From Amphiscolops sp. MND2022 (taxonomy: Eukaryota), in the NCBI GenBank assembly GCA_964187785.1, contig OZ076415.1:51026001-51090000 (forward strand): DNA of 64,000 nucleotides, read 5' to 3'. Numbering within the stretch: the first letter of the stretch is position 1; every line of letters starts with the position of its first letter. Shown here piece after piece: positions 1-64,000 of this stretch. The notes beneath the pieces are model-generated. The model had not been told where the DNA came from and did not search any database. It saw nothing but the letters and a program-made list of their open reading frames with translations. The position numbers and the translations under genes were made by a program.

Positions 1-43
1 GCAAACACCAGGTCCCTTGAAATTGAATGGTCCGAGAATATAC
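1..43 (-). CDS. Paralogous copy of the terminal C-type-lectin-like exon (partial, runs off window)
   Basis: Minus strand reads ...TTTGAG|G TAT ATT CTC GGA CCA TTC AAT TTC AAG GGA CCT GGT GTT TGC = YILGPFNFKGPGVC. It matches 2047-1915 (YMFTTFSFKGPGVC), and similarity starts at the AG acceptor in both copies. Confidence 0.6.
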
Positions 44-939
44 CTCAAACGTTTTGTTAATCAAATGGTTTATGCAACTTTAAAATTGAAGAAATGATTT
101 GTTACTTATTAAACTTATAAAAAGTGGACCGATCGCGTTGAACTGACGAAAAAAGCTAGCCACTGTAAGAGTAGGGATTTTCTTCGAAAACGCCGACTAA
201 AAACAGTCAAATCATTCGAACTTTTTAAATGTTATTTTTCAACTTTTTTGTAAAAACCACGGGGCAGTGACTTGGGGAGCGGAGTTTGTTTTTACCAACT
301 CAAGCTGGTAGTTTAACCAACTCACTTTTACCGCTCAATTATAATCATACATTTTCACGTGGAACCGGAAAGCCAACAGGCGGAACAGTAGAAAGATTTG
401 ACAACTTAGACATGACAAACATCTATAAACAAAGTGTGCAGAAATTGGTTGCCGTTGTCCTCGTACTGTAGTTTTAGGGAAGCAATCACCTCGTCGGATA
501 GAGAGCATCACACTTAACGAGACATGACGAGAACGTGGCTCTAAGTCCTTCAGGTAGTGGGTACAAAGACATGCATAATAGAATAAGAAAAAACGTTGAG
601 TTTCTCGGTACAAGCCAGCATATTCACAGCGAAATTGTGGAAAAACACTGTCGGTAGACATTTTCAATCAAGCTATGATAACACGAAGCACTCAATCACG
701 GAAAGTTTTTTCAAATTAAAAATTGCGAATAATAATTTCACAAAGACATAATCAACAAAGTTGGGATTTTAAAACAGGCTGTTTCCTAGGAGGCGTTGAG
801 ACATTTTCTTCAATCATGGCAGGTAACTCTATGAAAATTCCAGTTAAATGAAATTGTGTTGATCATAAAATGACCATATATGAAAACATGTTAATGTAAG
901 AATGATAAGACTGGAATCCAGTGTTTGATCAGACTGGAA

Positions 940-1300
940 TCAACTGTTCTTCATTATGTCAGAGTATAATCAACCTGTTTTTGTATGGGAGGGAAACCCA
1001 GCTAGGGTTAAATGTAAGATTATATCACATGATGAAAAAAGTATGTCGCGTTTACTCAATTGGACTGAAATGTTTAATATGTATAAGCCATAGTGGACAA
1101 AGTAGTGACAAGGGAATGGGTGAAGGTCAAGAGGGCGTAAACGGGAAATGTTCAATTATCACTTTGTGAAGCAATAAAGGTAATAACGAAGTGCAACTAT
1201 AATTGGGACGCGTTCTTTTTTGCCAGGCAGTAGCGGAATTATGGTGTAGAAGATGACTGCTTGTGCAATTATGGGAACACATTTGGAGTGCGTATATCGA
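940..1300 (-). pseudogene. Possible decayed GPCR remnant (TM5-TM7)
   Basis: Hand translation gives CVPIIAQAVIFYTIIPLL (cf. LIPVCLSGYLYFKIIQTL at 10.5 kb), FVITFIAS (cf. ICFFAS) and YNLTFNPSW (cf. YSQLNPFL), in order but broken by stops and frameshifts. Confidence 0.3.
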
Positions 1301-1914
1301 CGTTTTTTCACAACGTTAATTTGAAGCATTCCTCTGTATAAATCAAACTTTGCTCAGAAAAACTATTAATGTGTTTTGCGAGTGCTAAAAAGTCAATAAT
1401 TCAAATCCTACTTGACTGCTACTTTTTAAGGATCGTAACTAATTTTCAGTTGAGGGACTGAATGCCCGGTAACGACTCCCAGGAAGTACTTTCCTTTGTT
1501 TTTTTTTCTGTTTTCAAAGTGAATTTTCTTGAGTCAGCACCGCCTGTGACTGCGCTGGATTTTAATTGTTAGTGCAAAACCTCAAACTTCTACGCTACTA
1601 GACGAAGAGATGTCTTGCAAGATTCACTTCTGACCTCTTGCATGCTGTACATGCCCCTTTTCTCTAATGAGCTACAAATTCAAAAAATCTAACAGAAACT
1701 TTCGGAAACTTTTTTTTGAGGACCTCATGTGAAATGTGAAGAAGGAGAAAAAAAAACCCAATTTTTGGGTTAAAAACTAAATTTGAATCATATCGTTGGG
1801 TTTTGAGTAGAGAAGTTGGAAATTTGGGAATCAATGTTTTTATTTATAATAGTGTCAGCAGTTTGTGGAAATCAGGGAAGTGAAAATTTTTGATCATTCT
1901 TTGCCGGACAGCTT

Positions 1915-2047
1915 TCATGCCAGCAAGGTCAAAGAAATAGAGCAGATAGAGTGTTGCTTCAGAGATCGAGGCATGCATTCGTCGAGTTGCTTCATTTTGC
2001 TAATGCAAACACCAGGCCCCTTGAAACTGAACGTTGTGAACATATAC
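1915..2047 (-). CDS. C-type-lectin-like domain, terminal exon
   Basis: Acceptor TTGTTTAG|G at 2048/2047. Reads (R)YMFTTFSFKGPGVCISKMKQLDECMPRSLKQHSICSISLTLLA*, supplying the last three CTLD cysteines. Phase 2 matches the donor at 2712. Confidence 0.7.
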
Positions 2048-2712
2048 CTAAACAATGATACGGAATCAAATTATGTGTAGAACAATAAAAAATTTTCTAA
2101 AATGTTGTTTCTAACGAAAGCCGTCAAAACGGTTCGAAAGTTGACAAGAAAACATCGAAAACCAGCAGTAACAATTAAAATATAACGGTAACAAGTAAGT
2201 AAAAATCACTTTCTCTTTTTTTCATTCCAATTTTTTTTGACTGAATAGGCCTCGAAACTGATCTTAGTTCGCAGTGGAAAGGGCTGAAGTTTTTCCGAAA
2301 AATACTTTCAAAGTGTGGAACAAATGCAGGCAAGAATTTTTAACCAAATGTGATTTAAAGGTGAAATTCAGAAAGGAATACACGTTTTTGAAGAAAAATG
2401 ATTGAACAAACGTCAAAGTTTCAAGTCCTTTTTCTTGAATATTTCAAAATGTTGGTTCTTTTATGGTTACGAAAATTCGACAATAGATCAAATTTCATAG
2501 ATGTTCCCACGCTTTCAGTTCTCGTCTCTAACAACTGGAACAACGGAACAAAGTCTCTAACATCGCTTTTTGAACTGTTTGTCTCCAAGCGCCACATTCT
2601 AATCTGTAAAATTCGGAAAAAATGCCAGAAAGAAATATTTTGAAAATTACATGATGTCAAAAATGAGACATTATATTATGAAACAAAACTCGGGTGAAAT
2701 AAGCTGACAAAC

Positions 2713-3164
2713 CGTGACATCCAAAAACCCTCGAAAAGTGCCACATTCTTCTCTGAATTGACATCCAAGTGCCCATCGATGCTTTTAAATTGTGGAAACT
2801 GGGTAGTGACTGGTGCCTGTCGCTTGAAACCTACATGAAGAAGTGTGTTGTATGTAACCACATCCGATAATTCACTTCGAGTACTCTCGAAAAAGTCCCA
2901 AAGATACGCGATTTCGTCGAACGTTCTAGGATACGACAGTATGGCACCCTGCTTTCCACAAACAAAGGCCTGTTTTGAAAAGTTGAGTCCCGGCGTTGAA
3001 TGTTCTACGATGAAATAACACCTTTTGAAACCGAAATTATATACGCCTCTGTTTTGCGAGCAATCATTGCGGACAATGAAAGCGAGGTCCAGTCTAAAAA
3101 TGTCACTTTGAGTTGAACGCAATTGTTTGAATTTCATTCGCGAGAAAGAGACCTTGTCAGATAC
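2713..3164 (-). CDS. C-type-lectin-like domain, N-terminal exon
   Basis: ORF 2676-3203 contains NDC-x13-RCYFI...NFSKQAFVC..GAILSYPRTFDEIAYL...LHVGF...FKSIDG, the long-form CTLD pattern (CY, C-x3-GAxL, WIGL-like, FxWxDG-like). Donor CG|GTTTGT at 2713/2712 and candidate acceptor TTCTGCAG|GTA at 3165/3164. No signal peptide or credible start codon. Confidence 0.7.
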
Positions 3165-3739
3165 CTGCAGAAGGGTTTCCAGGTAAACCTTCTGAAGCTT
3201 CACTTTTTAGTGCTTTTAGACGCTTTTCGATTAAGTCTTTTATGACGGACAGACACTTTGTTACGTCTTCCACGTTTTTTGGTGCAATTCTATTGCATGA
3301 AGAAAAAAATAACTTGTGTTTGGACTAGTTGAGCAACATTCAGTCGCCCAAATTTTGATAAAGTTCCGTTATTTGAGACAAAAAGTTACTTGGTTTAATC
3401 TCAAGGAAAACAACGTAATTACTGATTCCCCCATTGATGGATTAGGGTTCGCCCTAGTTTTTATTTATACAAACAACAGTGGGATATAGGCGTTGCAGAG
3501 ACATACGCTAGGGTGCCAAAAAGTACTCGGTTTTTCGAAGTCTTTAAATTTATTCATTTTACAAAAAACTCAGATGAGAAAGTCTTTGAAAATTTAGTCA
3601 GAATTACAGCAGTAATTTTTGTATTGAATCTCTTCAGAATTTTAAAAGGAGTTTACCTGGATAAAAAACTCATTCATGATCATATTGAGTATGATGTCAA
3701 AAATCAAATAAAAGTAATCGATTGATTTATAAAGTCTGT

Positions 3740-3990
3740 GGAATCTACTCATAACATCATTCTTGGTGTTCTACAATTCCTTTGCAAAATGGACCTACTC
3801 TTGCAGAATACTGACAAATGTATGTGCAACGAAACACGATATCGATAGAATTGAAACAACCCAACGAAGACTACTACGCGCAATTTGTTCCAGAATTGTG
3901 TATGATTGTATTGGATGTATATTTCAAGAGAACAAAAGTTCGACTGACTCAATTTATTTTTAAAAACATTCCATAATATTTTCAAAACAT
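3740..3990 (+). mobile_element. LINE (non-LTR) RT C-terminal remnant
   Basis: CATKHDIDRIETTQRRLLRAI resembles the post-RT segment of CR1/L2/Jockey-type ORF2 and parallels 32280-32360. Confidence 0.45.
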
Positions 3991-4543
3991 TAGGAATTGA
4001 ATCGCCTCTCCGTTTACTTACTGGAGATGTGAATTGTTCATATCCTATTAGAAGACCCCAACAGAAAGTAGTAACAAGTACTTATAGTCCCGCTGTATAT
4101 GTCAGTAGAAAAAAATTGCATAGAACCAACAGTTGGCATGGAGTCAATAATTCGAATCAAAAAGGTATCAACTTTAGCCAGCTGTAAATATAAAGCAAAT
4201 AATACCTACTCCCCACTTGTTGGTGTTTGGTCAATTCAATGTTCAAGTACTTTACGTCTAATAGGCCACAGCAGAGTGCATGAATGGGAACCTAATGCAA
4301 ACTTCATTTATAATATTTTGTTTCTGCCTAAAATTTTTAGCTCTTGTTCTATTTGTACTTTTTTGTTGAACGATGTAATATGAATGAGAACTGATTAGTT
4401 GTAAGATTGAACACAGTGGAAACAAGTGCGAAGCAAATATGGAACGCGTTCAACATCTACTCTGCTATAGCTCGTTGGACGCATTGTCCGAATTCGCGTT
4501 AACTGATAAGACTGCAGTTATTTTCTTATTTTCGTAGTACATG

Positions 4544-5777
4544 CAGGGATTTGCATTAATTAACGGTGTTTCCATTAAATGTCACTTATTAAATGCACTA
4601 AATGAATGACCAAGCCTCAGCCGGTACATTAAATGAATGTGACCAATCAAATTAATGCATTTAATGAATGCTGTATCTTTCATTTAATTAAATAAACCTC
4701 GTATAAAACATATACTGTTCGTTCACGGTTCATTCGAGCTATTTACATTCAATTTGACAGCAACTGCACATCAATTTGCACGTTCATATTCAGGGGTGCC
4801 TAAAATTTAATTGCCCTCCATTTTTCTAAAGTTAACATTACAAATTTTGTTCATTAAATAACAACGACTTAAACTAGGATGATAAATCGAATATTCCTAT
4901 TAACAATAGACCGATTGCGAGCGAATACCTCATTTCCCGCGGTCCGTACTCCAAACGGGTCACGAGGGGATACTTTTTGCGACAATGGGTTCATAGAAGT
5001 GATAGTCGTAGCAAAAACTAATTTATGGCCCGGGCCAGGAGGGGAAGATGAAAGAGCTGATGTCTGATATCGATCGCATTGAAAGTGTCAACAAGCGACT
5101 GCAGCTCAGCGAGACAACAATGTTGGAGGCACGAATTTTATTCGATAGTATCATCAAAACATTTGGTGCCAAGTACAAAATAAATGACTACCTTGCGGAA
5201 ATGGTTCCAATTGTACAATCTCCCATTTTTGAAGATGGTCTTATTAAAATGGCACGCAATGAAAAACTCAATGCACAAGAAGCATTGAAAATGGCAATTT
5301 TCGAAAAAGACGTGTCTGAGGAAACTGTGAACGAAAAAATAAAGTTTTCACCACTGCTTTTCTAGCAAAAAAAATCACAATTGTCATGTGTCTCCTCATA
5401 CAAAGACATTCAATGGATTCCTCCCACTTCAAATCGATTGGAAAGATTAAAGATTTTTCAGCAGAGTCAAATTTGTTTACGGAGGCTATCGTCAAAAGCT
5501 ATTGCCAAAAAAACTTGGAGGCTCAGCTGTTTTTGACCGATAATCGTTCATTTTGGAACCGAGAAAGTGTGCAAAAAATGCTCAACGGCGAGAATAAATG
5601 AACACTTTTGTAACTTTAACTTTCTTTCCTGTAATTAATGAATTTTAATGTACAATAATGTATTAATTATTGTGTTTCGAAAGATAAGTGCATTTATTGA
5701 ATATGGTCAGCCAAAGTAATGCTTTTATTGAATTTAGGGTAACCAATAATAATGCATTCTTTTAATGCAAATCCCTG
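4544..5777 (+). mobile_element. Non-autonomous hAT DNA transposon
   Basis: Perfect 16-bp TIRs CAGGGATTTGCATTAA (4544-4559; reverse complement 5762-5777) flanked by an exact 8-bp TSD AGTACATG (4536-4543; 5778-5785). Confidence 0.88.
4930..5601 (+). pseudogene. hAT-like transposase remnant
   Basis: IESVNKRLQ..TMLEARILFDSII...YLAEMVPIVQSPIFEDGLIK (5048-5365) inside the TIR-bounded element; disrupted upstream and downstream. Confidence 0.5.
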
Positions 5778-6259
5778 AGTACATGTGCATATACTGTGGT
5801 GAAACAGACTTAACGTCCTCTACGCTACCGTTCTGTTTTTTGATTGACTGCATTAAGTGTTATACTGTTTGTTTTGTTTTGTTACCTACATGTAATGTGT
5901 GTAGTAGTTTTTCCAAATAGCCTCATATAGTTCAAATGACGAATTGTGACGTCATGTCAAGATACCCTGATGCTGTGAATAGACAAGTACATAATAAGGT
6001 GTTACTATAAATAGTGCGATGACCTTTATTTTCATGATTTTCATGCAGTGCTCGGGTTTTATAGTGGACCACTGATGAAAGGAGGTTCATAATTCTCTGA
6101 TTGATTCGAAGCGCAAATCCCAACTCTCCTTCAATACGACGTGTGCTTTTAGTCTGCGCTTCATGAAGTGAATCGCGACTATTATAGTGATTCTTTTTTT
6201 TCTTTCCACACGAACCGACCAAATTAGTTCTTAAAAAGTTCTACAAAAAACTATTGCAC

Positions 6260-6712
6260 CAAATTGCACTATTTCGCCTACCGAATTGAACCAAAACGGT
6301 TCTTCCTGTTTTCCCGCGTACCATGCCATACCGGGCGAAACCAAAGTGTCCCCCCTTTCGTTTTTTTTTCGTCACTGCGAGACTTTTTTTCCCAAAAAAG
6401 TCCCCCTTCTCTTTTTTTGCTGTTTTGCGTCAGAATGGATGTTGGAAAATCCCAAAGGTTTTTCTCTTACAGTTTTATTCGGCACTGTGAGATTTTTTTG
6501 CCGAAAGTAAAAATTTTCCTCCCTTCAATTTTTTGATGTTTCGCCAGTCGATCCATTTTTTTTCGAGTATGTAAATTTTTCGAAATTTTTTTTTCCGAAA
6601 AAAATTCGATTTTCGAGAACTGTAAAAGAGAATACTTGACACTTGAAAGTGTTTTTGCTATTTTTGAGCCTTGGATATGGCGCCGACCGGCTTAGGCCGG
6701 TCCCGGCTTGTT
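6260..6712 (+). mobile_element. Helitron/Helentron-like 3' terminus
   Basis: Hairpin GACCGGC-TTAG-GCCGGTC (6685-6702) followed by CTTGTT (6707-6712). A related sequence occurs inverted at about 50455-50520. The left boundary is approximate. Confidence 0.45.
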
Positions 6713-9700
6713 ATTTATTACAATATCACTTTCTCTGTACAATATTACGTTTCTGTTGAGTTGTAATTAAATATTCTCTCTCAGTATTTGAAAATTCTGG
6801 TAACCAATATTTTTTCCATGCCTTAAACATGTGAGCAAAAAGCCAGAGAAAAGCTCTTCGGACAGTCAGACGGAATTTCTGATTAAAAAAACTTGGATCT
6901 AACTTTGGGCAGCTGTTACATGAATGAAGTAGGAAGCCAATTCAGTAAAAACAAGGAAAACGTGGACTGTTGTTGACCTAAATACAAGGAAGGCTCGGGG
7001 AAATCAGCCGAGAACAATAAGAAATAATTGCAATCGAAGATGTCATAGTAAGAGAAGCCTTTTCAGACTCTCAGAAAAGTGACAAGGCTAACGACAAAAT
7101 GATAGATAGCTTTGTTAATACATCGAATTTTAATGTAATTCCAGGATTGCTCGAAACATCTCTCTAATAACTTGAAGGATAAGCGCTGAAAAATGATTTT
7201 CCAGCTTTCATCAATAGCGTGGGGAAGAAACGAGAAAAGCTGCTTAATCTCTTTTCCGACCTTGTTGGATGATTCATCTATAAAACTGAACTCTTGTTAT
7301 TTGTTTCGTGTACAATCTTTCAAAAAACTTTCTTTGATTTCCTGTATTTTAGTCAAAACAATATTTTGACACAAGAAACTTGGAGATTCCGCAATTGTGA
7401 ATAGTTTTAGGTGTAAACTTTTAAGGAAGACATTTTCAGAAAAAGTGGTAGCATGAAACGTTAGATCTGAATCAAAAATTTGATTCAAATGTTCAAATAT
7501 GGTCCCAAAGAGTTGTTGTCTGGAGCAGCGGTTCTCAAGATATTGCAGAAAAAAGTTCGAAAAACGCCAAAATTGGAAATTTGGCGAAACGTTTTGTTAG
7601 TTAATTTTTGTAGTATGAATGTGAGTTTAAAACAGAATCACCCAGCAATTCTGATTGAAAGGTGAGAAGGTATTGGTTGAATTTTTTTTGTGTCAATTGA
7701 TTATGGAGAATTTTTTTTCGATGTGAGAGATAAAATCAAGTGTCCTAAGTTTTTTCTTTTTGTCATGCCAGAGTGCATGAATAGAATGAAACAAAACTTT
7801 CAGAAGGAGAAAAACGTCCGGCTTATCCGGTCGCCAAATGTTTACCATTTACATGCAAATCAATACAAATCAAACTTTTTTCTGTTATGAAGCATCGATT
7901 CAAACAATTTAGTAGCTTTCAGACCCATTACGGTAAAAGGATTGCACATCTCACCAACAACCATTGTCGTTGGTCATCATTTGTACTCAAAGCGTCGTTC
8001 AGCATACATTTAGAAAATATTGTTCACCATTGGAAAACTTTGATAACCATGGTTACAAGATCAATCATTTACTGCTATTAACACATGCAGTGTGAACTAC
8101 TCAATAATTACTCGAACTGGTATGGAATAGGTTCGAATGAACATTTACGTGCAGGTTTGACCGTGATTGACAACGATTACAACAAGCAGTCGTAATTGCC
8201 CAATACTTAACACCTGGTGCAAAAACCAATCAAAATGCATTTATTAACGACGCCCAATTAGAAGTGAGTATCCGCAAAAGGTACAAATGAAAATCAGTAA
8301 AGTTTTTGTTGACAACAAGTACAGGCGCTCCCGCTGACCCATCTTAATTTTTTAACACTATTACCATTTTATCACATCATTTTCTTTCCAAAGAACCTTC
8401 CAATCCTCAATTCAACCCTTAAAACTCAACATTGCGTCGCACAACCCTTACTTTTTGAAAAGAGCGGAATCGACTGTTAACCGCGGTATTAAACGCTGCG
8501 GTATTAGTCCCTGAATTCCGTGCAGCGAATTCCGCTCTTTTCGGTTGGTATGTTTTAAAACTTGGCCCAGGATTCCACTGCTCAAACAGCTCAACTTTTA
8601 GCCGCACAAAAGTTTAGGGTTATGCGTCGTAATGAAACAAGTTCGTATATGGTAATCTTCAGAGCTCAGAGCGCAAGCATCAATCAATCTATTCATGGAT
8701 GAATATGGAAGAATATAATGCCAACGACAGAGATATCAGTTTACCCGGAAATAGTTCGCAGAACTTGAATGTCAGAAACAATGGCCAACCAATGATCGAC
8801 TGTGAGAGAGACCATGAAAGAGTTCGAATTGAGCAACGATCCAATAACATCAATCGACAAATTGTAGTATCAACTTCCTTAGTACGAACTTTCACCGAGA
8901 AACAAGCCTCTAGTAATTGAGAACAGAATGGCACTAATGCACAGCAATTTAAAACCCCCAGTCATTCTGACACGTACCAAAATGTATCTCACCAACTAGA
9001 CATCTATACTCGAGATATATGAAAAAATTTGTCCGAAAAAACCAATACATTTTAATAACCAGATTCTTCTCCGGTAGCTGTGTAACCTTTTGGACACCTG
9101 AAAGGAGTGGGCCATTTTGGTGCTGTAGTTGGTGCGGAAATGAAAACAAAACATCCAGTTGATTAAGGCTTTGAATTATGCAATTTGATTATTGATTTAA
9201 AAAAAAAACAGAACATTTGGGTTGCATTCTCAGTCGGATCCATTTGTCTTTTGTTTTGTGAAACCTTCCTGAAAAGCATTCGCGACAGTTTTTTTTACAA
9301 CTGCATACATTATCCGAAAGCTTCTCTCTTCAACCTTTTCGGCTGAAAACTAACGCAATTAATTGAGGGCTTAATTCGGACGATTAACTCTTGACTCCAA
9401 TGTTCACTACACATCAGTACAAAAATTACTCCGTTGAAAATCACTTGAACAAAACCTGATGTTTCAGAATTGGCATTTGATGTTTCTTGGAGTTCATGTG
9501 AAAAACTTCCAAAAATAACGAAACCTTTCGGTCTGTATTTATGGCAGATATTCGTCTTGAAAGTTTTAACGGTGGCTTGGAGGGCGACGTTTGATAAGCA
9601 ATCGGTAGTTTTACCAACTCAATTTTCCCTATTTTTTTCTTCAATTATAATCAGAAAATTTCTCGTGAAGCGAAATGAAAAGGACATGTTCCATTGATAT

Positions 9701-10019
9701 AGAGCTACTTCATCGATACCTGATTACAAAAAGAAGCAATGAATAAACTTGTCTTTCTTCTAACGACCGCTTTCAGTACTTTCTGTTGGAAAAATCTATA
9801 GAAATGTATGTAATAGGAAAGAGTAAAGTCTTTTAGCCCCTAAATATAAAAGTTCATAAATGACGTTCATAAAAGACGTGTAGCTACAAGAAAATATAAT
9901 TTCGCAAATGAATGGACTTTTATTGCTGTATTTATTTTTTCATTGCTGGCCTTTCATGTTTTCCATTGACGCTGTTTTAGTACTTTTTCGCAACATACTA
10001 CAATTGATGTAGCATCTCC

Positions 10020-10952
10020 TCAAGTTATACCGTTATTAATTTTCCTGGAATCCCCTACTTGACTAAAGCCAACGGCCACGCCTCCGTCTTGTATCGAAAC
10101 CAGCACTCCGGACGCCAGCGTGAGAGACAACAACCACAAAGTACTTTTGATCACAGAACACGAAACCAGGCGGGCGCTTTTTTTGTTAGGCGAAGCTTCA
10201 GTTTTTCCCATGTGTCTGGTGTTTTGAGATATTCGAGGAACTTTGATGCATAATACAAGCTTCAACAGAGTTAAAACTCGCTGTTGAAACGATTTGAACA
10301 GAATGAGATACAAGAATGGGTTTAGTTGAGAGTAAAGCACCTGTATTGATGGCAACGAGATGAACAGATACACCAAAAACGTATTACCACCCTTTCCCAG
10401 ATTCCGGCTCAAGGGTTGTGAAGGAAGTTGCATAAAGTTGATGATGAATTTTGGGGCCCAGCATATTGCCCATGAACACCAGCTAGCGAAAAAACAAATC
10501 GAAAGGTTACGGTTGCGCTCAGCATGTTTCTCTTGAGTTCGCAGTGTTTGGATGATTTTGAAGTACAAATAGCCAGACAAACAAACTGGTATCAGATAGA
10601 GCACAAACAGATCGATGATCGTCCTCCAGAGGGGTCGTAGCTGCCACAAGTTACAACGGGCAACGAATTTGTTGAAAGGAAAAGACTGTGAAGAAAACGA
10701 CTGAACGTTAAGCTTCCAGAACTTTCGAAAACTTTTTTTTTCAAAACTGTTCCATATTTCGAGTTTATCAAAAGTATATATAAAAATTAATGAAAAATTT
10801 CGATTCTCTAGGATGACCTCTTCGGTTTTTTGCTGGTGAGGATGAATGAGCATCTTCAAAAAATTTGTTTCAAACCAAAAATTCTTGAATTGAGTGGGGT
10901 GTCTATTTGGACCGTTCCTGGCATGTTTGTTGTTGGAAAAAGTCTTTTTCAA
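10020..10952 (-). CDS. Orphan class-A-like GPCR, ECL2-TM5-TM6-TM7 plus an extra C-terminal hydrophobic helix (N-terminal half decayed or missing)
   Basis: FVARCNLW (ECL2 Cys), IIDLFVLYLIPVCLSGYLYFKII (TM5), NLSICFFASWCSWAICWAP (TM6 CWxP), IQVLYSQLNPFLY (TM7 NPxxY), then LVSCSVIKSTLWLLSLTLASGVLVSI. Confidence 0.82.
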   Translation of the reverse strand: MKKTFSNNKHARNGPNRHPTQFKNFWFETNFLKMLIHPHQQKTEEVILENRNFSLIFIYTFDKLEIWNSFEKKSFRKFWKLNVQSFSSQSFPFNKFVARCNLWQLRPLWRTIIDLFVLYLIPVCLSGYLYFKIIQTLRTQEKHAERNRNLSICFFASWCSWAICWAPKFIINFMQLPSQPLSRNLGKGGNTFLVYLFISLPSIQVLYSQLNPFLYLILFKSFQQRVLTLLKLVLCIKVPRISQNTRHMGKTEASPNKKSARLVSCSVIKSTLWLLSLTLASGVLVSIQDGGVAVGFSQVGDSRKINNGIT

Positions 10953-11719
10953 GCCTAAAGAATCTCGTTTTTGCGTTTATGTTTGTTAGATGACTTTGGT
11001 TTGAGTTCGAAATAAATTATAACGAAAAAAAACTATTCCACAAAAGAATCTCATCCTTCTTTGATGCGTCAAGCTAGAAAATTTTCATTAGTCTGATCAG
11101 CCTTAGTTTTTGTAACCTTTTAAGCTTTTACAGCATTGTATTGGTTCATGGTTTTTTCACCCACGTGAGGAATTCGTATCTCTTCGGTGACAAAGTTCTG
11201 TATCTTTTCATAGACAATTATATCACTTTGAGAGAAAAAAACTTGCTTCAATTGAATTGATGACTTCAAAACGAAGTTTTTCAAAGAGTTTTATCCAAAA
11301 TGTTTCAGATGTTCCAAAAAGGGCGTGAGTTTGGGCTCTCATCAAAATCGCTCAATGTTGTGTGGATCTTTCATATATGAACATTAACACTACCGTCATC
11401 GTTAGGTATGGAACAACAAAAAAGAAAAGATTTTGAAATTACTTTTTGACCTTGTATCCGCGTTAATGTAGATTTAAGCGGCGTTTGATTTAAATCAGGA
11501 TCGCCCTATCTATTTTACAACTTGAAAAATTTTACCGATTTGATTTTCTACTCTTTTCACATTGAACAATATTATTGGCTTCTCTTATTATATACCTGTG
11601 ATCTTTTACTTCAATTACCGTCCCTCACCCATTGCCTGAATGTCTAGACTTATATACACAAACTTTGAAAATTTAAAGTGCAATCAAGACAAATCTTTTT
11701 CTTTCCTTTCTCATTTCTT

Positions 11720-12055
11720 CTACTTTCTCTACTAACTACACTGGTTCGATATGCTTCATATTGGTACAAAATTCTTTTCTTCTGTACTAACCACGCAGGT
11801 TCCAAACTGTTCATATCAGTGCACATTTCCTTTCTTCTGTACTAATCACTTCGACGTGAATTGACAGCCTTGTCGGTACACCAACCTTCTGTAACAATCA
11901 CATAAAGTGATTAGGCATATTCGTCGGTACAAATTCGTCTCGTCTATACTAACCACTAAAATAAAGTTGTTCGACCTCGTAATCGGTACAAAATAAAAAT
12001 GAATCCTTCTGCACTAATCCTTTTGGTTCGACTTTTAGTCGGTACATGTGTTCGT
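11720..12055 (+). repeat. Degenerate ~55-60-bp tandem array in the 5' leader
   Basis: About 6-7 recurrences of TCGGTACA...TTCTGTACTAACCAC-like motifs (e.g. near 11761, 11816, 11869, 11923, 11980, 12038) with variable sequence between them. Confidence 0.6.
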
Positions 12056-14169
12056 ACAAACCAAAACGATTACTACTTCTGATGGTACAAAAACACGTTT
12101 CAAGTTCTTTTCTTAGCTACAATACTTTCAATGCTTTCCTAAACGATTCCGTTTGTATTGTTATGATTTCGTTATATATTTTTGGGCTAACTGCAATCGT
12201 TGCCCTCGTCATCGACAAAATCATTCTTGACTTCAACCCCCGCTAACCTAACTTTCCCAGTGTTTCCAACTGAAAACCTTGCTACCATAATCCTCTTTGT
12301 TTCATACATTTTTGCAATGCTTGTTTTTAAAGGCTTTCCATTGAAAAAAATGTTGCTTCTCTCTGTCACTAACTCTTTCTTTCTCTGTTTCTCCACATTC
12401 CTGTCCCTTCTCCTCTTTCCCAATCCAATCTTTTTTCCAGCTCCTTTCTCACACCCTTTCTTCCATTCATTCCTTATTAACGTAACCTCCATTAACCATC
12501 CAATATATCTTCCCTCCTCACCGGTATTTCAAGATTTTGATCCTCTTAACCTTTATCCCCTACAGAGCACTAACACAACTTTTCATTACTACCTCTACTA
12601 TCAATCACTCCCTAACATTCTCTCATACACATCTCATCTTTTATTCTCGAATTTTGCTCTTCAAAATCTACATTTTAACGAAGACAATCATTCACGAAGA
12701 CAATCTATCTTCCTCCTTTAATTCCACTCCCAATTTCCTTGGATGACACTTATCATCGTCTCTCACGGGGAGTTAAACAAAATCATTCCAAGTTTTTAGT
12801 CAAACTCATTAACAACTCCACAGCCCCACTTCTTTTTGAAACTTACTCCGACGATATTTACAACCTACCTCTAATTCGTGAAAATCATCATTCATATTTA
12901 TATTTCATTGATACTAACACTTCAACAGCAACATCAGAACGTCTTATTTCCATGCCTTTCACTTCTCCTCTCAATTCCAATCAAACACTCGGGAAAACGT
13001 TTACCATACTCTTATATACATACCCATTTCTCATGTTTTCATTACCTTTTTAATTTATCTCTCTGAACAAAGTAACCTCTAAGCCCTACATGCTTTCTTT
13101 CCATCTGCCATACAGATACTTTTACAAAAAGAATCTCTTTTTGATCTCTCCAATACGGACTAACTTCGCACTGTTAAAGCAAACCTCATTATTGGATTCA
13201 AAACGTCATTCTTCAAAATCTTTGTTTTCAAAATCTTTTTCCTTCAAAATCTTACCTCAATGTCAACAACTAGAAAACAAATTCGACATGACTCGTATTT
13301 TCTCCGAAAAATTATCAGACATAACTACCAACTTGTTACAGATACAAAATTCCAAAACGCATGTGTTAACGTAAACTCCCAATTTCCACACGGTGTTCTA
13401 CTCCCATTCTACATCTTCAATTTTACAATCTTCTGGATTTCCCACTTACCCTATTCAAATACTTTCAATTTGACAATCACAATCTTGATAAAAAGCTTGA
13501 ACTTGCTCTTCCTGTTAGACCTTATGCAAAACATAGCCTTCAACCTCAGTCTCTCTAAACTAACTCCCTACAAACATATACTTCAACGTCAAATGTTTTA
13601 GTAACAACTCATACCGTTGGTAATACTCCTCCAAATCTTGATCTTCTTCGTCACCGTTCTTGTCACATCATATCACCCAACCTCCTATTTCTCATTCACC
13701 ACAACAAATTAATACTTTTTCTGTCAAAGCCCTCCTCCTACTACCCCCCTATAACTACTCATCCTTGCATGTCTTATATGTCACAATTTCACCAACCTCT
13801 TCCCCCAGATCCACGTTCTTTTCATACTACAGTTACCTACCGGCCACGATCTCATCCTTCTTTACCATCTTTTTCTCCAAGTGTTTCGTCTTCTAATCAC
13901 TACCCTCAACCTTCACTTTCAACATCTCAAAATGCTTCTTCGAGTCCTCCCTTACCTAATCCTCCTAATGTATCTGATGATCTTAACGCATCACTCAACC
14001 CACATTTTCATAACTATCGCCAACTTTCTTATCCCCCTCCTTTACCTCCTAACTTTCTTCCAACATCTACTTATGTATACATGTTTTTCGCACCCTCCTC
14101 CACCTGTCTTTCAAACGACTCCTTCCGTTTGCTGCCATCTCAGACCCCAAAAAAAAACATTTTGATTGC

Positions 14170-15330
14170 TTGGATCATACGTATCCTCCTGAAAAGTTCT
14201 TAACTCAGCTCGGTGCTCGCGTAACCTTTCAATTCGGACCTCAACCTCTTTATATTCAATCATATTCAATCTGGCACTCCAGTGTATGTCTCTCCTTTGT
14301 TGTTCCTATACAGGAACTGCCTCCAATTGAGTTGATCGTCTCCCCATGTTCATAAAGAAAGTTGGTCATCTTCTCCGAAGTTTCAAAAAACATTTCTACT
14401 CTCAAAAACATGCATTTGAAACCTAACTGGAAACGCTTTAATTTGTTGAAAAATACAAAATTCTACGACATTAAGTATTAAAAGTTGCAACCTTTTTTAC
14501 ACAAGGCTTTTACAACGAATGCCCATCAACTTTAAATCGTAAATAAAATGAATGTTTTACCAGTGGTCTCCCCAAACAATCGAAAGACTTTGCCAACAAA
14601 CGCCAAGTTAAACGTGTTTCTAGTTTTCTTGAACCTTACATTCATTTTCATTCGCTTGTCAATATAGTTGACTCTGAAGATACTCCGCTTGAAAAGTTTA
14701 AAACTCAAGAACTTTAACTTAGAATTAACTCCCTTACCGATAAACTTCAGCAAATGCTTCTATTGAAAAATCTCTCATGAATCTTCAGAATAACATGCCG
14801 TAGATCCTAATAACAAGTCTAAACCTCAATTTAGAAAATACTGTTCTTTCGGCAGTAAAAAAACCATTCCGGTTCTACTTTTTATCACAGAATCAGTATG
14901 CTTAAAGAATCAAAACCTCAATCAAATTCACCTACCCGCTCCTTTTTATCAATGTTTCAAACATTTCAATAAATTAATAATCAAACTGCTCGTTTTTGTA
15001 GTCGAAGTAATAACAACTCCCATCCAACGTCTTCTCGACAAGCTCGATGCACATCTCGTTCACACTCTCCATTTCACGTTCAAAGTTTCCGATAGAAGTT
15101 TTCCTCATTTTTAACCCTATGATCGTAATCGATCCCGCTTCCATCAATAATATACAAAATCTCTCCAAAAAAGATTTAAACTTCACGCACAATCTGCGAT
15201 TGTAAATCTTCTCGTAGCGCTTGTATATAGTACCCCCGATATCGCAAACGCTCCTCCATCTATGATATCTCATCGATTAGACGATATAAGTCACCATACC
15301 GTTCACCCTCTAAATCACGTACAAATCGCT
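14170..15330 (+). pseudogene. gag: gag-like region (decayed)
   Basis: MDHTYPPEKFLTQLGARVTFQFGPQP at 14170 and an Arg/Ser-rich tail at 15.1-15.3 kb, directly upstream of the protease motif. Confidence 0.5.
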
Positions 15331-15559
15331 ATCGAAGTCGTCACATTCAAATTTTAATATACACAGCACTTGTACCTACAAACCCACAAATAACCTAACG
15401 CAACAGCCCACTTTATAACTCATAATCAACACACCACAGAATCTAAATTTGAAATTATTATGTATCATTCAACCGCTTTGCCTCCTTTGACATCTTTCAC
15501 TCCAACAAACAACGATGCTAACCTCATAATTCCTCCTACTTTGTTTGATAATATACATC

Positions 15560-15910
15560 TTCAAACCTTCCGAAGCCTCCTCTTTACCTCCTAAACCAGA
15601 ACTCTTATTTTTGTTAGACAGCGGTGCTTCCATTTCTGTCTTAACTTTGCCCTTTTTCACTATATTAGCTGACCACTGTCTCAGATGTTCAAAGTCTCCT
15701 CCTTTCAATAATAAACCTAAATAAAATTAAAACTCTAACTAATGCAAACAAAGCTGGAGTCGCCATATTTTTCAATATACTTCTTAAAATACACACTTCT
15801 ATCTATGGAAGTACTCGCACTCTCAATAATCCAATTGCAGTAGCAAACTTAAAATACAACATTCTTGGAACACTTCCACTCGTAAAATGTGTTAGAACAC
15901 TAAATATTGA
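15560..15910 (+). pseudogene. pol: Retroviral-type aspartic protease (decayed)
   Basis: LFLLDSGASISVLTL at about 15605-15650 (DSG active site) and VANLKYNILGT (ILG motif) at about 15840-15872. Confidence 0.78.
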
Positions 15911-16479
15911 GCAAATGTCACCTGCATTTACCACACCACATGAATCTCAAAGGGTAATGCTCTCATCATAATTTTTTACTGTTCATTCATATTTCATTTC
16001 AAACGCAAACCAAAAACCGCTTTAAAATACGTTATTATTTGGGTAAACATGAATATGTTTTACCCATACAAAAAATGATTCACAACCAATTCTTGTAGAT
16101 TACGGTGATGGTTAAGTTACACTTCGCATCCAGAAGAAAGTCAAAACTGTTACTTACACTTGATTCTTTTTCATTTCAATCCGCATCCACCTTTCTAGAT
16201 ACATTCAAAAAACCCATTAAAATCAAAGTCGAGACATTACTCCTACAAAATCCACGTTTAAATGAAACTGATTTATTTGGCGATAATTACCGTGTTACTA
16301 AAAAGATTCCCAAACAAATGTTTCAAAAAACTAAACTTTCACTCACTATCAATAACATTCTTCTTGAAATTCAACACCAACACTTTTATGACTCTCATGA
16401 TTTGTACACACTCATTTATACAACTCCCTGACAAATCTCCTTACACCACTCCAAACCCCTCTTAAACCTACATCTACTC

Positions 16480-18064
16480 AATCATTGCCGTTTATGACCC
16501 ATCTTTTTTGCTCATTGTGAAATTGGAAATTTTCTTCCCTCGTAGTAAAAATTTTTTATCGAGACCGATTCTCATACAGGCTCAAAAGGATGATCTTGTT
16601 CTTACCATTGTTTTTACATAGTTGAAGCAAAAGTAACTTTTTTTACCTTTTTTTACCTTATTTCCAAATATTGAAGCTAGCTCCTTTCTATATACTTACT
16701 ATAAACAATTTCAACAATTATGTATATACCCAAATTCTTGCTTAATTGACTATTACACACCTAATTCTCGTATATTTTAAGCTTCAATTCACCGAACTCG
16801 CGTTTGTTTATCATTCAATCTTTTTTACGCCGTCTTTGACAAAACCCATGGTCATCACGTGAAAAACTTTCTTTGAAAACTACTTTCAACCAATTTCATT
16901 ATAATCTACACCCATCATCATGGTTTTTTGTCTTCATTGATGATTTAATGAGTGCCAAACAAACAAACTCTTGCTTAACAAACATTATAAAACTTCTTTT
17001 CAACTACCATTTTTGGAAGCGCCATTTGTTTCAATTTTAGAATTTCAATGGACCCAAAAGACCTACTTCGCCTTTGATGCAAAACAACTCTCACATTTTT
17101 GTAATCATTGATGCTTTCAGTCATTTTGTGATTACCAACCATACACATCAAACTTCTAAATATTCTATTCAACACTCCTCAACCGAATAATTACTAAACT
17201 TGCCCCCCCTCATTGTCTAGTCACTGATAGAAGTAATGAAAACATTATTCAAGATATGGACCCACCTTTCCTCTCTTTTCAGTATTAACCACAATCCACG
17301 TACTACGTAATCTCCTTGACCAAACAGTTTCGTTGAAGTCCAACATCGTAGACCTGGATCTCATTTACGCTTTCTTTTATACAAAATCCTCCTCGAAATT
17401 GATCATTCCAAACCCAAGTGTACGTTTATGCTCATAATACAACTCCTCTTTCTCAACTTGAAGTTTCTCCATACCAACTTGTTTTTCATACACACCCTCG
17501 TCATCCCTTAACCTTTTCTCTTAGTTTACTACGCCACTCTTGTATTATTGTGATCCATGTTCACACTCATTATAGTGATCACGATCCTAATCGTTTCTTT
17601 TTTTTCTCATTAATAAGTCCTATTCCTCATGATTTTTATCGGCAGAACCTGCAATGCTAGAAATATACTTCACTGCTCACAGACATTTTATTAAGAGATT
17701 ACACTTGCAAAACTCTACGTTTGAAACCACTCATTCAAAACAGCTGCTGGTCAAAACATTTGTTATGCACACCTATTTTGAACCTGTCAAATTGTCAAAT
17801 AAGCTCAAACATCTTTGCCCATATAAAAAATTTCAACATCTCTCAGAAGTTATATATGAATTTATGACCCAAGATGACTCTACAGTTCAGACCCATCGTT
17901 CTCACATTTTACATCATTATCCTAAAGAACTTGTTATTTTCCCATACATCAGTCAATATCATTATACTTCATCACTCTTAAGAAATCCTGGTACTGATTC
18001 TTATCAAGATGACTTATCTCAATCATTTCACTCAGATCAAGAGCTTACCACTGGAACCTTTTAA
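16480..18064 (+). pseudogene. pol: Integrase (decayed)
   Basis: ISMD (17043), FVIIDAFSHFV (17098), LVTDRSNE (17218), SP*PNSFVEVQ (17311) and YAHNTTPLSQLEVSPYQLVFHTHPR (17427): DDE core of the Gypsy type. Confidence 0.8.
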
Positions 18065-20039
18065 ATCAAACTCTTCTACTAAAACAGTTGCACAATATCG
18101 AAATGTTTTAACTTCACCTCAAAGTTATCAAATCCCCCCGGTTTCTCATCTTGCTGAAAACCCCACAAATAATATACCTTTCCTTGAACTCCTTCCCTCC
18201 TTGAATTCTATCCACGCGTTCGTTGCAGACTCTACGTATCTTACTTTTGAATCCACACATGAAAATCAGACACAACCTAATCCCATTAGAGCTCCTCGTT
18301 CACCTAATAATTAACCCGGAACCTACATTAGGTCTCAAACTAATAAAGGTTTTCCTCCCTAATATAAATTTCACAATGTATCTGCATTTTATTTCTGGAC
18401 TTAAATTGACTTGCCTCTTGTCTAGAAACATTATTCTTTACGCGTCTACCATAGGTCATTTCAAAAAATTAGCCATTCATACGACAACGTCACAATCAAT
18501 TCGTATTAGCCTTTTGACGATTCAGTTGGCTAAAAAATTGCTAATACATCAATTGTCAATTTCAAACACCTTTATTTCATCCGGTAACTCATTAGGACAA
18601 ATAAACTTTACACACAAGCAATAAAAATTTCAATTTTCATTAAAATCTTAACTAAGATTACTTCAACTCCGTCTGTTTTCATCCTGGATTCTCTTGTTGT
18701 TATATCCCTTGTTATAGCAACCAATGCATCAAATTTCTCTTCTGTTTCCACGGACACGATAAACTTCTCTCATACCTACTCTTTACACCGTCTCCTTCTA
18801 GATTCTATACCTATCACAACCTCCTGAGACACTGCTCTTACTAATACTATTCAACATACGCCTAAAATCTCCCATTAAGCTAACCTCGCAACAATTTCCA
18901 ACTCTTCCTTTTCCTGATACTGATTTTACGTTCACTTCATTTGTTATTACACCAACTCATTCTCTACCTCTTCATCATGTTCCGGACCCAAGTGATATTA
19001 GTCCAATACTCTTAAGAATTTTTAATGAACCTTTGCCCTGTAAATCCATCCTAATACCTACATCTAATAAAAGTCACCGTAAACAGTCTCAACTTGAATA
19101 TACTCTTTGTGACGTCGGTTCTACTACCTTTTCTCTCCTCTATCCTTTTCCCTCCTCTAATTTCGCGTCTCAGCATACAATTTCATCTTGATAACAATCT
19201 CGAATTCCCCTCTGAAACAATTATCAGCAGACCTCTACGTCATAGATACAACCTTCATTCTAGCTACAACCCTACACGTTTAGCAAGTAATAACTCCTCC
19301 TTAGAACGACATCACGCTCAACCTCGTTCACCAACGTTTTCATCTGATGTTCTTATGTTCTTTCTTCACGAGAAATAATCCAATCTTCTGGTGTAGACAC
19401 TGCGTTTTCACAGCACTCCTTACACTCTTCTTTTTATACTACCGGACCTTTTTTCTCTCCAGCATTGTTACAAACTCCTAGCCTTCTCTAATTCGAAAGT
19501 CCCCTTCAAAATTTTAATCTTGACACCGATCAATACCCAACTCCCCCTACACCTAATTGTCCTAATTACCCCTTTGTTATTACCGAAACTCTTGTTTCTC
19601 ATCTTCGTCAGGATTCTCGATTTTTTATCTCGCTACTAACAAGTTAAAGTCCAATCTTCATATATCAGAAGAACGCAATCGCAAAGAATTCCAGCAATTA
19701 GACGCTGCCAATCTTGAACTTAAATTAGGAATCACTGCTATCTTCCATATAATAAGTTTCCATCCGATTCTCACACAATCGTAAAGTTCAAATCTCTACC
19801 ATTTCTTCCTATTGTTAGAAATTGGGATCTGTTTGTAAATGATCATCCTCTTTTTCGTCTCCTCCATGGTTTTAAATCTATTTCGCAATACTCTCACAGT
19901 TTTGAAATACGCCGCCCGATTTTGATTCTTTTTTCTATGATCTCTGAACCTTTCTATATTTCCTTTTCCTCTTCTTCGCTCTCACATACTTTGTTCCACC
20001 TAACTTTTCTACCGTTTCTCAAACAGATAGAATTGAACG

Positions 20040-22010
20040 CAATGATACTCATTTCTGTGACTTTTTGGTTTCTCATCGTGATTGTTGAAAACAACATAAC
20101 CTCCACCAATTTAGTTTAACTCGAGTTCAACCATGTGCTTCGGCTCCTTCTTTCTTGGAAAGCACATCTGCTATTGCTAATGTCTTCGACCGCGCCAAAT
20201 ATAAACGTCTCAAAGAATGGACCTGTGAAGTGTATGTTAATCGAGAAAAGTTTGTTTGTACTCAATCCGAATAAACATATCGTAACCCTGACCGTACTGA
20301 TTATCATCAAAATACAATGTAATGTCCTCGTCCTTTACATCCTACAAAATGCAAACATGCAATTTGTCACCATAACGGAACTGGCCACCCTCAACTTGAT
20401 GCTTTTGTAGTTAGTAGCTCTTTTACCTTCCTCGATGATCTTCAAAAACAATGCCTCGAAACTAAATAGCCTCCTTATTGTATAACAAACACAAAACCTA
20501 CCATGACGGTGCATTTAGTAGGATTAAAAACTCTGAACTAGACTTAAACGCCACTCTTATAGAAAAAGCTGTCTGTTGAGACCGTTATGAAAACGTAATT
20601 GAGAAAGTCAGTTGGACTTTAGTTGTTAAAGAATTCGAAATCACGTATGATGATAAAGATAGAAAATTATTCTTGCCCCAATGATAATGGTTTTTGTAAA
20701 CCAGCTATTTTAACACCTTTCACCATACTTTGGGTCCTTGAAGATCTATGAGTCCACTCTTTCATAGAACAAAGGTCCAAACTTAATTTATTGGCTCAAA
20801 CCCTAACTTTTTTCACAGTAACTCTTATTTTCCTCCTAAAACACCTTATTATGATACCAAATCTGAAACTCGACTTTTTGAAATATTCCCCGAAATTAAA
20901 ATGTTTTATAATAAACCCACACCTTTATATACTACTCAATATCCTGATCTCTTTATCACAAATAAAGAAGGTTTGAATAGGCACACTGGTCAACGTAATC
21001 TTCTTCAAATACTCGAAGATGAGCAATATGATCGACTCTCTAATCAACGCACTTCTGGTAAACTAGTTCAAAATGAAAACAAACTCCTTCATCCTGTTTT
21101 AACCTCATCAATAATTTTGGAACTATTGCCTATAAAGCTCATTATAATACAAAACATGACCATTCTCTTATTCATATTTTTAAAACTATGTCAATTGCTG
21201 AACTCATCACCCTTGACACTATTTTTGATGTGGAACGATCTCAACTTTCAACTATCCTCGGAAAGTCTGTTAAAAATTCACAATTACATGGTTTTCTCTT
21301 GAATCGAAATCATAGTAATTTTCTATATGTTAAAGGCTCAACCGCCTAGGTCTATGATTGTCCTCATCACCGTTCTCCGCTATATATCGATGAACAACGT
21401 CCTGATAAAGTTTCTGTTAACTACCTCGACCATGTCACTCGTCAAACTTCTCGAAGTGGCTAACCCAGATCCTTGTGAAAATAATCCACAAAATGTAAAT
21501 TTCCTTCATCCTGATAGTGACCTATATTCTGTTACAACTGGGGATCCTACTATAAAAGGACCCTCCTCATTTTTTGATCCTACTCAAATGCAAACTGCTA
21601 TTCGCCCAAACACATTTACTGCTCAAGATGAATGCATGCATTCTGAACAATAGTTTATACAAGTTTGGAATTGAGTTCTTTTTTCCTAAGCACTCCGATA
21701 ATACACTTCAACTTCTTGGTGAAGCCATTAGTAATGAATTTATGCGAAAACAATCGTTTCAACTTCTCCACGATAATCCATAAAGTACTCTGCGAATTGG
21801 TCTTCATGACTATATGATGAACCTTAATCTTTTTTTAATCCTGAATGGTTCACAGATGCTTTTATTAAACTCTTTGCAATATGGAATGTATTTTTCCACT
21901 TCAATTTGCTCTCAATGCCCTTCACAAAGTGTACCGCTTCTTCACTGTTAAAAGAACTCTCAGAAAACAAATCACTTTCAATTCGGCTTTAGGGTATGGT
22001 TTCTTCGAAA
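20040..22010 (+). pseudogene. env: Envelope-like glycoprotein resembling chuvirus/gB class III fusion proteins (decayed)
   Basis: Signal-like MILISVTFWFLIV, then DC..QFSLTRVQPC, CEVYVNREKFVC, CPNDNGFCKPAILTPFTILW, DVERSQLSTIL, FLYVKGSTA*VYDCP and VTRQT...PCENNPQ. Confidence 0.62.
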
Positions 22011-22020
22011 CTGTAAAACA

Positions 22021-25000
22021 ATGATGACTGCTATGATACATCATTCTTCAAGTTCCAATTCGGATAATGCAGAAAATGAATCTGATTCACTTCCACGTCC
22101 TCACCCCAAATCTACCATGACTACCACTTCAAACAAAATTACCACAATACCAATTTTAAACCCAGTTTCAAACAAAATCATTGAACCTCCAAAATACAAA
22201 TTCCATGAAAAGATCTTTACCTATAACATCTTCTCCTGTTTCTTACTTTCTCCGCAACCCCACCCGTAACCACTCCTTTGTTAGCTGAAGATAATTCACT
22301 TCCTCGTTCTAATTATTATTTACACACTTATCCGATAGGTCTCTCTTCTCTTCACTCCCAATCGCCTCCATTAACATCTCCTCCGTATTTGCATAATTCC
22401 ACCTCCCCAGAAGTTACCATTTTTGACACTTTCTCTAATAACTCGCCAGAGCACAATGTACGGCAATCAACCAATCATTACCATCCTACTCCACCATCAA
22501 TGAAGTTTAATGACATCTCATTATCGTCTGTCAATAGTATTTTTATCCAACCACTGGAAGCCCTGTTGAAACTTTTTCATCTTGTCGCTTCCCACCTGAA
22601 ATACTTTAACCCTTTTCTTTATGAATAACTTTATTAAATTATCTCTCTTGTTGCCTCCGTTGAAGCTGCTTTCTCTTCCTCAAAGTTTAATTTCAAAAAA
22701 CGAAATATCATCTATAATCATCTACTCTTCCGTCAACTGTAACTTTTCCACAACCATATACTCTCACACCAAACTGTTTAATATCGAAACATCCTTTTTA
22801 CCTTCTTTAATCACAAGTAATTTATCATTCATTTGTTTGATCAAAATACAAAAAATGACTTCACCTCAGTATGAAGCAGGACTTTTGTCAAGCTTCGCCT
22901 AATTTTCACCCCATCTTTTGCTCAAATCATTGAACTTTCTAATCTTGTTTCTGAAACTACCAGCAGTACTGATTTTATTCTAACTACTGATCGTACACTT
23001 CCTACAATTCAACCTTGCTCTTCTACTCAATATCCTACTTTCTCCACTGTCTATACTCAACCTTTTTCGTCAACTCCCAAGACCCGCCATTCTCCCACTC
23101 TTCAACCTACTAACCTATAAGTCGCCATCGATAATTACACCACTCCCCAAAAGGAAAAAGATTAATGTTTTAGAAAATCCCGTTTTTAATGAATCGGGTA
23201 TACTTCCTGCTCTATTTTGCATCCGTGTAAAGATATTCATCAAACTAACACTCCCACTGTTGAATTTCTCCGTACTCAATCAAACTTCAACTCAATCTTT
23301 CACAAGACTCCTACAACATACAAATTCCGTTTTTCACAAGATCGTAACTTTGATCACTATGATGCATATGTGTCCAAAATTTTAGAACAACTCTCTTTCC
23401 GGCAAACTAAACGCATATGTTTCTTTCAATTTCAATTCAATTTCCTAAAAACTAATCAACATGAACTTAACACCGACCCTAATGATATCACAATCTCTCC
23501 TTCTGTAACAAAACTCCACCATAAAACACATCTTTTTCTTGAACAAAAAAACATCCTCAAAAATTTTTCTTTCAAAACCACTTAAATCACCTGTATACTA
23601 TCGGTATAATTTGAAACTACAATCCATTTGAACAATACTACATCCGTGCTCCGTACTATGATCCTACTCGTCCCCTTTTTGTTCCCCAAGAAGCTCTTAA
23701 TCTTAACGATGACTACATGTTTAAGTAGCTCCTAACACTGATCCTTTTATTATTCACAATCATGTTTTTGATACCTATAGAACTCAAAATCTCCTCCAAC
23801 TTCATACGAAAGAAGTCCATGCTCTCATTATGTCTACACTACACGTCAAAGACTTCCTGAAAAACTGGTCCTTCTCAAAACTCCATCTATTTTTGTCTCA
23901 TCCTTTTGAACTCATCGTTTTCACTCCTTCCATTATTTCTCTTCTCATTTCCTCCACTCATTGCTTCAAACACTTGCTCATTACTGAATTTCAAACTTTC
24001 AAAAAAGGTGAACACGTGTTTCTCTTGGAATTCTCTAATTCTCAATTTCAGTTTTTCTCCATTCTTTTTTAATCTTACTTTTCTCTAATTCTTTGCCTTC
24101 TCAAATCGTAATTGTAATCACTTTTATTCTACCTTTCAATCACTAGTGTTTCATTATATTTGATATCTATCAAAAGTTTATGTCACCTGTACTTTTTTGA
24201 CATTTCCCGTGCAAAACTTTCTTCCTCATTTTGTCTCCTAATATTTTCACCTTCTCTTACCACAGAAAGAACTCGTTAGGTTTAGAATGTCTAATACAAC
24301 TAATGTTGTCTTCAAAATGCAATTTTTTTCCTTCTGACAAAAACACGTCTTCAATAATTTCCTAACTTGAAAGTGTTTTGTTTCGACTTTATTTTCAATG
24401 AGTCAACTTCCTCAGTTCTGGAAAATCTAAAAAACCTAACGAAATCCAAACTCTCATATTTCGTCTACAAGAGTGTTTTTGGTCATAACTTGAAAACTCT
24501 GATATTTTATAAAAGAAATATCAACCTAACTCAACATAACTCAACCTCTTCCACATCACTCCAACATTTTGGATCTTCGAATATTCCATTCTTTTTGATG
24601 CTTCTTTGAAAAGCCTCAAATCTTTCAAGACACCACTTTATTCGCGCCTTCTTTCAAACAAAAGACTACATCACAATTTAAACTAACACTTGACAAAACA
24701 TTCACAAAACTAAATATTTACAATAACTGTGTTTTAGTATTCACTATTGAACTCCATTCATCATTTCAACTTGCCTTTTCTTGCCTCTTTTGTCATCGTT
24801 CAATCCTCTACCCAAGACGGCATACCCTCTTCTCAATCAACTGTTGGATTCCATCACTTCCACTTCCATATTCACTTCCACATTACCACCGATCTCGTGA
24901 GTGTTCTGATAATTCTTCCTCCTCTTTTTGTCTATCTTTTGCCACTGGTCCATTCTCTGCACTTTCGTCTGACCCTTCTCCTGTTCCACTTTTCCTCAAG

Positions 25001-25287
25001 GATGCTGTAGCTACGAATCCACTCTTCAACAACCAGCTGTCCGCCAGTTGATCCAACAGCTCCAACTTCGCAAGCCCCGCCTTCCAAAACGTCCACAGTC
25101 GCATCCAGGTGAAGCAGGTTCCCTCGCAAAACGGCTTGTTCTTTCTGTGGTAAATAAACAGAAACTCGCCAGCTATAATGAAGCTCTTAAAACAAACAAA
25201 AAAGCAATAAAAATTGCTAGTAACCAAACTGAAGTTGCTTATCATGTTACGAAACCCTCAAAAGTATCTGAATTTAAACCTGTCTAG
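22021..25287 (+). pseudogene. Decayed accessory ORF region 3' of env
   Basis: Several sense-strand ORF pieces (22021-22269, 23217-23585, 24367-24609, 25048-25287) with the same codon skew. 23150-23650 recurs inverted at 32.8-33.5 kb. Confidence 0.4.
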
Positions 25288-26999
25288 TAAGCGCAGCCTT
25301 ATTTTCAACCTGTTACTGTGCAAATACTCCCCTAATAATTACTCTAATTGCTCTCAACATTATTCTCATTCACCCTAAATCATTGTCCATTATAAACTTT
25401 TCCCCAGCAACACCCATCTCTTGCATTAATTCCCATCAAAATTGAAGCTATTACGCCCCCCTGAAACGTCCAATTTTCTTACCGATCTTAAGGTTTTAAT
25501 AACCTTGTTGCAAGAAGTAGATTAACACATATAATCTCTATTTGCTGCTCAAATAGTTTCTTTTAAAGTTCATTCGAATTAGTCTAGTATAGTGAGAATT
25601 CATTCCATTATCCCCCCAACTCTAACGCATCTTAACTACCCAAAATTTTTTTTCCATAAACCTATTTCTGCCATTATTTCTAAAAACAACTGTAAAATTT
25701 CCTCGAAAATTTTCATATCGTTGTTTTTTTCTGCAATCATAACTTCAATTCTTCAAACTTCATTTAACTCGATACTCTTTCAAAGTGCCTCTCACTTTCT
25801 TCACTTTAATTTTGATGTGGTCTGTTCCACTTTCTTGAAACTTTCTCCTTCAAAATTTTTCCTTCAAAATAAACAATTTTTTACAGAAACTCCTTCTTTA
25901 CACTCCTCTCAGTTTTAACCTCAATAACTTCGGTTTTCAATAGAAAAGATATACTTCTTTTCTCTACGCTCCTAGTTAGCACAGTTGTATACCAACTCTA
26001 ATGCTAAATTAACTCCAATGGCTCTTCTAATATTTCTTTGTCAATTACTAAAAAATCACAAAACTTTTTGGTATCACCGAACTGTGAACAAACTGTGAGC
26101 AACAACTCTCAAATGTGTAAACTTAATATAATAAAGTTGTCTCGAATGAACTTTGAACATACCGCCAACATGCAACTGAATCATTCCAATTCTCATTTTG
26201 GTTTAGTTTGCATAACATGACATCAAAGATGAACCCTTAGGTTGACATGAAAACTAAGAATCTTCATCTGTCCCCTGCTTCACGTTTGTCAACACGGCTG
26301 CGATCTGTGCCTTGGACCACTCCGTCCTTTTTTTCTGTTTTTCTCGATGCTCAAAGGTCACTCGTTCACTGTCAATCGTTGTTCATTTCGTTTCCGTTCT
26401 TTTCAAAACCCGCCTGAAATATAAAGGAAAAAGTAACTAATGCAAAAAACTGTTACAAAATTCAAACCTACATTGAAATTGTCAATTTTTTTGAAAGATA
26501 TGATTAAAACTAAAAATTATTCATTTGAAACTGAAATTTGTTCATGCCCTTACACATTTTGACTTCACTCGCAGTACATTTTGATCTTAACTCTGCCTTC
26601 CAGAACCCTAGCAAGCTTGAAAGTGCATGTTGCCTGAATCTCACGTGAATAAAGGGAAGTAACAACTTATTAGATATAGCCGCAACTCTTACTTGTACCC
26701 CAATAAAAAATCTCCTATGGTTCTTTTTAGTTCTAAAATCACTTCTCCAAACTATTTTGAAAGAACACCCCAATATTTTCCTTTGAACTCCGCAATATTC
26801 TCTTGTCAAATATTTTTCATGTTTTACTAACTTTTGCATTTTTTTTCAAAACCCGGTCGGATGATATACATGTGATATAACACTTCAATAATCATCCCCT
26901 CACTCCTCGTCTGAATATCTAGACTTATATACACATACTTTGAAAAGTGATGTAATCTCATTTTTATTCCATTCACGATATTTATCCTTTTAGTTTGCA

Positions 27000-28327
27000 T
27001 CCTCGCCAGAACGGATGATAAAGTTTTGCCATCCAGTTGTTTCTAAATCAGGCCTGAAATCTGCAGCTCTATTAGAGTCTTAAAATCTTGAAGTACTTCT
27101 AAGACAACATCAACCAGATAAGAAAACGAGTACTTTAATTGGAACATGTAACAATTATAGTAGACCATATCCGAGATGTTCCGAAACAATATCAAATTAT
27201 TTCTTTGAATCATGAATGCCTGATCAAAAGTTCAAAACAAAACCGAATCTATCAGAGTGTTCAAAGCTGGGGGAAGTGTCTGACTATTGTTTCTGATTGC
27301 GTGCTTGCAGAGTAAATGAAAAACCTTAAAAACAGCGCGACTCTTGTTGATGCTTACATTCAGATAAAACTGTTGTCAATCTTGAGCGTAGTAACTTAGA
27401 AACTTTTGAGCCTGCTTTTATGACGTTCCAGTAAAGAAAGATGTGCGATCATTACTATTTGCGTGTGAAAAACTACTGAGCGTTAAAACAACTCGCTGTT
27501 TGTAGTCAAAATGACACCGGCCTTTTCTTGACACGTTTGCTTCAGATTGAGCATTTTGAACATTGTATTTGTCCTTGACACTTTTTTCAGAACTAGGTTC
27601 AACATTCCCAGTTGTGAAGAAAAGAAATTTGTGAAACTGGAAACTTATCTTCAAATAACGTGTCAATATCCAGCAGGTTGTTGAATTTGAACTCCAGAGT
27701 GTTAGCAACCAAAGCCAGCGAAACAGAAACAGAGATAGCAGTTGCAACCCGAATGAAAAACTTGGGTTGCATTTCGGACGTGGGTTGGCAAACAAATTTA
27801 TACCTTATCCAGGCAGTGGCGCAAACACAAGTTACTGTGCACAACTCGTTCAGATAAACTCGTAGGTAGGTGAAAACACACGCCCACGTACTTTCATAGT
27901 CAATCAAAACCCATGAACTTCTCAGGTAAATTTTATTGTAAAATCCGAAATCAACCAATGCTGCTTTGTCTAACTGCTTCTGATAACCAGCAACTGGATC
28001 ATGGAACAGGTTGGCGATCCCAGGGCCAATAATATCGCTCATCAAGTGCATGAAAATCGGAAAAAATTGCCACCGGTTATCCATATCTCTGAAAAGATGG
28101 AAAAACAAGAGCGAATCAAGAACTATTGTGGATACACTCAGGCACCTCGTTGTGAATTTCATCGCTGAAAAATGAGAGTAGAAATTGGCGTCAGGGGTGA
28201 AAAAGTTATCCGATGAAACAACTTCTGCGAATTTTTTATCGGCCAATTGATGCGGATCAAAGATAGTTCTATCTTCCACCACGTTGGTTGTTAAGGTTGA
28301 GCTGAAGCTGTCAAATGCTTGTCCCAT
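27000..28327 (-). pseudogene. Orphan class-A-like GPCR; TM1-TM4 open, 3' half frameshifted
   Basis: ORF from MGQAF (28327) to 27599: CLSVSTIVLDSLLFFHLF (TM1), WQFFPIFMHLMSDIIGPG (TM2), CVFTYLRVYLNELCTVTCVCATAWIRYKFVCQP (TM3, DRY-like), FFIRVATAISVSVSLALV (TM4). Then out of frame: IFLYWNVIKA (TM5 end, about 27440) and FQLKYS (TM7-like, about 27140). Confidence 0.75.
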
Positions 28328-28620
28328 TGTCACAAATAAAGCAGGCCAACACAATTTTTCTGAAAAATTAAAAATGGATTGTTTATAGTGAGCAATTTTG
28401 GTTCTCCTAATTATTCTAGCAGTTTCAGTATCTATGAAGTTTTGAAAAAAAACTCGAAATGTAGCGTCCAGCAAATAGAACACGACTTAGAACGGGACGA
28501 TGGTTAGGTAGCGTACACAGGAGACCGCCGTGGTCTAACAGCTCTGACTCATTTTATAGCTCCGAAGCGACATACCGGCACACTCCAAGTCCGGACACGT
28601 CTCTAAAGCACGTAAAAACT

Positions 28621-28930
28621 ATGGGATCCAAAGCTACTCATGAATACAATTGAGATCTATATTTCGATACACTAAAATCAATGAATTATGAAAGTAATAC
28701 TCCTATAAAATCTACTTTTCGGGTGGAAAAATTAACGAAATATCACCCCTAAAAAGGCAACAAAAAAGCCTCAAAAGAGCGCAAATTTTGCGAAAACCAT
28801 GGGATTCAAATCTACTCTTGAGTACAATTGAGATCTATATTTGGATACACCAAAATCAATAAATTATTAAAATAATTTGACTACAAAATCTAGTTTTCGG
28901 GTGGAAAAATTAACAAAAATACCCCCAAAA
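28621..28930. repeat. Diverged tandem duplication, period ~178 bp
   Basis: ATGGGATCCAAAGCTACTC...TTTTCGGGTGGAAAAATTAAC (28621) is repeated at 28799 (ATGGGATTCAAATCTACTC...TTTTCGGGTGGAAAAATTAAC). Confidence 0.75.
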
Positions 28931-29084
28931 ATGGTGAAAATCCTACCTATCTTGCGGCTGCAGGATACGCGGTGCCGAAAAGCGCCCTTAATGCTACCCG
29001 GGCCATTAAGGTAACCCTCAGAAATCAAGTAACAATATAACAGTAAAAACATGCATGAAACCCAAAAAAGAATGACCGTCAAAA

Positions 29085-29366
29085 TTAGAGGGGGGAATAA
29101 GATCTAAAGAATAAGATCTAAAGTCCAGAAAGGGAATAAGATTTAAAGGGAATAGGATCTAAAATTTCAGAGCAGGAATAAGATCTAAAAGGAATAAGGT
29201 ATAAAATCAATGCACTTTAGATCTTATTCCCCTTCTCTAAAGAATAGGATCTGAAGGGAATAGGATCTAAAATTTTAGATCTTATTCCCCTTTTCGAAGT
29301 TGAGCATGTTATAACTTTAGATCTTATTATTTTAGATCTTATTCTTTAGATCTTATTTCCCTCTTC
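29085..29366. mobile_element. MITE with internal AATAAGATCTAA subrepeats (Mutator-like TSD length)
   Basis: Inverted ends AGAGGGGGGAATAAGATCTAAAGAATAAGATCTAAA / TTTAGATCTTATTCTTTAGATCTTATTTCCCTCT. Flanking duplication CCGTCAAAA(TT) at 29076 and 29367. Confidence 0.65.
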
Positions 29367-29869
29367 CCGTCAAAATTTGACGCGCCGAAATTTGAATTAT
29401 TAATTTTGAATTCGAATTTTTCAAAAAAAGTTTCACCGGTGGCCATTGGTGATCCACCGGTGGTCACCGGTGGGTTGCGGTGGGTTTCCAGTACGGGATT
29501 ATAATGGGAAAACTATGGGTAAATTATAATTTAATTCTTTCCGAATCAGCAATATAAGCACGGGGGCAAAGTAGGATGAAACCCGTTTTTGATTTTGCTC
29601 ATCCGAACAAGTTGTTAATAAATTTTGCACTCACACCTAGCACGAAACAGTTTAAAATTATGTCATGGTTGCCTGCAAATCGATGAGAAGAGCCATATAG
29701 TTCCATACCACTCGACGTATAGAAATGGCACAAATTTGGCGTACGGAACCATATAGTCCCATGCAATAAATTGTATGGAATCGAATTTTGCTTTGAATTC
29801 GTGTTGTGCAGTTGGGTTCACGTTTGGATTCTATCAAAACATCGAAAAAACCTCAAGGTATATTCTTGT

Positions 29870-30801
29870 CGTCACCCGGGTGAGGTTCACCTGGAGCGGC
29901 ACATCTGAATAGGGCTATGAACTACTTCCTAAAGCGGGCGTAAAAACAGCGAATCTGACGTTGCTGTTGTTGGGAAATGTAAACTGATACAAAGTTTATG
30001 GGCGAAAGTATTTCTCTATTATTCAATACTACAACAGATAACCTACAAAAAAATTCAACTTTTTGGAATGCGAAATGATGGATTGTGAATATCAAACACT
30101 GGAAAAACTTTACATCTCCAATAATTCTTTTTGCAGCAGAAAGGCTAAGGATCATGTGAATAGTGAAAGAAGGGGCCCCTAATATCTATTTAGTTTTTTC
30201 ATCCAAAGATCTTCGATGTATCTGTCTGCGAAATTGGAGAGAAAAGTTCCTCCGGGGCCGATAGTTGTGCCGGTTTCCCATGGGAGGTATGAGGTTAAAT
30301 GAGGCCGTGATAATTTTGAGAGACTCCACGGAAAAAAATAACTGTTTCGATCACTGCAGTTCCTACGCAGACCGAGAAAACAACGAAGGATCGAGCTGTT
30401 GTCAGAAACTCGTTTTGTTATTGATTTCGGAGCCAAAAAAAATTATGTTGAATCACTGTCAGTTTCTTCATTTTGAAGAGTGAATAAAAAGATTTAATTA
30501 TGGTCATTTATACGATTGAAGAACACTGGAATAAGGCCTAAAATTACAATCACGTGAACTCATCCTTAATGAAATGACTGTATTCTTGTATAATAAGGCC
30601 GTACATCAAGCTATCGGTGAAAAACGAAGTCGGAGAAGTTATGACGCTCAAGATGAAAGCTATAATCTTATATTCGTTGCTGGGAAAGTTTTGAAACGTA
30701 GGTTGCGTGTAATCATGTGGCGCAACATAAGGTGTTGGAGGATAACTTATTTGAGTTTTTGGTTGTTGTATGTGGTTATAAAAAAAGACTAGAAGACACA
30801 A
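29870..30801 (-). pseudogene. Possible decayed GPCR N-terminal half
   Basis: YKIIAFILSVITSPTSFFTDSLMYGLII (TM1-like), DEFT*L*F*ALFQC (cf. RWQFFPIF), TIGPG (30255) and FIALFRCAAP (TM3-end-like, about 29880), in colinear order. Confidence 0.33.
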
Positions 30802-31389
30802 TTGATAACTAAATATTGTCGTTCGAAGAGTTAAAATAGTTGGTTGAGTTTGAAAACTAGGTTGACTTTGAAACGTTAGCTGAGTTCCCTTGTTGAACTT
30901 GCTAGAACTTTCTTTCTTTACACTTTCCAGCTACTTTTTCAATGATTTTCAAAATCTCTTGCGCAAACATTAGTGCATTAATATTTCCCTGTTGTGATCA
31001 ACTTTTATCAAGCTGCTTGAAAGAGTCATCAAAGTTTTGGCAGCAATTTCAAGACGTAAAGTTCTGCAAGTTTTATAATGCATAAGTTCTGATTTTAAAT
31101 GCACCTGAGACGTTAACAATTTTGCCGCCATTTCAATGCAAATTAACTTCATTCACAAAGTAAACAACAAACTAGCGTCATCTTCAGCGTCCTAGTTGAG
31201 AAGCGGTGATTAAATTAGATGACTAGTTGAGAAGTTAATGTGTGATTACAGCTAGATCAGGTCCGTAAAAAAGTGGGATTCGTTTTAAAATTTAATTGCA
31301 GTATTGAAAAACGCAGAGTAATTCCACAAGAGTTACTACAAGATGCTTACTGAGTTTTCTAGGTTTTTTAAAAACAATATACTTCATTC

Positions 31390-32560
31390 AGGCCTGCAGC
31401 ATGTAAAAATTTCAAGCAGACTCAACTAGGGTTTGTATGATTGCAACTTTGTTCAACAACTGTATTGAAGAAGGCATTTTCGCGATTGCTTCAAAACAGC
31501 TAACGTAAGACCATTATATGAAAAGGGTGATCGCAAAGTCCCAGGACACGACAGACCAATCAGTCTTTTGGATTCATTGAGCAAATTTTTCGAAAATCTG
31601 TTGCACAAATGAATGATGAAATTTTGTGAGTCAAATAACCTTCTACATGAAACTCAAATTGAGTTTAGATCTAAAATGTCTTCGCTTCATGCCATTACCA
31701 CAGCTACTGAATAAGAGCAGCTATCGAAAGGAAGTATTCAGGTCAATCTTGTTTTATTGATGTGCAAATTGCCTTTGATGCACTCAATCATGAAATAATT
31801 TTCAGAAAATAGAAATTTATGGTTTCAGAGGCAAAGACTTGAGTCTTATTGCCACTTTTTTGAAAGCCTCTTGAAAAGTGGAAGAAAGGAGAACTTGTTT
31901 TACAACCAGTTGGTGAAAGATTGTCAAACTGGTTCATAAGAAAACTAATCATCACTGTCGGGAAATAAGAATTTATTTCATTTGGCACTGGAGTTCCACA
32001 AGAGCATCATCTTTTGCAGAAGCCTTTGACTCATACAAAGTCATGCGATTACCTTAGTCATGCGAAGCCCTTGATTCATAAAAAGTAATGCGAGTACCAT
32101 AAGTTAGGGCTATATTTAGATGAATCGTTGAGATTCCGTGAGAACAAAGTTTATGTTGTTTAAAAACTCAATGAGTTTTGTGGCCTAATTTATACAATAT
32201 GATAGCAATAAACAAATTTCCTGCTGTTGATGCTCTATACTTCGTGTGCCAAGTCTGCCATTAGTTATGCTTTAATATTATATGGAACTGCTGCTAAAAC
32301 TAACCTAATGAAAGTTGAAAAAAGTTGAAAAGGCTCAAAGCAAAATTTTATAGAGTCATTTTTTTTCAGCGAAAGATCGATTCCTCAAACAACACTTGGT
32401 ACGAACACAAGATCCAGACTGTATTTAAATTGTTTATTTCTGAATTGTATACATATTTGAAAATTATAGGACTGTCGTCAAGTGTAAATTTCTTGAAAAT
32501 CGGTTTCGGAAACTTTACAACTGTTTGTTGAATTTGGATTTGATACCGCAAAACACTTTT
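31390..32560 (+). mobile_element. LINE (CR1/L2/Jockey-like) reverse transcriptase pseudogene
   Basis: LFNNCIEEGI, FKTANVRPLYEKGDRKVPGHDRPISLLDSLSKFFE, FIDVQIAFDALNHE, GVPQ, LGLYLDESLRF and YALILYGTAAKTNL, with stops and frameshifts. Confidence 0.85.
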
Positions 32561-32789
32561 GAATATGACCAAGTCAAAAATGAAGTCAAATGTTGACAGT
32601 GTTATTCTAATGTATGTACGTCACAACAGAGAGGTATTATCATTGTTTTTTCGAAGATTGCATATAATTTCTATATGAGAATGTAAATGCCAAAATCATT
32701 GAGCTACTTTCTGTAGAAGAAACGATTGCTTCTAGGGTTTTCTTTATTCATCCACTTATCTGGTTCTAAAGGACAGGGATTTGACGAGC

Positions 32790-33460
32790 GGTCTGCTCTT
32801 TTCCTGCCCTGATTGCTTATTTTCTAGCTACATTTATATAAAAGTTTTGTTCTTTATTTTATGTGTCTTGTATATCCAATCAAAGTGACTGTTCTAATTT
32901 GTAGTGGGTGTGGGCATGAAAGAGAATTAGTGGATATTGGTAGGGCTGATGCAGGTGGTATTATTGGAGTAATTTGAGTTCAGTAGTTACTTGAATATGA
33001 ATTACAGAAAAGTGAGAAGAACATAATTGAGCTAGCTAAGAAGAATGATGAGTATTGGTGTTGAAAAGATATTGACAAAGTGCTGTAAATGGTGGTGATG
33101 TTGAAGGCATACTGCTAAGTGTTTGGGGAGAGTTTCTTATAAAGGTTGCGTAGTTATAGGATTTACTCATGATGGATCAAAAATTTAGAGGTGGATTACC
33201 AGGAGTTTGTTTGGAAATATAATATTGTTGATATACATAGGAGGTTTTTTTACATTTGGAGGTTGTAGTAAGGAGTCTGGGTAAGGTCTAACTGGATTCA
33301 ATTGACAATATCGATATGCTCATTGAGACGAATATAGTAGTTTTGAAATGATCTATAGAAACTCGAAGTTGTAGAAAGAAGGATGCTCTTAACTATCATC
33401 TGAAATAACATAACAACTTTTCACGGTTTTCGAAACGAAAAAGAAAAGTGCGGAACGCAC
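32790..33460 (-). mobile_element. Fragment of the large Gypsy family's 3' accessory region
   Basis: Mirror (G/A-rich) composition; the reverse complement shows patchy similarity to 23150-23650. Confidence 0.4.
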
Positions 33461-33594
33461 TTTGAACACGGAGATTTATTCATTGATAGTTGTGTAGGTT
33501 TTTGGAAATATTGAAAATGAAGTTTGAATTGCAGGTTTTGTCAAAATATGTCGTTGTTGACATGTCGTTGTTGACATGTCTTTGTTGACAATTA

Positions 33595-33772
33595 TTAAAA
33601 ATATATACCCTCCAACATTTAGATTCAAAAGAAAACGTTTTCGTTGCAATACTAATTGAACTACAAGAAGCCATTTCACTGCAGTGAATTGCATTCTTGT
33701 AGTTCAATTAGTATTGCAACGGAAACGTTTTCTTTTGAAGCTAAATAAACGTTGGAGAGTATATATTTTTAA
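33595..33772. repeat. Spacerless near-perfect palindrome (foldback/MITE-like)
   Basis: Arms of about 87-91 bp centred on TTCACTG|CAGTGAA (33681/33682), with a few mismatches and one small indel. Confidence 0.85.
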
Positions 33773-34522
33773 AAATTGAAAAATTATCTCTCGGGAATTT
33801 GTGTTTCTGTGGAGGAAATTGAAAAAAAAGAGATTCAACAGGTGTTTATGTTGAGTGATAACAATCAATATGAAACTGTTCCATATAGGAGTGGTGGTGT
33901 TCGAGGAAAATATGGGAGGTATTTTCTATTGAGGCTGAAGCAATTGGAAGTGTAACAAAACTACCCGGGTTGGCCCTCTTACTAGATAGCATCTTGGCAG
34001 TCTTGGCAAGATCTTGCCAAATTCTTACTACATCTTGGCAACCATGGATCCCATGGCAAGATTCTTATTAAGATCGTACTAAGATAATACATTATACCAA
34101 GATCGTTTCTTATCACGATGGACAAAATTATAAATAACACTATACCTTCGGTACGAGCAGCAGCAGAGTCTCAATATAAAGGCTCATTTCACCCAGTAAC
34201 GACTATTTCCACACGTTTTCATAATCAAAATGCTTCAACCTGCTAAAACAAATTTTCACGCAAAAATGTGCAGAAAATTACGATAACGTATTCTGGTTTC
34301 CGAAATTCTGACGAGAATCCTAATAACTCCTCGCCTGTTTCAGCAGCCATGTTAATGCTGGAAACGGCTGGCATTGCCCCAGTTTGGGTAATGACTCTCC
34401 TCGAGGCTGACGCCGTTGTTGGCGACGGTTTTGCAATTGATTGATCAATTTAATTAGTGCCTCCCTAGATAAAAGGCGTGAGGACTCTTAGGAAATTTTT
34501 CTTGGAAACATGGCTTTCTTGA

Positions 34523-35567
34523 TGTTACCAACATTGACAGAGGTGTTCGCATTTTCGAAACGTACAGTTTTGGTCGGTGTGAGCGTAGCGCTAATGGGAG
34601 GTTCCAAGACTTCGTCATTGAAATTAGGTCTTTTTTCCAAACTTGAAGACTTTATTGCCATTATAAGCTCTTTCTGAGATCGCTCCAAGAGCGTTTTTAA
34701 CTCTTCAGTTATTTCCTTTCTCAGAGAAGCTTTCAAGTTTTCAAAAGATTGGTCCACTTGAGGTACAACTCTACTGGTTGAAGAACTAGGTTCTGAATCT
34801 ATTTCCTCCCCTATGACGATACTACTGACCCTGAGGAGGTTTGCTGACTGATCTTTATCGGTCTCTTCTATACTCATCCCTGCTCTCCTTTTCTGGCTCC
34901 TTGTAGACATCTTGGCTTTGAAAATGAAGTTTTGAAGATTTTATTTCAGAGTCCAAAACAAAATTGACAAACAAAACGTTATGAAAGATAAAACAGCATC
35001 AAAGATTAAAGATTAAATTCTCAAAGCGTCTCAAGTATATATACCTTCCTAACATCACGTGACCACGCGCGCGTTGCAAAGATCGACAAAAAGAATCCCT
35101 CATATCCGGTATTCTCACGATCATATCACGTCCGGCGTCCCTGACGCTGCGCCTAGATTCAGTAGAACCATACTTTATGTGAACAAGACTTGATCATAAT
35201 TTCCTTTTACGGTAGAAAATTCTTTAGTGGAGAAAAATGTTTGAATAACAATTTCCATTAAACCGGAAGTAGGATCTTACATAATTTCGTTTTTATCGAA
35301 ACAACCAACTTTGACTCCATAAAGAGCGGGAAAACTTTAAATCCGCAGGAAGTGATCATTAAATTTTGCGGGAACATAGAAAGAGAAAACCTAGTTGTCT
35401 GCGAGACAAGAGACGAGCAGAGGTGACTCATTCATTTGTGTGATGTTAGGTAAAGCACAAAATTGAAGGATTTATGGTATTTTATGAGTATCTCATTTTT
35501 AGGAAAAGTATGAAATGAATTTTCAATTACAACAAATTTTTAAACCTGGAAACGAACAACGTTTTAT
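34523..35567 (-). mobile_element. LTR of the MSTRSQ family, truncated by the assembly gap
   Basis: Ends ...GGTAACA at 34523 and is colinear with 56815-57800. Contains ORF MSTRSQKRR (34910), TATATATA and a TCACGTGAC box. No PBS follows. Confidence 0.8.
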
Positions 35568-35767
35568 NNNNNNNNNNNNNNNNNNNNNNNNNNNNNNNNN
35601 NNNNNNNNNNNNNNNNNNNNNNNNNNNNNNNNNNNNNNNNNNNNNNNNNNNNNNNNNNNNNNNNNNNNNNNNNNNNNNNNNNNNNNNNNNNNNNNNNNNN
35701 NNNNNNNNNNNNNNNNNNNNNNNNNNNNNNNNNNNNNNNNNNNNNNNNNNNNNNNNNNNNNNNNNNN
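35568..35767. other. Scaffold gap (200 N)
   Basis: Run of N; the true length is unknown and it probably hides retroelement internal sequence. Confidence 0.98.
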
Positions 35768-35796
35768 ATCGGGTGGGTATGTCCTGGGTTGTGGTA

Positions 35797-35809
35797 ACTC
35801 CTGTCACCA
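35797..35809 (-). promoter_or_regulatory. Primer-binding site
   Basis: TGGTGACAGGAGT immediately after the LTR end ...CAACACA; identical to 56802-56814. Confidence 0.8.
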
Positions 35810-37719
35810 TGTGTTGACCGTGATTAGGGAGCAAATCACTTGGTTCAACTAGTCTATATCTATACTCCGCGTTTTCTGCATCCTCGTCGTTGGGACCACG
35901 ACGCACGTTGTTAGGCGGTCTTTCTGTCAGCGTATCGATTTTAGAAGTCAGGTTTTCTATTATCTTCAGAATCTCGCGCTGTCCGACTTCCGCGTCTTTG
36001 ATTCTTTTACTTACAGATTTTTCTATCTTTTCAGATAATTCCGTAAAATCCTTATCGGACAAACTAGCAGCGTTTTCAGTTCTCATGCTAGAAGATTCAG
36101 GTTCGTCTAAAGAGTTCACAGGGGAATCCCTTCTGGCTTTTCTTTTGGAGCTACGTTCTGGCATCTTACTTAGGCTTGATAATTCTCGATTTTCTTTTTT
36201 AAGGAAATTAGAGCAAGTTCTCAAGTGACAAAGTGTGACGTTTCAAGATTTTTAATTATCGTTAAACGAAAGATAATTGTTTCGCAAAATAACAAAATTC
36301 AACTAAACATGGCTTCTAGCTCGCATTGTATTTATACTTTCCATCCCGGAAATCGGGGAAAAGACACGAACATACTTCACATTTTGTTCAGTCCGGCGTC
36401 CGTCCGAGGCAGGGAAACAGGAAGTTCAGTTCCGCTTTGTCGAACTCAGGCCTTCAGCTTGTTCATGCTTTCCGAAGAAAGCACGCGCCCACTTCCGGCC
36501 TTAGTTGCGACTCTGCTTCCCTTCGCCTCTGATCTCCCGCCTTTTCAGGACGCCGAACTGAAAAAAATTATCAAGACACGCGCAATGAGTCACTGAACAA
36601 GGTTGATTAACTGCACAAATTTGGAAAAAATGATGACAACCAATTTTCCTTTACAAATAATTCTCTAGATTAAATAAATCAGCAACAATTTGGATGAAAT
36701 TAAACCTGAATCACACATTAAGTTTTAAATGAAAAGGGTAGAATTGCTTCTACAGTATTTACGGCTCTGATTTTTGGTCAAGATCACGAAGCCTGGCCCC
36801 AGGCCATAGTCCGGGACGGACAAATTTGTTCAATGGATAAAGCAACTATTAATTATAAACAGCATCAGATACATTGTTCAGAAAGGTATTTAATGTAATT
36901 AAACGGCAACAGATTCAGGGGACAGGATATACATGTTATTAACACTTGGTTTGATATTCAGTACTAAATCTTTGGTCCAGGCTGCGGTTCAGGCCTGTTT
37001 ATAGATTAATCAAAATTTACATGTAAAAGAACGTTGTATGTGATATTTTAAACGACGATATAGTTTAAGATCATAAATAATTTTCTCTAGATTCATTTCG
37101 AGACAAAGTTACATGATAGCATCATCATCTTTCACTTTCGTGATCGATTTATCGTATGTAATTCTCAGGCCGCATCCCAGGCCACGGTACGTGATACTCT
37201 ATTAAGTTAGCACAGAAATCTCAATCGTTGGTATATTTGCACTTGTATTGTTAATAAAACACTGCACTAGACATTAGTTCATTTACATGTATTCACTATA
37301 ACGCGCGCTTGCATATTAGTTCACTGAGTTTATAATTCTCAGGCTGCCTGCCAGGCCGCCGCTTCAGTGCGAGTATTTGAGGCCGGCTGTCAGGCCTCAG
37401 TTCCGCCTTCGATTTCTTAGTTCGTTCACTGAGCGGTGCAATTCGATTATTTTTATTACATAGTTTTGTATTATTATTAACTGCACAAATAGCTCCGTTT
37501 TTCCGTAAGTACGTGTTTATATAAGTGTACATTATTATGATAATAATACTAATATGCATATATTTATTAATTTAACTTCAAATTTATATTGTTTAACTCC
37601 TTTGTTTCTGATTGTTTGTCCGCTGTCTATTTCCTCTTCTTTTGTTCTTTTCCCAATTTATTCTTCGAAGACTGGGTTGTGTTTGTTGCAATACTCGCAG
37701 CTCAGGCGGGGCTGTGACA
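35810..37719 (-). mobile_element. 5' LTR (~1.9 kb) of a related subfamily
   Basis: Termini TGTCACAGCCCC (37719) and ...CAACACA (35810), followed by the PBS. ORF MPERSSKRK (36164) reads in frame through the PBS (QHMVTGV) to the gap. Confidence 0.75.
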
Positions 37720-37901
37720 ATGTTCACTCTCACTTCATGCCGGGAATGCAACGTAGTTTCTTCACACTGAGTTACGTTTGGCTGCTGCTGCTGCTGTTTT
37801 TTCGTACTGTGAAAAAAAAGCCATGCATGCTTAAAGTGTGAACGGGTCGCCGAAATGAGTGAGCGAAGGCGGCGGCAGTACAAATGCGTGAACACAACAA
37901 G

Positions 37902-40262
37902 TGTTACGACTTATATCCTGGTCGTTTTGCGTTGAGCTTATCCTAACTGATCTAGTGGGGGTGTAGAAACTCCTAGGTTCATTTTCCATTCCCTCTTCAA
38001 CATTCTCTCTAATATTCTCTCTTGTTTCAGGTTTCAAGAGTTTCATCATTTCCTTTTGGGATTCAATTAGGAGATTCTTAATCTCGGAGGTAATTTCCTG
38101 CTTCAGAGATGCTCTCAAACTTTCAAGAAGGCTATTTTCAATCCTGGGGGATTTTGGTTTTGAAGGCCCCGCGGTACTAACGTCTTGTTCTGGAAAACAA
38201 GGATCTTCTCCTACTACTGGTGAAACGAAACCATCTATTTTCCTGTTGGATGTTCTTTCTCGTCTGACTTCGAGTTGTAGACATTTCGATGAAGAAAAGA
38301 TTTTTCTGATGATTTGAATTTCTTTTCAAAGTTTTCAACAAAGTTGAGTTAGAAACGAGGTTGAGACAAACAAGTTTAAAGCAACTGATTATCACAAGAG
38401 GCAAAAGACTGAGTCCCTTAATCATCAAGTTTCACCGTATTTATACCCTTCCCGCATCATTTGATAACAACTATAATCCCTAATTTTCTTCGAACAATTA
38501 ATCTTTTCCAGTTTTATCGATGAAAAAATCACGAAGTTCCCAAATTTGTGTCGATATTTCGTCAATTTTTGAGACACGGCAAATTTAATCTAGCATTAGT
38601 CATCAAACATGATCATATGATTTCATCCCGGCGTCCTTTTGCTTCCTCCCGAGCAGGAAGTAGATATTACTTCAGTTTGTCAAACCGGAAATAATTACCT
38701 GTTTTGCTGCTTCAGTTCGCGAGAAATTGACGCTGAGATGACGCTGACGTGAACAACAAATACCTGATTTTGAAATTCGGTTTGATCAAAATGCTATGAC
38801 TAATTCCAAAGCAGGATTATCTAAACGATGCTAGGACGATATTTTATGAATTTGGACTCATTCTTTTTGTTAGGAATAGAATTAACAAACATGGTATTGA
38901 GACAATACACCAATAACAAATTTAGCATGTCGCGACAAGTGCGACAAATTCCATAAAAGTAACAGCAACATCTGTTTGATAGCAACGGCAACATAAAGGG
39001 TTTAATGGATAGCAACAATGAACTGGTATAGAAATATGATCACAATCATAATTATAGAATAGCGTCTGGAATCATCGAGTACAAAAATGCAAAATATACC
39101 GAAATACATCTTCTGTACAAAATACACTTTAATTGAGGCTGTAAACTGTGACTTCTTGGTTATTCTACTATGAAATCTCGTAATAAAAGTGGCTTACGCA
39201 AGAAAACTCCCTTATTGTTAAGAATACATGACGGTTAATTGACGCGAATTTGAACTATCCTATACGCGTTGATTACGCCTTAAGTCAGATCTTTAAATTG
39301 TGGAAATATTAGCAATACGCTTGTTTTACAATTTGAAATAGCCTGCAATTATCTTTCCCTAGGAAATAACGGCCTTAGTGCGATGAAAAACCTTGACTGG
39401 TGTAGTGAATTCATTCATTTTGTCCGATTTCATAAATTTGTCAACGTCATGTCGACGTGTTTTCTTTGCAGACTTTTGAGCTTCATAAACTTGTCAACGT
39501 CATGTTGACGAGTTTTCTTGGCAGAGTAGAGATTTTGACTATTTAGACGCAATGGTGGCGAGTATTTTAGAAATGAGTCTCTCGCTAGCTGCCGGAGCAG
39601 TGACGTCACAATGGCGGTAAATTGGAATGATTTCTAGTAATTTTATTAGTATAGGCGGAATATTGGAATGATTTTCTGGTACGCATATGCGAGGCAGTGA
39701 CGTCAATTGGTATACCTTCAAGTTTGTCTGCCTCTTACTGACGGCAAATATTCAAGCATTCTTATTTTCTCCGCTGCCTTGTTCACTCAGCGTAATATTG
39801 ACGTCCTAAATCACACTAATTGTCATTCAAAGCGTAGTTAAACTGCCTTTCTAAGAAAAGGCTTAAATCCTTCGACGTGCCATCTCAATGTATTTTTCAT
39901 TTTAGATCTGATTTATGTTCTTTCGGGAGATGACTTTGACTACGTCTTCATTTAGATTAGGCTATGGTTTCTTTATATCGAAGCGTGTTTCAATTTAGTT
40001 TTCAGGTGGCGAATGTTATTGACTTGACCTGACAAAAACGTCTCAACCGGAAATGTGAGAATCATTTTGGCATATTCATTCGTTGTAGCTAGTTTCATTT
40101 GAAGATTCCGTTGATCAAACGTATTTTTGTTTTCTTAGTCACAGTTTATTTGTTACTTTTAATAGTTAAAGTAAGCTTTTGCGAACATCGCAGTGCAGCC
40201 GTGGCCTCTCCCGAAGCCAACTTTTAAACACCCACAACCCAGTCCGGGAGCGGACTGTGACA
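37902..40262 (-). mobile_element. Solo LTR (2361 bp)
   Basis: TGTCACAGTCCG...GTCGTAACA termini and an exact 5-bp TSD ACAAG (37897-37901; 40263-40267). Carries a broken MSTTRSQ...RASLKQEITSEIKNLL ORF. Confidence 0.9.
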
Positions 40263-40899
40263 ACAAGCTGCTTGTTTGAAAACACTTCCGCTTAAATGAT
40301 CATCCAAATGTACTTTATTCATTAAATTTCAGCTAGGTTTTCATCCAAGCGATCAATAAGGTCAAACTAGTGAGTGATTGTGTGGATTTGAAGAATTAGA
40401 AAACGCGAGAAGACCAGAACTAACAAACAACAAAACAGAGAAGTAACATTTTTGTGACAATTATATTGAATGATTTGTTTGGATTTACTGATCAACAAAA
40501 AATAACTCTTGGCTTGGGTCATAGTCTCACTTCGAAACGTAACAGCAATACATGATCGCAATATCAGTGCTACTGGAATAGATGTTGCAAAAACTCTTCT
40601 AAAAATTATTGGTTGGTATATTCCACGCTGCATCCCATCAATAGGAAACAAGCAATTTGGGATGAATCAATTATTAAATGAAGATCCAACAGTATTGTGC
40701 TAAATAGAACAAAGTGTTTTCAGGAAAAATGTTGACTCCAGCATCATTTGGACCTTTGAATTGGGATATAGTGCACTAACTATTTTAGTGGCTGGATTTC
40801 TGGCTAGAGGTGAAATTGATTCACAAGCACAAAAATGCAACTCTTGATAGACGTCCTATTTCCAATGCGATTTGTAAAAGAGGACTTAAAAATATCCTA

Positions 40900-41500
40900 T
40901 TGATGGAAAAGAGAGTACCAATGAAAGAGCTAAGTTTCATCAGGCAAACTATGCAAACCTTTTATTCGAAAAGTAAGAACCTAAGAAATTTTTAGGTATT
41001 TGAACTAACCAAAAAAAAACCTCATCTCAACCTGTGATCTTAAATACAACAGAAACAAATGAAGGACCACTCTCCATGTGGGCTTCATCTGCCAAACGTT
41101 GCAACGGGCAACGAATGAATTGAAAGGAAATTGTGCAACAAGAAACGAACGTTGAGCTCAAAGCTGTAAATAATTTTCAGTTTTCATAGTCTCGAGATCG
41201 CACAGAACTGAACTTTTCAACTGTGCCCAGTGGAGCGACTAGTTTGCTAACTTTTTAAAGTGAATCAACTCTTAGATCGATTCTTTCATTACTCCCCTAC
41301 TTACAACGGTGATCATCTTTCGTTCCGATAAGCATAAAGTGACTGAATGAAAAATCTGGTTAATACGCAAAATTTGGTCGGATTTGAAATTTTTCGAATG
41401 TATCTATTGAAGAACAACAGAGAGCACGAAGATTCATATTAACGCAAAAAATGAACTGTACTTGGGCCTTACGTATGAAAATATGAATTATCACTGGGCC
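40900..41500 (-). pseudogene. Decayed GPCR paralog (TM3-TM5, possibly TM6)
   Basis: QFPFNSFVARCNVWQMKPTWRVVLHLFLLYL (about 41130-41040) closely matches FPFNKFVARCNLWQLRPLWRTIIDLFVLYL at 10.6 kb. Upstream NRYIRKISNPT..TRFFIQ matches IRYKFVCQPT..PKFFIR at 27.8 kb. Confidence 0.7.
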
Positions 41501-44500
41501 CCAATCATTCTATATGAATTGTTTTTGGAGATAGAACGCAGTGAATCTACGACATACCATGTTTGCCTAAACTTCTGCGACCCTCTGCTCATCCACATTC
41601 CATTTCATGAATTTCATGAGCTTTCGAAAATGAAAGCACTTGATGATACACTCTATCGCATTGAGAGGCTCAAATATACCGAGTATCATGAATTGTTGTT
41701 TGTCCTAAATCGACAAAACGTCTGTTACCAAGTTAAGCCTAAAAACATACACAAACACATCGTATATGTTGATTTGCCAGTGACGTCACAAAACCATAAA
41801 ATATATGTTTTTCTCTTAGTTGTGTTCGATGTTCAGTTATGAAGTACCCTACAGAGAGAGGCTGAAAGAGTTGTAGTTTTAGGTCCAGAAACAACAACAC
41901 CTAATGAAAAGAATTAATTGTCCATTCTGAATTAAGGATACAAGTCAAAACATCGAGTTGAGCTTTGAATGTAAATCGAGATTGCGAAAGAGCGGTATTG
42001 AATGATCATCTCTTTGAGTCGAAAAAGCGGTTTTGTCAAACATTTATGTGGGATATAGCGTAGAAGCTAAAAATCGGGATGCTTCAATATTTCATTATGT
42101 TTTTTAAATGTAATGTTGTTGAATGCGATTGTTCTACGTTAAAAGTTTCTGGATTTGTATTGTCTTGCTTGTTTGGGAAGCTTGTGTTTGTATTTGTAGA
42201 TTCCATTTGTTCTTCTACCATGGAAGATTTTACAGCCTAAATAGGTCCGCGGAAAATAATTGGAGAGTCATTACACAATGGTGTTGTTGTGGGATCAGTG
42301 ACATTACAAATATTTTGAGGATCCAGTTGTGTTTGTAGGTAAAGATGAGGTTGAGTCATAGATAAGATATCTTACTGGTTGCTTTATCTTGATTGCGAGG
42401 AGAATGTGAAGTAAGAACTCATAGGCAGACGAGAATGAGATACTTTAAGTTGTGGTTCAAGTGTTTTTGAATGATCGCTGGTGAAGTTATTTTAAGTTTG
42501 TGAAAGTTGGTGTTGTAGAGATTTTCAAGAGTAACAACAGATTCAGTTGAAAAATACGTTCTGAAGACATGACTGTGGAAACGAGTAGTTTGTTTAAGAA
42601 TATAAATCGACAGGACTGAAACTTTCATATTCGTCAAGTCTGAAGTTTAAAGGACATCTGTGAAGACTTGGATTGACTTTTGAAAAATTTCGAATATGTG
42701 ATGGTTCATCAGAATTGATGGAGGATTCATCTGATGGTTTTAGTGGTGGTATACAATTGTAATTGATAGGAAGTTTTGGTAGCGTGTAACTCGCGTTTCT
42801 TTAGGTCATCACGGGCATCATTTTGGTCATTGACCGTTTCAACTGTATTGGTGCCATGTGCAATAGAACTAAGTATTTGAATATTGTATGTACCATAATT
42901 TTTGAAGATTACATAATTAGGAAGTGTTTGTTATTGATTGTATGAGAGTTGAAAGTACTTGTACAAACAAAAGTATGAAAGTAGTTACCACATTGTCTTA
43001 AGATGTAACATGTGTAACCAAACAATGCAATAGAGCATGAAAACTATTTGGTGGTAAAATGGGCAGATATGTTAAGAAGTCTATCATGTAGCCCAATACG
43101 AAGTGTAGAATATGGATCACCTTCAAGTATATTGCAACATAGTTAGGAGTATTAGTACAATGAAAGACTAACTGACAGCTTTTCCAAGTAATTGAAGTGT
43201 TGTATAAGGAGAATTTGAAACGAGAATTTCAAGTCAGCTTTGGTCAAGATCTGCTTTTGAAAAAATACCAGCATTTTAGGATTTAAACGTATTAGGTCGT
43301 TTTGTAGTTTACTTCGAGCAAGAGTAAACATAAGAGGAGGTTTTTGTTTGAGAGGTTCAGTACGAAGAATATAAAAATCATGATCATCTGAAAATGGATC
43401 AAGTTTTATAATGTTACAGTGCTAAATACCACAGTTGGGCGTTTTGTACAGACTAGTCTTGTAACGAGTTGATTGTTATTATTCTCATTTTTATGAAGAG
43501 TATTAAGCTCTTGAACAGCCATTGAGCGAAATACACGTTTAAGAGTGTAGTCTATTTTGTATCAAAATGGGGATCATAATCAAGAGTGTCAGAAATGGGT
43601 GAGACGTTCAGAGCTGGGGAAAAACTTTGATTATTTGAATTAATAAAAGCTAATTTTCCTGAGATCTTTTAATTGGAGATTCTGTTGTCCTGTTTTCATA
43701 TTAACACCTCTGTTACAAAGATATCGGAGTGTTTTGCAAAAAACGCTGGTCTATGTTTACTACAAAATTTTTGAACATGGGGGGAAAATTCAAAGCGTGA
43801 AAAACTAGGTTTCTGTGGGGTGTGTGTATTTGGAGCAACTATATAAGGTTAAGTTGTTCCTCGTTTGCCTCAAGTGGTTTGAGGTTTATTTGGAATTGAA
43901 GAGTATATGAAAGAGTCAGTTTCCATGCAATACTCTTCTCCAATGTTTGTCATACTTCCTACAAAACCTTATGACGTAAATTCTGAACAAATGTAATCGC
44001 TAAAAGACTGTCAGGAATCCTCGGTGTGGGTTTGCAAAAACCTTCTGCAAAAAACACGCGAATTTACGTTCATCTATAATTTTTTTTGATGTGTCGTCAT
44101 TCTTAGTTCCACCAAATAAATTTACTTCAAAGTGGTGATGTGCAGGGCAGTCAAGATGAGGATTTTTAGCGATCGTAGAGCCATTCTTCGTCAGCTGGCA
44201 AGATTGCAAAAGAACCAGTGTACATAATATTAAATTAGTAAGTAGTGAAGAGTTTTTGAACGTGTTCTAGCTTTTGTTGAAACAAGGTTTTTCTAAAAGG
44301 TGGTAAACGTTTGATAATAATAAAAGCGTTCAATATGTTATTGTTTGTTCCATCAGAGTTTCCAATTAGCGTATCTACATTCTAAGGGTCAAGAGTAACA
44401 ATTAGAGGTATTGTGTTAAGTTTACAAACTCTTTTATATACGTGTCCTTGCATTAGCGTCACGTTTGAGAGGTCCAAAAGGTTTGGCCCTTGCTCTTATA

Positions 44501-44802
44501 CAAACTCGAGCTTGAACTTCAGAAAGTTTTATGCTTGCAGGAGCTTCAGTACAATGTTTAACGTTTAAGAAATTGAACTTTCCCACAAATGTTCACAGTC
44601 ATAATAGGAGACCCCAATATTAACAATAAGTAGGGTCATCGGATGGAAAATAATTATCAGAATCAGTTTGGTAAAAAAGTAGAAGATGTATAATAAAAGG
44701 TGCATGAAACTTTTATAGGTCCGTGTTCTAAAAGATGATATCTTTGAGGTTAAAACATATGTTACAGAACATAATTTTGTCCAATGTTAAGTCCGGATAG
44801 GT

Positions 44803-44968
44803 AGGATCACGGTTGTACTCAATTTATGCAAATTTGAATGGAGCAGTTGTGGTCTTCTGTTCAAGTTTGGCAAATTGAAATACCTAGGATCACGGTTGTA
44901 CTCCATTTATGCAAATTTGAATGGAGCAGTGGTGGTCTTCTGTTCAAGTTTGGCAAATTGAAATACCT
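44803..44968. repeat. 83-bp tandem duplication
   Basis: 44803-44885 and 44886-44968 differ at only 2 positions. Confidence 0.92.
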
Positions 44969-45889
44969 GGTGAGGATTTCATCATTGAGATCTGACTTTA
45001 ACTTCAAGTTTTATATCTAAACTAGGTTTCTGGAGTATTTCATGTTTAAGTTCCATTTAATGGTTTGTCCGTCTTGTGTAGGTGGAAAAAGAGTACTAGA
45101 AGATGTTGGTGGAGAATAGTTTGAAAAATTTTCCAAAGATTGTGAACTTGGTCCTTAAGATGATAGTGTAGTTACACAGCGTGGTTGAGTTGTTATAAAA
45201 TTTTGCGAACTTCGAGTGGATAAGCTTGGGGCAGCAAGAGATGTTTCGAAAGGGTCCAGGATTCCAAATTCTTGTTTGTTCATTTTCGCTCTGCTTTTTT
45301 GCACTCAATTGATTGTTGTCGTTTGCGACTATGATACAGTGAAGTGAATGATTAATGTCAAAAAGTTTGGTTTTGGGAATAATGAAACAACAATCTTTTC
45401 GTGGTTTGGTTGTTGTTGTAGTGTATATTGAGTGTTGGAATGTCTGCCATTTGAAGTCCACTAGGAGGAGTTGGAAATAAATTTTAGGGGGAGAAGAAAA
45501 GTTATCAGACAAGTGAGGAGTAGGATTGGAAGAAGGGTCAAAAGTATGGTTTTTGAGAAGATGGGTTTCATAATCATAAGTTGGGTTATCCTTTAAAGAC
45601 GTATCAAGACTAAATTGATGGGATGTAGGTGAGGGTATTAGGATTTTAGATAATCAAGAAAAAGTTTCATCATCAGAGAAAGAGTCATCAGAATTGAAAG
45701 AAGAGTAATCGCTATCAGTTTTTGTTTTGAGTCTGAGAAAGGCACGAAGTTTCCAAGTCGAGGAATTGAAAGTGGTTCATTTACATAAAAAAGTATAAAA
45801 GTTTCTTTGCGTATGAACTGTGGTACCTTCCTGCGAAAGAAGTTCATAAGTAACATCGGAGAGTATTTTAAGTAATTTATATGGGTCAA

Positions 45890-46330
45890 TTCGAATGGGT
45901 TCGGTTTCGTCAGAAAAATGTCGGGGTCGGAAGATTATCTAATACCCAAAAGCGTACAAAGTTGTGTCATAACTTCATTGGTGCACCCGGATCCGCAATC
46001 AGTTAAAATGCATTTGGGAGTTGTAACGGCTGCTTGCCCTTATCCTGTACTGAGATTTGACAAGCTTTACGCCGCCCTGTTCTGTTGCTTAGTACTGTGG
46101 ACCGTTACTACACGAAACCTGATTTTCTTGTTCTAAAAGACTTTAACTTTTGGCTGGTAGGTCCGATATGACCCGTAGGATCTCCTGGTGATCCTCTTTG
46201 CATTTGTTTGGATCCGATGTGATCCGTCACAGACTTCCCTCACTGTATCTTCACTCGCTCCGGCTCTCTAAGTATGAGAGTAGCTACTTAGTCGCTCTAA
46301 CTGTAGCGAAAAGTTGTGAAGATTGAGAAG
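45890..46330 (-). mobile_element. Possible decayed LTR-ORF fragment nested in the Gypsy copy
   Basis: Composition breaks from the flanks; KEDHQEILRVISDL resembles GQREILKIIENL of the 35810 LTR ORF. Confidence 0.3.
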
Positions 46331-49300
46331 TTGAATATTTAGTCTCTTGAACCTAACACCCATTTTGACTATAGCTCTTAAGTCGTTCATTTCTCGATCA
46401 AATAACGGTATACTTATCGTTTACAATTCTACAGTTAATATTCATCAAAATGTGTTGTATGAATAAATGACATTTAAAGAATAATTTGAAGGTATTGGCT
46501 AAGTAAACAAACAATGTGGTGGTTTTGGCATGTTGGTCAGGTCGGCTAGAAAGTATGTTTACACAAAGTAAATTTTATTAATTTCAACAGAGTTACATTT
46601 CCTTCAAGGTCATATGAGAAAATCACATAATAATTTGTCTATCAAAATTGGGTTATCATGGGGTTCAACTTAGGTCTGTCTCGGTGTTAATTGCTGGCGC
46701 CAACAGGAGGACCAAATTTGATAATCCAGTGATGTAAAAAAATATTTGACAGCCGTTTTTGCAGTGTTCGAATTTTTAGGTACTGTGACAACAAAATGAC
46801 TGATCGCGTCGACAAGGACACGTGTATATGACTGGTTTTGGGAAGGTGGGTTTAAAAGATCTTTGTTTGATTATAGAGACACGATAGTTAAAAAGGAGCT
46901 CTCTCTGAGAAAAATATGAATTGGAGCTGCATTTAATTTCATAATGACATGTTTGTTTCGTTAACATCCAAAACAGTGTTGTATGAAAATGGATAACTGT
47001 TTTTCAAGAAGTGAAATGTAATAAAAATGAGCGAATGTACTGTTTGTAGTTTTAATACCAGTGTGACAAGGGTCATGACGTTTTGTGAAAGCTCTTTTGA
47101 AAAGACGAAATGGAAACAAATTTCATTATTTTTTTCAAATAAACTAGAAGTGGCATTAAGGTTTGTTTCAGAAAAGAGTTTGTTTCTTTTTGTGTAAACT
47201 AAGAATGACTGTTGTGTCATCAAAGAGAATTTTAGAAAAGAATTTGTAATGTGCGTGTAAAAAAGGAGAACCAAGTATGACAGGTGTAAGAAATTCCCGG
47301 TTAGCATTATGACAATGCCAGTGATAGATAGTTTTGACGATAGCGTCTTGGGTTTCTTGGTGTTTGACTGTGTGTAACGCGAATGAGAAATCGTCAGCTA
47401 AGAAAAACCTTGAAAATAGTTTTTATAAGAACTATAAGAACATGTACTATAACAAGCAAATCACGGTCGTACTATAACAAGCGAATCACCATCGAAGCTG
47501 GAAGGTTTTGGTTCTTGAGGAATCAGTATGCAAGAGTAGTATGACATGACTTTCATTTTAATGTCTTCATTCGATTGGAAAAGGTAAGCGACTAGTCCAA
47601 TTAAGGAAGCGTCAACTGTAATAAAGAAATGGTGTTTGGCGTAAGGAAATGTAAGTTCTGTATCTGCGTCTTCAGACATTTAAAACAATATTTCAAAGTC
47701 AAAGGTCCAGTTCCAAGGAGTGTTTTCAGGTAGTAACTCATTAAATGGTTTGAGATTGGTCTGTAGTTTTTCACAGATTGGTCTGTAGTATGACAATTGT
47801 TTTCAAGTTTGGTACGCGTTTAGGTACACAGAAGTCTCTAATGATAGGTAATTTGTATTGTTTGCGAGCACGAGCTAATTGAAAGCAAGAACTTCTTTCG
47901 ATCATGATTCGTCAGATTGTTCTTTAGTTGAACTCAAGAGTCTATCAACGAGAACACAATTAATAGAGTCAATTTTAGGTAAAAAGAGGAGGATTTAGAC
48001 AAGTTGTTCCATGGTTGGATTCATCTTGTGCAGAAGAACAAACAAATAAATTTGTGTTACATTTCTTCAAAAAGGTTGTTGAGTTTTTTTTCTTCATTGA
48101 AAAGGTATTCTAGAAGGGCGTTGGTGATTAGTTCAACAATTGGTTTGAGAAGTAATATGAACGGAGTACAATTTTTCAAACGTCCTTTTCATGAGTAGCA
48201 TAATTGTTCTTGTGTTTAACTACGAGGTTACAAAGAGTTACATATCCAGTTTCTGTAAGACCAGAAAATTGGAATTATAATTATTCATAAATTCAAGTTG
48301 TCTTTAGAAAAAGGAAAGGTGGGAACATAGCGTGATGTAAATGTGGCAGGTGGGTTGGATGTCATATATGCACGAGGAATATTTGAGAGGTGGTGTTGAT
48401 GTTGCCATACACATTTGGTGTGAAGAAAAGTGATTGTCTGCAGATTATTGTTTTGGAGGTGTTAAATTAAAATTTGATGGTGGAATGGGCTCAGTTAAAT
48501 CAGGATGGTCTACATGAGCAACAATGTGTACAAGTGTATCAATATCATTGATTTGATGATATCTAGGTTCCTCATTTGTGATTGACATTTCTATACAACG
48601 TAACGTATTTGTCCTTGAGGCAGTGTACCAACATGGTTTGTTTTGAATTTTAAACTATAGTTGAACAAAATTCAGGTCTTTGGTCAGTTAAAAGTTTTAT
48701 AAAATTGAAGATTGTACGGCAATTCGTAAAGAAGTAAGTATATGGTAATGTAGGGAAAATTTGGTTGCAAGGAGTTCGAGTTCAATCGAATTTGTGTTCT
48801 AGAAACAATTTTGTATATGCATGAGACGTATGGATAATCTTTGGACGTATAGATAAATCTATGGATAAGAGACGAACTCAGTAATAATTGATTGGTCTTT
48901 AGAATGATAATGGATTTGTAGTGTAAAGTCTTGAATGTTAGTGTTCTTTAATGCACTGTTTATTTTCCTCAATGATAGGAGTCCAAGAATGTTATATTCT
49001 TTGTCTGCAACCGCAAAAGGAATTATAAATTGACGCGAATGATCTTGAATTGACATATTCAAGGTAATAGTTACAAATAGTTAGTGAAATGTAGGCTCTT
49101 CAGTTTGGCCGGAACTGTTAGTGTTTTTGAAACATGATTTGTTTTATCATTGCAAGGTATGAACGGAAGTGTTGCAATTGTGGGATAGTTGACCACAGAA
49201 ATGGAAGCACCACTGTTTAAAAAGAATGATATTTCTAGTCGTGTCGGATAGTCAAATTTGTTTTGGTTTTCCTGTGAGTGTGTGTGGAACGACTGAAACC

Positions 49301-50454
49301 AACTTGGTGGAGTTGAAGCCTTTGCCATTTCAGTAGGGTGAAACATGTGTATTTCACAGTTGATAGAATCATTTGATGTTTGTGGTTGAATGGAATTACC
49401 TTTGATTTTTGAATATGAGCAAGAGCGAGATCTAGAAGATCTAGATTCCCTTGGTCTTGATGGAGGTCATGTTCATCGTGACCATCAGGGGAATGTGACA
49501 ATAGAGAATAACATTGTTAACATTGTTTCTAGTTTTAGATTGTGATCGAGATCTAGAGTTTCCAGAATCTCTTGTTCTTGAAGTAGGTTTTTTGAAAGTA
49601 GTGAAGTTTGAAATGCCACATCTCTTCAAAATGAACGTGGTCTAAAACGAGGATGGGAATCACGTCTATATGGTGATCTAAAGGAAAATCAAAAAGGTTA
49701 ACAATATAATCGAGAATCTCGTCTGTAATTGTCATATCTAGATTTGTTGCACTGTGGAGGAGTAATGTTTCCTTCATACTTGTACCGGTCTCTAGAATGC
49801 GGGCAATGTCTGCTTTTTCACTATCACGGAGTTGTTGTTATCTCGAGAAGATGAGCCAAAGTACTCAACAAAAAAAGATTTGAGGAGATTTTGATCTTGC
49901 ATATGCATCACGTTTGTCTTCATCATCTCGATGTTTTTTGAATCATGCTGAAATATAGTGATTTGTTCGATGAAAATATGAACACTATATTTCATAAGTA
50001 GGATTCTGTTCGTTATTACAGTCTCGTGGTTGAGTAATTATAATTAATTTCCGTTTGTTCAAAGCAACCTTCAAGGGTAAGATCATGTGTACGAAATTTC
50101 TCATTTGCTGTATATTCAGCGTCGACTAACAAGTGTATCAAAGGGTATTGAAGGTTCTAAAACAATAGAAGTGTGTTTTACTTGTCGTTTGTTCGCAAAA
50201 TCTTGAAGGTTTTTGTGAATTCTCTGGAGAAAATTCCCTTACACTTTAATTTCATAGTAGAAGCATTTTCATTGGACCTGTTATTTTAACTAATTATTGA
50301 ACTTTACTGAATTTTTCAAAAGTCTTAGCATTACATACACGGAAAGGTGACTTCTAGTTGGTGTTCACAGATATCGTGGGTTAGAGATAGGGATTACACA
50401 TAAGATATAGCGTGTGTTGAGCCTCAAGTTGGTTGATCTTTAGAACAAAAATAA

Positions 50455-50620
50455 AATGCCGGGAATAGCCCAAGCCGGGAATAGCCCAAGCCGGGGCCAG
50501 ATCTAAGACTCAAAAATTGCATAAAGACTTCAAAATGTCTTGGAAAACAGTTTCTTCAAATTGTTTTGTCTACAGTACCCAAAAAAAACCAACAGTGGGA
50601 CTGAATTGCCGCGCCATTTC
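50455..50620 (-). mobile_element. Helitron-like end related to 6260-6712
   Basis: Reverse complement GCAATTTTTGAGTCTTAGATCTGGCCCCGGCTTGGGCTATTCCCGGCTTG resembles 6657-6710; includes a local 17-bp duplication. Confidence 0.4.
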
Positions 50621-51529
50621 AGAGTCTTGCCATTCAATCTCTTGCAAGGTATCAAAAAAAAGTTACATCCGAACGATGAAAACGTTATATCCAAACATTT
50701 AAACCTTATATCCGAACGCCGAAAAAACCCGAAGGTTACAAAATAAAAAAACCAGTTTGTCGTTAAATCCGCTGTGCGTTAAATCGGGTTCGCGCCAAAA
50801 GAGTTCCAGGGCGACCCTTTTCTAAAATTGAAATTTTCTCCAAGAACTGTTTTATCCGGTATACGTTAATTCCGTAATTCATTATATCCGGTTTGCAGAA
50901 AATCTGGTATGGGTTGAATTATTGTCGAAGGAGACTCCTTGCCGCTTTTAACACCTTTCTAAAATTCTCCAAGAAACGTTATATCAGGTATACCAACAGC
51001 TTCTAAAGCATATAAACTTTGTCACTTCGACCGTCCTAAAAAGCTACTACTATAGTCGTCTCTTTCTACGAACGCGCCGACTAAAAACTGGCAGTTTATC
51101 TTCAAACAACATTTCCTCTGTAAACCTGTTGTTGAAGCTGAAGTCCATGCTGATAGCTATCAAACACAATAAAACTAAAGAAGAAAATGCAAACGCAAAT
51201 CGAGTTACATTCAATGAGTTATCAGTGTCGCAGTCTATCTCTCGGTCGTACTTTCTTGGGAAGTCCCCCGAGATTTTAATCCGCCTGTTTCTATACTTCA
51301 CCTGGATAGACCGTCCACTTAGGACAAAATTTCAATCGGCCTGAGGAAATCTCTTCGGCTCAGTCACGGGTCATTGAGGTTCTTTGAGACTCTTTTCTCA
51401 ATTTTGGTTGATATTTACTCAAAGCTCGTCTCGGATAAACCTGAATTTTCACGTCCAGGCTGACAAACGACGTTTAAGTCCTCCGGTGTTACAGCGGGTG
51501 AATCCTTTGTCACTTCTCTCTTATGGGTT

Positions 51530-52861
51530 TGTTACGAATATTAAAGGGAGAGTTTGCGTTTCCGAAACGTACAGTTTTGGTCGGAGTTAGAGTTACGCTG
51601 ATGGGAGTTTCTAGGATTTCGTCGTTGTTATTAGGTCTGTTTTCCAAACTCGAAGACCTAATTGCTGATATGAGTTCCCTTTGAGACTGTTCTAAGAGAG
51701 TTTTTACCTCCTCGGTTATTTCTTTCCTCAAAGAAGCTTTTAGATTTTCAAGAGACTGGTCTACTTGGGGCGCAATTGCGCTAGTCGAAAAACTAGGTTC
51801 TGGACTTACTTCTACTCCTATGACGACACTGCTGACCCTCAAAAGATTCTCCTGATGGTTGTCTTCGACTTCTCCTAAGCTCATCTTTGCTTTCTTTTTC
51901 TGGCTCCTTGTTGACATCTTGATTTCGAGATTGAGGTTTCAAAGATTTTATTTCAGAACTTGAAATTAATAAACAAAACGTTATAAGAATGAGAACAATA
52001 ATCGAGATTTAAAAAACTCTAGGAAAACCTCAAGTATATATACCTTCCCCTATGTCACGTGACCACGCGCGCGTCGCAAAAATGGCGGAGGAATGTCTCT
52101 TACACCCGGTAAAATGGCAATTATATCACGTCCGGCGTTCCTGACGCGAAACCTAGCTCTATTAAGCTGTATTACATGCGAACAAGGTATCCATACTTCG
52201 AAACACGCGTAAGTGTGACGTAGAATTGAGCCGGTACGCGGCGTAATAATGACGTTGGTATATATTCCGGTATAGTTCTAGCATTTAATTCAGTATTGAC
52301 ACTAGCATTATTTGGTCACAAGTATCGTGTGACGTGGTTGTGACGTAGACTCTATTCTTTCTTTTCAATTAGTCGTGACGTAGTATTGACGTAATTCGTT
52401 CTTTCATGTGAGCAGTGCTAATACTAATCTAGCGTAAACAAACACCAGCGCGATCATTGCGATGAACGATATTCTTAACTGACTATTATTGACGTTAGAC
52501 ATGCGGCAACGCGAGCGACGTGCTTACACTTTACTTAGAGTGTGCTCATAGTAATTGTTATTGAAGTAAATTAATACATATAAATTCTATTTGTGACGTT
52601 CGTATTCTCGTTTGTGATGACAGTTTAACAACGCGTTGATTTTAATTTTTCCTCGAATCTTTATTTTAGGATTATGTTTAAAAGATATTCCCAAGTTATT
52701 TCGTTGTATTGTTTTTAGTTCGTTTAGTTTTCGCTCAGTTTGTTTAGTTTTAGTTCGAGTTGATCAATTCCAACAGTACTTAGCTTTCATTAGGCATCCG
52801 TGTCCTCTTCTGAATTGTATCTGCCGACATGAACAAGCCAGTCCAGGAGCGGACTGTGACA
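51530..52861 (-). repeat. 3' LTR (1332 bp, internally deleted)
   Basis: Highly similar to 56815-58822 but missing blocks equivalent to about 57476-58024 and 58040-58160. Confidence 0.9.
52035..52600. promoter_or_regulatory. Putative LTR promoter: TATA box, GTCACGTGAC E-box and TGACGT cluster
   Basis: TATATATA at about 52035-52042; GTCACGTGAC at about 52054; eight TGACGT hexamers between 52216 and 52599. Confidence 0.55.
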
Positions 52862-53477
52862 GGGCCACTGTCATGGGTCTGACGTGCCGTGACTGGGTGG
52901 CGCAGAAGGGGGAATTATCTATCCAGGTTTGTGGAGAGAATCTGTTCGTTGTTATCTCTCTGGTTTGTGCATGGCCAGCTCGTCTTGGGTAAGTCAAATC
53001 ATTTAATGAGTTGTTTTCTCTTAATTTCACCCGACGTAATGGCCCCGGTGGAGTAATAAAGAATTCTGCTGGTTCTGAATTTTCCTTGTTTCTTTCTAGT
53101 AAGTCTCGTGTGTCTAGCACGCTCTCTTTCTCTTCATAGTAATCGGAAGACGACGGCTCCTGCCCTTGAACTATAAATCCTGATTGGCTTGACGGGCTAG
53201 CTGGGTTAGATAGGAGGAATTGTTTATTAGATAATAACGAAATGAGGCTGGCCTCTTCACTGTCAAGTTTAATCCGTTTGCAATTTTCTTGAACTATTTC
53301 CATTGATGAGTCCAATTCAGAGTCTGCGCTAACTGTTACGTCTAATGAAGAGATTGAAGGGTTGTGCATTTCTCTCCTTCTCGTTGCGTTCGCCCTTGGT
53401 GGTTGAGAGGGTTCACCTTCTGTTTCTTTCTCAGATTTGCTGGGTGAGACTAGGTCGATCAGTTCAATGATTTCCAT
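52764..53477 (-). CDS. Ser/Glu-rich accessory ORF (237 aa) reading into the 3' LTR
   Basis: Open frame from MEIIELIDLVSP; low complexity; no recognisable domain. Confidence 0.4.
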   Translation of the reverse strand: MEIIELIDLVSPSKSEKETEGEPSQPPRANATRRREMHNPSISSLDVTVSADSELDSSMEIVQENCKRIKLDSEEASLISLLSNKQFLLSNPASPSSQSGFIVQGQEPSSSDYYEEKESVLDTRDLLERNKENSEPAEFFITPPGPLRRVKLRENNSLNDLTYPRRAGHAQTREITTNRFSPQTWIDNSPFCATQSRHVRPMTVALSQSAPGLACSCRQIQFRRGHGCLMKAKYCWN

Positions 53478-53694
53478 ATTTGAGGATTGTTTCGTTGCCG
53501 TTAACTGCTTTTAATTTTCACTTAGTAAAAATGAATTGTTTATCAATTTTGACTTCCTTGATTTATGAATTTTCCTTCATTTAGATTGGCTATTCGGATT
53601 TCAGAGCAGATGTTAATCTTTCCACTGCTTATTGGCTTAACTTGTTTTTGACGAAAGCATGACGTTGATTTTTGTTTTTAGAATTGTTGTTTTG

Positions 53695-55358
53695 ATGACT
53701 GAGGAACAATCTGCCTCGTTTGCGCCTGTGTCGCGTGGACTAGCTAGTGGAAAAGAAACACAGTATGGTTTTTCAGAAGGTGAAATAGTAGTTAGTGAAG
53801 TTGAGGCGCCTGTTATTTCTGCATGTCCTGGTTAGTATAACTTGAAGTCCATCTAGCCCAATAACATCGTATTTTCGTCGATTGATGAGATCGCTAATCA
53901 TACGTGTTGACTAGGTAAATAGCGCTATCTTACTTCTCTCTTTCCAGGCCCTACTGTGGTCTCAGACACTACCCAGCGTTCTCCCCTTGGCACCCCTTTG
54001 AAATCTACCTCGTCAAGGACTGGACAGGGAGAACCTCCTCAGATTAGCGAGGAAATATCCCCACGGGAGATTCTGACTTCCGTCGCGAGACAGATAAAGA
54101 GACAGGTGCAAATGACCGGGGGAAGGGCGTGACCAGAAATGAGGATAGCGAGGAAGATACTAGCCAGGACATAGTTAGTTGCAGGCCCCAAACTTCAAAA
54201 GGAAATTCCAAACGCAGTTAGTATTTTAGTAATTTATATGATGGTATAGATTACCTCTGCCATATAAGTAGGTTCGGAATCGTTAGTCTGGTTTTTTGTT
54301 TTTTTTTCTAGGTTTGCCCGAATTTCTGTCGTCGAGTTCGGATGAAGAGAGTGTTTGTGATGACGATCGAGGCAACCTTGATAAGCCTTTGCTTTCTTCA
54401 AGAGGGATGAGGACTCCTTCGCCTCTAGTGCGGAGGACATCTAGGTCAACGTCAGCCTCTGAGGAAGTGCTTCGAAAACGTTTTGATGGTTGGTGAGGTA
54501 ATATGTTTTTTTTAATAAGTGGGCGTTTGTTTCATGTTGTTTTTTTGTAGCTGCTGAAGATAGTGATTCCCTTGGTGGTACCCCGGTAAAAACGATGTCT
54601 GCTCAAGTGGTGAGCCTCGGGCGGCACATAGCGTCGGAAGTGGAGTCTTCTGCAGTGGATCCCATCCATTCGAGTTAGTGTTTTTGTGTGTTTCTGTTCG
54701 TGATTCCCCCGGTTTTATCTTCTTTTGTTATGGCAGTATGTTTATCAACAGTTGTTTTAATATAGGTTTTGCTGAGTTCGCTAACAAGATTGGTGATTCT
54801 CTGGAAAATTTGGGGGTGAGCCCCAAGAAGAAGAAGAATTACAGCTCTCGCAATTATCTTCGTAAGGACATGGTTGCCGGCAATGAGATTCTGGGCGAGT
54901 TTGTGTCTGGGTCAAAGAACGGGTTGTCCACCTATTTCTTCTGCACCATGTGTGAACGAGACGTGTCGATGGTGAGTCGTGGAGCGAATGAGTTAGTTCG
55001 GCACTTCACTTCAGATCGTCACTGGCAACGCGACGTAACGTATCGCGTCCACAAAGGGATGCCTGTATTCAATCAGTTGCGCCAGCTGATTACCCTAACT
55101 GATGAGGAGCTGAGTCAGTACCGTAGCCGCCCTTTCAAAGAGAAAGCCGTGGGGTATCTTTTCCCTGAGGACAGACGTCCTAAACACAGTGAGATCCGTT
55201 CTCGAGTGCCATTCCTGACGATGGTTAGCTGTTTGACGGAGGTCTGGCGAGGAGGAGGCAGTTACACCATGCTTCGTCGTTTGTGGGGCTTCTTCTGTGC
55301 TTCGCTAGCTGAGACTGATCCCTTGTACCGCGTAACGTGGAATAAGCCAGAGACTCTG
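53695..55358 (+). CDS. Spliced antisense gene with a C2H2 (BED/U1-like) zinc finger; one 1-bp frameshift; 3' end unresolved
   Basis: Exons 53695-53830, 53948-54216, 54312-54488, 54551-54673 and 54766-55358. GT-AG introns of 117, 95, 62 and 92 bp, all phase 1; four of five donors are GTTAGT. The last exon has FFCTMC-x16-H-x5-H. Confidence 0.7.
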
Positions 55359-55763
55359 GTTAGTTTTGGTTTTGGTTCTGCTTTTCTTTCTTAGCTGGAG
55401 CAATTAGGAGCAATTTAGTTATTTGTGTGTGGTCTCTCTTCCTTTTTTTGATGGAGTTGAGTGATGTTGGAAAGTTATCATGTTTTGGTGAGAGGTTGTC
55501 CTCGAGGCAGGGTGTTTTGGTATTTCACTTCTGAATGGAGGGATTGTTGTTGTGGTTGGTTCATAATTGCCGTCATTGTGGTCGTTGAGTTGGTGACTTT
55601 GGTTGGGTTTCTTCGCGTTGTATTTCGGTTGTGGATAAGGGTCGTTTAGTTGCCGTGTATTCGTTATCGAGGTCAGGGGTCCCTGGTATGCGGTCTTTGT
55701 ATTCAGAGATGGTGTCACTTGTGTATGCTGATGGGGGGTCTTGAATGTTGTATGCCCTCGCAA

Positions 55764-56666
55764 CTACTGTTTCCCCGAATCGTAGTCGCGGCATTTTGAG
55801 TTTTTTGATTCGTTCGCTTCTGGTGCTGGCGTTATCTTGTCTGGTTTTGGTGTTGTGCTGGATTGTCTCTTGGGTCTTGGGTCGTTTGCGGCATTGGCGC
55901 CGTTCCAGCAATCTTCCGTTTTGTGTGGCTTTCCACAGGTGGCACATTGTGGTCTGGGAGGACGTGTATTGTTGGTCGGGCCAATTTGTTTCCTTGTTTC
56001 CTGCCATTTGTCTCGTTTGAGTTTTCGGCATTGGGCTTTGTAGTGTCCGTATCGTGAGCAGTAGAAGCAAAATCCTCGTCTGTTTTCTTTGTTGTGCGGA
56101 GTGTTTGACGTTGGGGCGACGTTGTTAAGGGGTACTAGCGTTATGTCATCTGGCGCCCCTAGGACATTAAGTCGCATCTCCCTTTCAAGGTGAAGGACTA
56201 TTTCATTAAAGGGTTTATCTTCCAGATATGCTCGATTGAGGATCTTTTGGACATGGTCGGGCATCTTGGCATATATCGTTTTATCGATAAACTGTTGTGC
56301 CTCAGATCCAAATGCCTCTTTCGCTGTTTTTTGGAGGGAGTCCAGAAATTCGTGTAGTTTTTGTGTTGCTGGGTCGAATTTAAGCGTGTCCCATTTGCAA
56401 CGGGCTTTTGCTACTGAGAGGTAGTCTCCGAATCGTCGTTTGAAGGTTGTCATGATATATTCTAGGTTGTTTTTCTTGGTGTCGTCAAGGCTGCCGAAAG
56501 CTTGTAAGGCCTCACCTCTTGAAAGCGAATGAAAAAAATTGATCCTTTGTATTTCTGTTAAGTGTGGGTGCATCCTAATGTTGTTTGTGAAGAGATCCTC
56601 AAACAACTCGAATTTTTCATTTTTGCCATCAAAGGTTGGTAGGGACGTCGTGAGGGCCTTGGGCAT
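55764..56666 (-). CDS. gag: Gag (capsid plus two zinc knuckles)
   Basis: LPTFDGKNEKFELFEDLF capsid-like start; CFYCSRYGHYKAQC (CX2CX4HX4C) and CATCGKPHKTEDC (CX2CX3HX4C). Confidence 0.9.
   Translation of the reverse strand: MPKALTTSLPTFDGKNEKFELFEDLFTNNIRMHPHLTEIQRINFFHSLSRGEALQAFGSLDDTKKNNLEYIMTTFKRRFGDYLSVAKARCKWDTLKFDPATQKLHEFLDSLQKTAKEAFGSEAQQFIDKTIYAKMPDHVQKILNRAYLEDKPFNEIVLHLEREMRLNVLGAPDDITLVPLNNVAPTSNTPHNKENRRGFCFYCSRYGHYKAQCRKLKRDKWQETRKQIGPTNNTRPPRPQCATCGKPHKTEDCWNGANAANDPRPKRQSSTTPKPDKITPAPEANESKNSKCRDYDSGKQ
55800..55806 (-). promoter_or_regulatory. -1 ribosomal frameshift slippery site
   Basis: TCA AAA AAC in the Gag frame gives A_AAA_AAC. The -1 frame stays open to 55573 (KLKMPRLRFGETVVARAY...). 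Confidence 0.65.
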
Positions 56667-57202
56667 TGGAAGCGTTGTATTGGATTCTGTTTGTTTTGAT
56701 GAGGATGGGACAGCTTCGGGTAGGTAGGTTCGTTCTGTGAGTGGTGACTGGCTCTGAGTACGGGTTTTGGATTTTTCCGATGATTATTGGGATCGGGGAG
56801 GACTCCTGTCACCATGTTATGAATATTAACGGGAGAGTTTGCGTTTCCGAAACGTACAGTTTTGGTCGGAGTTAGAGTTACGCGGATGGGAGTTTCTAGG
56901 ATTTCGTCGTTGTTATTAGGTCTGTTTTCCAAACTCGAAGACCTAATTGCTGATATGAGTTCCCTTTGAGACTGTTCTAAGAGAGTTTTTACCGCCTCAG
57001 TTATTTCTTTCCTCAAAGAAGCTTTTAGATTTTCAAGACACTGGTCTACTTGGGGCGCAATTGCGCTAGTCGGAGAACTAGGTTCTGGACTTACTTCTTC
57101 TCCTATGACGACACTGCTCACCCTCAAAAGATTCTCCTCATGGTTGTCTTCGACTTCTCCTACGCTCATCTTTGCTTTCCTTCTCTGGCTCCTTGTTGAC
57201 AT
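56558..57202 (-). CDS. LTR-initiated ORF (MSTRSQ...), probable N-terminal part of Gag
   Basis: ATG lies about 390 nt inside the LTR and the frame reads through the LTR end and PBS (NMVTGV). One extra A in the A5 run near 56775 would fuse it to the Gag frame. Confidence 0.7.
   Translation of the reverse strand: MSTRSQRRKAKMSVGEVEDNHEENLLRVSSVVIGEEVSPEPSSPTSAIAPQVDQCLENLKASLRKEITEAVKTLLEQSQRELISAIRSSSLENRPNNNDEILETPIRVTLTPTKTVRFGNANSPVNIHNMVTGVLPDPNNHRKNPKPVLRASHHSQNEPTYPKLSHPHQNKQNPIQRFQCPRPSRRPYQPLMAKMKNSSCLRISSQTTLGCTHT
56802..56814 (-). promoter_or_regulatory. Primer-binding site (tRNA-Leu-like)
   Basis: TGGTGACAGGAGT directly after ...ATAACA. It is one mismatch from the TGGTGTCAGGAGT complement of metazoan tRNA-Leu 3' ends (from recall). 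Confidence 0.75.
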
Positions 57203-58822
57203 CTTGATTTCGGGATTGAGGTTTCAAAGATTTTATTTCAGAACTTGAAGTTAATTAACGAAACGTTAAAGGAATGAAAACAATAATCGAGATTAAAAAA
57301 ACTCTAGGAAAACCTCAAGTATATATACCTTCCCCTATGTCACGTGACCACGCGCGCGTCGCAAAAATGGCGTAGTAATGTCTCTTACACCCAGTAAAAT
57401 CGCAATTAGATCACGTCCGGCGTCCCTGACGCGAAACCTAGCTCTATTAGGCTGTATTACATGTGAACAAGGTATGAACATAGTTTCCAAATATGGTAGG
57501 GAAAATCCTTCAGTGAAAAAGTGTTCCAGTGACAGATCTCAATAGACCGGAAATGGAAGCAATTCTAAAATCATTTTCATCGAAACAACCCAACTTTGAC
57601 TCCATAAAGGCGGGAAAAACCTAATTTGTAGGAAGTGATCATGAAACGTTTGCGGTAAAATAGAGGTGAAAAATCGAGGCGATTACGAGACAAGAGACGA
57701 GGGAAATGACTCACTCATATATGTGATGATTTGGGGAAGGCACAAATATTGAAGGTTTATGGTTTTCCTCGGGCATTACATTTTAGAGGAATATGAAACG
57801 AATTTTCATTTGTAATAAATGAATAAATGAAAAATCAAGCAACAATATATGTATATACATAAAATTGTCATGACAGAACTCCAGCATAAGTGACGCTAAT
57901 TAATCGTTAATATCCATTAACCAACATTATATGTAAACTGCATTCATTGAGTATTTATTTTATAGCAACCCCGATAGACAAATTACATTTAATCATCGTC
58001 AAACAATAAGTGCAACATGGTTTTCCATACTTCGAAACATTTGGGAAGTTCTCTTATTTCATTATCCCCTAGAAAGGTTTCTTTCGCTAATCGAGTTTAT
58101 ATTTCAGTTTGAAATGACGTAAAGTCATCGTACGTATGAGTCCAAGGCTCAATTATAATGTGGCGTAAGTATGACGTAGAATTGAGCTATCTTACAGCCT
58201 GTACGCGGCGTAATAACGACGTTGGTATACATTCCGGTATAGTTCTAGCAATTAATTCGGTATTGACACTACCTTTATTTGGTCACAAGTATCGTGTGAC
58301 GTGGTTGTGATGTAGACTCTATTCTTTCTTTTCAATTAGTCGTGACGTAGTATCGACGTAATTCGTTCTTTCATGTGAGCGGTGCTAATACTAATCTAGC
58401 GTAAACAAACACCAGCGCGATCATTGCGATGAACGATATTCTTAACTGACTATTTTCGACGTTAGACATGCGGCAACGCGAGCGACGTGCTTACACTTGA
58501 CTTAGAGTGTGCTCATAGTAATTATTATTGAAGTAAATTGATACATATAAGTTCTATTTGTGACGTTCGTATTCTCATTTGTGATGACAGTTTAACAACG
58601 CGTTGAATTTAAATTTTCCTCGAATCCTTATTTTAGGATTATGTTTTAGAGAGATTCCCAAGTTATTTCGTTGTATTGTTTTTAGTTCGTTTAGTTTTCG
58701 TTCAGTTTGTTTAGTTTTAGTTCGAGTTGATCAATTCCAACAGTACTTAGCTTTCATTAGGCATCCGTGTCCTCTTCCGAATTGTGTCCGTCGACATTTC
58801 AGTCCGAGAGCGGACTGTGACA
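56815..58822 (-). repeat. 5' LTR (2008 bp)
   Basis: TGTCACAGTCCG...TTCATAACA termini; followed by the PBS. Confidence 0.92.
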
Positions 58823-58989
58823 GGGTTTTCTCAGGTATTGTGCTTAGGCATAAAAGACTTTGATAGCAAAGTGTTGACTTAGGTAAAATTTTCAACTGTT
58901 TGTATTTGATTTTTTTGTTTTTTTTTCTGTATGAAAAAGTTTTAGAAGTTTCACTAAGATATTTCCTAATCCCGCATCAGATTTAAATT

Positions 58990-59220
58990 CTTTACACTAG
59001 GCGCGCGCTTCACACCGTGTTCAAGTCGGCTGCTTTCCGAGGCAGGAAAATCCAAAACAGGAAAACTTCTTCGTGACTCATGCTTTTCGTTCCTTCACAC
59101 TCAAAAAAGTGGGAATCAACTACTTGCTCGATAATGCGACCTCCTCTTCGGTTCCCGCCACTTCAAGACGCCGAGCCAACGTTTCCACTGAAGTAGGACA
59201 ACCTAGTTAACTGGCGCGGT
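58990..59220 (-). mobile_element. Older LTR fragment related to 35810-37719
   Basis: TCCGAGGCAGG..CAGGAA..TCATGCTTT..TTCAAGACGCCGA parallels 36400-36560. Confidence 0.45.
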
Positions 59221-60245
59221 AGAAGGGAAGTTTTTTAAATCGAAGGTGTGGATAACTTGAACTACTTCAACAGCTTCACGATGACTAACATGTCAAAAGT
59301 TATAATTTTGCACTTACATATTGACAAACGATGAATAAAAGTTCCGACGATTACATAAATCGGGGAAAAAATTCATGGTCGGATGGCTGGCGCACTTCGT
59401 CAGATAATAGTTTCTCAGTCAATCATCTGAATCAAAATATTCATTTTCACCTCGAAATGCGAGTGTTCAACTTCGGCGTGCGAAATTTGACCAAATTATT
59501 TGCTATTTGATGTTCGTTTTCTGATTGACTGATCTTTAAAACTATACTTCCGAGACAAAAAACCCCCGAAACAGACTCTGCAATTTATGAATTTGTTAAA
59601 AAGAACCATGGCCATTCCGTTGACGTCACCATGACAAGAAGTATAGAATTCTATTCTCAAAAATTTTTTCCAACGAGGCAATAACTACTATAGGATACTG
59701 GCAGAAGTACAACGTAAAATAGTTTGTCCAAAAATATTGCGCCGAACTACCCCACAGTCGCACCTGAATGTGTACCATTGAATACTTGCGATTTGGTTTC
59801 AGGAATGGCGACAATAATGGCGACAGCTTTGTTATTATCAGAGTCAATATGCATTATAACAACCCGTACAATTTTTCAAATTTTTTATCAGAGAGAATGT
59901 GATTAATCATATACTAGTGTACCAATACGATAGAGACAGTCTGTTTCGCATGCAAAAAAAATTGAAATCGCAGTAAATGTTTGACTTTTCATTTTCCACG
60001 GAAGTATTTTCAGAAAGAATCTGAAAAATAAAAGTTAGAGAACGACAAGGCTACAAAAATGAACAAATAAAAGTTTCTCTCGACCAAAGGTTTTCGAGAG
60101 ATTGTGTAGTATATCTGTGACAGTTCGGAAGTATATACAACTCATCAAAATGCAAGTAGTGATATATCTTTTGAAATTTTGATTTGAAAACAAAACTGTA
60201 CTATCGACAAAAATTTTACATGGGACCATTTTGTAAAATGAATAA

Positions 60246-60333
60246 ATTTTTTCCTTAAAAGGATAAAGCTCCGACTAAAAACATGTTTATAAACATGTTT
60301 TTAGTCGGAGCTTTATCCTTTTAAGGAAAAAAT
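60246..60333. repeat. Perfect 88-bp spacerless palindrome
   Basis: 44-bp arms centred at 60289/60290 (...CCGACTAAAAACATGTTTA|TAAACATGTTTTTAGTCGG...). Confidence 0.95.
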
Positions 60334-60406
60334 GGCCGACTATAGCAGTGACATTTTTTTTCTTAAGACTACAATCCTCACACTGATCGGTCCACTTTTT
60401 AGAAAC

Positions 60407-60719
60407 AATTGTAAAAAACAATGTTTAAAACCATATTTTGTGGAAAATATTAAGTCCTGAAAGTTCGTTTTGTTACAAAAGTTCAAGAAAAAACTGAACA
60501 TTTCGGAGAATAACCACATCACAAAAACTCTAGTTAGCTAAAATATATATCGTTTTTGAATCGTACTGTTTCAAAACGGGATTTTAGCTAACTAGAGTTT
60601 TCGTGATGTGGTTATTCTCCGAAATGTTCAAGTTTTTTCTTGAACTTTTGTAACAAAACGAACTTTCAGGACTTAATATTTTCCACAAAATATGGTTTTA
60701 AACATTGTTTTTTACAATT
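60407..60719. repeat. Near-perfect inverted repeat with ~138-bp arms and a 36-bp spacer
   Basis: 60407-60544 versus 60581-60719 differ by about one substitution and one 1-bp indel. Confidence 0.93.
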
Positions 60720-62589
60720 TTCAAAAGGTTGCGCAATACGGCAGTTGCATTGAAAGCTCTTTTTCTTCTCTCGTCTTCGTACACAACCCTGAAAATTATC
60801 TCCGGTTTTTGCATAGATTGGAATATTTTATCGATACATTATTCTCAATGTGAGTCAATCGATCAACGTACCAGCAATACAATCAAGGTGCTTGGAAATG
60901 TATAAACAATGGAAAGAAAGGACTTAATGCAAGCAAACTCCATACATTAGCAACTGTGTGAAGTAATAGAAAAATAAATAATCAGACCTTTGATTTTCCT
61001 GGTTTTCATTATTGAAATTGTTAAATTTTTAATGAGTTGTTTACAGCTCTTTAAAATGCCGACAATCGATACATCTGCAGTGTGAGTTGTAGATGTGGTC
61101 GGGCCTTGGGGCTTATGCGGAACCATTTCTTTTACTTTTCTCTTAATGAATTGTTCATGTTTTTTTGGCATTTTTATAGTTTTATAAATCGGTGTCGATT
61201 GATGTTTATGTAGTTTCAGTGATGAAAGAGATCGGGCCTTCAGGCTATCGTGATTACATTTTTTTGTGTGTTTTTATCAGTATTTTTGTATACTATTTGC
61301 ACGCGGAGAGTGTAAAAACTGCTTTCCTTTTTCAGTTGTTGCAGAAAAACTTTGTAAGAAAGAACTTGGCATCTGTAGCGATGTCTGTAGCTGAATATTG
61401 TGTTTCTGACCAGGTTCAACGGCAACTAAATGTCTCTAAGAAATTGCCCATGAGCTGTGTTCAAGCGTGCGTGCATTTACAATACTACGTATTGTAACAA
61501 TCAAAAACTTTGAGGTTGCTACGCCGAAAAGGCGATTTTTTAAAAGGAAAAACCCTTAATTCAAAAGTTATAAGTTTTTGATAAGTTATTAGTTGCTTCA
61601 TCGTCACTGAATACTTATGCTTCTTTCTTTCGAAAGTAAGAAATCAACCGGGCCCATGCTACCGCAAACAATCGAAACACGACAATAGTTATTTATTCTT
61701 TCGTAACTGTTTTCTTTGAGAAAAATCCAATCATTGCCACGCAGTTTAGACTTGAAATCCAAGAAGACTTGTACACAAAGGCCCCATATTGACTCTAATA
61801 TATTCACACAATCCAAATACGCCCATTGTTTGACCATTACTCTGCAATTTTGTATTTTCATTACGATACAAAGATCTTGCTAGCTCGAGAAACAGCCAAA
61901 AAAAAACGTTTTTGTTTCAAATACGCATAACGTGTTTTGCTCGTTACACTGTGTGATAAGGTCAAAATACAGTAAATGGCTACTATACACTCTCTACAAC
62001 TAGGTACATTGACTGGTTTCCACTTCACGCACGTAGACGAAAATTGATTGTTTCACACTTTAACCTGGTACACACTTTGACTGGAAGTCACTTTCAAAGT
62101 GAAAAACAAGGAAGGTGTGTCAGTTAGTGATAACTGTGACTGGATTCCACTTTGCTCGAATCAATTATTACAAAGTGTGAAGAAGTCAAGTGTAATTATG
62201 AAAACCAGTTGAATAAGTGTAAAGCAGTCAAATCAAATTGTGTAAAAACAGTCAAATTAATTAACTTCTGCAATTACGATGTGAAGCTTTTTTATGAAAA
62301 AAACTAAAGCAATGGGATGTATTGTTTATTTGGTGTAAGGCGGTCAAACTTTGGCTACTTTCCTCGGTTTTAGCCAACAAATTTTCTCAAAAAACAAAAA
62401 CTCAAAAACTGAATTGTACTCAAAAGTGACTATTGTACACTTTATTCACGTTACAGATTTCAGTCTGAAAATTCTTGACTGCTTTCCCCTTCTCTCTAAT
62501 TACGCTCAATGATCACAATCCACACTCTCTGATCACACTGTGCATCACAATCTTTGATGAACACGATGCACTGTTTGACTAGAATACAG

Positions 62590-64000
62590 TTCGCTCTCGT
62601 TTTACGAAAATAGAACTTCACACTGGATGATAGAATCCACTTTTGCGGCATATGTATCGTGAAGGAGAATAATGACTAGTATGATTTGAAGCAGGATTTG
62701 CTTGATGAGTTGTTATTATCTGTTTAAAAGACGACTTGTCATTTGAGGAAGAGTCAGAAGGATGGTAATTTGATGGACTAGAAAGAATTAGAGGTTTTGA
62801 TGAATGAGTTAATGAAAGATGTTCTCGGAAAGATGGGTCATCAGATAAAGTGTCATAAGGACCAATGGGAGAAAAATCACTATTTTCATATTTGATGGGT
62901 TCAGTAGAGTCAATGTTGAATGAATCAGAGAGACACATGAAATTTCGTAAATGAGGACATAGAAGTGGTTCTTTTGGATAAAATCATAATCAAATTTTCC
63001 TACGCGTATGAAATGTGGAACCAATTTGCGAAAAAAAAATCGTATTTGGAATCAGAGAGTTTATTTGCGACATTGTTTGGACTAACGCAAAACGGTTTGA
63101 GTTACGTTTTTGGAAAACGTTCTCAGAGGAAGGTTTTCCTTCATTGTAAGTTTTGGTTATATGGGCTTGAGAGTTAATTTTGCGAATAGTTTTTTCATAG
63201 AAAAGGGTTGCAAATTTAACTGTTTTTCAAACGAGAGACCATTGTGGAAGAAATTTTGACAGGGTGTGACTTAAAAATGTATTGAGGTCAATTTTATTAG
63301 AAAGTGGATGTTCTGGAAGTTGGGAACTATATATTAAATAACAGGTACTATCGTTGCAACGATTTAAATTGGGATCAAATGAAGGTTGAATAAAAGGACG
63401 GGTGTGGAAAACAATTTCGCAAGGAGAAACATCAAGTGCAGAAAGATGTTGTGGCTTATGTGCATAAGCGTACAATTGAACTTGGTTTGCCCTGTTTTTG
63501 GGAGTGTTTTGTAAGAATATACCAAGATGCGTACGAAGATTTTTGTTTTGAACTTCAACGAGTCCATTTGTTGATGGAGATTAAGGGTCCGAGGAAAATG
63601 TCGGGAGGCCATAAGAGCACAATGTTGTGCCATACCAACATTACCAACTTCGGTGATGTAAAAGTTGTTTGACAGCAGATTTTGCAGTGTTTGACTTGAT
63701 GGGGACAGCGACAACAAAGTGGTTAAAAGCATCAACATTGACATCAATGTATGACTTGTTTTGTGAAGGTGGGGCCTTCGGTGTCCATTGAAATTCTATA
63801 ACTAAAGTGCATTTCTTGGAAAAGATCGCGTATGAGCAGGTAGGACTCCCGTATTGAAGTGTTTATTGCTTTGACATTCGTGGTAATCGTGTTTTAAAAT
63901 GGATAAACATTATTCAAGGAAACAAATGTATTAATTGTGTGAAAAACGTTTTTTCACAAAAGTGAAGTTTTTTTGATACCTGTGTGACAATGGTTGTGTA
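62590..64000 (-). mobile_element. pol: Third copy of the large Gypsy family: integrase region (continues past the window)
   Basis: RISMDTEGP (63790), VNVDAFNHFVVAVP (63750) and YAYAHKPQHLSALDVSPCEIVFHTRP (63475), paralleling 17040-17510. Confidence 0.78.

Follow-up and report, generated by a model that had tools for sequence, protein, structure and literature searches.

An acoel gene family predicted to join a class A-type GPCR to a C-terminal C-type lectin-like domain through an eighth transmembrane helix

G-protein-coupled receptors (GPCRs) are taken to have their N-terminus outside the cell and their C-terminus inside, and to our knowledge no well-known GPCR that bears an ectodomain carries it elsewhere than at the N-terminus. 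A class A GPCR is found beside a C-type lectin-like domain (CTLD) in the CD69-S1PR1 complex (PDB 8G94; PMC9949048), where the transmembrane (TM) helix of CD69 touches receptor TM4 and activates S1PR1 in cis. The type II C-type lectin receptors (ASGR1, DC-SIGN, CD23, LOX-1, CLEC-2, NKR-P1) consist of a basic cytoplasmic stretch, a TM helix, a helical neck and a long-form CTLD. Latrophilins, other adhesion GPCRs, polycystin-1 and the LGRs have a ligand-binding ectodomain built N-terminally onto a seven-helix (7TM) or multi-TM core. The 8-TM enzymerhodopsins (rhodopsin-guanylyl cyclase or phosphodiesterase) add a TM helix to a 7TM core, moving one terminus across the membrane; their extra helix is N-terminal, the core is of the microbial-rhodopsin type, and the enzymes appended to it are cytoplasmic.

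We examined a 64,000-nucleotide stretch of acoel DNA (the window) containing an intact gene that likely belongs to a large family, quick to evolve and confined to acoels, of class A-type GPCRs with an eighth helix (TM8) and a CTLD outside the cell. Similar to CD69-S1PR1, a class A GPCR would stand beside a single-pass, N-in/C-out helix with an extracellular NK-type CTLD, and the top PDB profile match to the acoel module, albeit a weak one, is again CD69. Unlike that complex, which comprises two polypeptides with CD69 as a disulfide-linked dimer, the acoel protein is one chain joined via helix 8 and a basic linker; any contact between TM8 and the bundle is unknown, the confidence of the full model being low. 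The module has the whole arrangement of a type II C-type lectin receptor (fold Z 13.6-14.3), but its N-terminus is not free, the chain running on from a 7TM receptor; EPN/QPD and WND are missing, and Pfam Lectin_C is blind to it. The latrophilin, polycystin-1 and LGR group shares with it an ectodomain built onto a membrane core; the acoel ectodomain is, however, C-terminal and attached via an extra helix, and its core is class-A-like, whereas cores of the 7tm_2/GAIN or 11-TM kind are found in the adhesion and PC1 types. As in the enzymerhodopsins, the extra helix would move a terminus across the membrane, but here a C-terminal helix leads to an outside CTLD. We found no description of a GPCR with an eighth helix and an outward C-terminal CTLD in the literature searched, and searches of AFDB fold clusters and the ESM Atlas returned no match spanning both 7TM and CTLD. 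On this reading, the rule of N-terminal ectodomains is broken by a whole gene family, grown to at least about 70 loci.

Four colinear exons on the minus strand of the window, with GT-AG boundaries and compatible phases, give 634 codons with zero internal stops. Exon A (28327-27638), supported by its ORF, sequence, splice site and family tblastn, opens with a start codon (28327-28325) and an N-terminal tail, and encodes TM1 (about 28144-28091), TM2 (28072-28004), TM3 (27886-27800, with WIRY at its end) and TM4 (27760-27695), followed by the start of ECL2. Its donor is CCA/GTTTCA, and it is 71% identical to the colinear exon of a paralog. An earlier note on this DNA, made from sequence alone, had missed this TM1-4 exon. 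Intron 1 (27637-10686, 16.9 kb) holds old dispersed repeats, present in dozens of copies genome-wide at roughly 68% identity; its plus strand is strongly pyrimidine-rich (GC skew -0.4 to -0.55 across 12-26 kb of the window), and a blast search with family members found no family exon inside it.

Exon B (10685-10059), whose acceptor TTCACAG/TCT is kept in the paralog, carries the ECL2 cysteine, TM5 (10628-10551), TM6 with CWAP (10505-10440), TM7 (10379-10299) with NPFLY at 10322-10308, helix 8 (10298-10251), the basic linker and the hydrophobic TM8 stretch (10145-10092), ending in GFSQ at a donor CAA/GTAGGG (10059/10058). Intron 2 (10058-3165, 6.9 kb), defined by its splice sites, separates TM8 from the neck at a position common to three paralogs (FSQ/V, FVQ/V, FSQ/V), and repeat depth marks a very high-copy repeat in it at about 6050-6850. 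Exon C (3164-2713) begins in frame with VSDK behind the acceptor TTCTGCAG/GTA at 3165/3164, brings neither a Met nor a signal peptide, and encodes the neck and first two thirds of the CTLD, including cysteines 1-3, a conserved GLNFS sequon and the motifs LSYPR and LHVGF. Its donor, CACG/GTTTGT at 2713/2712, is phase-matched with the acceptor of exon D across intron 3 (2712-2048, 665 bp, phase 2, from its splice sites). That acceptor is TTGTTTAG/G at 2048/2047, and the paralog shares TTGTTTAG/GTATATG unchanged. Exon D (2047-1915), 90% identical to the paralog exon, supplies the last CTLD strands, cysteines 4-6 (FKGPGVC...DEC...SIC) and the stop codon (1917-1915).

Two parts of the earlier note's account of this locus held: that the 10-kb GPCR frame runs past NPxxY into a hydrophobic stretch and then the donor at 10059/10058, and that a six-cysteine CTLD without a signal peptide lies behind the 3165/3164 acceptor and is completed by 2047-1915. 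The TM7-like remnant it had placed near 3420 failed, its resemblance to the 10-kb exon being at chance level (blastn/tblastx, best E 0.14-0.17). Its proposal of a 6.9-kb intron join in this copy is supported by paralog splice positions and is not shown by RNA. The closest paralog, at C7:33.27 Mb and 76% identical, has four exons with the splice positions of the window gene; the intron matching intron 2 is 0.62 kb there. Since there are no usable RNA data, splicing of exon B to exon C over 6.9 kb rests on homology to this paralog and is an inference. Against the same paralog, dN/dS comes to 0.31 overall, with 0.25 in the 7TM part and 0.42 in the CTLD, showing that both halves are under purifying selection.

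The 7TM core is predicted by model to be a seven-helix bundle plus helix 8 of class A fold. The minus-strand ORF 10952-10020, which contains TM5, TM6 and TM7 of exon B, matches Pfam 7tm_1 at E 4.7e-7, its 30.0 bits falling just under the 30.5-bit cut-off; one paralog (L025) scores above the cut-off at 32.4 bits and five others below it (18.6-25.7 bits). In the full-length AF2 model the bundle has pLDDT about 90, with helix 8 at residues 370-384, and the best AFDB and ESM-Atlas fold matches are class A receptors (TAAR1-like, NMU-R2-like, QRFP-like). The microswitches in the window are WIRY, missing the acidic residue, CWAP and NPFLY; paralogs have FRY or IRY (ERY in L048), CW[TA]P and NPxx[YF], with NA, NV or QP variants in some subfamilies. 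Because the acidic residue of E/DRY is gone in most members, G-protein coupling is not assured. An adhesion GPCR or polycystin-type receptor was considered and ruled out by the short N-terminal tail, the C-terminal position of the lectin-like domain and zero Pfam matches to 7tm_2, PKD core or GAIN/GPS among the paralog proteins tested.

TM8 of the window gene has a Kyte-Doolittle 19-mer mean of 1.7, and every paralog has a 19-mer of mean 1.9-3.0 located 45-65 residues past NPxxY; the segment comprises 19-23 strongly hydrophobic residues and ranks among the most hydrophobic of each protein. In the paralogs, Lys and Arg around this helix average 4.2 before it and 1.8 after it, and NxS/T sequons are rare upstream and frequent downstream. 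The hydrophobicity and charge asymmetry fit the positive-inside rule for an in-to-out helix; from that rule, and from the conservation of an N-glycosylation sequon and of six cysteines, we infer that the CTLD lies outside the cell. The full-length AF2 model makes TM8 helical (residues 399-432), but with pLDDT only about 60 there and low confidence in the neck, the placement of TM8 and CTLD relative to the bundle is unknown.

Assignment of the C-terminal domain to the CTLDs, whose fold is defined by two helices, two antiparallel sheets and a long loop region, rests on fold, as predicted by model, and not on a Pfam HMM. With AF2 the domain reaches pLDDT above 90; in Foldseek against PDB the best 50 of 50 matches are CTLDs with probability 1.0, and VIA-align gives Z 14.3 and rmsd 2.3-2.7 A over about 120 residues, nearly the whole target domains, against NKR-P1, CLEC9A and CLEC-2. 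Matches in AFDB span TM, neck and CTLD of type II receptors (ASGR1, LOX-1, CLEC12B), and Lectin_C clusters make up 92 of the 100 best matches in a language-model search. Nine translations (three from the window, six from domain-bearing paralogs) gave no Pfam Lectin_C match at E up to 1, and a PDB profile search returned CD69 alone (E 0.055). Exons C and D contribute three cysteines apiece, all six invariant or at least 90% conserved in 22 paralogs; the long-form pattern (C0, C0', C1, C2, C3, C4) is present, its pairing inferred from the fold. EPN/QPD/WND is found neither in the window nor in 21 of the 22 paralogs, and the lone EPN (in L034) sits at a non-homologous position. A true C-type lectin, that is, a Ca2+-dependent carbohydrate-recognition domain, was rejected on the EPN/QPD plus WND criterion.

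When the genome was queried with TM5-7 plus tail and with the CTLD exon, each matched at least 150 places. Pairing the two match lists by hand gave at least about 70 other loci in which TM5-7, the extra helix and the domain share a single open frame with the 7TM part first, several of them being complete genes of 620-710 aa in one exon. Both HMMs are present in 63 of 122 database representatives, 7TM before CTLD every time. Pairwise identities of the two parts correlate at r 0.80, a value reached by none of 2000 Mantel permutations; the two halves have diverged together, which we read as one fusion followed by expansion. The TM7-H8-TM8-CTLD exon also occurs in two other ENA assemblies, one from a related acoel with 93% identity in Sec23. 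Convolutriloba macropyga is the nearest named relative of the acoel studied here. Of the remaining claims in the earlier note, the missing EPN/QPD/WND motif held, the contiguous paralogs are supported by the hand-matched lists, and the exit of the C-terminus through the eighth helix is supported at family level, by inference from hydrophobicity and charge.

Three rival explanations differ in how much room they leave. The least easily dismissed, though unlikely, is that the GPCR transcript passes the weak exon B donor and stops at 10020 (…FSQVGDSRKINNGIT); the product would be an 8-TM protein lacking the domain, with exons C and D a decaying remnant or part of another transcript. In its favor, the intron is 6.9 kb here against 0.62 kb in the closest paralog, RNA support is absent (none of the runs on record is RNA, and in one small run that may be RNA exons C and D are uncovered), and two neighbouring cluster copies, C7:51107019-51107589 and C7:51176464-51176915, are broken by frameshifts or stops, which shows that pseudogenisation happens locally. 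Against it, nothing is broken in exons C and D, which keep all six cysteines and the motifs, their splice sites match the paralog's letter for letter, a CTLD dN/dS of 0.42 argues against free decay, exon C lacks its own Met and signal peptide, and no other family exon was found between 3165 and 10058.

That the family as a whole is a mass of non-expressed or transposon-carried copies is very unlikely. Copy number is high, the surroundings are rich in repeats, family fragments lie in the window at 41041-41145 and 51089-51202, and there are no RNA data; yet dozens of long uninterrupted frames survive at only about 30% mutual identity with cysteines and motifs invariant, dN/dS is far below 1, and the layout is found in related species. 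Less likely still is a post-TM7 segment that fails to cross the membrane, such as a re-entrant or lipid-anchoring helix, leaving the cysteine-rich domain in the cytoplasm. The modest TM8 confidence in the full model and the lack of experimental topology leave it some ground, but it would have to accommodate the hydrophobic length seen in every paralog, the gathering of basic residues next to helix 8, the presence on the far side of a conserved N-x-S/T sequon and of three cysteine pairs, also conserved, of the kind usual in secreted CTLDs, and a module that as a whole resembles type II lectin receptors.

In the reading we prefer, an eight-helix receptor with an external CTLD, the tail past helix 8 would re-enter the membrane as TM8, and the chain would continue outside as a helical neck and then the six-cysteine domain, amounting to a rhodopsin-like receptor covalently joined to a type II C-type-lectin receptor. 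Lacking a Ca2+/sugar motif, the CTLD may bind a non-canonical ligand, whether protein, glycan, or a microbial or algal surface, and would then exert cis control over the 7TM core: it might present ligand to the extracellular face, or act allosterically through a TM8 packed against the bundle, as CD69 does on S1PR1. G-protein signalling in chemosensory or microbe- or symbiont-sensing cells may be the output; mechanism, ligand and coupling are all inferred. A bolder reading, which we regard as no more than possible, is an acoel-own receptor class of more than 100 members by match counts, in which lectin-type recognition is tied to G-protein signalling via the eighth helix and CTLD binding is relayed in cis to the 7TM core, like a CD69-S1PR1 pair made covalent, to sense microbes, food or algal symbionts. 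The acoel lineage is reported without several conserved immune signalling pathways (PMC12849515), and if the bolder reading is true, surface-pattern sensors would matter in that setting. Made as predicted, the proteins would offer a natural experiment on how a class A receptor can be governed through its C-terminus, would parallel the CD69-S1PR1 mechanism in covalent form, and would be candidate chemosensory or symbiont/microbe receptors of Xenacoelomorpha, a key lineage for early bilaterian evolution.

The family is invisible to routine annotation because Pfam overlooks the lectin-like domain, gene callers split the genes and RefSeq says 'uncharacterized'. The Symsagittifera relatives that we looked up carry only this label.

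On the minus strand of the window, translation of an open reading frame at 10952-10020 gives TM5, TM6 with a CWAP motif, TM7 with NPFLY (10322-10308), an amphipathic helix 8, a basic linker and a hydrophobic stretch (10145-10092), followed by ...GFSQ and a donor, CAA/GTAGGG, at 10059/10058. Pfam 7tm_1 matches this frame over profile positions 150-260 (E 4.7e-7), slightly below its gathering score. An acceptor at 3165/3164 (TTCTGCAG/GTA) opens a frame that starts VSDK and has neither a Met nor a signal peptide. The frame continues via a phase-2 donor (2713/2712) and a 2048/2047 acceptor to complete a six-cysteine domain, with the stop codon at 1917-1915. The earlier note had described the receptor frame running past NPxxY into a hydrophobic stretch and donor, as well as a C-type-lectin-like domain (CTLD) exon without signal peptide and a phase-matched last exon, and both readings held at these coordinates. 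It overlooked the first coding exon, recognized by translation and family similarity within ORF 28483-27599 (minus strand), which codes for the family's N-terminus and TM1-4. Exons 28327-27638, 10685-10059, 3164-2713 and 2047-1915 join into 634 codons with zero internal stops, and all introns are GT-AG with matching phases.

The join of the second exon to the third over a 6.9-kb intron, also proposed in that note, is likely, but in the window copy it rests on homology and lacks RNA support. The homology comes from a paralog that shares the exons and splice codons: the closest family member, at 33.27 Mb of C7, a sequence of the window's own assembly, encodes a protein 76% identical to that of the window gene. 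The paralog has the window gene's four exons, likewise ordered; its introns measure 3.6, 0.62 and 0.46 kb, its splice sites fall at identical codons and two of its acceptors agree letter for letter. Between these two genes, dN/dS (Nei-Gojobori) is 0.25 for the 7TM part, 0.49 for linker, TM8 and neck, and 0.42 for the CTLD; measured against this one paralog, the 7TM half and the CTLD half are thus both under purifying selection. A similarity search of the window gene's introns with family members found no further family exon, and a 'TM7-like remnant' that had been claimed near 3420 failed, its similarity being no better than chance. The sequencing runs on record, all of unknown kind and from a single study, could not settle the splice: over window 1850-7849, runs X1 and X4 cover the introns without a break, as DNA would, and the small, possibly RNA run X5 leaves exons 3164-2713 and 2047-1915 uncovered.

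The linkage of the two parts does not depend on this one copy. We searched the TM5-TM8 segment and the CTLD exon separately, in six frames, against the window's genome and paired the two match lists by hand. Each query gave at least 150 matches. About 70 loci have a match to each query, separated by a few hundred bases within a single unbroken open frame and with the 7TM part invariably first, which bears out the suggestion that intact paralogs carry both in one ORF. Several paralog frames that were read out span TM5 through the end in 406-451 amino acids, and complete single-exon genes of 620-710 amino acids, among them one of 657 at L026:1922-3892, encode seven helices and helix 8, then one more hydrophobic segment and finally the domain; a locus at 34.34 Mb of C7 has the 7TM-TM8-CTLD layout too. 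In all 22 paralogs measured, the top 19-mer after NPxxY has a Kyte-Doolittle mean of 1.9-3.0, sits 45-65 residues past the motif; the 197-279 residues beyond it include at least six cysteines. Pairwise identities of the TM5-helix 8 part and the CTLD part are correlated across 29 paralogs (r 0.80; none of 2000 Mantel permutations as high), which fits a single fusion after which the whole unit was duplicated. Divergence within the family is fast (mean mutual identity about 31-33%), and the genes are clustered and intron-poor.

A tandem cluster of the window gene's subfamily lies just past the window (C7:51094803-51107589, 51171992-51176915 and 51252405-51252728). Several of its copies are broken: a TM5-8 exon (51107019-51107589) is divided between two frames, one CTLD exon (51176464-51176915) is interrupted by a TAG and shifts frame, and another, at 51252405, has four stops. 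Within the window, short minus-strand fragments resembling the start of the second exon (41041-41145, E 1e-8) and the end of the first (51089-51202, E 8e-5) are likely pseudogene scraps. Many full-length members begin with MG and Ser/Thr-rich residues (MGQAFDS, MGSLTTK, MGAFTTK, MGATTSA; window 28327 and loci L026, L039, L041 and L045). This resembles an N-myristoylation signal, which would be odd on an extracellular N-terminus, and is perhaps mere start-codon context.

Pfam Lectin_C gave no match to the C-terminal domain at E up to 1, in window translations or in paralog proteins. Despite this miss, the domain is identified as a CTLD by its fold: an AF2 model from a 23-sequence alignment has pLDDT >90 over the whole domain. 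All of the 50 top Foldseek matches in the PDB are CTLDs (probability 1.0), and VIA-align superposes about 120 residues (Z 14.3, rmsd 2.3-2.7 A) on NKR-P1, CLEC9A, CLEC-2, Reg3alpha and langerin. In Swiss-Prot models of type II receptors such as ASGR1, LOX-1, CLEC12B and CD23, the match also takes in the TM helix and the neck; by language-model features, 92 of the 100 closest ESM-Atlas clusters are Lectin_C clusters. The top PDB sequence-profile match is CD69, albeit weak (E 0.055). The domain has neither an EPN/QPD nor a WND motif, as had been noted, and is lectin-like rather than a canonical Ca2+-sugar CRD.

In one subfamily, long (Asp-Tyr)n inserts reaching up to 28 residues occupy the CTLD loop region immediately ahead of the last three cysteines (L025:1568-2476, L029:3020-3928, L044:2461-3336 and L049:2439-3296). 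These acidic runs could be tyrosine-sulfation or cation-binding sites.

The eighth helix was called from hydropathy, charge bias and AF2 helices rather than by a dedicated TM predictor. Lys plus Arg average 4.2 in the 15 residues ahead of the segment and 1.8 in the 15 behind it; NxS/T sequons are frequent past the segment and rare between TM7 and it, and the sequon GLN[FL][ST] inside the CTLD is almost invariant among paralogs. Given the charge bias, the sequons and three conserved cysteine pairs, we infer that TM8 probably runs from inside to outside and that the CTLD is extracellular, as the earlier note had supposed of its eighth helix; no topology predictor or experiment stands behind this. 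The full-length AF2 model shows a class-A-type bundle with helix 8 confidently, TM8 as a helix at pLDDT of only about 60 and a neck of low confidence, so the placement of TM8 and CTLD relative to the bundle is not fixed by the model. In AFDB clusters and the ESM Atlas, the 7TM core has its closest fold matches among ordinary class A receptors; most members have lost the acidic residue of E/DRY. The same two collections gave separate GPCR or CTLD matches and none covering both parts.

The host shares 91% BiP identity with Convolutriloba macropyga, against about 80% with every other named animal, which identifies it as an acoel; its genome has 13 large chromosomes and is not that of Symsagittifera roscoffensis, to which it shows no DNA match. 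Its mitochondrial COX1 (C1929:11804-13138, minus strand) contains 11 in-frame TGA codons, indicating that TGA is read as Trp, as is expected of the animal mitochondrial code.

A TM8+CTLD profile run against 1.84 billion representative proteins gave 121 matches. Thirty were looked up: 27 come from ENA assemblies only, and two are 'uncharacterized' RefSeq proteins of Symsagittifera roscoffensis. Of the sequences in hand, 63 of 122 also match the TM5-7 HMM, every time upstream of the CTLD. Two distant matches, from other ENA assemblies, have TM7 (QPxxF), helix 8, TM8 and CTLD within a single exon, and this second, QPxxF subfamily is present in the window's genome too. A Sec23 piece on the contig of one of them shares 93% identity with that of the window's genome, so this match comes from a related acoel. 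When the CTLD and 7TM parts served as queries in word-based protein searches, only near-identical ENA proteins came back.

P0101, the relative in S. roscoffensis, is annotated as a plain type II TM+CTLD protein, and no family 7TM exon was found within 45 kb of its locus. It may be a true stand-alone protein or may be mis-modelled; possibly it hints at the former state of the fused partner. The S. roscoffensis RefSeq protein XP_063712094.1 (OY783235.1:10655062-10700833) has a type II TM, a neck and a CTLD of the family's special type; its cytoplasmic N-terminus is not of GPCR type and its gene spans 30 kb. It is either the module in its unfused form or the product of a mis-joined gene model.

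In sequence layout, these proteins are class A receptors whose tail turns into a type II lectin-like receptor, the topology being inferred. Among working precedents CD69 comes closest: the TM helix of this type II CTLD protein binds TM4 of the class A receptor S1PR1 in cis and activates the receptor (PMC9949048). By this precedent we favor a mechanism in which the C-terminal TM8-CTLD module would control the 7TM core in cis, either by showing ligand to its extracellular face or by signaling via TM8. The size of the family, its fast divergence and its clustered, intron-poor genes suggest that a chemosensory or surface-pattern-sensing role is possible, with ligand and coupling untested. Acoels reportedly lack several conserved immune signaling pathways (PMC12849515), which makes a lectin-to-G-protein short cut an attractive, if untested, possibility. 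Our literature search found no account of any class A GPCR that combines an eighth helix with a C-terminal CTLD, and to our knowledge lectin-bearing GPCRs carry that domain only at the N-terminus; the novelty lies in familiar domains in a new topology, grown into a large family.

Intron 1 contains a 14-kb stretch (12000-26000) in which, at normal G+C, the plus strand is strongly depleted in G and rich in C (GC skew -0.4 to -0.55). The stretch lacks internal repeats, and dozens of dispersed copies at about 68% identity occur on all chromosomes, so that a nuclear copy of the mitochondrial genome is ruled out; it likely represents an old transposon family whose strands differ markedly in composition. 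At 42-50 kb the skew is reversed and milder, and a masked N run lies at about 35.6-35.8 kb. Three minus-strand copies of an ORF starting MSTRSQK(R/K) (34488-34910, 51510-51917 and 56558-57202) and a gag-like minus-strand ORF with zinc knuckles adjoining one of them (55764-56666) are retroelement-related repeats. Within intron 2, 6050-6850 is a very high-copy repeat with many internal joints, its summed contig depth in two DNA runs being 10^4-10^5 times that of its flanks, and is probably a satellite-like or SINE-like element.

Follow-up and report, generated by a model that had tools for sequence, protein, structure and literature searches.

An Amphiscolops Ty3/gypsy retrotransposon lineage in which the gag reading frame opens inside the LTR and crosses the primer-binding site

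Our results support a model in which the gag frame of a Ty3/gypsy retrotransposon lineage in Amphiscolops opens within the LTR, 103–213 codons before its end, and crosses a tRNA-Leu primer site into the capsid-coding region, with the RNA starting upstream of the LTR ATG and the LTR-coded N-terminus being both translated and exchanged between elements. We give this reading as a whole a probability of about 80%. The starting point was a window of 64,000 nt, the whole stretch of DNA that was analysed (contig OZ076415.1, positions 51,026,001 to 51,090,000); coordinates below are positions within it.

Five LTR copies in the window carry the relevant minus-strand ATG, at 57202, 51917 and 34910 (MSTRSQ subfamily), 38284 (MSTTRSQ) and 36164 (MPERSS). 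Measured to the LTR ends at 56815, 51530, 34523, 37902 and 35810, the distances are 388, 388, 388, 383 and 355 nt, matching the roughly 350–390 nt given in a preliminary description of this DNA, which had proposed an ORF in all five. Four are open; the copy starting at 38284 has a frameshift near its start that leaves only 35 aa.

The limits of one LTR pair are independent of the ORF, because the element running from 58822 to 51530 on the minus strand is bounded by paired LTRs and by the target-site duplication (TSD) AACCC at both ends (58823–58827 and 51525–51529). This Ty3/gypsy element of the MSTRSQ subfamily has lost pol. Its 5' LTR (56815–58822, 2008 nt) has TG..CA ends and matches the 3' LTR (51530–52861, 1332 nt), which lacks about 0.7 kb of U3 by comparison; the two differ by 4.8% (64 of 1326 sites). 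A TATA-like box (57320–57327) lies 123–125 nt upstream of the ATG at 57202, where the 129 LTR-coded codons begin (56815–57202, delimited from the ORF, the fold of the sister copy L003 and selection). In order they encode an MSTRS motif with a basic patch, a disordered linker, a helix predicted from the fold of L003, a natural sister (about residues 51–91, about 57052–56930), and another linker. The 13-nt primer-binding site (PBS; 56802–56814), complementary to tRNA-Leu(CAG), abuts the LTR and with its last A reads M-V-T-G-V. The remaining gag, with the capsid and two CCHC knuckles (55764–56783), does not share the frame of the LTR part here; the break at about 56.78 kb agrees with the loss of frame previously placed near 56775. 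Farther along lie part of an antisense accessory gene region (54567–55394, plus strand), which has homologous antisense ORFs in full-length copies and no Pfam match, and a minus-strand sense ORF (52764–53510) that crosses the start of the 3' LTR and ends about 32 codons into U3. The 3' LTR copy of the N-terminal ORF (51510–51917, minus strand) extends 6 codons into flanking DNA. Twelve other ORFs in the window had no Pfam match.

The remaining copies, all on the minus strand, are less complete. The MSTTRSQ copy is a solo LTR (37902–40262) with CTTGT flanks. The MPERSS 5' LTR (35810–37719) matches the LTRs of a full-length copy at 95.8%, and its family was checked against twin LTRs; the ORF from 36164 spans 118 codons within the LTR and leads into an in-frame PBS (35797–35809), after which an assembly gap (about 35568–35767) cuts the copy. 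Thus, as had been described, both PBS-bearing copies (35.8 and 56.8 kb) read MVTGV in frame. The 3' part of an MSTRSQ-like LTR (34523–35560), also cut by the gap, has an ORF (34910–34488) that runs out into flanking DNA.

The elements are LTR retrotransposons of a Ty3/gypsy lineage. Pfam matches in another natural sister, L033, give the pol order PR-RT-RH-IN (protease match weak, E 0.02), and Ty1/copia proper is ruled out because integrase does not precede RT. The predicted capsid lies near dArc/PEG10 at Z about 10 (best Z 10.4 to dArc1, rmsd 4.9, 155 aligned), only a middling match because the fold is helical; it is encoded entirely downstream of the LTR–PBS junction, and Gag has two CCHC knuckles. 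BEL/Pao elements have DUF1759-type Gags with three CCHC knuckles and BEL-type RT and protease domains. DUF1759 matches are present here, but the two knuckles and the lack of BEL-specific pol families among the Pfam matches led us to reject that class. The PBS is complementary over 13 nt to the 3' end of a genomic tRNA-Leu(CAG), and the stretch before the 3' LTR is purine-rich in MV.TRS copies, not purine-rich in MSTRSQ and MSTTRSQ, and short or mixed in others.

The long LTR-start layout is real and lineage-wide in this tRNA-Leu(CAG)-primed lineage. With limits set by twin LTRs, 18 of 19 full-length genomic copies have 103–213 codons of gag, counted from its ATG, encoded within the LTR, and the frame continues through the PBS. 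The twin LTRs are 96.7–100% identical, are flanked by 5-bp TSDs and end exactly at the CA|TGG junction (18 of 19 elements); no second LTR was found for L218/L219. When junctions were taken in positional order on C1 (89 of 90, L159 being dropped), the gag frame was open for 90 codons or more upstream in 58, whereas the other two frames gave 1 and 0 such junctions. Upstream sequence was also open at 34 of the 40 junctions whose gag is open for 300 or more codons, and in some families whose downstream frame is short the upstream frame is missing as well. No family among the 89 junctions starts gag only at the junction. Genome-wide, the exact codons at four degenerate sites are kept in 2905 of 3045 junction matches, and tandem junction repeats were found at 0 of 259 loci in the Amphiscolops genome. 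The frame is retained across deeply split Gag branches. Other full-length copies, which the preliminary description had named as a check, bear out its reading of the frame: the natural sisters L002, L003 and L006 have an uninterrupted frame from the LTR ATG into gag, and natural copies of at least nine subfamilies begin gag in the LTR and cross the PBS. Counts of gap length were set aside as support for the ORF because they are circular, open copies having been selected.

Codon comparisons indicate that the LTR-coded part is under purifying selection at the protein level. Over 40 disjoint random pairs drawn from 81 copies, dN/dS was 0.14 with dS 0.69, so that this proposed check too favors a selected protein; the ratio was 0.04 over codons 1–12 and 0.07 over the helix, and 0.09–0.40 across dS bins in six families. 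Third-position bias was 29/23/84 in the LTR-coded part versus 18/18/16 in the leader. Synonymous constraint is limited to the LTR end and PBS, with dS 0.08 over the last LTR codons and PBS versus 0.5–0.9 over the rest of the LTR-coded part; the dual coding and replication constraint once suggested for U5 and the PBS therefore holds at that end and not beyond it. An untranslated frame, left open as a by-product of base composition or of U5 conservation at the DNA or RNA level, would fit a piece that is mostly predicted to be disordered and has no Pfam or Atlas relative. Such a by-product is very hard to reconcile with the dN/dS at this level of synonymous divergence, with the absence of the third-position bias from the adjacent leader, or with an open frame that is specific to gag (58 versus 1 and 0) and kept across deep Gag branches, and we regard it as extremely improbable.

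Sequence signals place the likely start of the genomic RNA about 90–140 nt upstream of the LTR ATG, so that the LTR part is likely translated as the Gag N-terminus. Four subfamilies have a TATA box at −120 to −172 relative to the ATG; no conserved TATA was found within 300 nt in the MV.TRS, MNP..GT, MS..LRN and MPE[RK]SQ subfamilies. The 90 nt upstream of the LTR ATG contain 2 ATGs where 48.5 are expected (55 copies, not independent). Pol II would very probably start about 25–35 nt after the TATA, and ribosomes would scan the ATG-poor leader and start at the LTR ATG. In the 51.5–52.9 kb LTR we recovered the order described before, TATA (52042/52040), AATAAA (51952) and ATG (51917). However, AATAAA (at −35) occurs in the MSTRSQ family only, MPERSS has ATTAAA at about −91, and MSTTRSQ and MTTRSQ conserve neither signal. 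AATAAA was thus rejected as a general R/U5 marker, and the ORF, earlier placed in U5 on its account, is assigned to R-U5, with a border that AATAAA does not fix. The want of any conserved poly(A) signal to fix R, together with subfamilies that have no obvious TATA near the ATG, would also suit an ATG in the U3 of the packaged RNA, with gag made from a separate, longer mRNA with an upstream promoter and the genomic RNA starting downstream. This arrangement seems quite improbable given that the leader shares its ancestry with both halves of the LTR-coded part (rho 0.83–0.91) and is decoupled from U3 (0.20–0.37), a break lying upstream of the ATG, and that in one family breakpoints concentrate about 130 nt upstream of the ATG, where TATA and Inr predict the start (TATA+15 to +65). 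A less remote, although still unlikely, alternative is that the elements produce two Gags: translation from the LTR ATG would yield a long form, acting as a regulatory or minor capsid component, and translation from the junction ATG, by leaky scanning or on an RNA with a second start, would yield a short one. The sequence R-A-C-ATG-G arises at the CA|TGG join, and this ATG, with its purine at −3 and G at +4, is invariant in all 51 aligned Gags, whereas a purine (A or G) precedes the LTR ATG at −3 in only 34 of 55 copies; the capsid domain, moreover, lies wholly past the junction. Because the junction supplies an invariant ATG in strong context, a shorter Gag may also be made. Nonetheless, the invariance is no sign of start use, since the integrase end and the PBS impose it; many copies have in-frame and other ATGs between the two starts, and junction-only starters number 0 of 89.

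Returning to the model of an LTR-coded Gag N-terminus, we find that this piece has likely been exchanged between elements during reverse transcription, as judged from patterns of sequence relatedness. In 24 copies, distance-matrix concordance reached its minima at −500 and 0, counted from the PBS; another 59 copies gave a minimum at −520, adjoining an Inr-like site at −516. A dip about as deep, at +340 to +380, counts against the model. In one family, 10 of 43 LTR breakpoints fell within −537 to −487 (p = 0.009 per nt, 0.038 per informative site), although painted breakpoints are not independent; the signal was weak in MTTRSQ, and no cluster was found in MPERSS (1–2 of 16–24 breakpoints near the predicted start, n = 19). 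Two of the LTR-coded types, 10 and 11, were each seen combined with three capsid types (2, 5 and 8). The piece has not always moved whole, since breakpoints are frequent inside it (5.9 per 100 nt versus 0.8 in gag), and a pure cassette model does not suffice without further switching, because U3 tracks gag (rho 0.11–0.29) worse than the LTR-coded part does (0.42–0.56). As set out in the relevant part of PMC6894440, an intermolecular first transfer joins R/U5 and U3 of different RNAs. By the known course of reverse transcription, both new LTRs would take their R-U5 from the 5' end of a single RNA, and the N-terminal piece would therefore be exchanged at both sides: such a transfer would probably join it whole to the U3 of another RNA and, at the PBS, to that RNA's capsid.

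What the LTR-coded peptide does is a more speculative matter. Most of it is predicted to be disordered, apart from a 41-residue helix, and searches of Pfam and the ESM Atlas gave no match above lead level. The coiled-coil-like block described earlier survives as this helix; a heptad test was significant in 12 of 21 representatives overall, but in 0 of 5 from the MSTRSQ, MSTTRSQ and MTTRSQ families in which the block had been noted. A motif picked after seeing the data, [TL]R[SN], is found near the N-terminus (residues 1–15) in 16 of 21 representatives, versus 14 of 672 background windows, and is absent from 5; a count of 54 of 55 was set aside as circular, the copies having been chosen by the same motif. 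The first residues (M-x-T-R-S, L-R-S) resemble nucleosome acidic-patch anchors, described in the pertinent section of PMC9040877 for IE1 (M483-x-T485-R486-S487) and LANA (M6-R7-L8-R9), and might tether the Gag particle to chromosomes. A predicted complex of residues 1–30 with host H2A-H2B scored 0.50 against 0.01 for the best control, weak support that gives no interface (partner pLDDT at least 43; runs agreeing in at least 40% of contacts). Passes at 0.60 or below comprised 5 of 78 solved complexes and all 4 passing mismatches (of 180). The calibration covered no peptides, and solved structures exist of complexes similar to the predicted one. We suggest, tentatively and at less than even odds, that residues 1–15 could be an arginine-anchor and nuclear-targeting peptide tethering Gag to the H2A-H2B acidic patch, while the helix would oligomerize Gag. 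At the sequence level, every 3' and solo LTR contains promoter, ATG and N-terminal piece, with a frame that is open towards the host DNA. A broader and rather doubtful extension is that the LTR is a gene module of promoter, start codon, nucleosome-tethering peptide and helix, in which reverse transcription would reshuffle the Gag targeting domain at the RNA start and PBS, and 3' and solo LTRs would provide thousands of sites with a ready-made chromatin-targeting N-terminus whose frame is open towards the host DNA.

These findings have implications for annotation and for replication. Because LTRs are treated as non-coding and gag is sought after the PBS, current annotation would lose a quarter to a third of these Gags, and it would also count selected LTR sites as neutral. 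The layout couples protein evolution to replication, the strand transfer that shuffles promoters here also shuffling a protein domain, and it offers a purely sequence-based route to locating R. Should the first residues prove to be a nucleosome anchor, naturally occurring variants in the lineage could be used to study how the Gag of a retrotransposon gets to chromatin, and host genes would have a source of fusion starts in the many 3' and solo LTRs.

In Repbase, gag is recorded as beginning in the LTR for some Gypsy entries. A narrow, phrase-matching literature search, whose scope excluded Repbase and GyDB entries and most subscription papers, found no Ty3/gypsy precedent for LTR-coded gag, and the accessible portions of PMC4402516 (Tor elements), PMC13347269 and PMC3601003 contain nothing on it. 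The HCMV IE1 C-terminal domain, KSHV LANA and the foamy virus Gag chromatin-binding sequence share with our peptide an arginine in an M-x-T-R-S or L-R context within a disordered terminus (PMC9040877, in the section cited), but the resemblance spans only 4–5 residues, binding here is predicted with a weak score, and the foamy virus site is C-terminal and not LTR-coded. The recombinant LTRs of PMC6894440 likewise take U3 from one RNA and R/U5 from the other; what is exchanged there, in the part concerned, is regulatory DNA, whereas here it codes a quarter to a third of Gag. With Ty3/gypsy elements (Metaviridae) that have Arc/PEG10/PNMA-type capsids, our elements share PR-RT-RH-IN, the capsid fold, CCHC knuckles, TG..CA LTRs and 5-bp TSDs, but they have LTRs of 1.1–2.5 kb, lengths of about 14–17 kb and antisense accessory genes, and the Ty3 PBS segment adjoins the 5' UTR and is not in GAG (PMC4974528, as excerpted). 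The closest parallel is Ty1 of Saccharomyces cerevisiae (Ty1/copia, Pseudoviridae), for which the same excerpt places the PBS inside the GAG frame at nt 94–104, so that the LTR end is coding; the premise that gag normally begins downstream of the PBS thus already had a published exception. In both, the gag frame begins at an ATG in the LTR and stays open across the PBS. With the 53-nt 5' UTR stated in the corresponding passage of PMC3592414, we calculate about 14 LTR codons for Ty1, compared with 103–213 codons and a predicted helix in a tRNA-Leu-primed Ty3/gypsy lineage here. The layout is thus a much longer form of the arrangement known from Ty1.

The gag start codon of these elements, which are identified as Ty3/gypsy retrotransposons by the order of their pol domains, the fold of the capsid and the two CCHC knuckles of Gag, sits inside the LTR. 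In 18 of 19 full-length copies, representing nine subfamilies, twin LTRs (96.7–100% identical, with 5-bp TSDs) end exactly at the start of the PBS, and in these 18 copies the gag frame is open from an ATG 103–213 codons upstream of the LTR end. The 3' LTR carries the identical open frame in all 18, running 1–84 codons into host DNA. The PBS shows a 13-nt pairing with a genomic tRNA-Leu(CAG), and exact matches to the pattern of the LTR/PBS junction (CA/TGG, read as M-V-T-G-V) numbered 2905 genome-wide, against 0 for the control. Among 89 junctions (90 fetched in order along one contig, one dropped), an upstream stretch of 90 or more codons was open in the gag frame in 58, compared with 1 and 0 for the other two frames; 40 junctions had an open gag, and in 34 of these the upstream frame was open too. 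The layout in the preliminary description, a gag frame that opens in the LTR and continues through the PBS, is borne out, and its interpretation there is supported in part. In several families with the junction (loci L093, L094, L107, L123, L124, L149, L150, L152, L161 and L162), the frames both before and after the PBS are short; these families are probably non-autonomous derivatives using the same primer. The tRNA-Leu 3' arm has 1252 genomic matches, with dense tandem arrays on host contigs C8 (about 35.60–35.64 Mb) and C11 (about 6.00 Mb) of G000; of four loci checked elsewhere, only one contained a full tRNA.

Self-comparison and reading of the window gave five related LTRs, all on the minus strand. 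The gag-bearing element at 58822–51530 (−; TSD AACCC) has a 2008-nt 5' LTR and a 1332-nt 3' LTR that differ by 4.8%; compared with a full-length sister, it has retained gag and lost pol. The others are a solo LTR at 40262–37902 (−), a 5' LTR with PBS at 37719–35810 (−), which an assembly gap interrupts, and a fragmentary LTR at 35560–34523 (−). The positions first assigned to the ATGs, TATA and AATAAA were correct, but the ORF described in all five LTRs is open in four and frameshifted in the solo LTR, and at the 56.8-kb copy the frame is broken shortly past the PBS. The order of signals that had placed the ORF in U5 holds in the 51.5-kb LTR; however, because AATAAA is conserved only in MSTRSQ (subfamilies are named by the first residues of the LTR-coded part of Gag), we place the ORF in R-U5 as a whole.

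Selection argues that the LTR-coded part is translated. Across 40 disjoint random pairs from 81 MSTTRSQ copies, it had a dS of 0.69 and a dN of 0.094, a purifying ratio of 0.14 (codons 1–12, 0.04; helix, 0.07; capsid, 0.02), which answers the earlier call for a dN/dS test; other families gave 0.12–0.40 by bin. Informative sites by codon position were 29/23/84, compared with 18/18/16 in the adjoining leader. The 90 nt upstream of the LTR ATG contained 2 ATGs against 48.5 expected (55 related copies). The suggested dual coding and replication constraint is real at the junction, where dS is 0.08 and exact codons at four degenerate sites are kept in 2905 of 3045 matches, but does not extend over the rest of the LTR-coded part, where dS is 0.5–0.9. 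The joining of CA to TGG leaves no choice but M at the junction, and a TGA within the PBS closes one of the other frames.

Because intermolecular first strand transfer joins U3 from one RNA to R/U5 of another, as described in the excerpted text of PMC6894440, breakpoints are expected at the RNA 5' end. In MSTTRSQ, which has its ATG at −396 and an Inr-like site at −516 from the PBS, adjacent-window concordance reached its minima at −500 and 0 in a set of 24 copies; in 59 others the minimum was at −520. Painting of 83 copies placed 10 of 43 non-independent LTR breakpoints inside −537 to −487 (p = 0.009 or 0.038, depending on the null). Each of two LTR-coded types is found with a shared set of three capsid types, at arbitrary cluster cut-offs. 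Weighing against this line of evidence, 19 MPERSS copies gave no breakpoint cluster, breakpoints are also frequent within the LTR-coded part, U3 tracks gag less closely than the LTR-coded part does, and in MSTTRSQ a comparable, unexplained dip in concordance lies at +340 to +380, inside the capsid-coding region. A TATA lies 120–172 nt upstream of the ATG in four subfamilies, three of which have an Inr-like T(C/T)AGT 29–35 nt past it; no conserved TATA was seen in four others. There is moderate support, at the sequence level, for a genomic RNA that carries the LTR ATG.

The LTR-coded part may tether Gag to chromatin through its N-terminus, to which we assign a probability of roughly 0.35–0.4. 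The first 12 codons are its best-conserved stretch, and [TL]R[SN], a motif picked post hoc, occurs near the N-terminus in 16 of 21 representatives compared with 14 of 672 background windows. The M-x-T-R-S and L-R seen here match the IE1 and LANA arginine anchors as numbered in the excerpt of PMC9040877. Structure prediction of a complex with host H2A–H2B weakly supported the tether, scoring 0.50 versus 0.01 for the best control (partner pLDDT at least 43, contact agreement at least 40%) and yielding no interface; passes at this level turn out wrong more often than correct, the score has no calibration for peptides, and structures of comparable complexes have been solved. Alternatively, the basic patch could have a plain nuclear-localisation or nucleic-acid-binding role. 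The LTR-coded part is predicted to be disordered apart from one helix (residues 51–91, pLDDT 79–94). Heptads are not significant in the families for which a coiled-coil-like block had been quoted, though they are in 12 of 21 representatives overall. That the LTR-coded part is a swappable chromatin tether is possible, though less likely than not. Separately, integrase tails at the pol C-terminus end in Y/H-x-L-R at L033, L035, L084, L213, L214, L218, L220 and L224, resembling the foamy virus Gag chromatin-binding site Y537-x-L539-R540, and could be a second nucleosome tether.

Other reading frames accompany these elements. A sense ORF of ~250 aa (52764–53510, −; also at L032, L034, L036, L038, L040, L042, L215, L217 and L229) spans the plus-strand priming region, where the tract is not purine-rich, and stops ~30–35 codons into U3, so both LTR junctions are coding; in MSTRSQ and MSTTRSQ it ends in a CxCRR..GRGHGC-like motif. 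The region separating pol from the 3' LTR carries antisense ORFs (54567–55394, +; L031–L042, L080–L088), which had no Pfam match. Elsewhere in the window, two long stretches, 12000–27000 and 42000–50000, are strongly skewed in GC, at roughly −0.4 to −0.58 and +0.1 to +0.36, and have many short ORFs lacking Pfam matches; they are possibly decayed large elements. An intronless 318-aa ORF at 10020–10976 (−) weakly matches the rhodopsin-family 7TM domain (E = 4.9e-7, slightly below the cut-off).

A family from a different source that is related to these elements (P0080–P0119; L213:9534–11199) appears to share their layout, with their junction peptide falling at residue 129; it had no match above 58% identity in the host genome. 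In 15 of 41 of its proteins the peptide occurs in 2–4 tandem copies, 8–17 residues apart, a protein-level pattern that suggests repeated duplication of the LTR-end/PBS join; L213 has a single junction and no twin LTR. A gag that starts in the LTR is already known from Ty1, whose PBS lies within GAG (PMC4974528) and whose leader is 53 nt (PMC3592414), giving an LTR-coded stretch of about 14 codons. A narrow literature search found no precedent for such length or for presence across a deep Ty3/gypsy lineage. The LTR-coded part described here is 7–15 times longer than that of Ty1 and includes a predicted helix.
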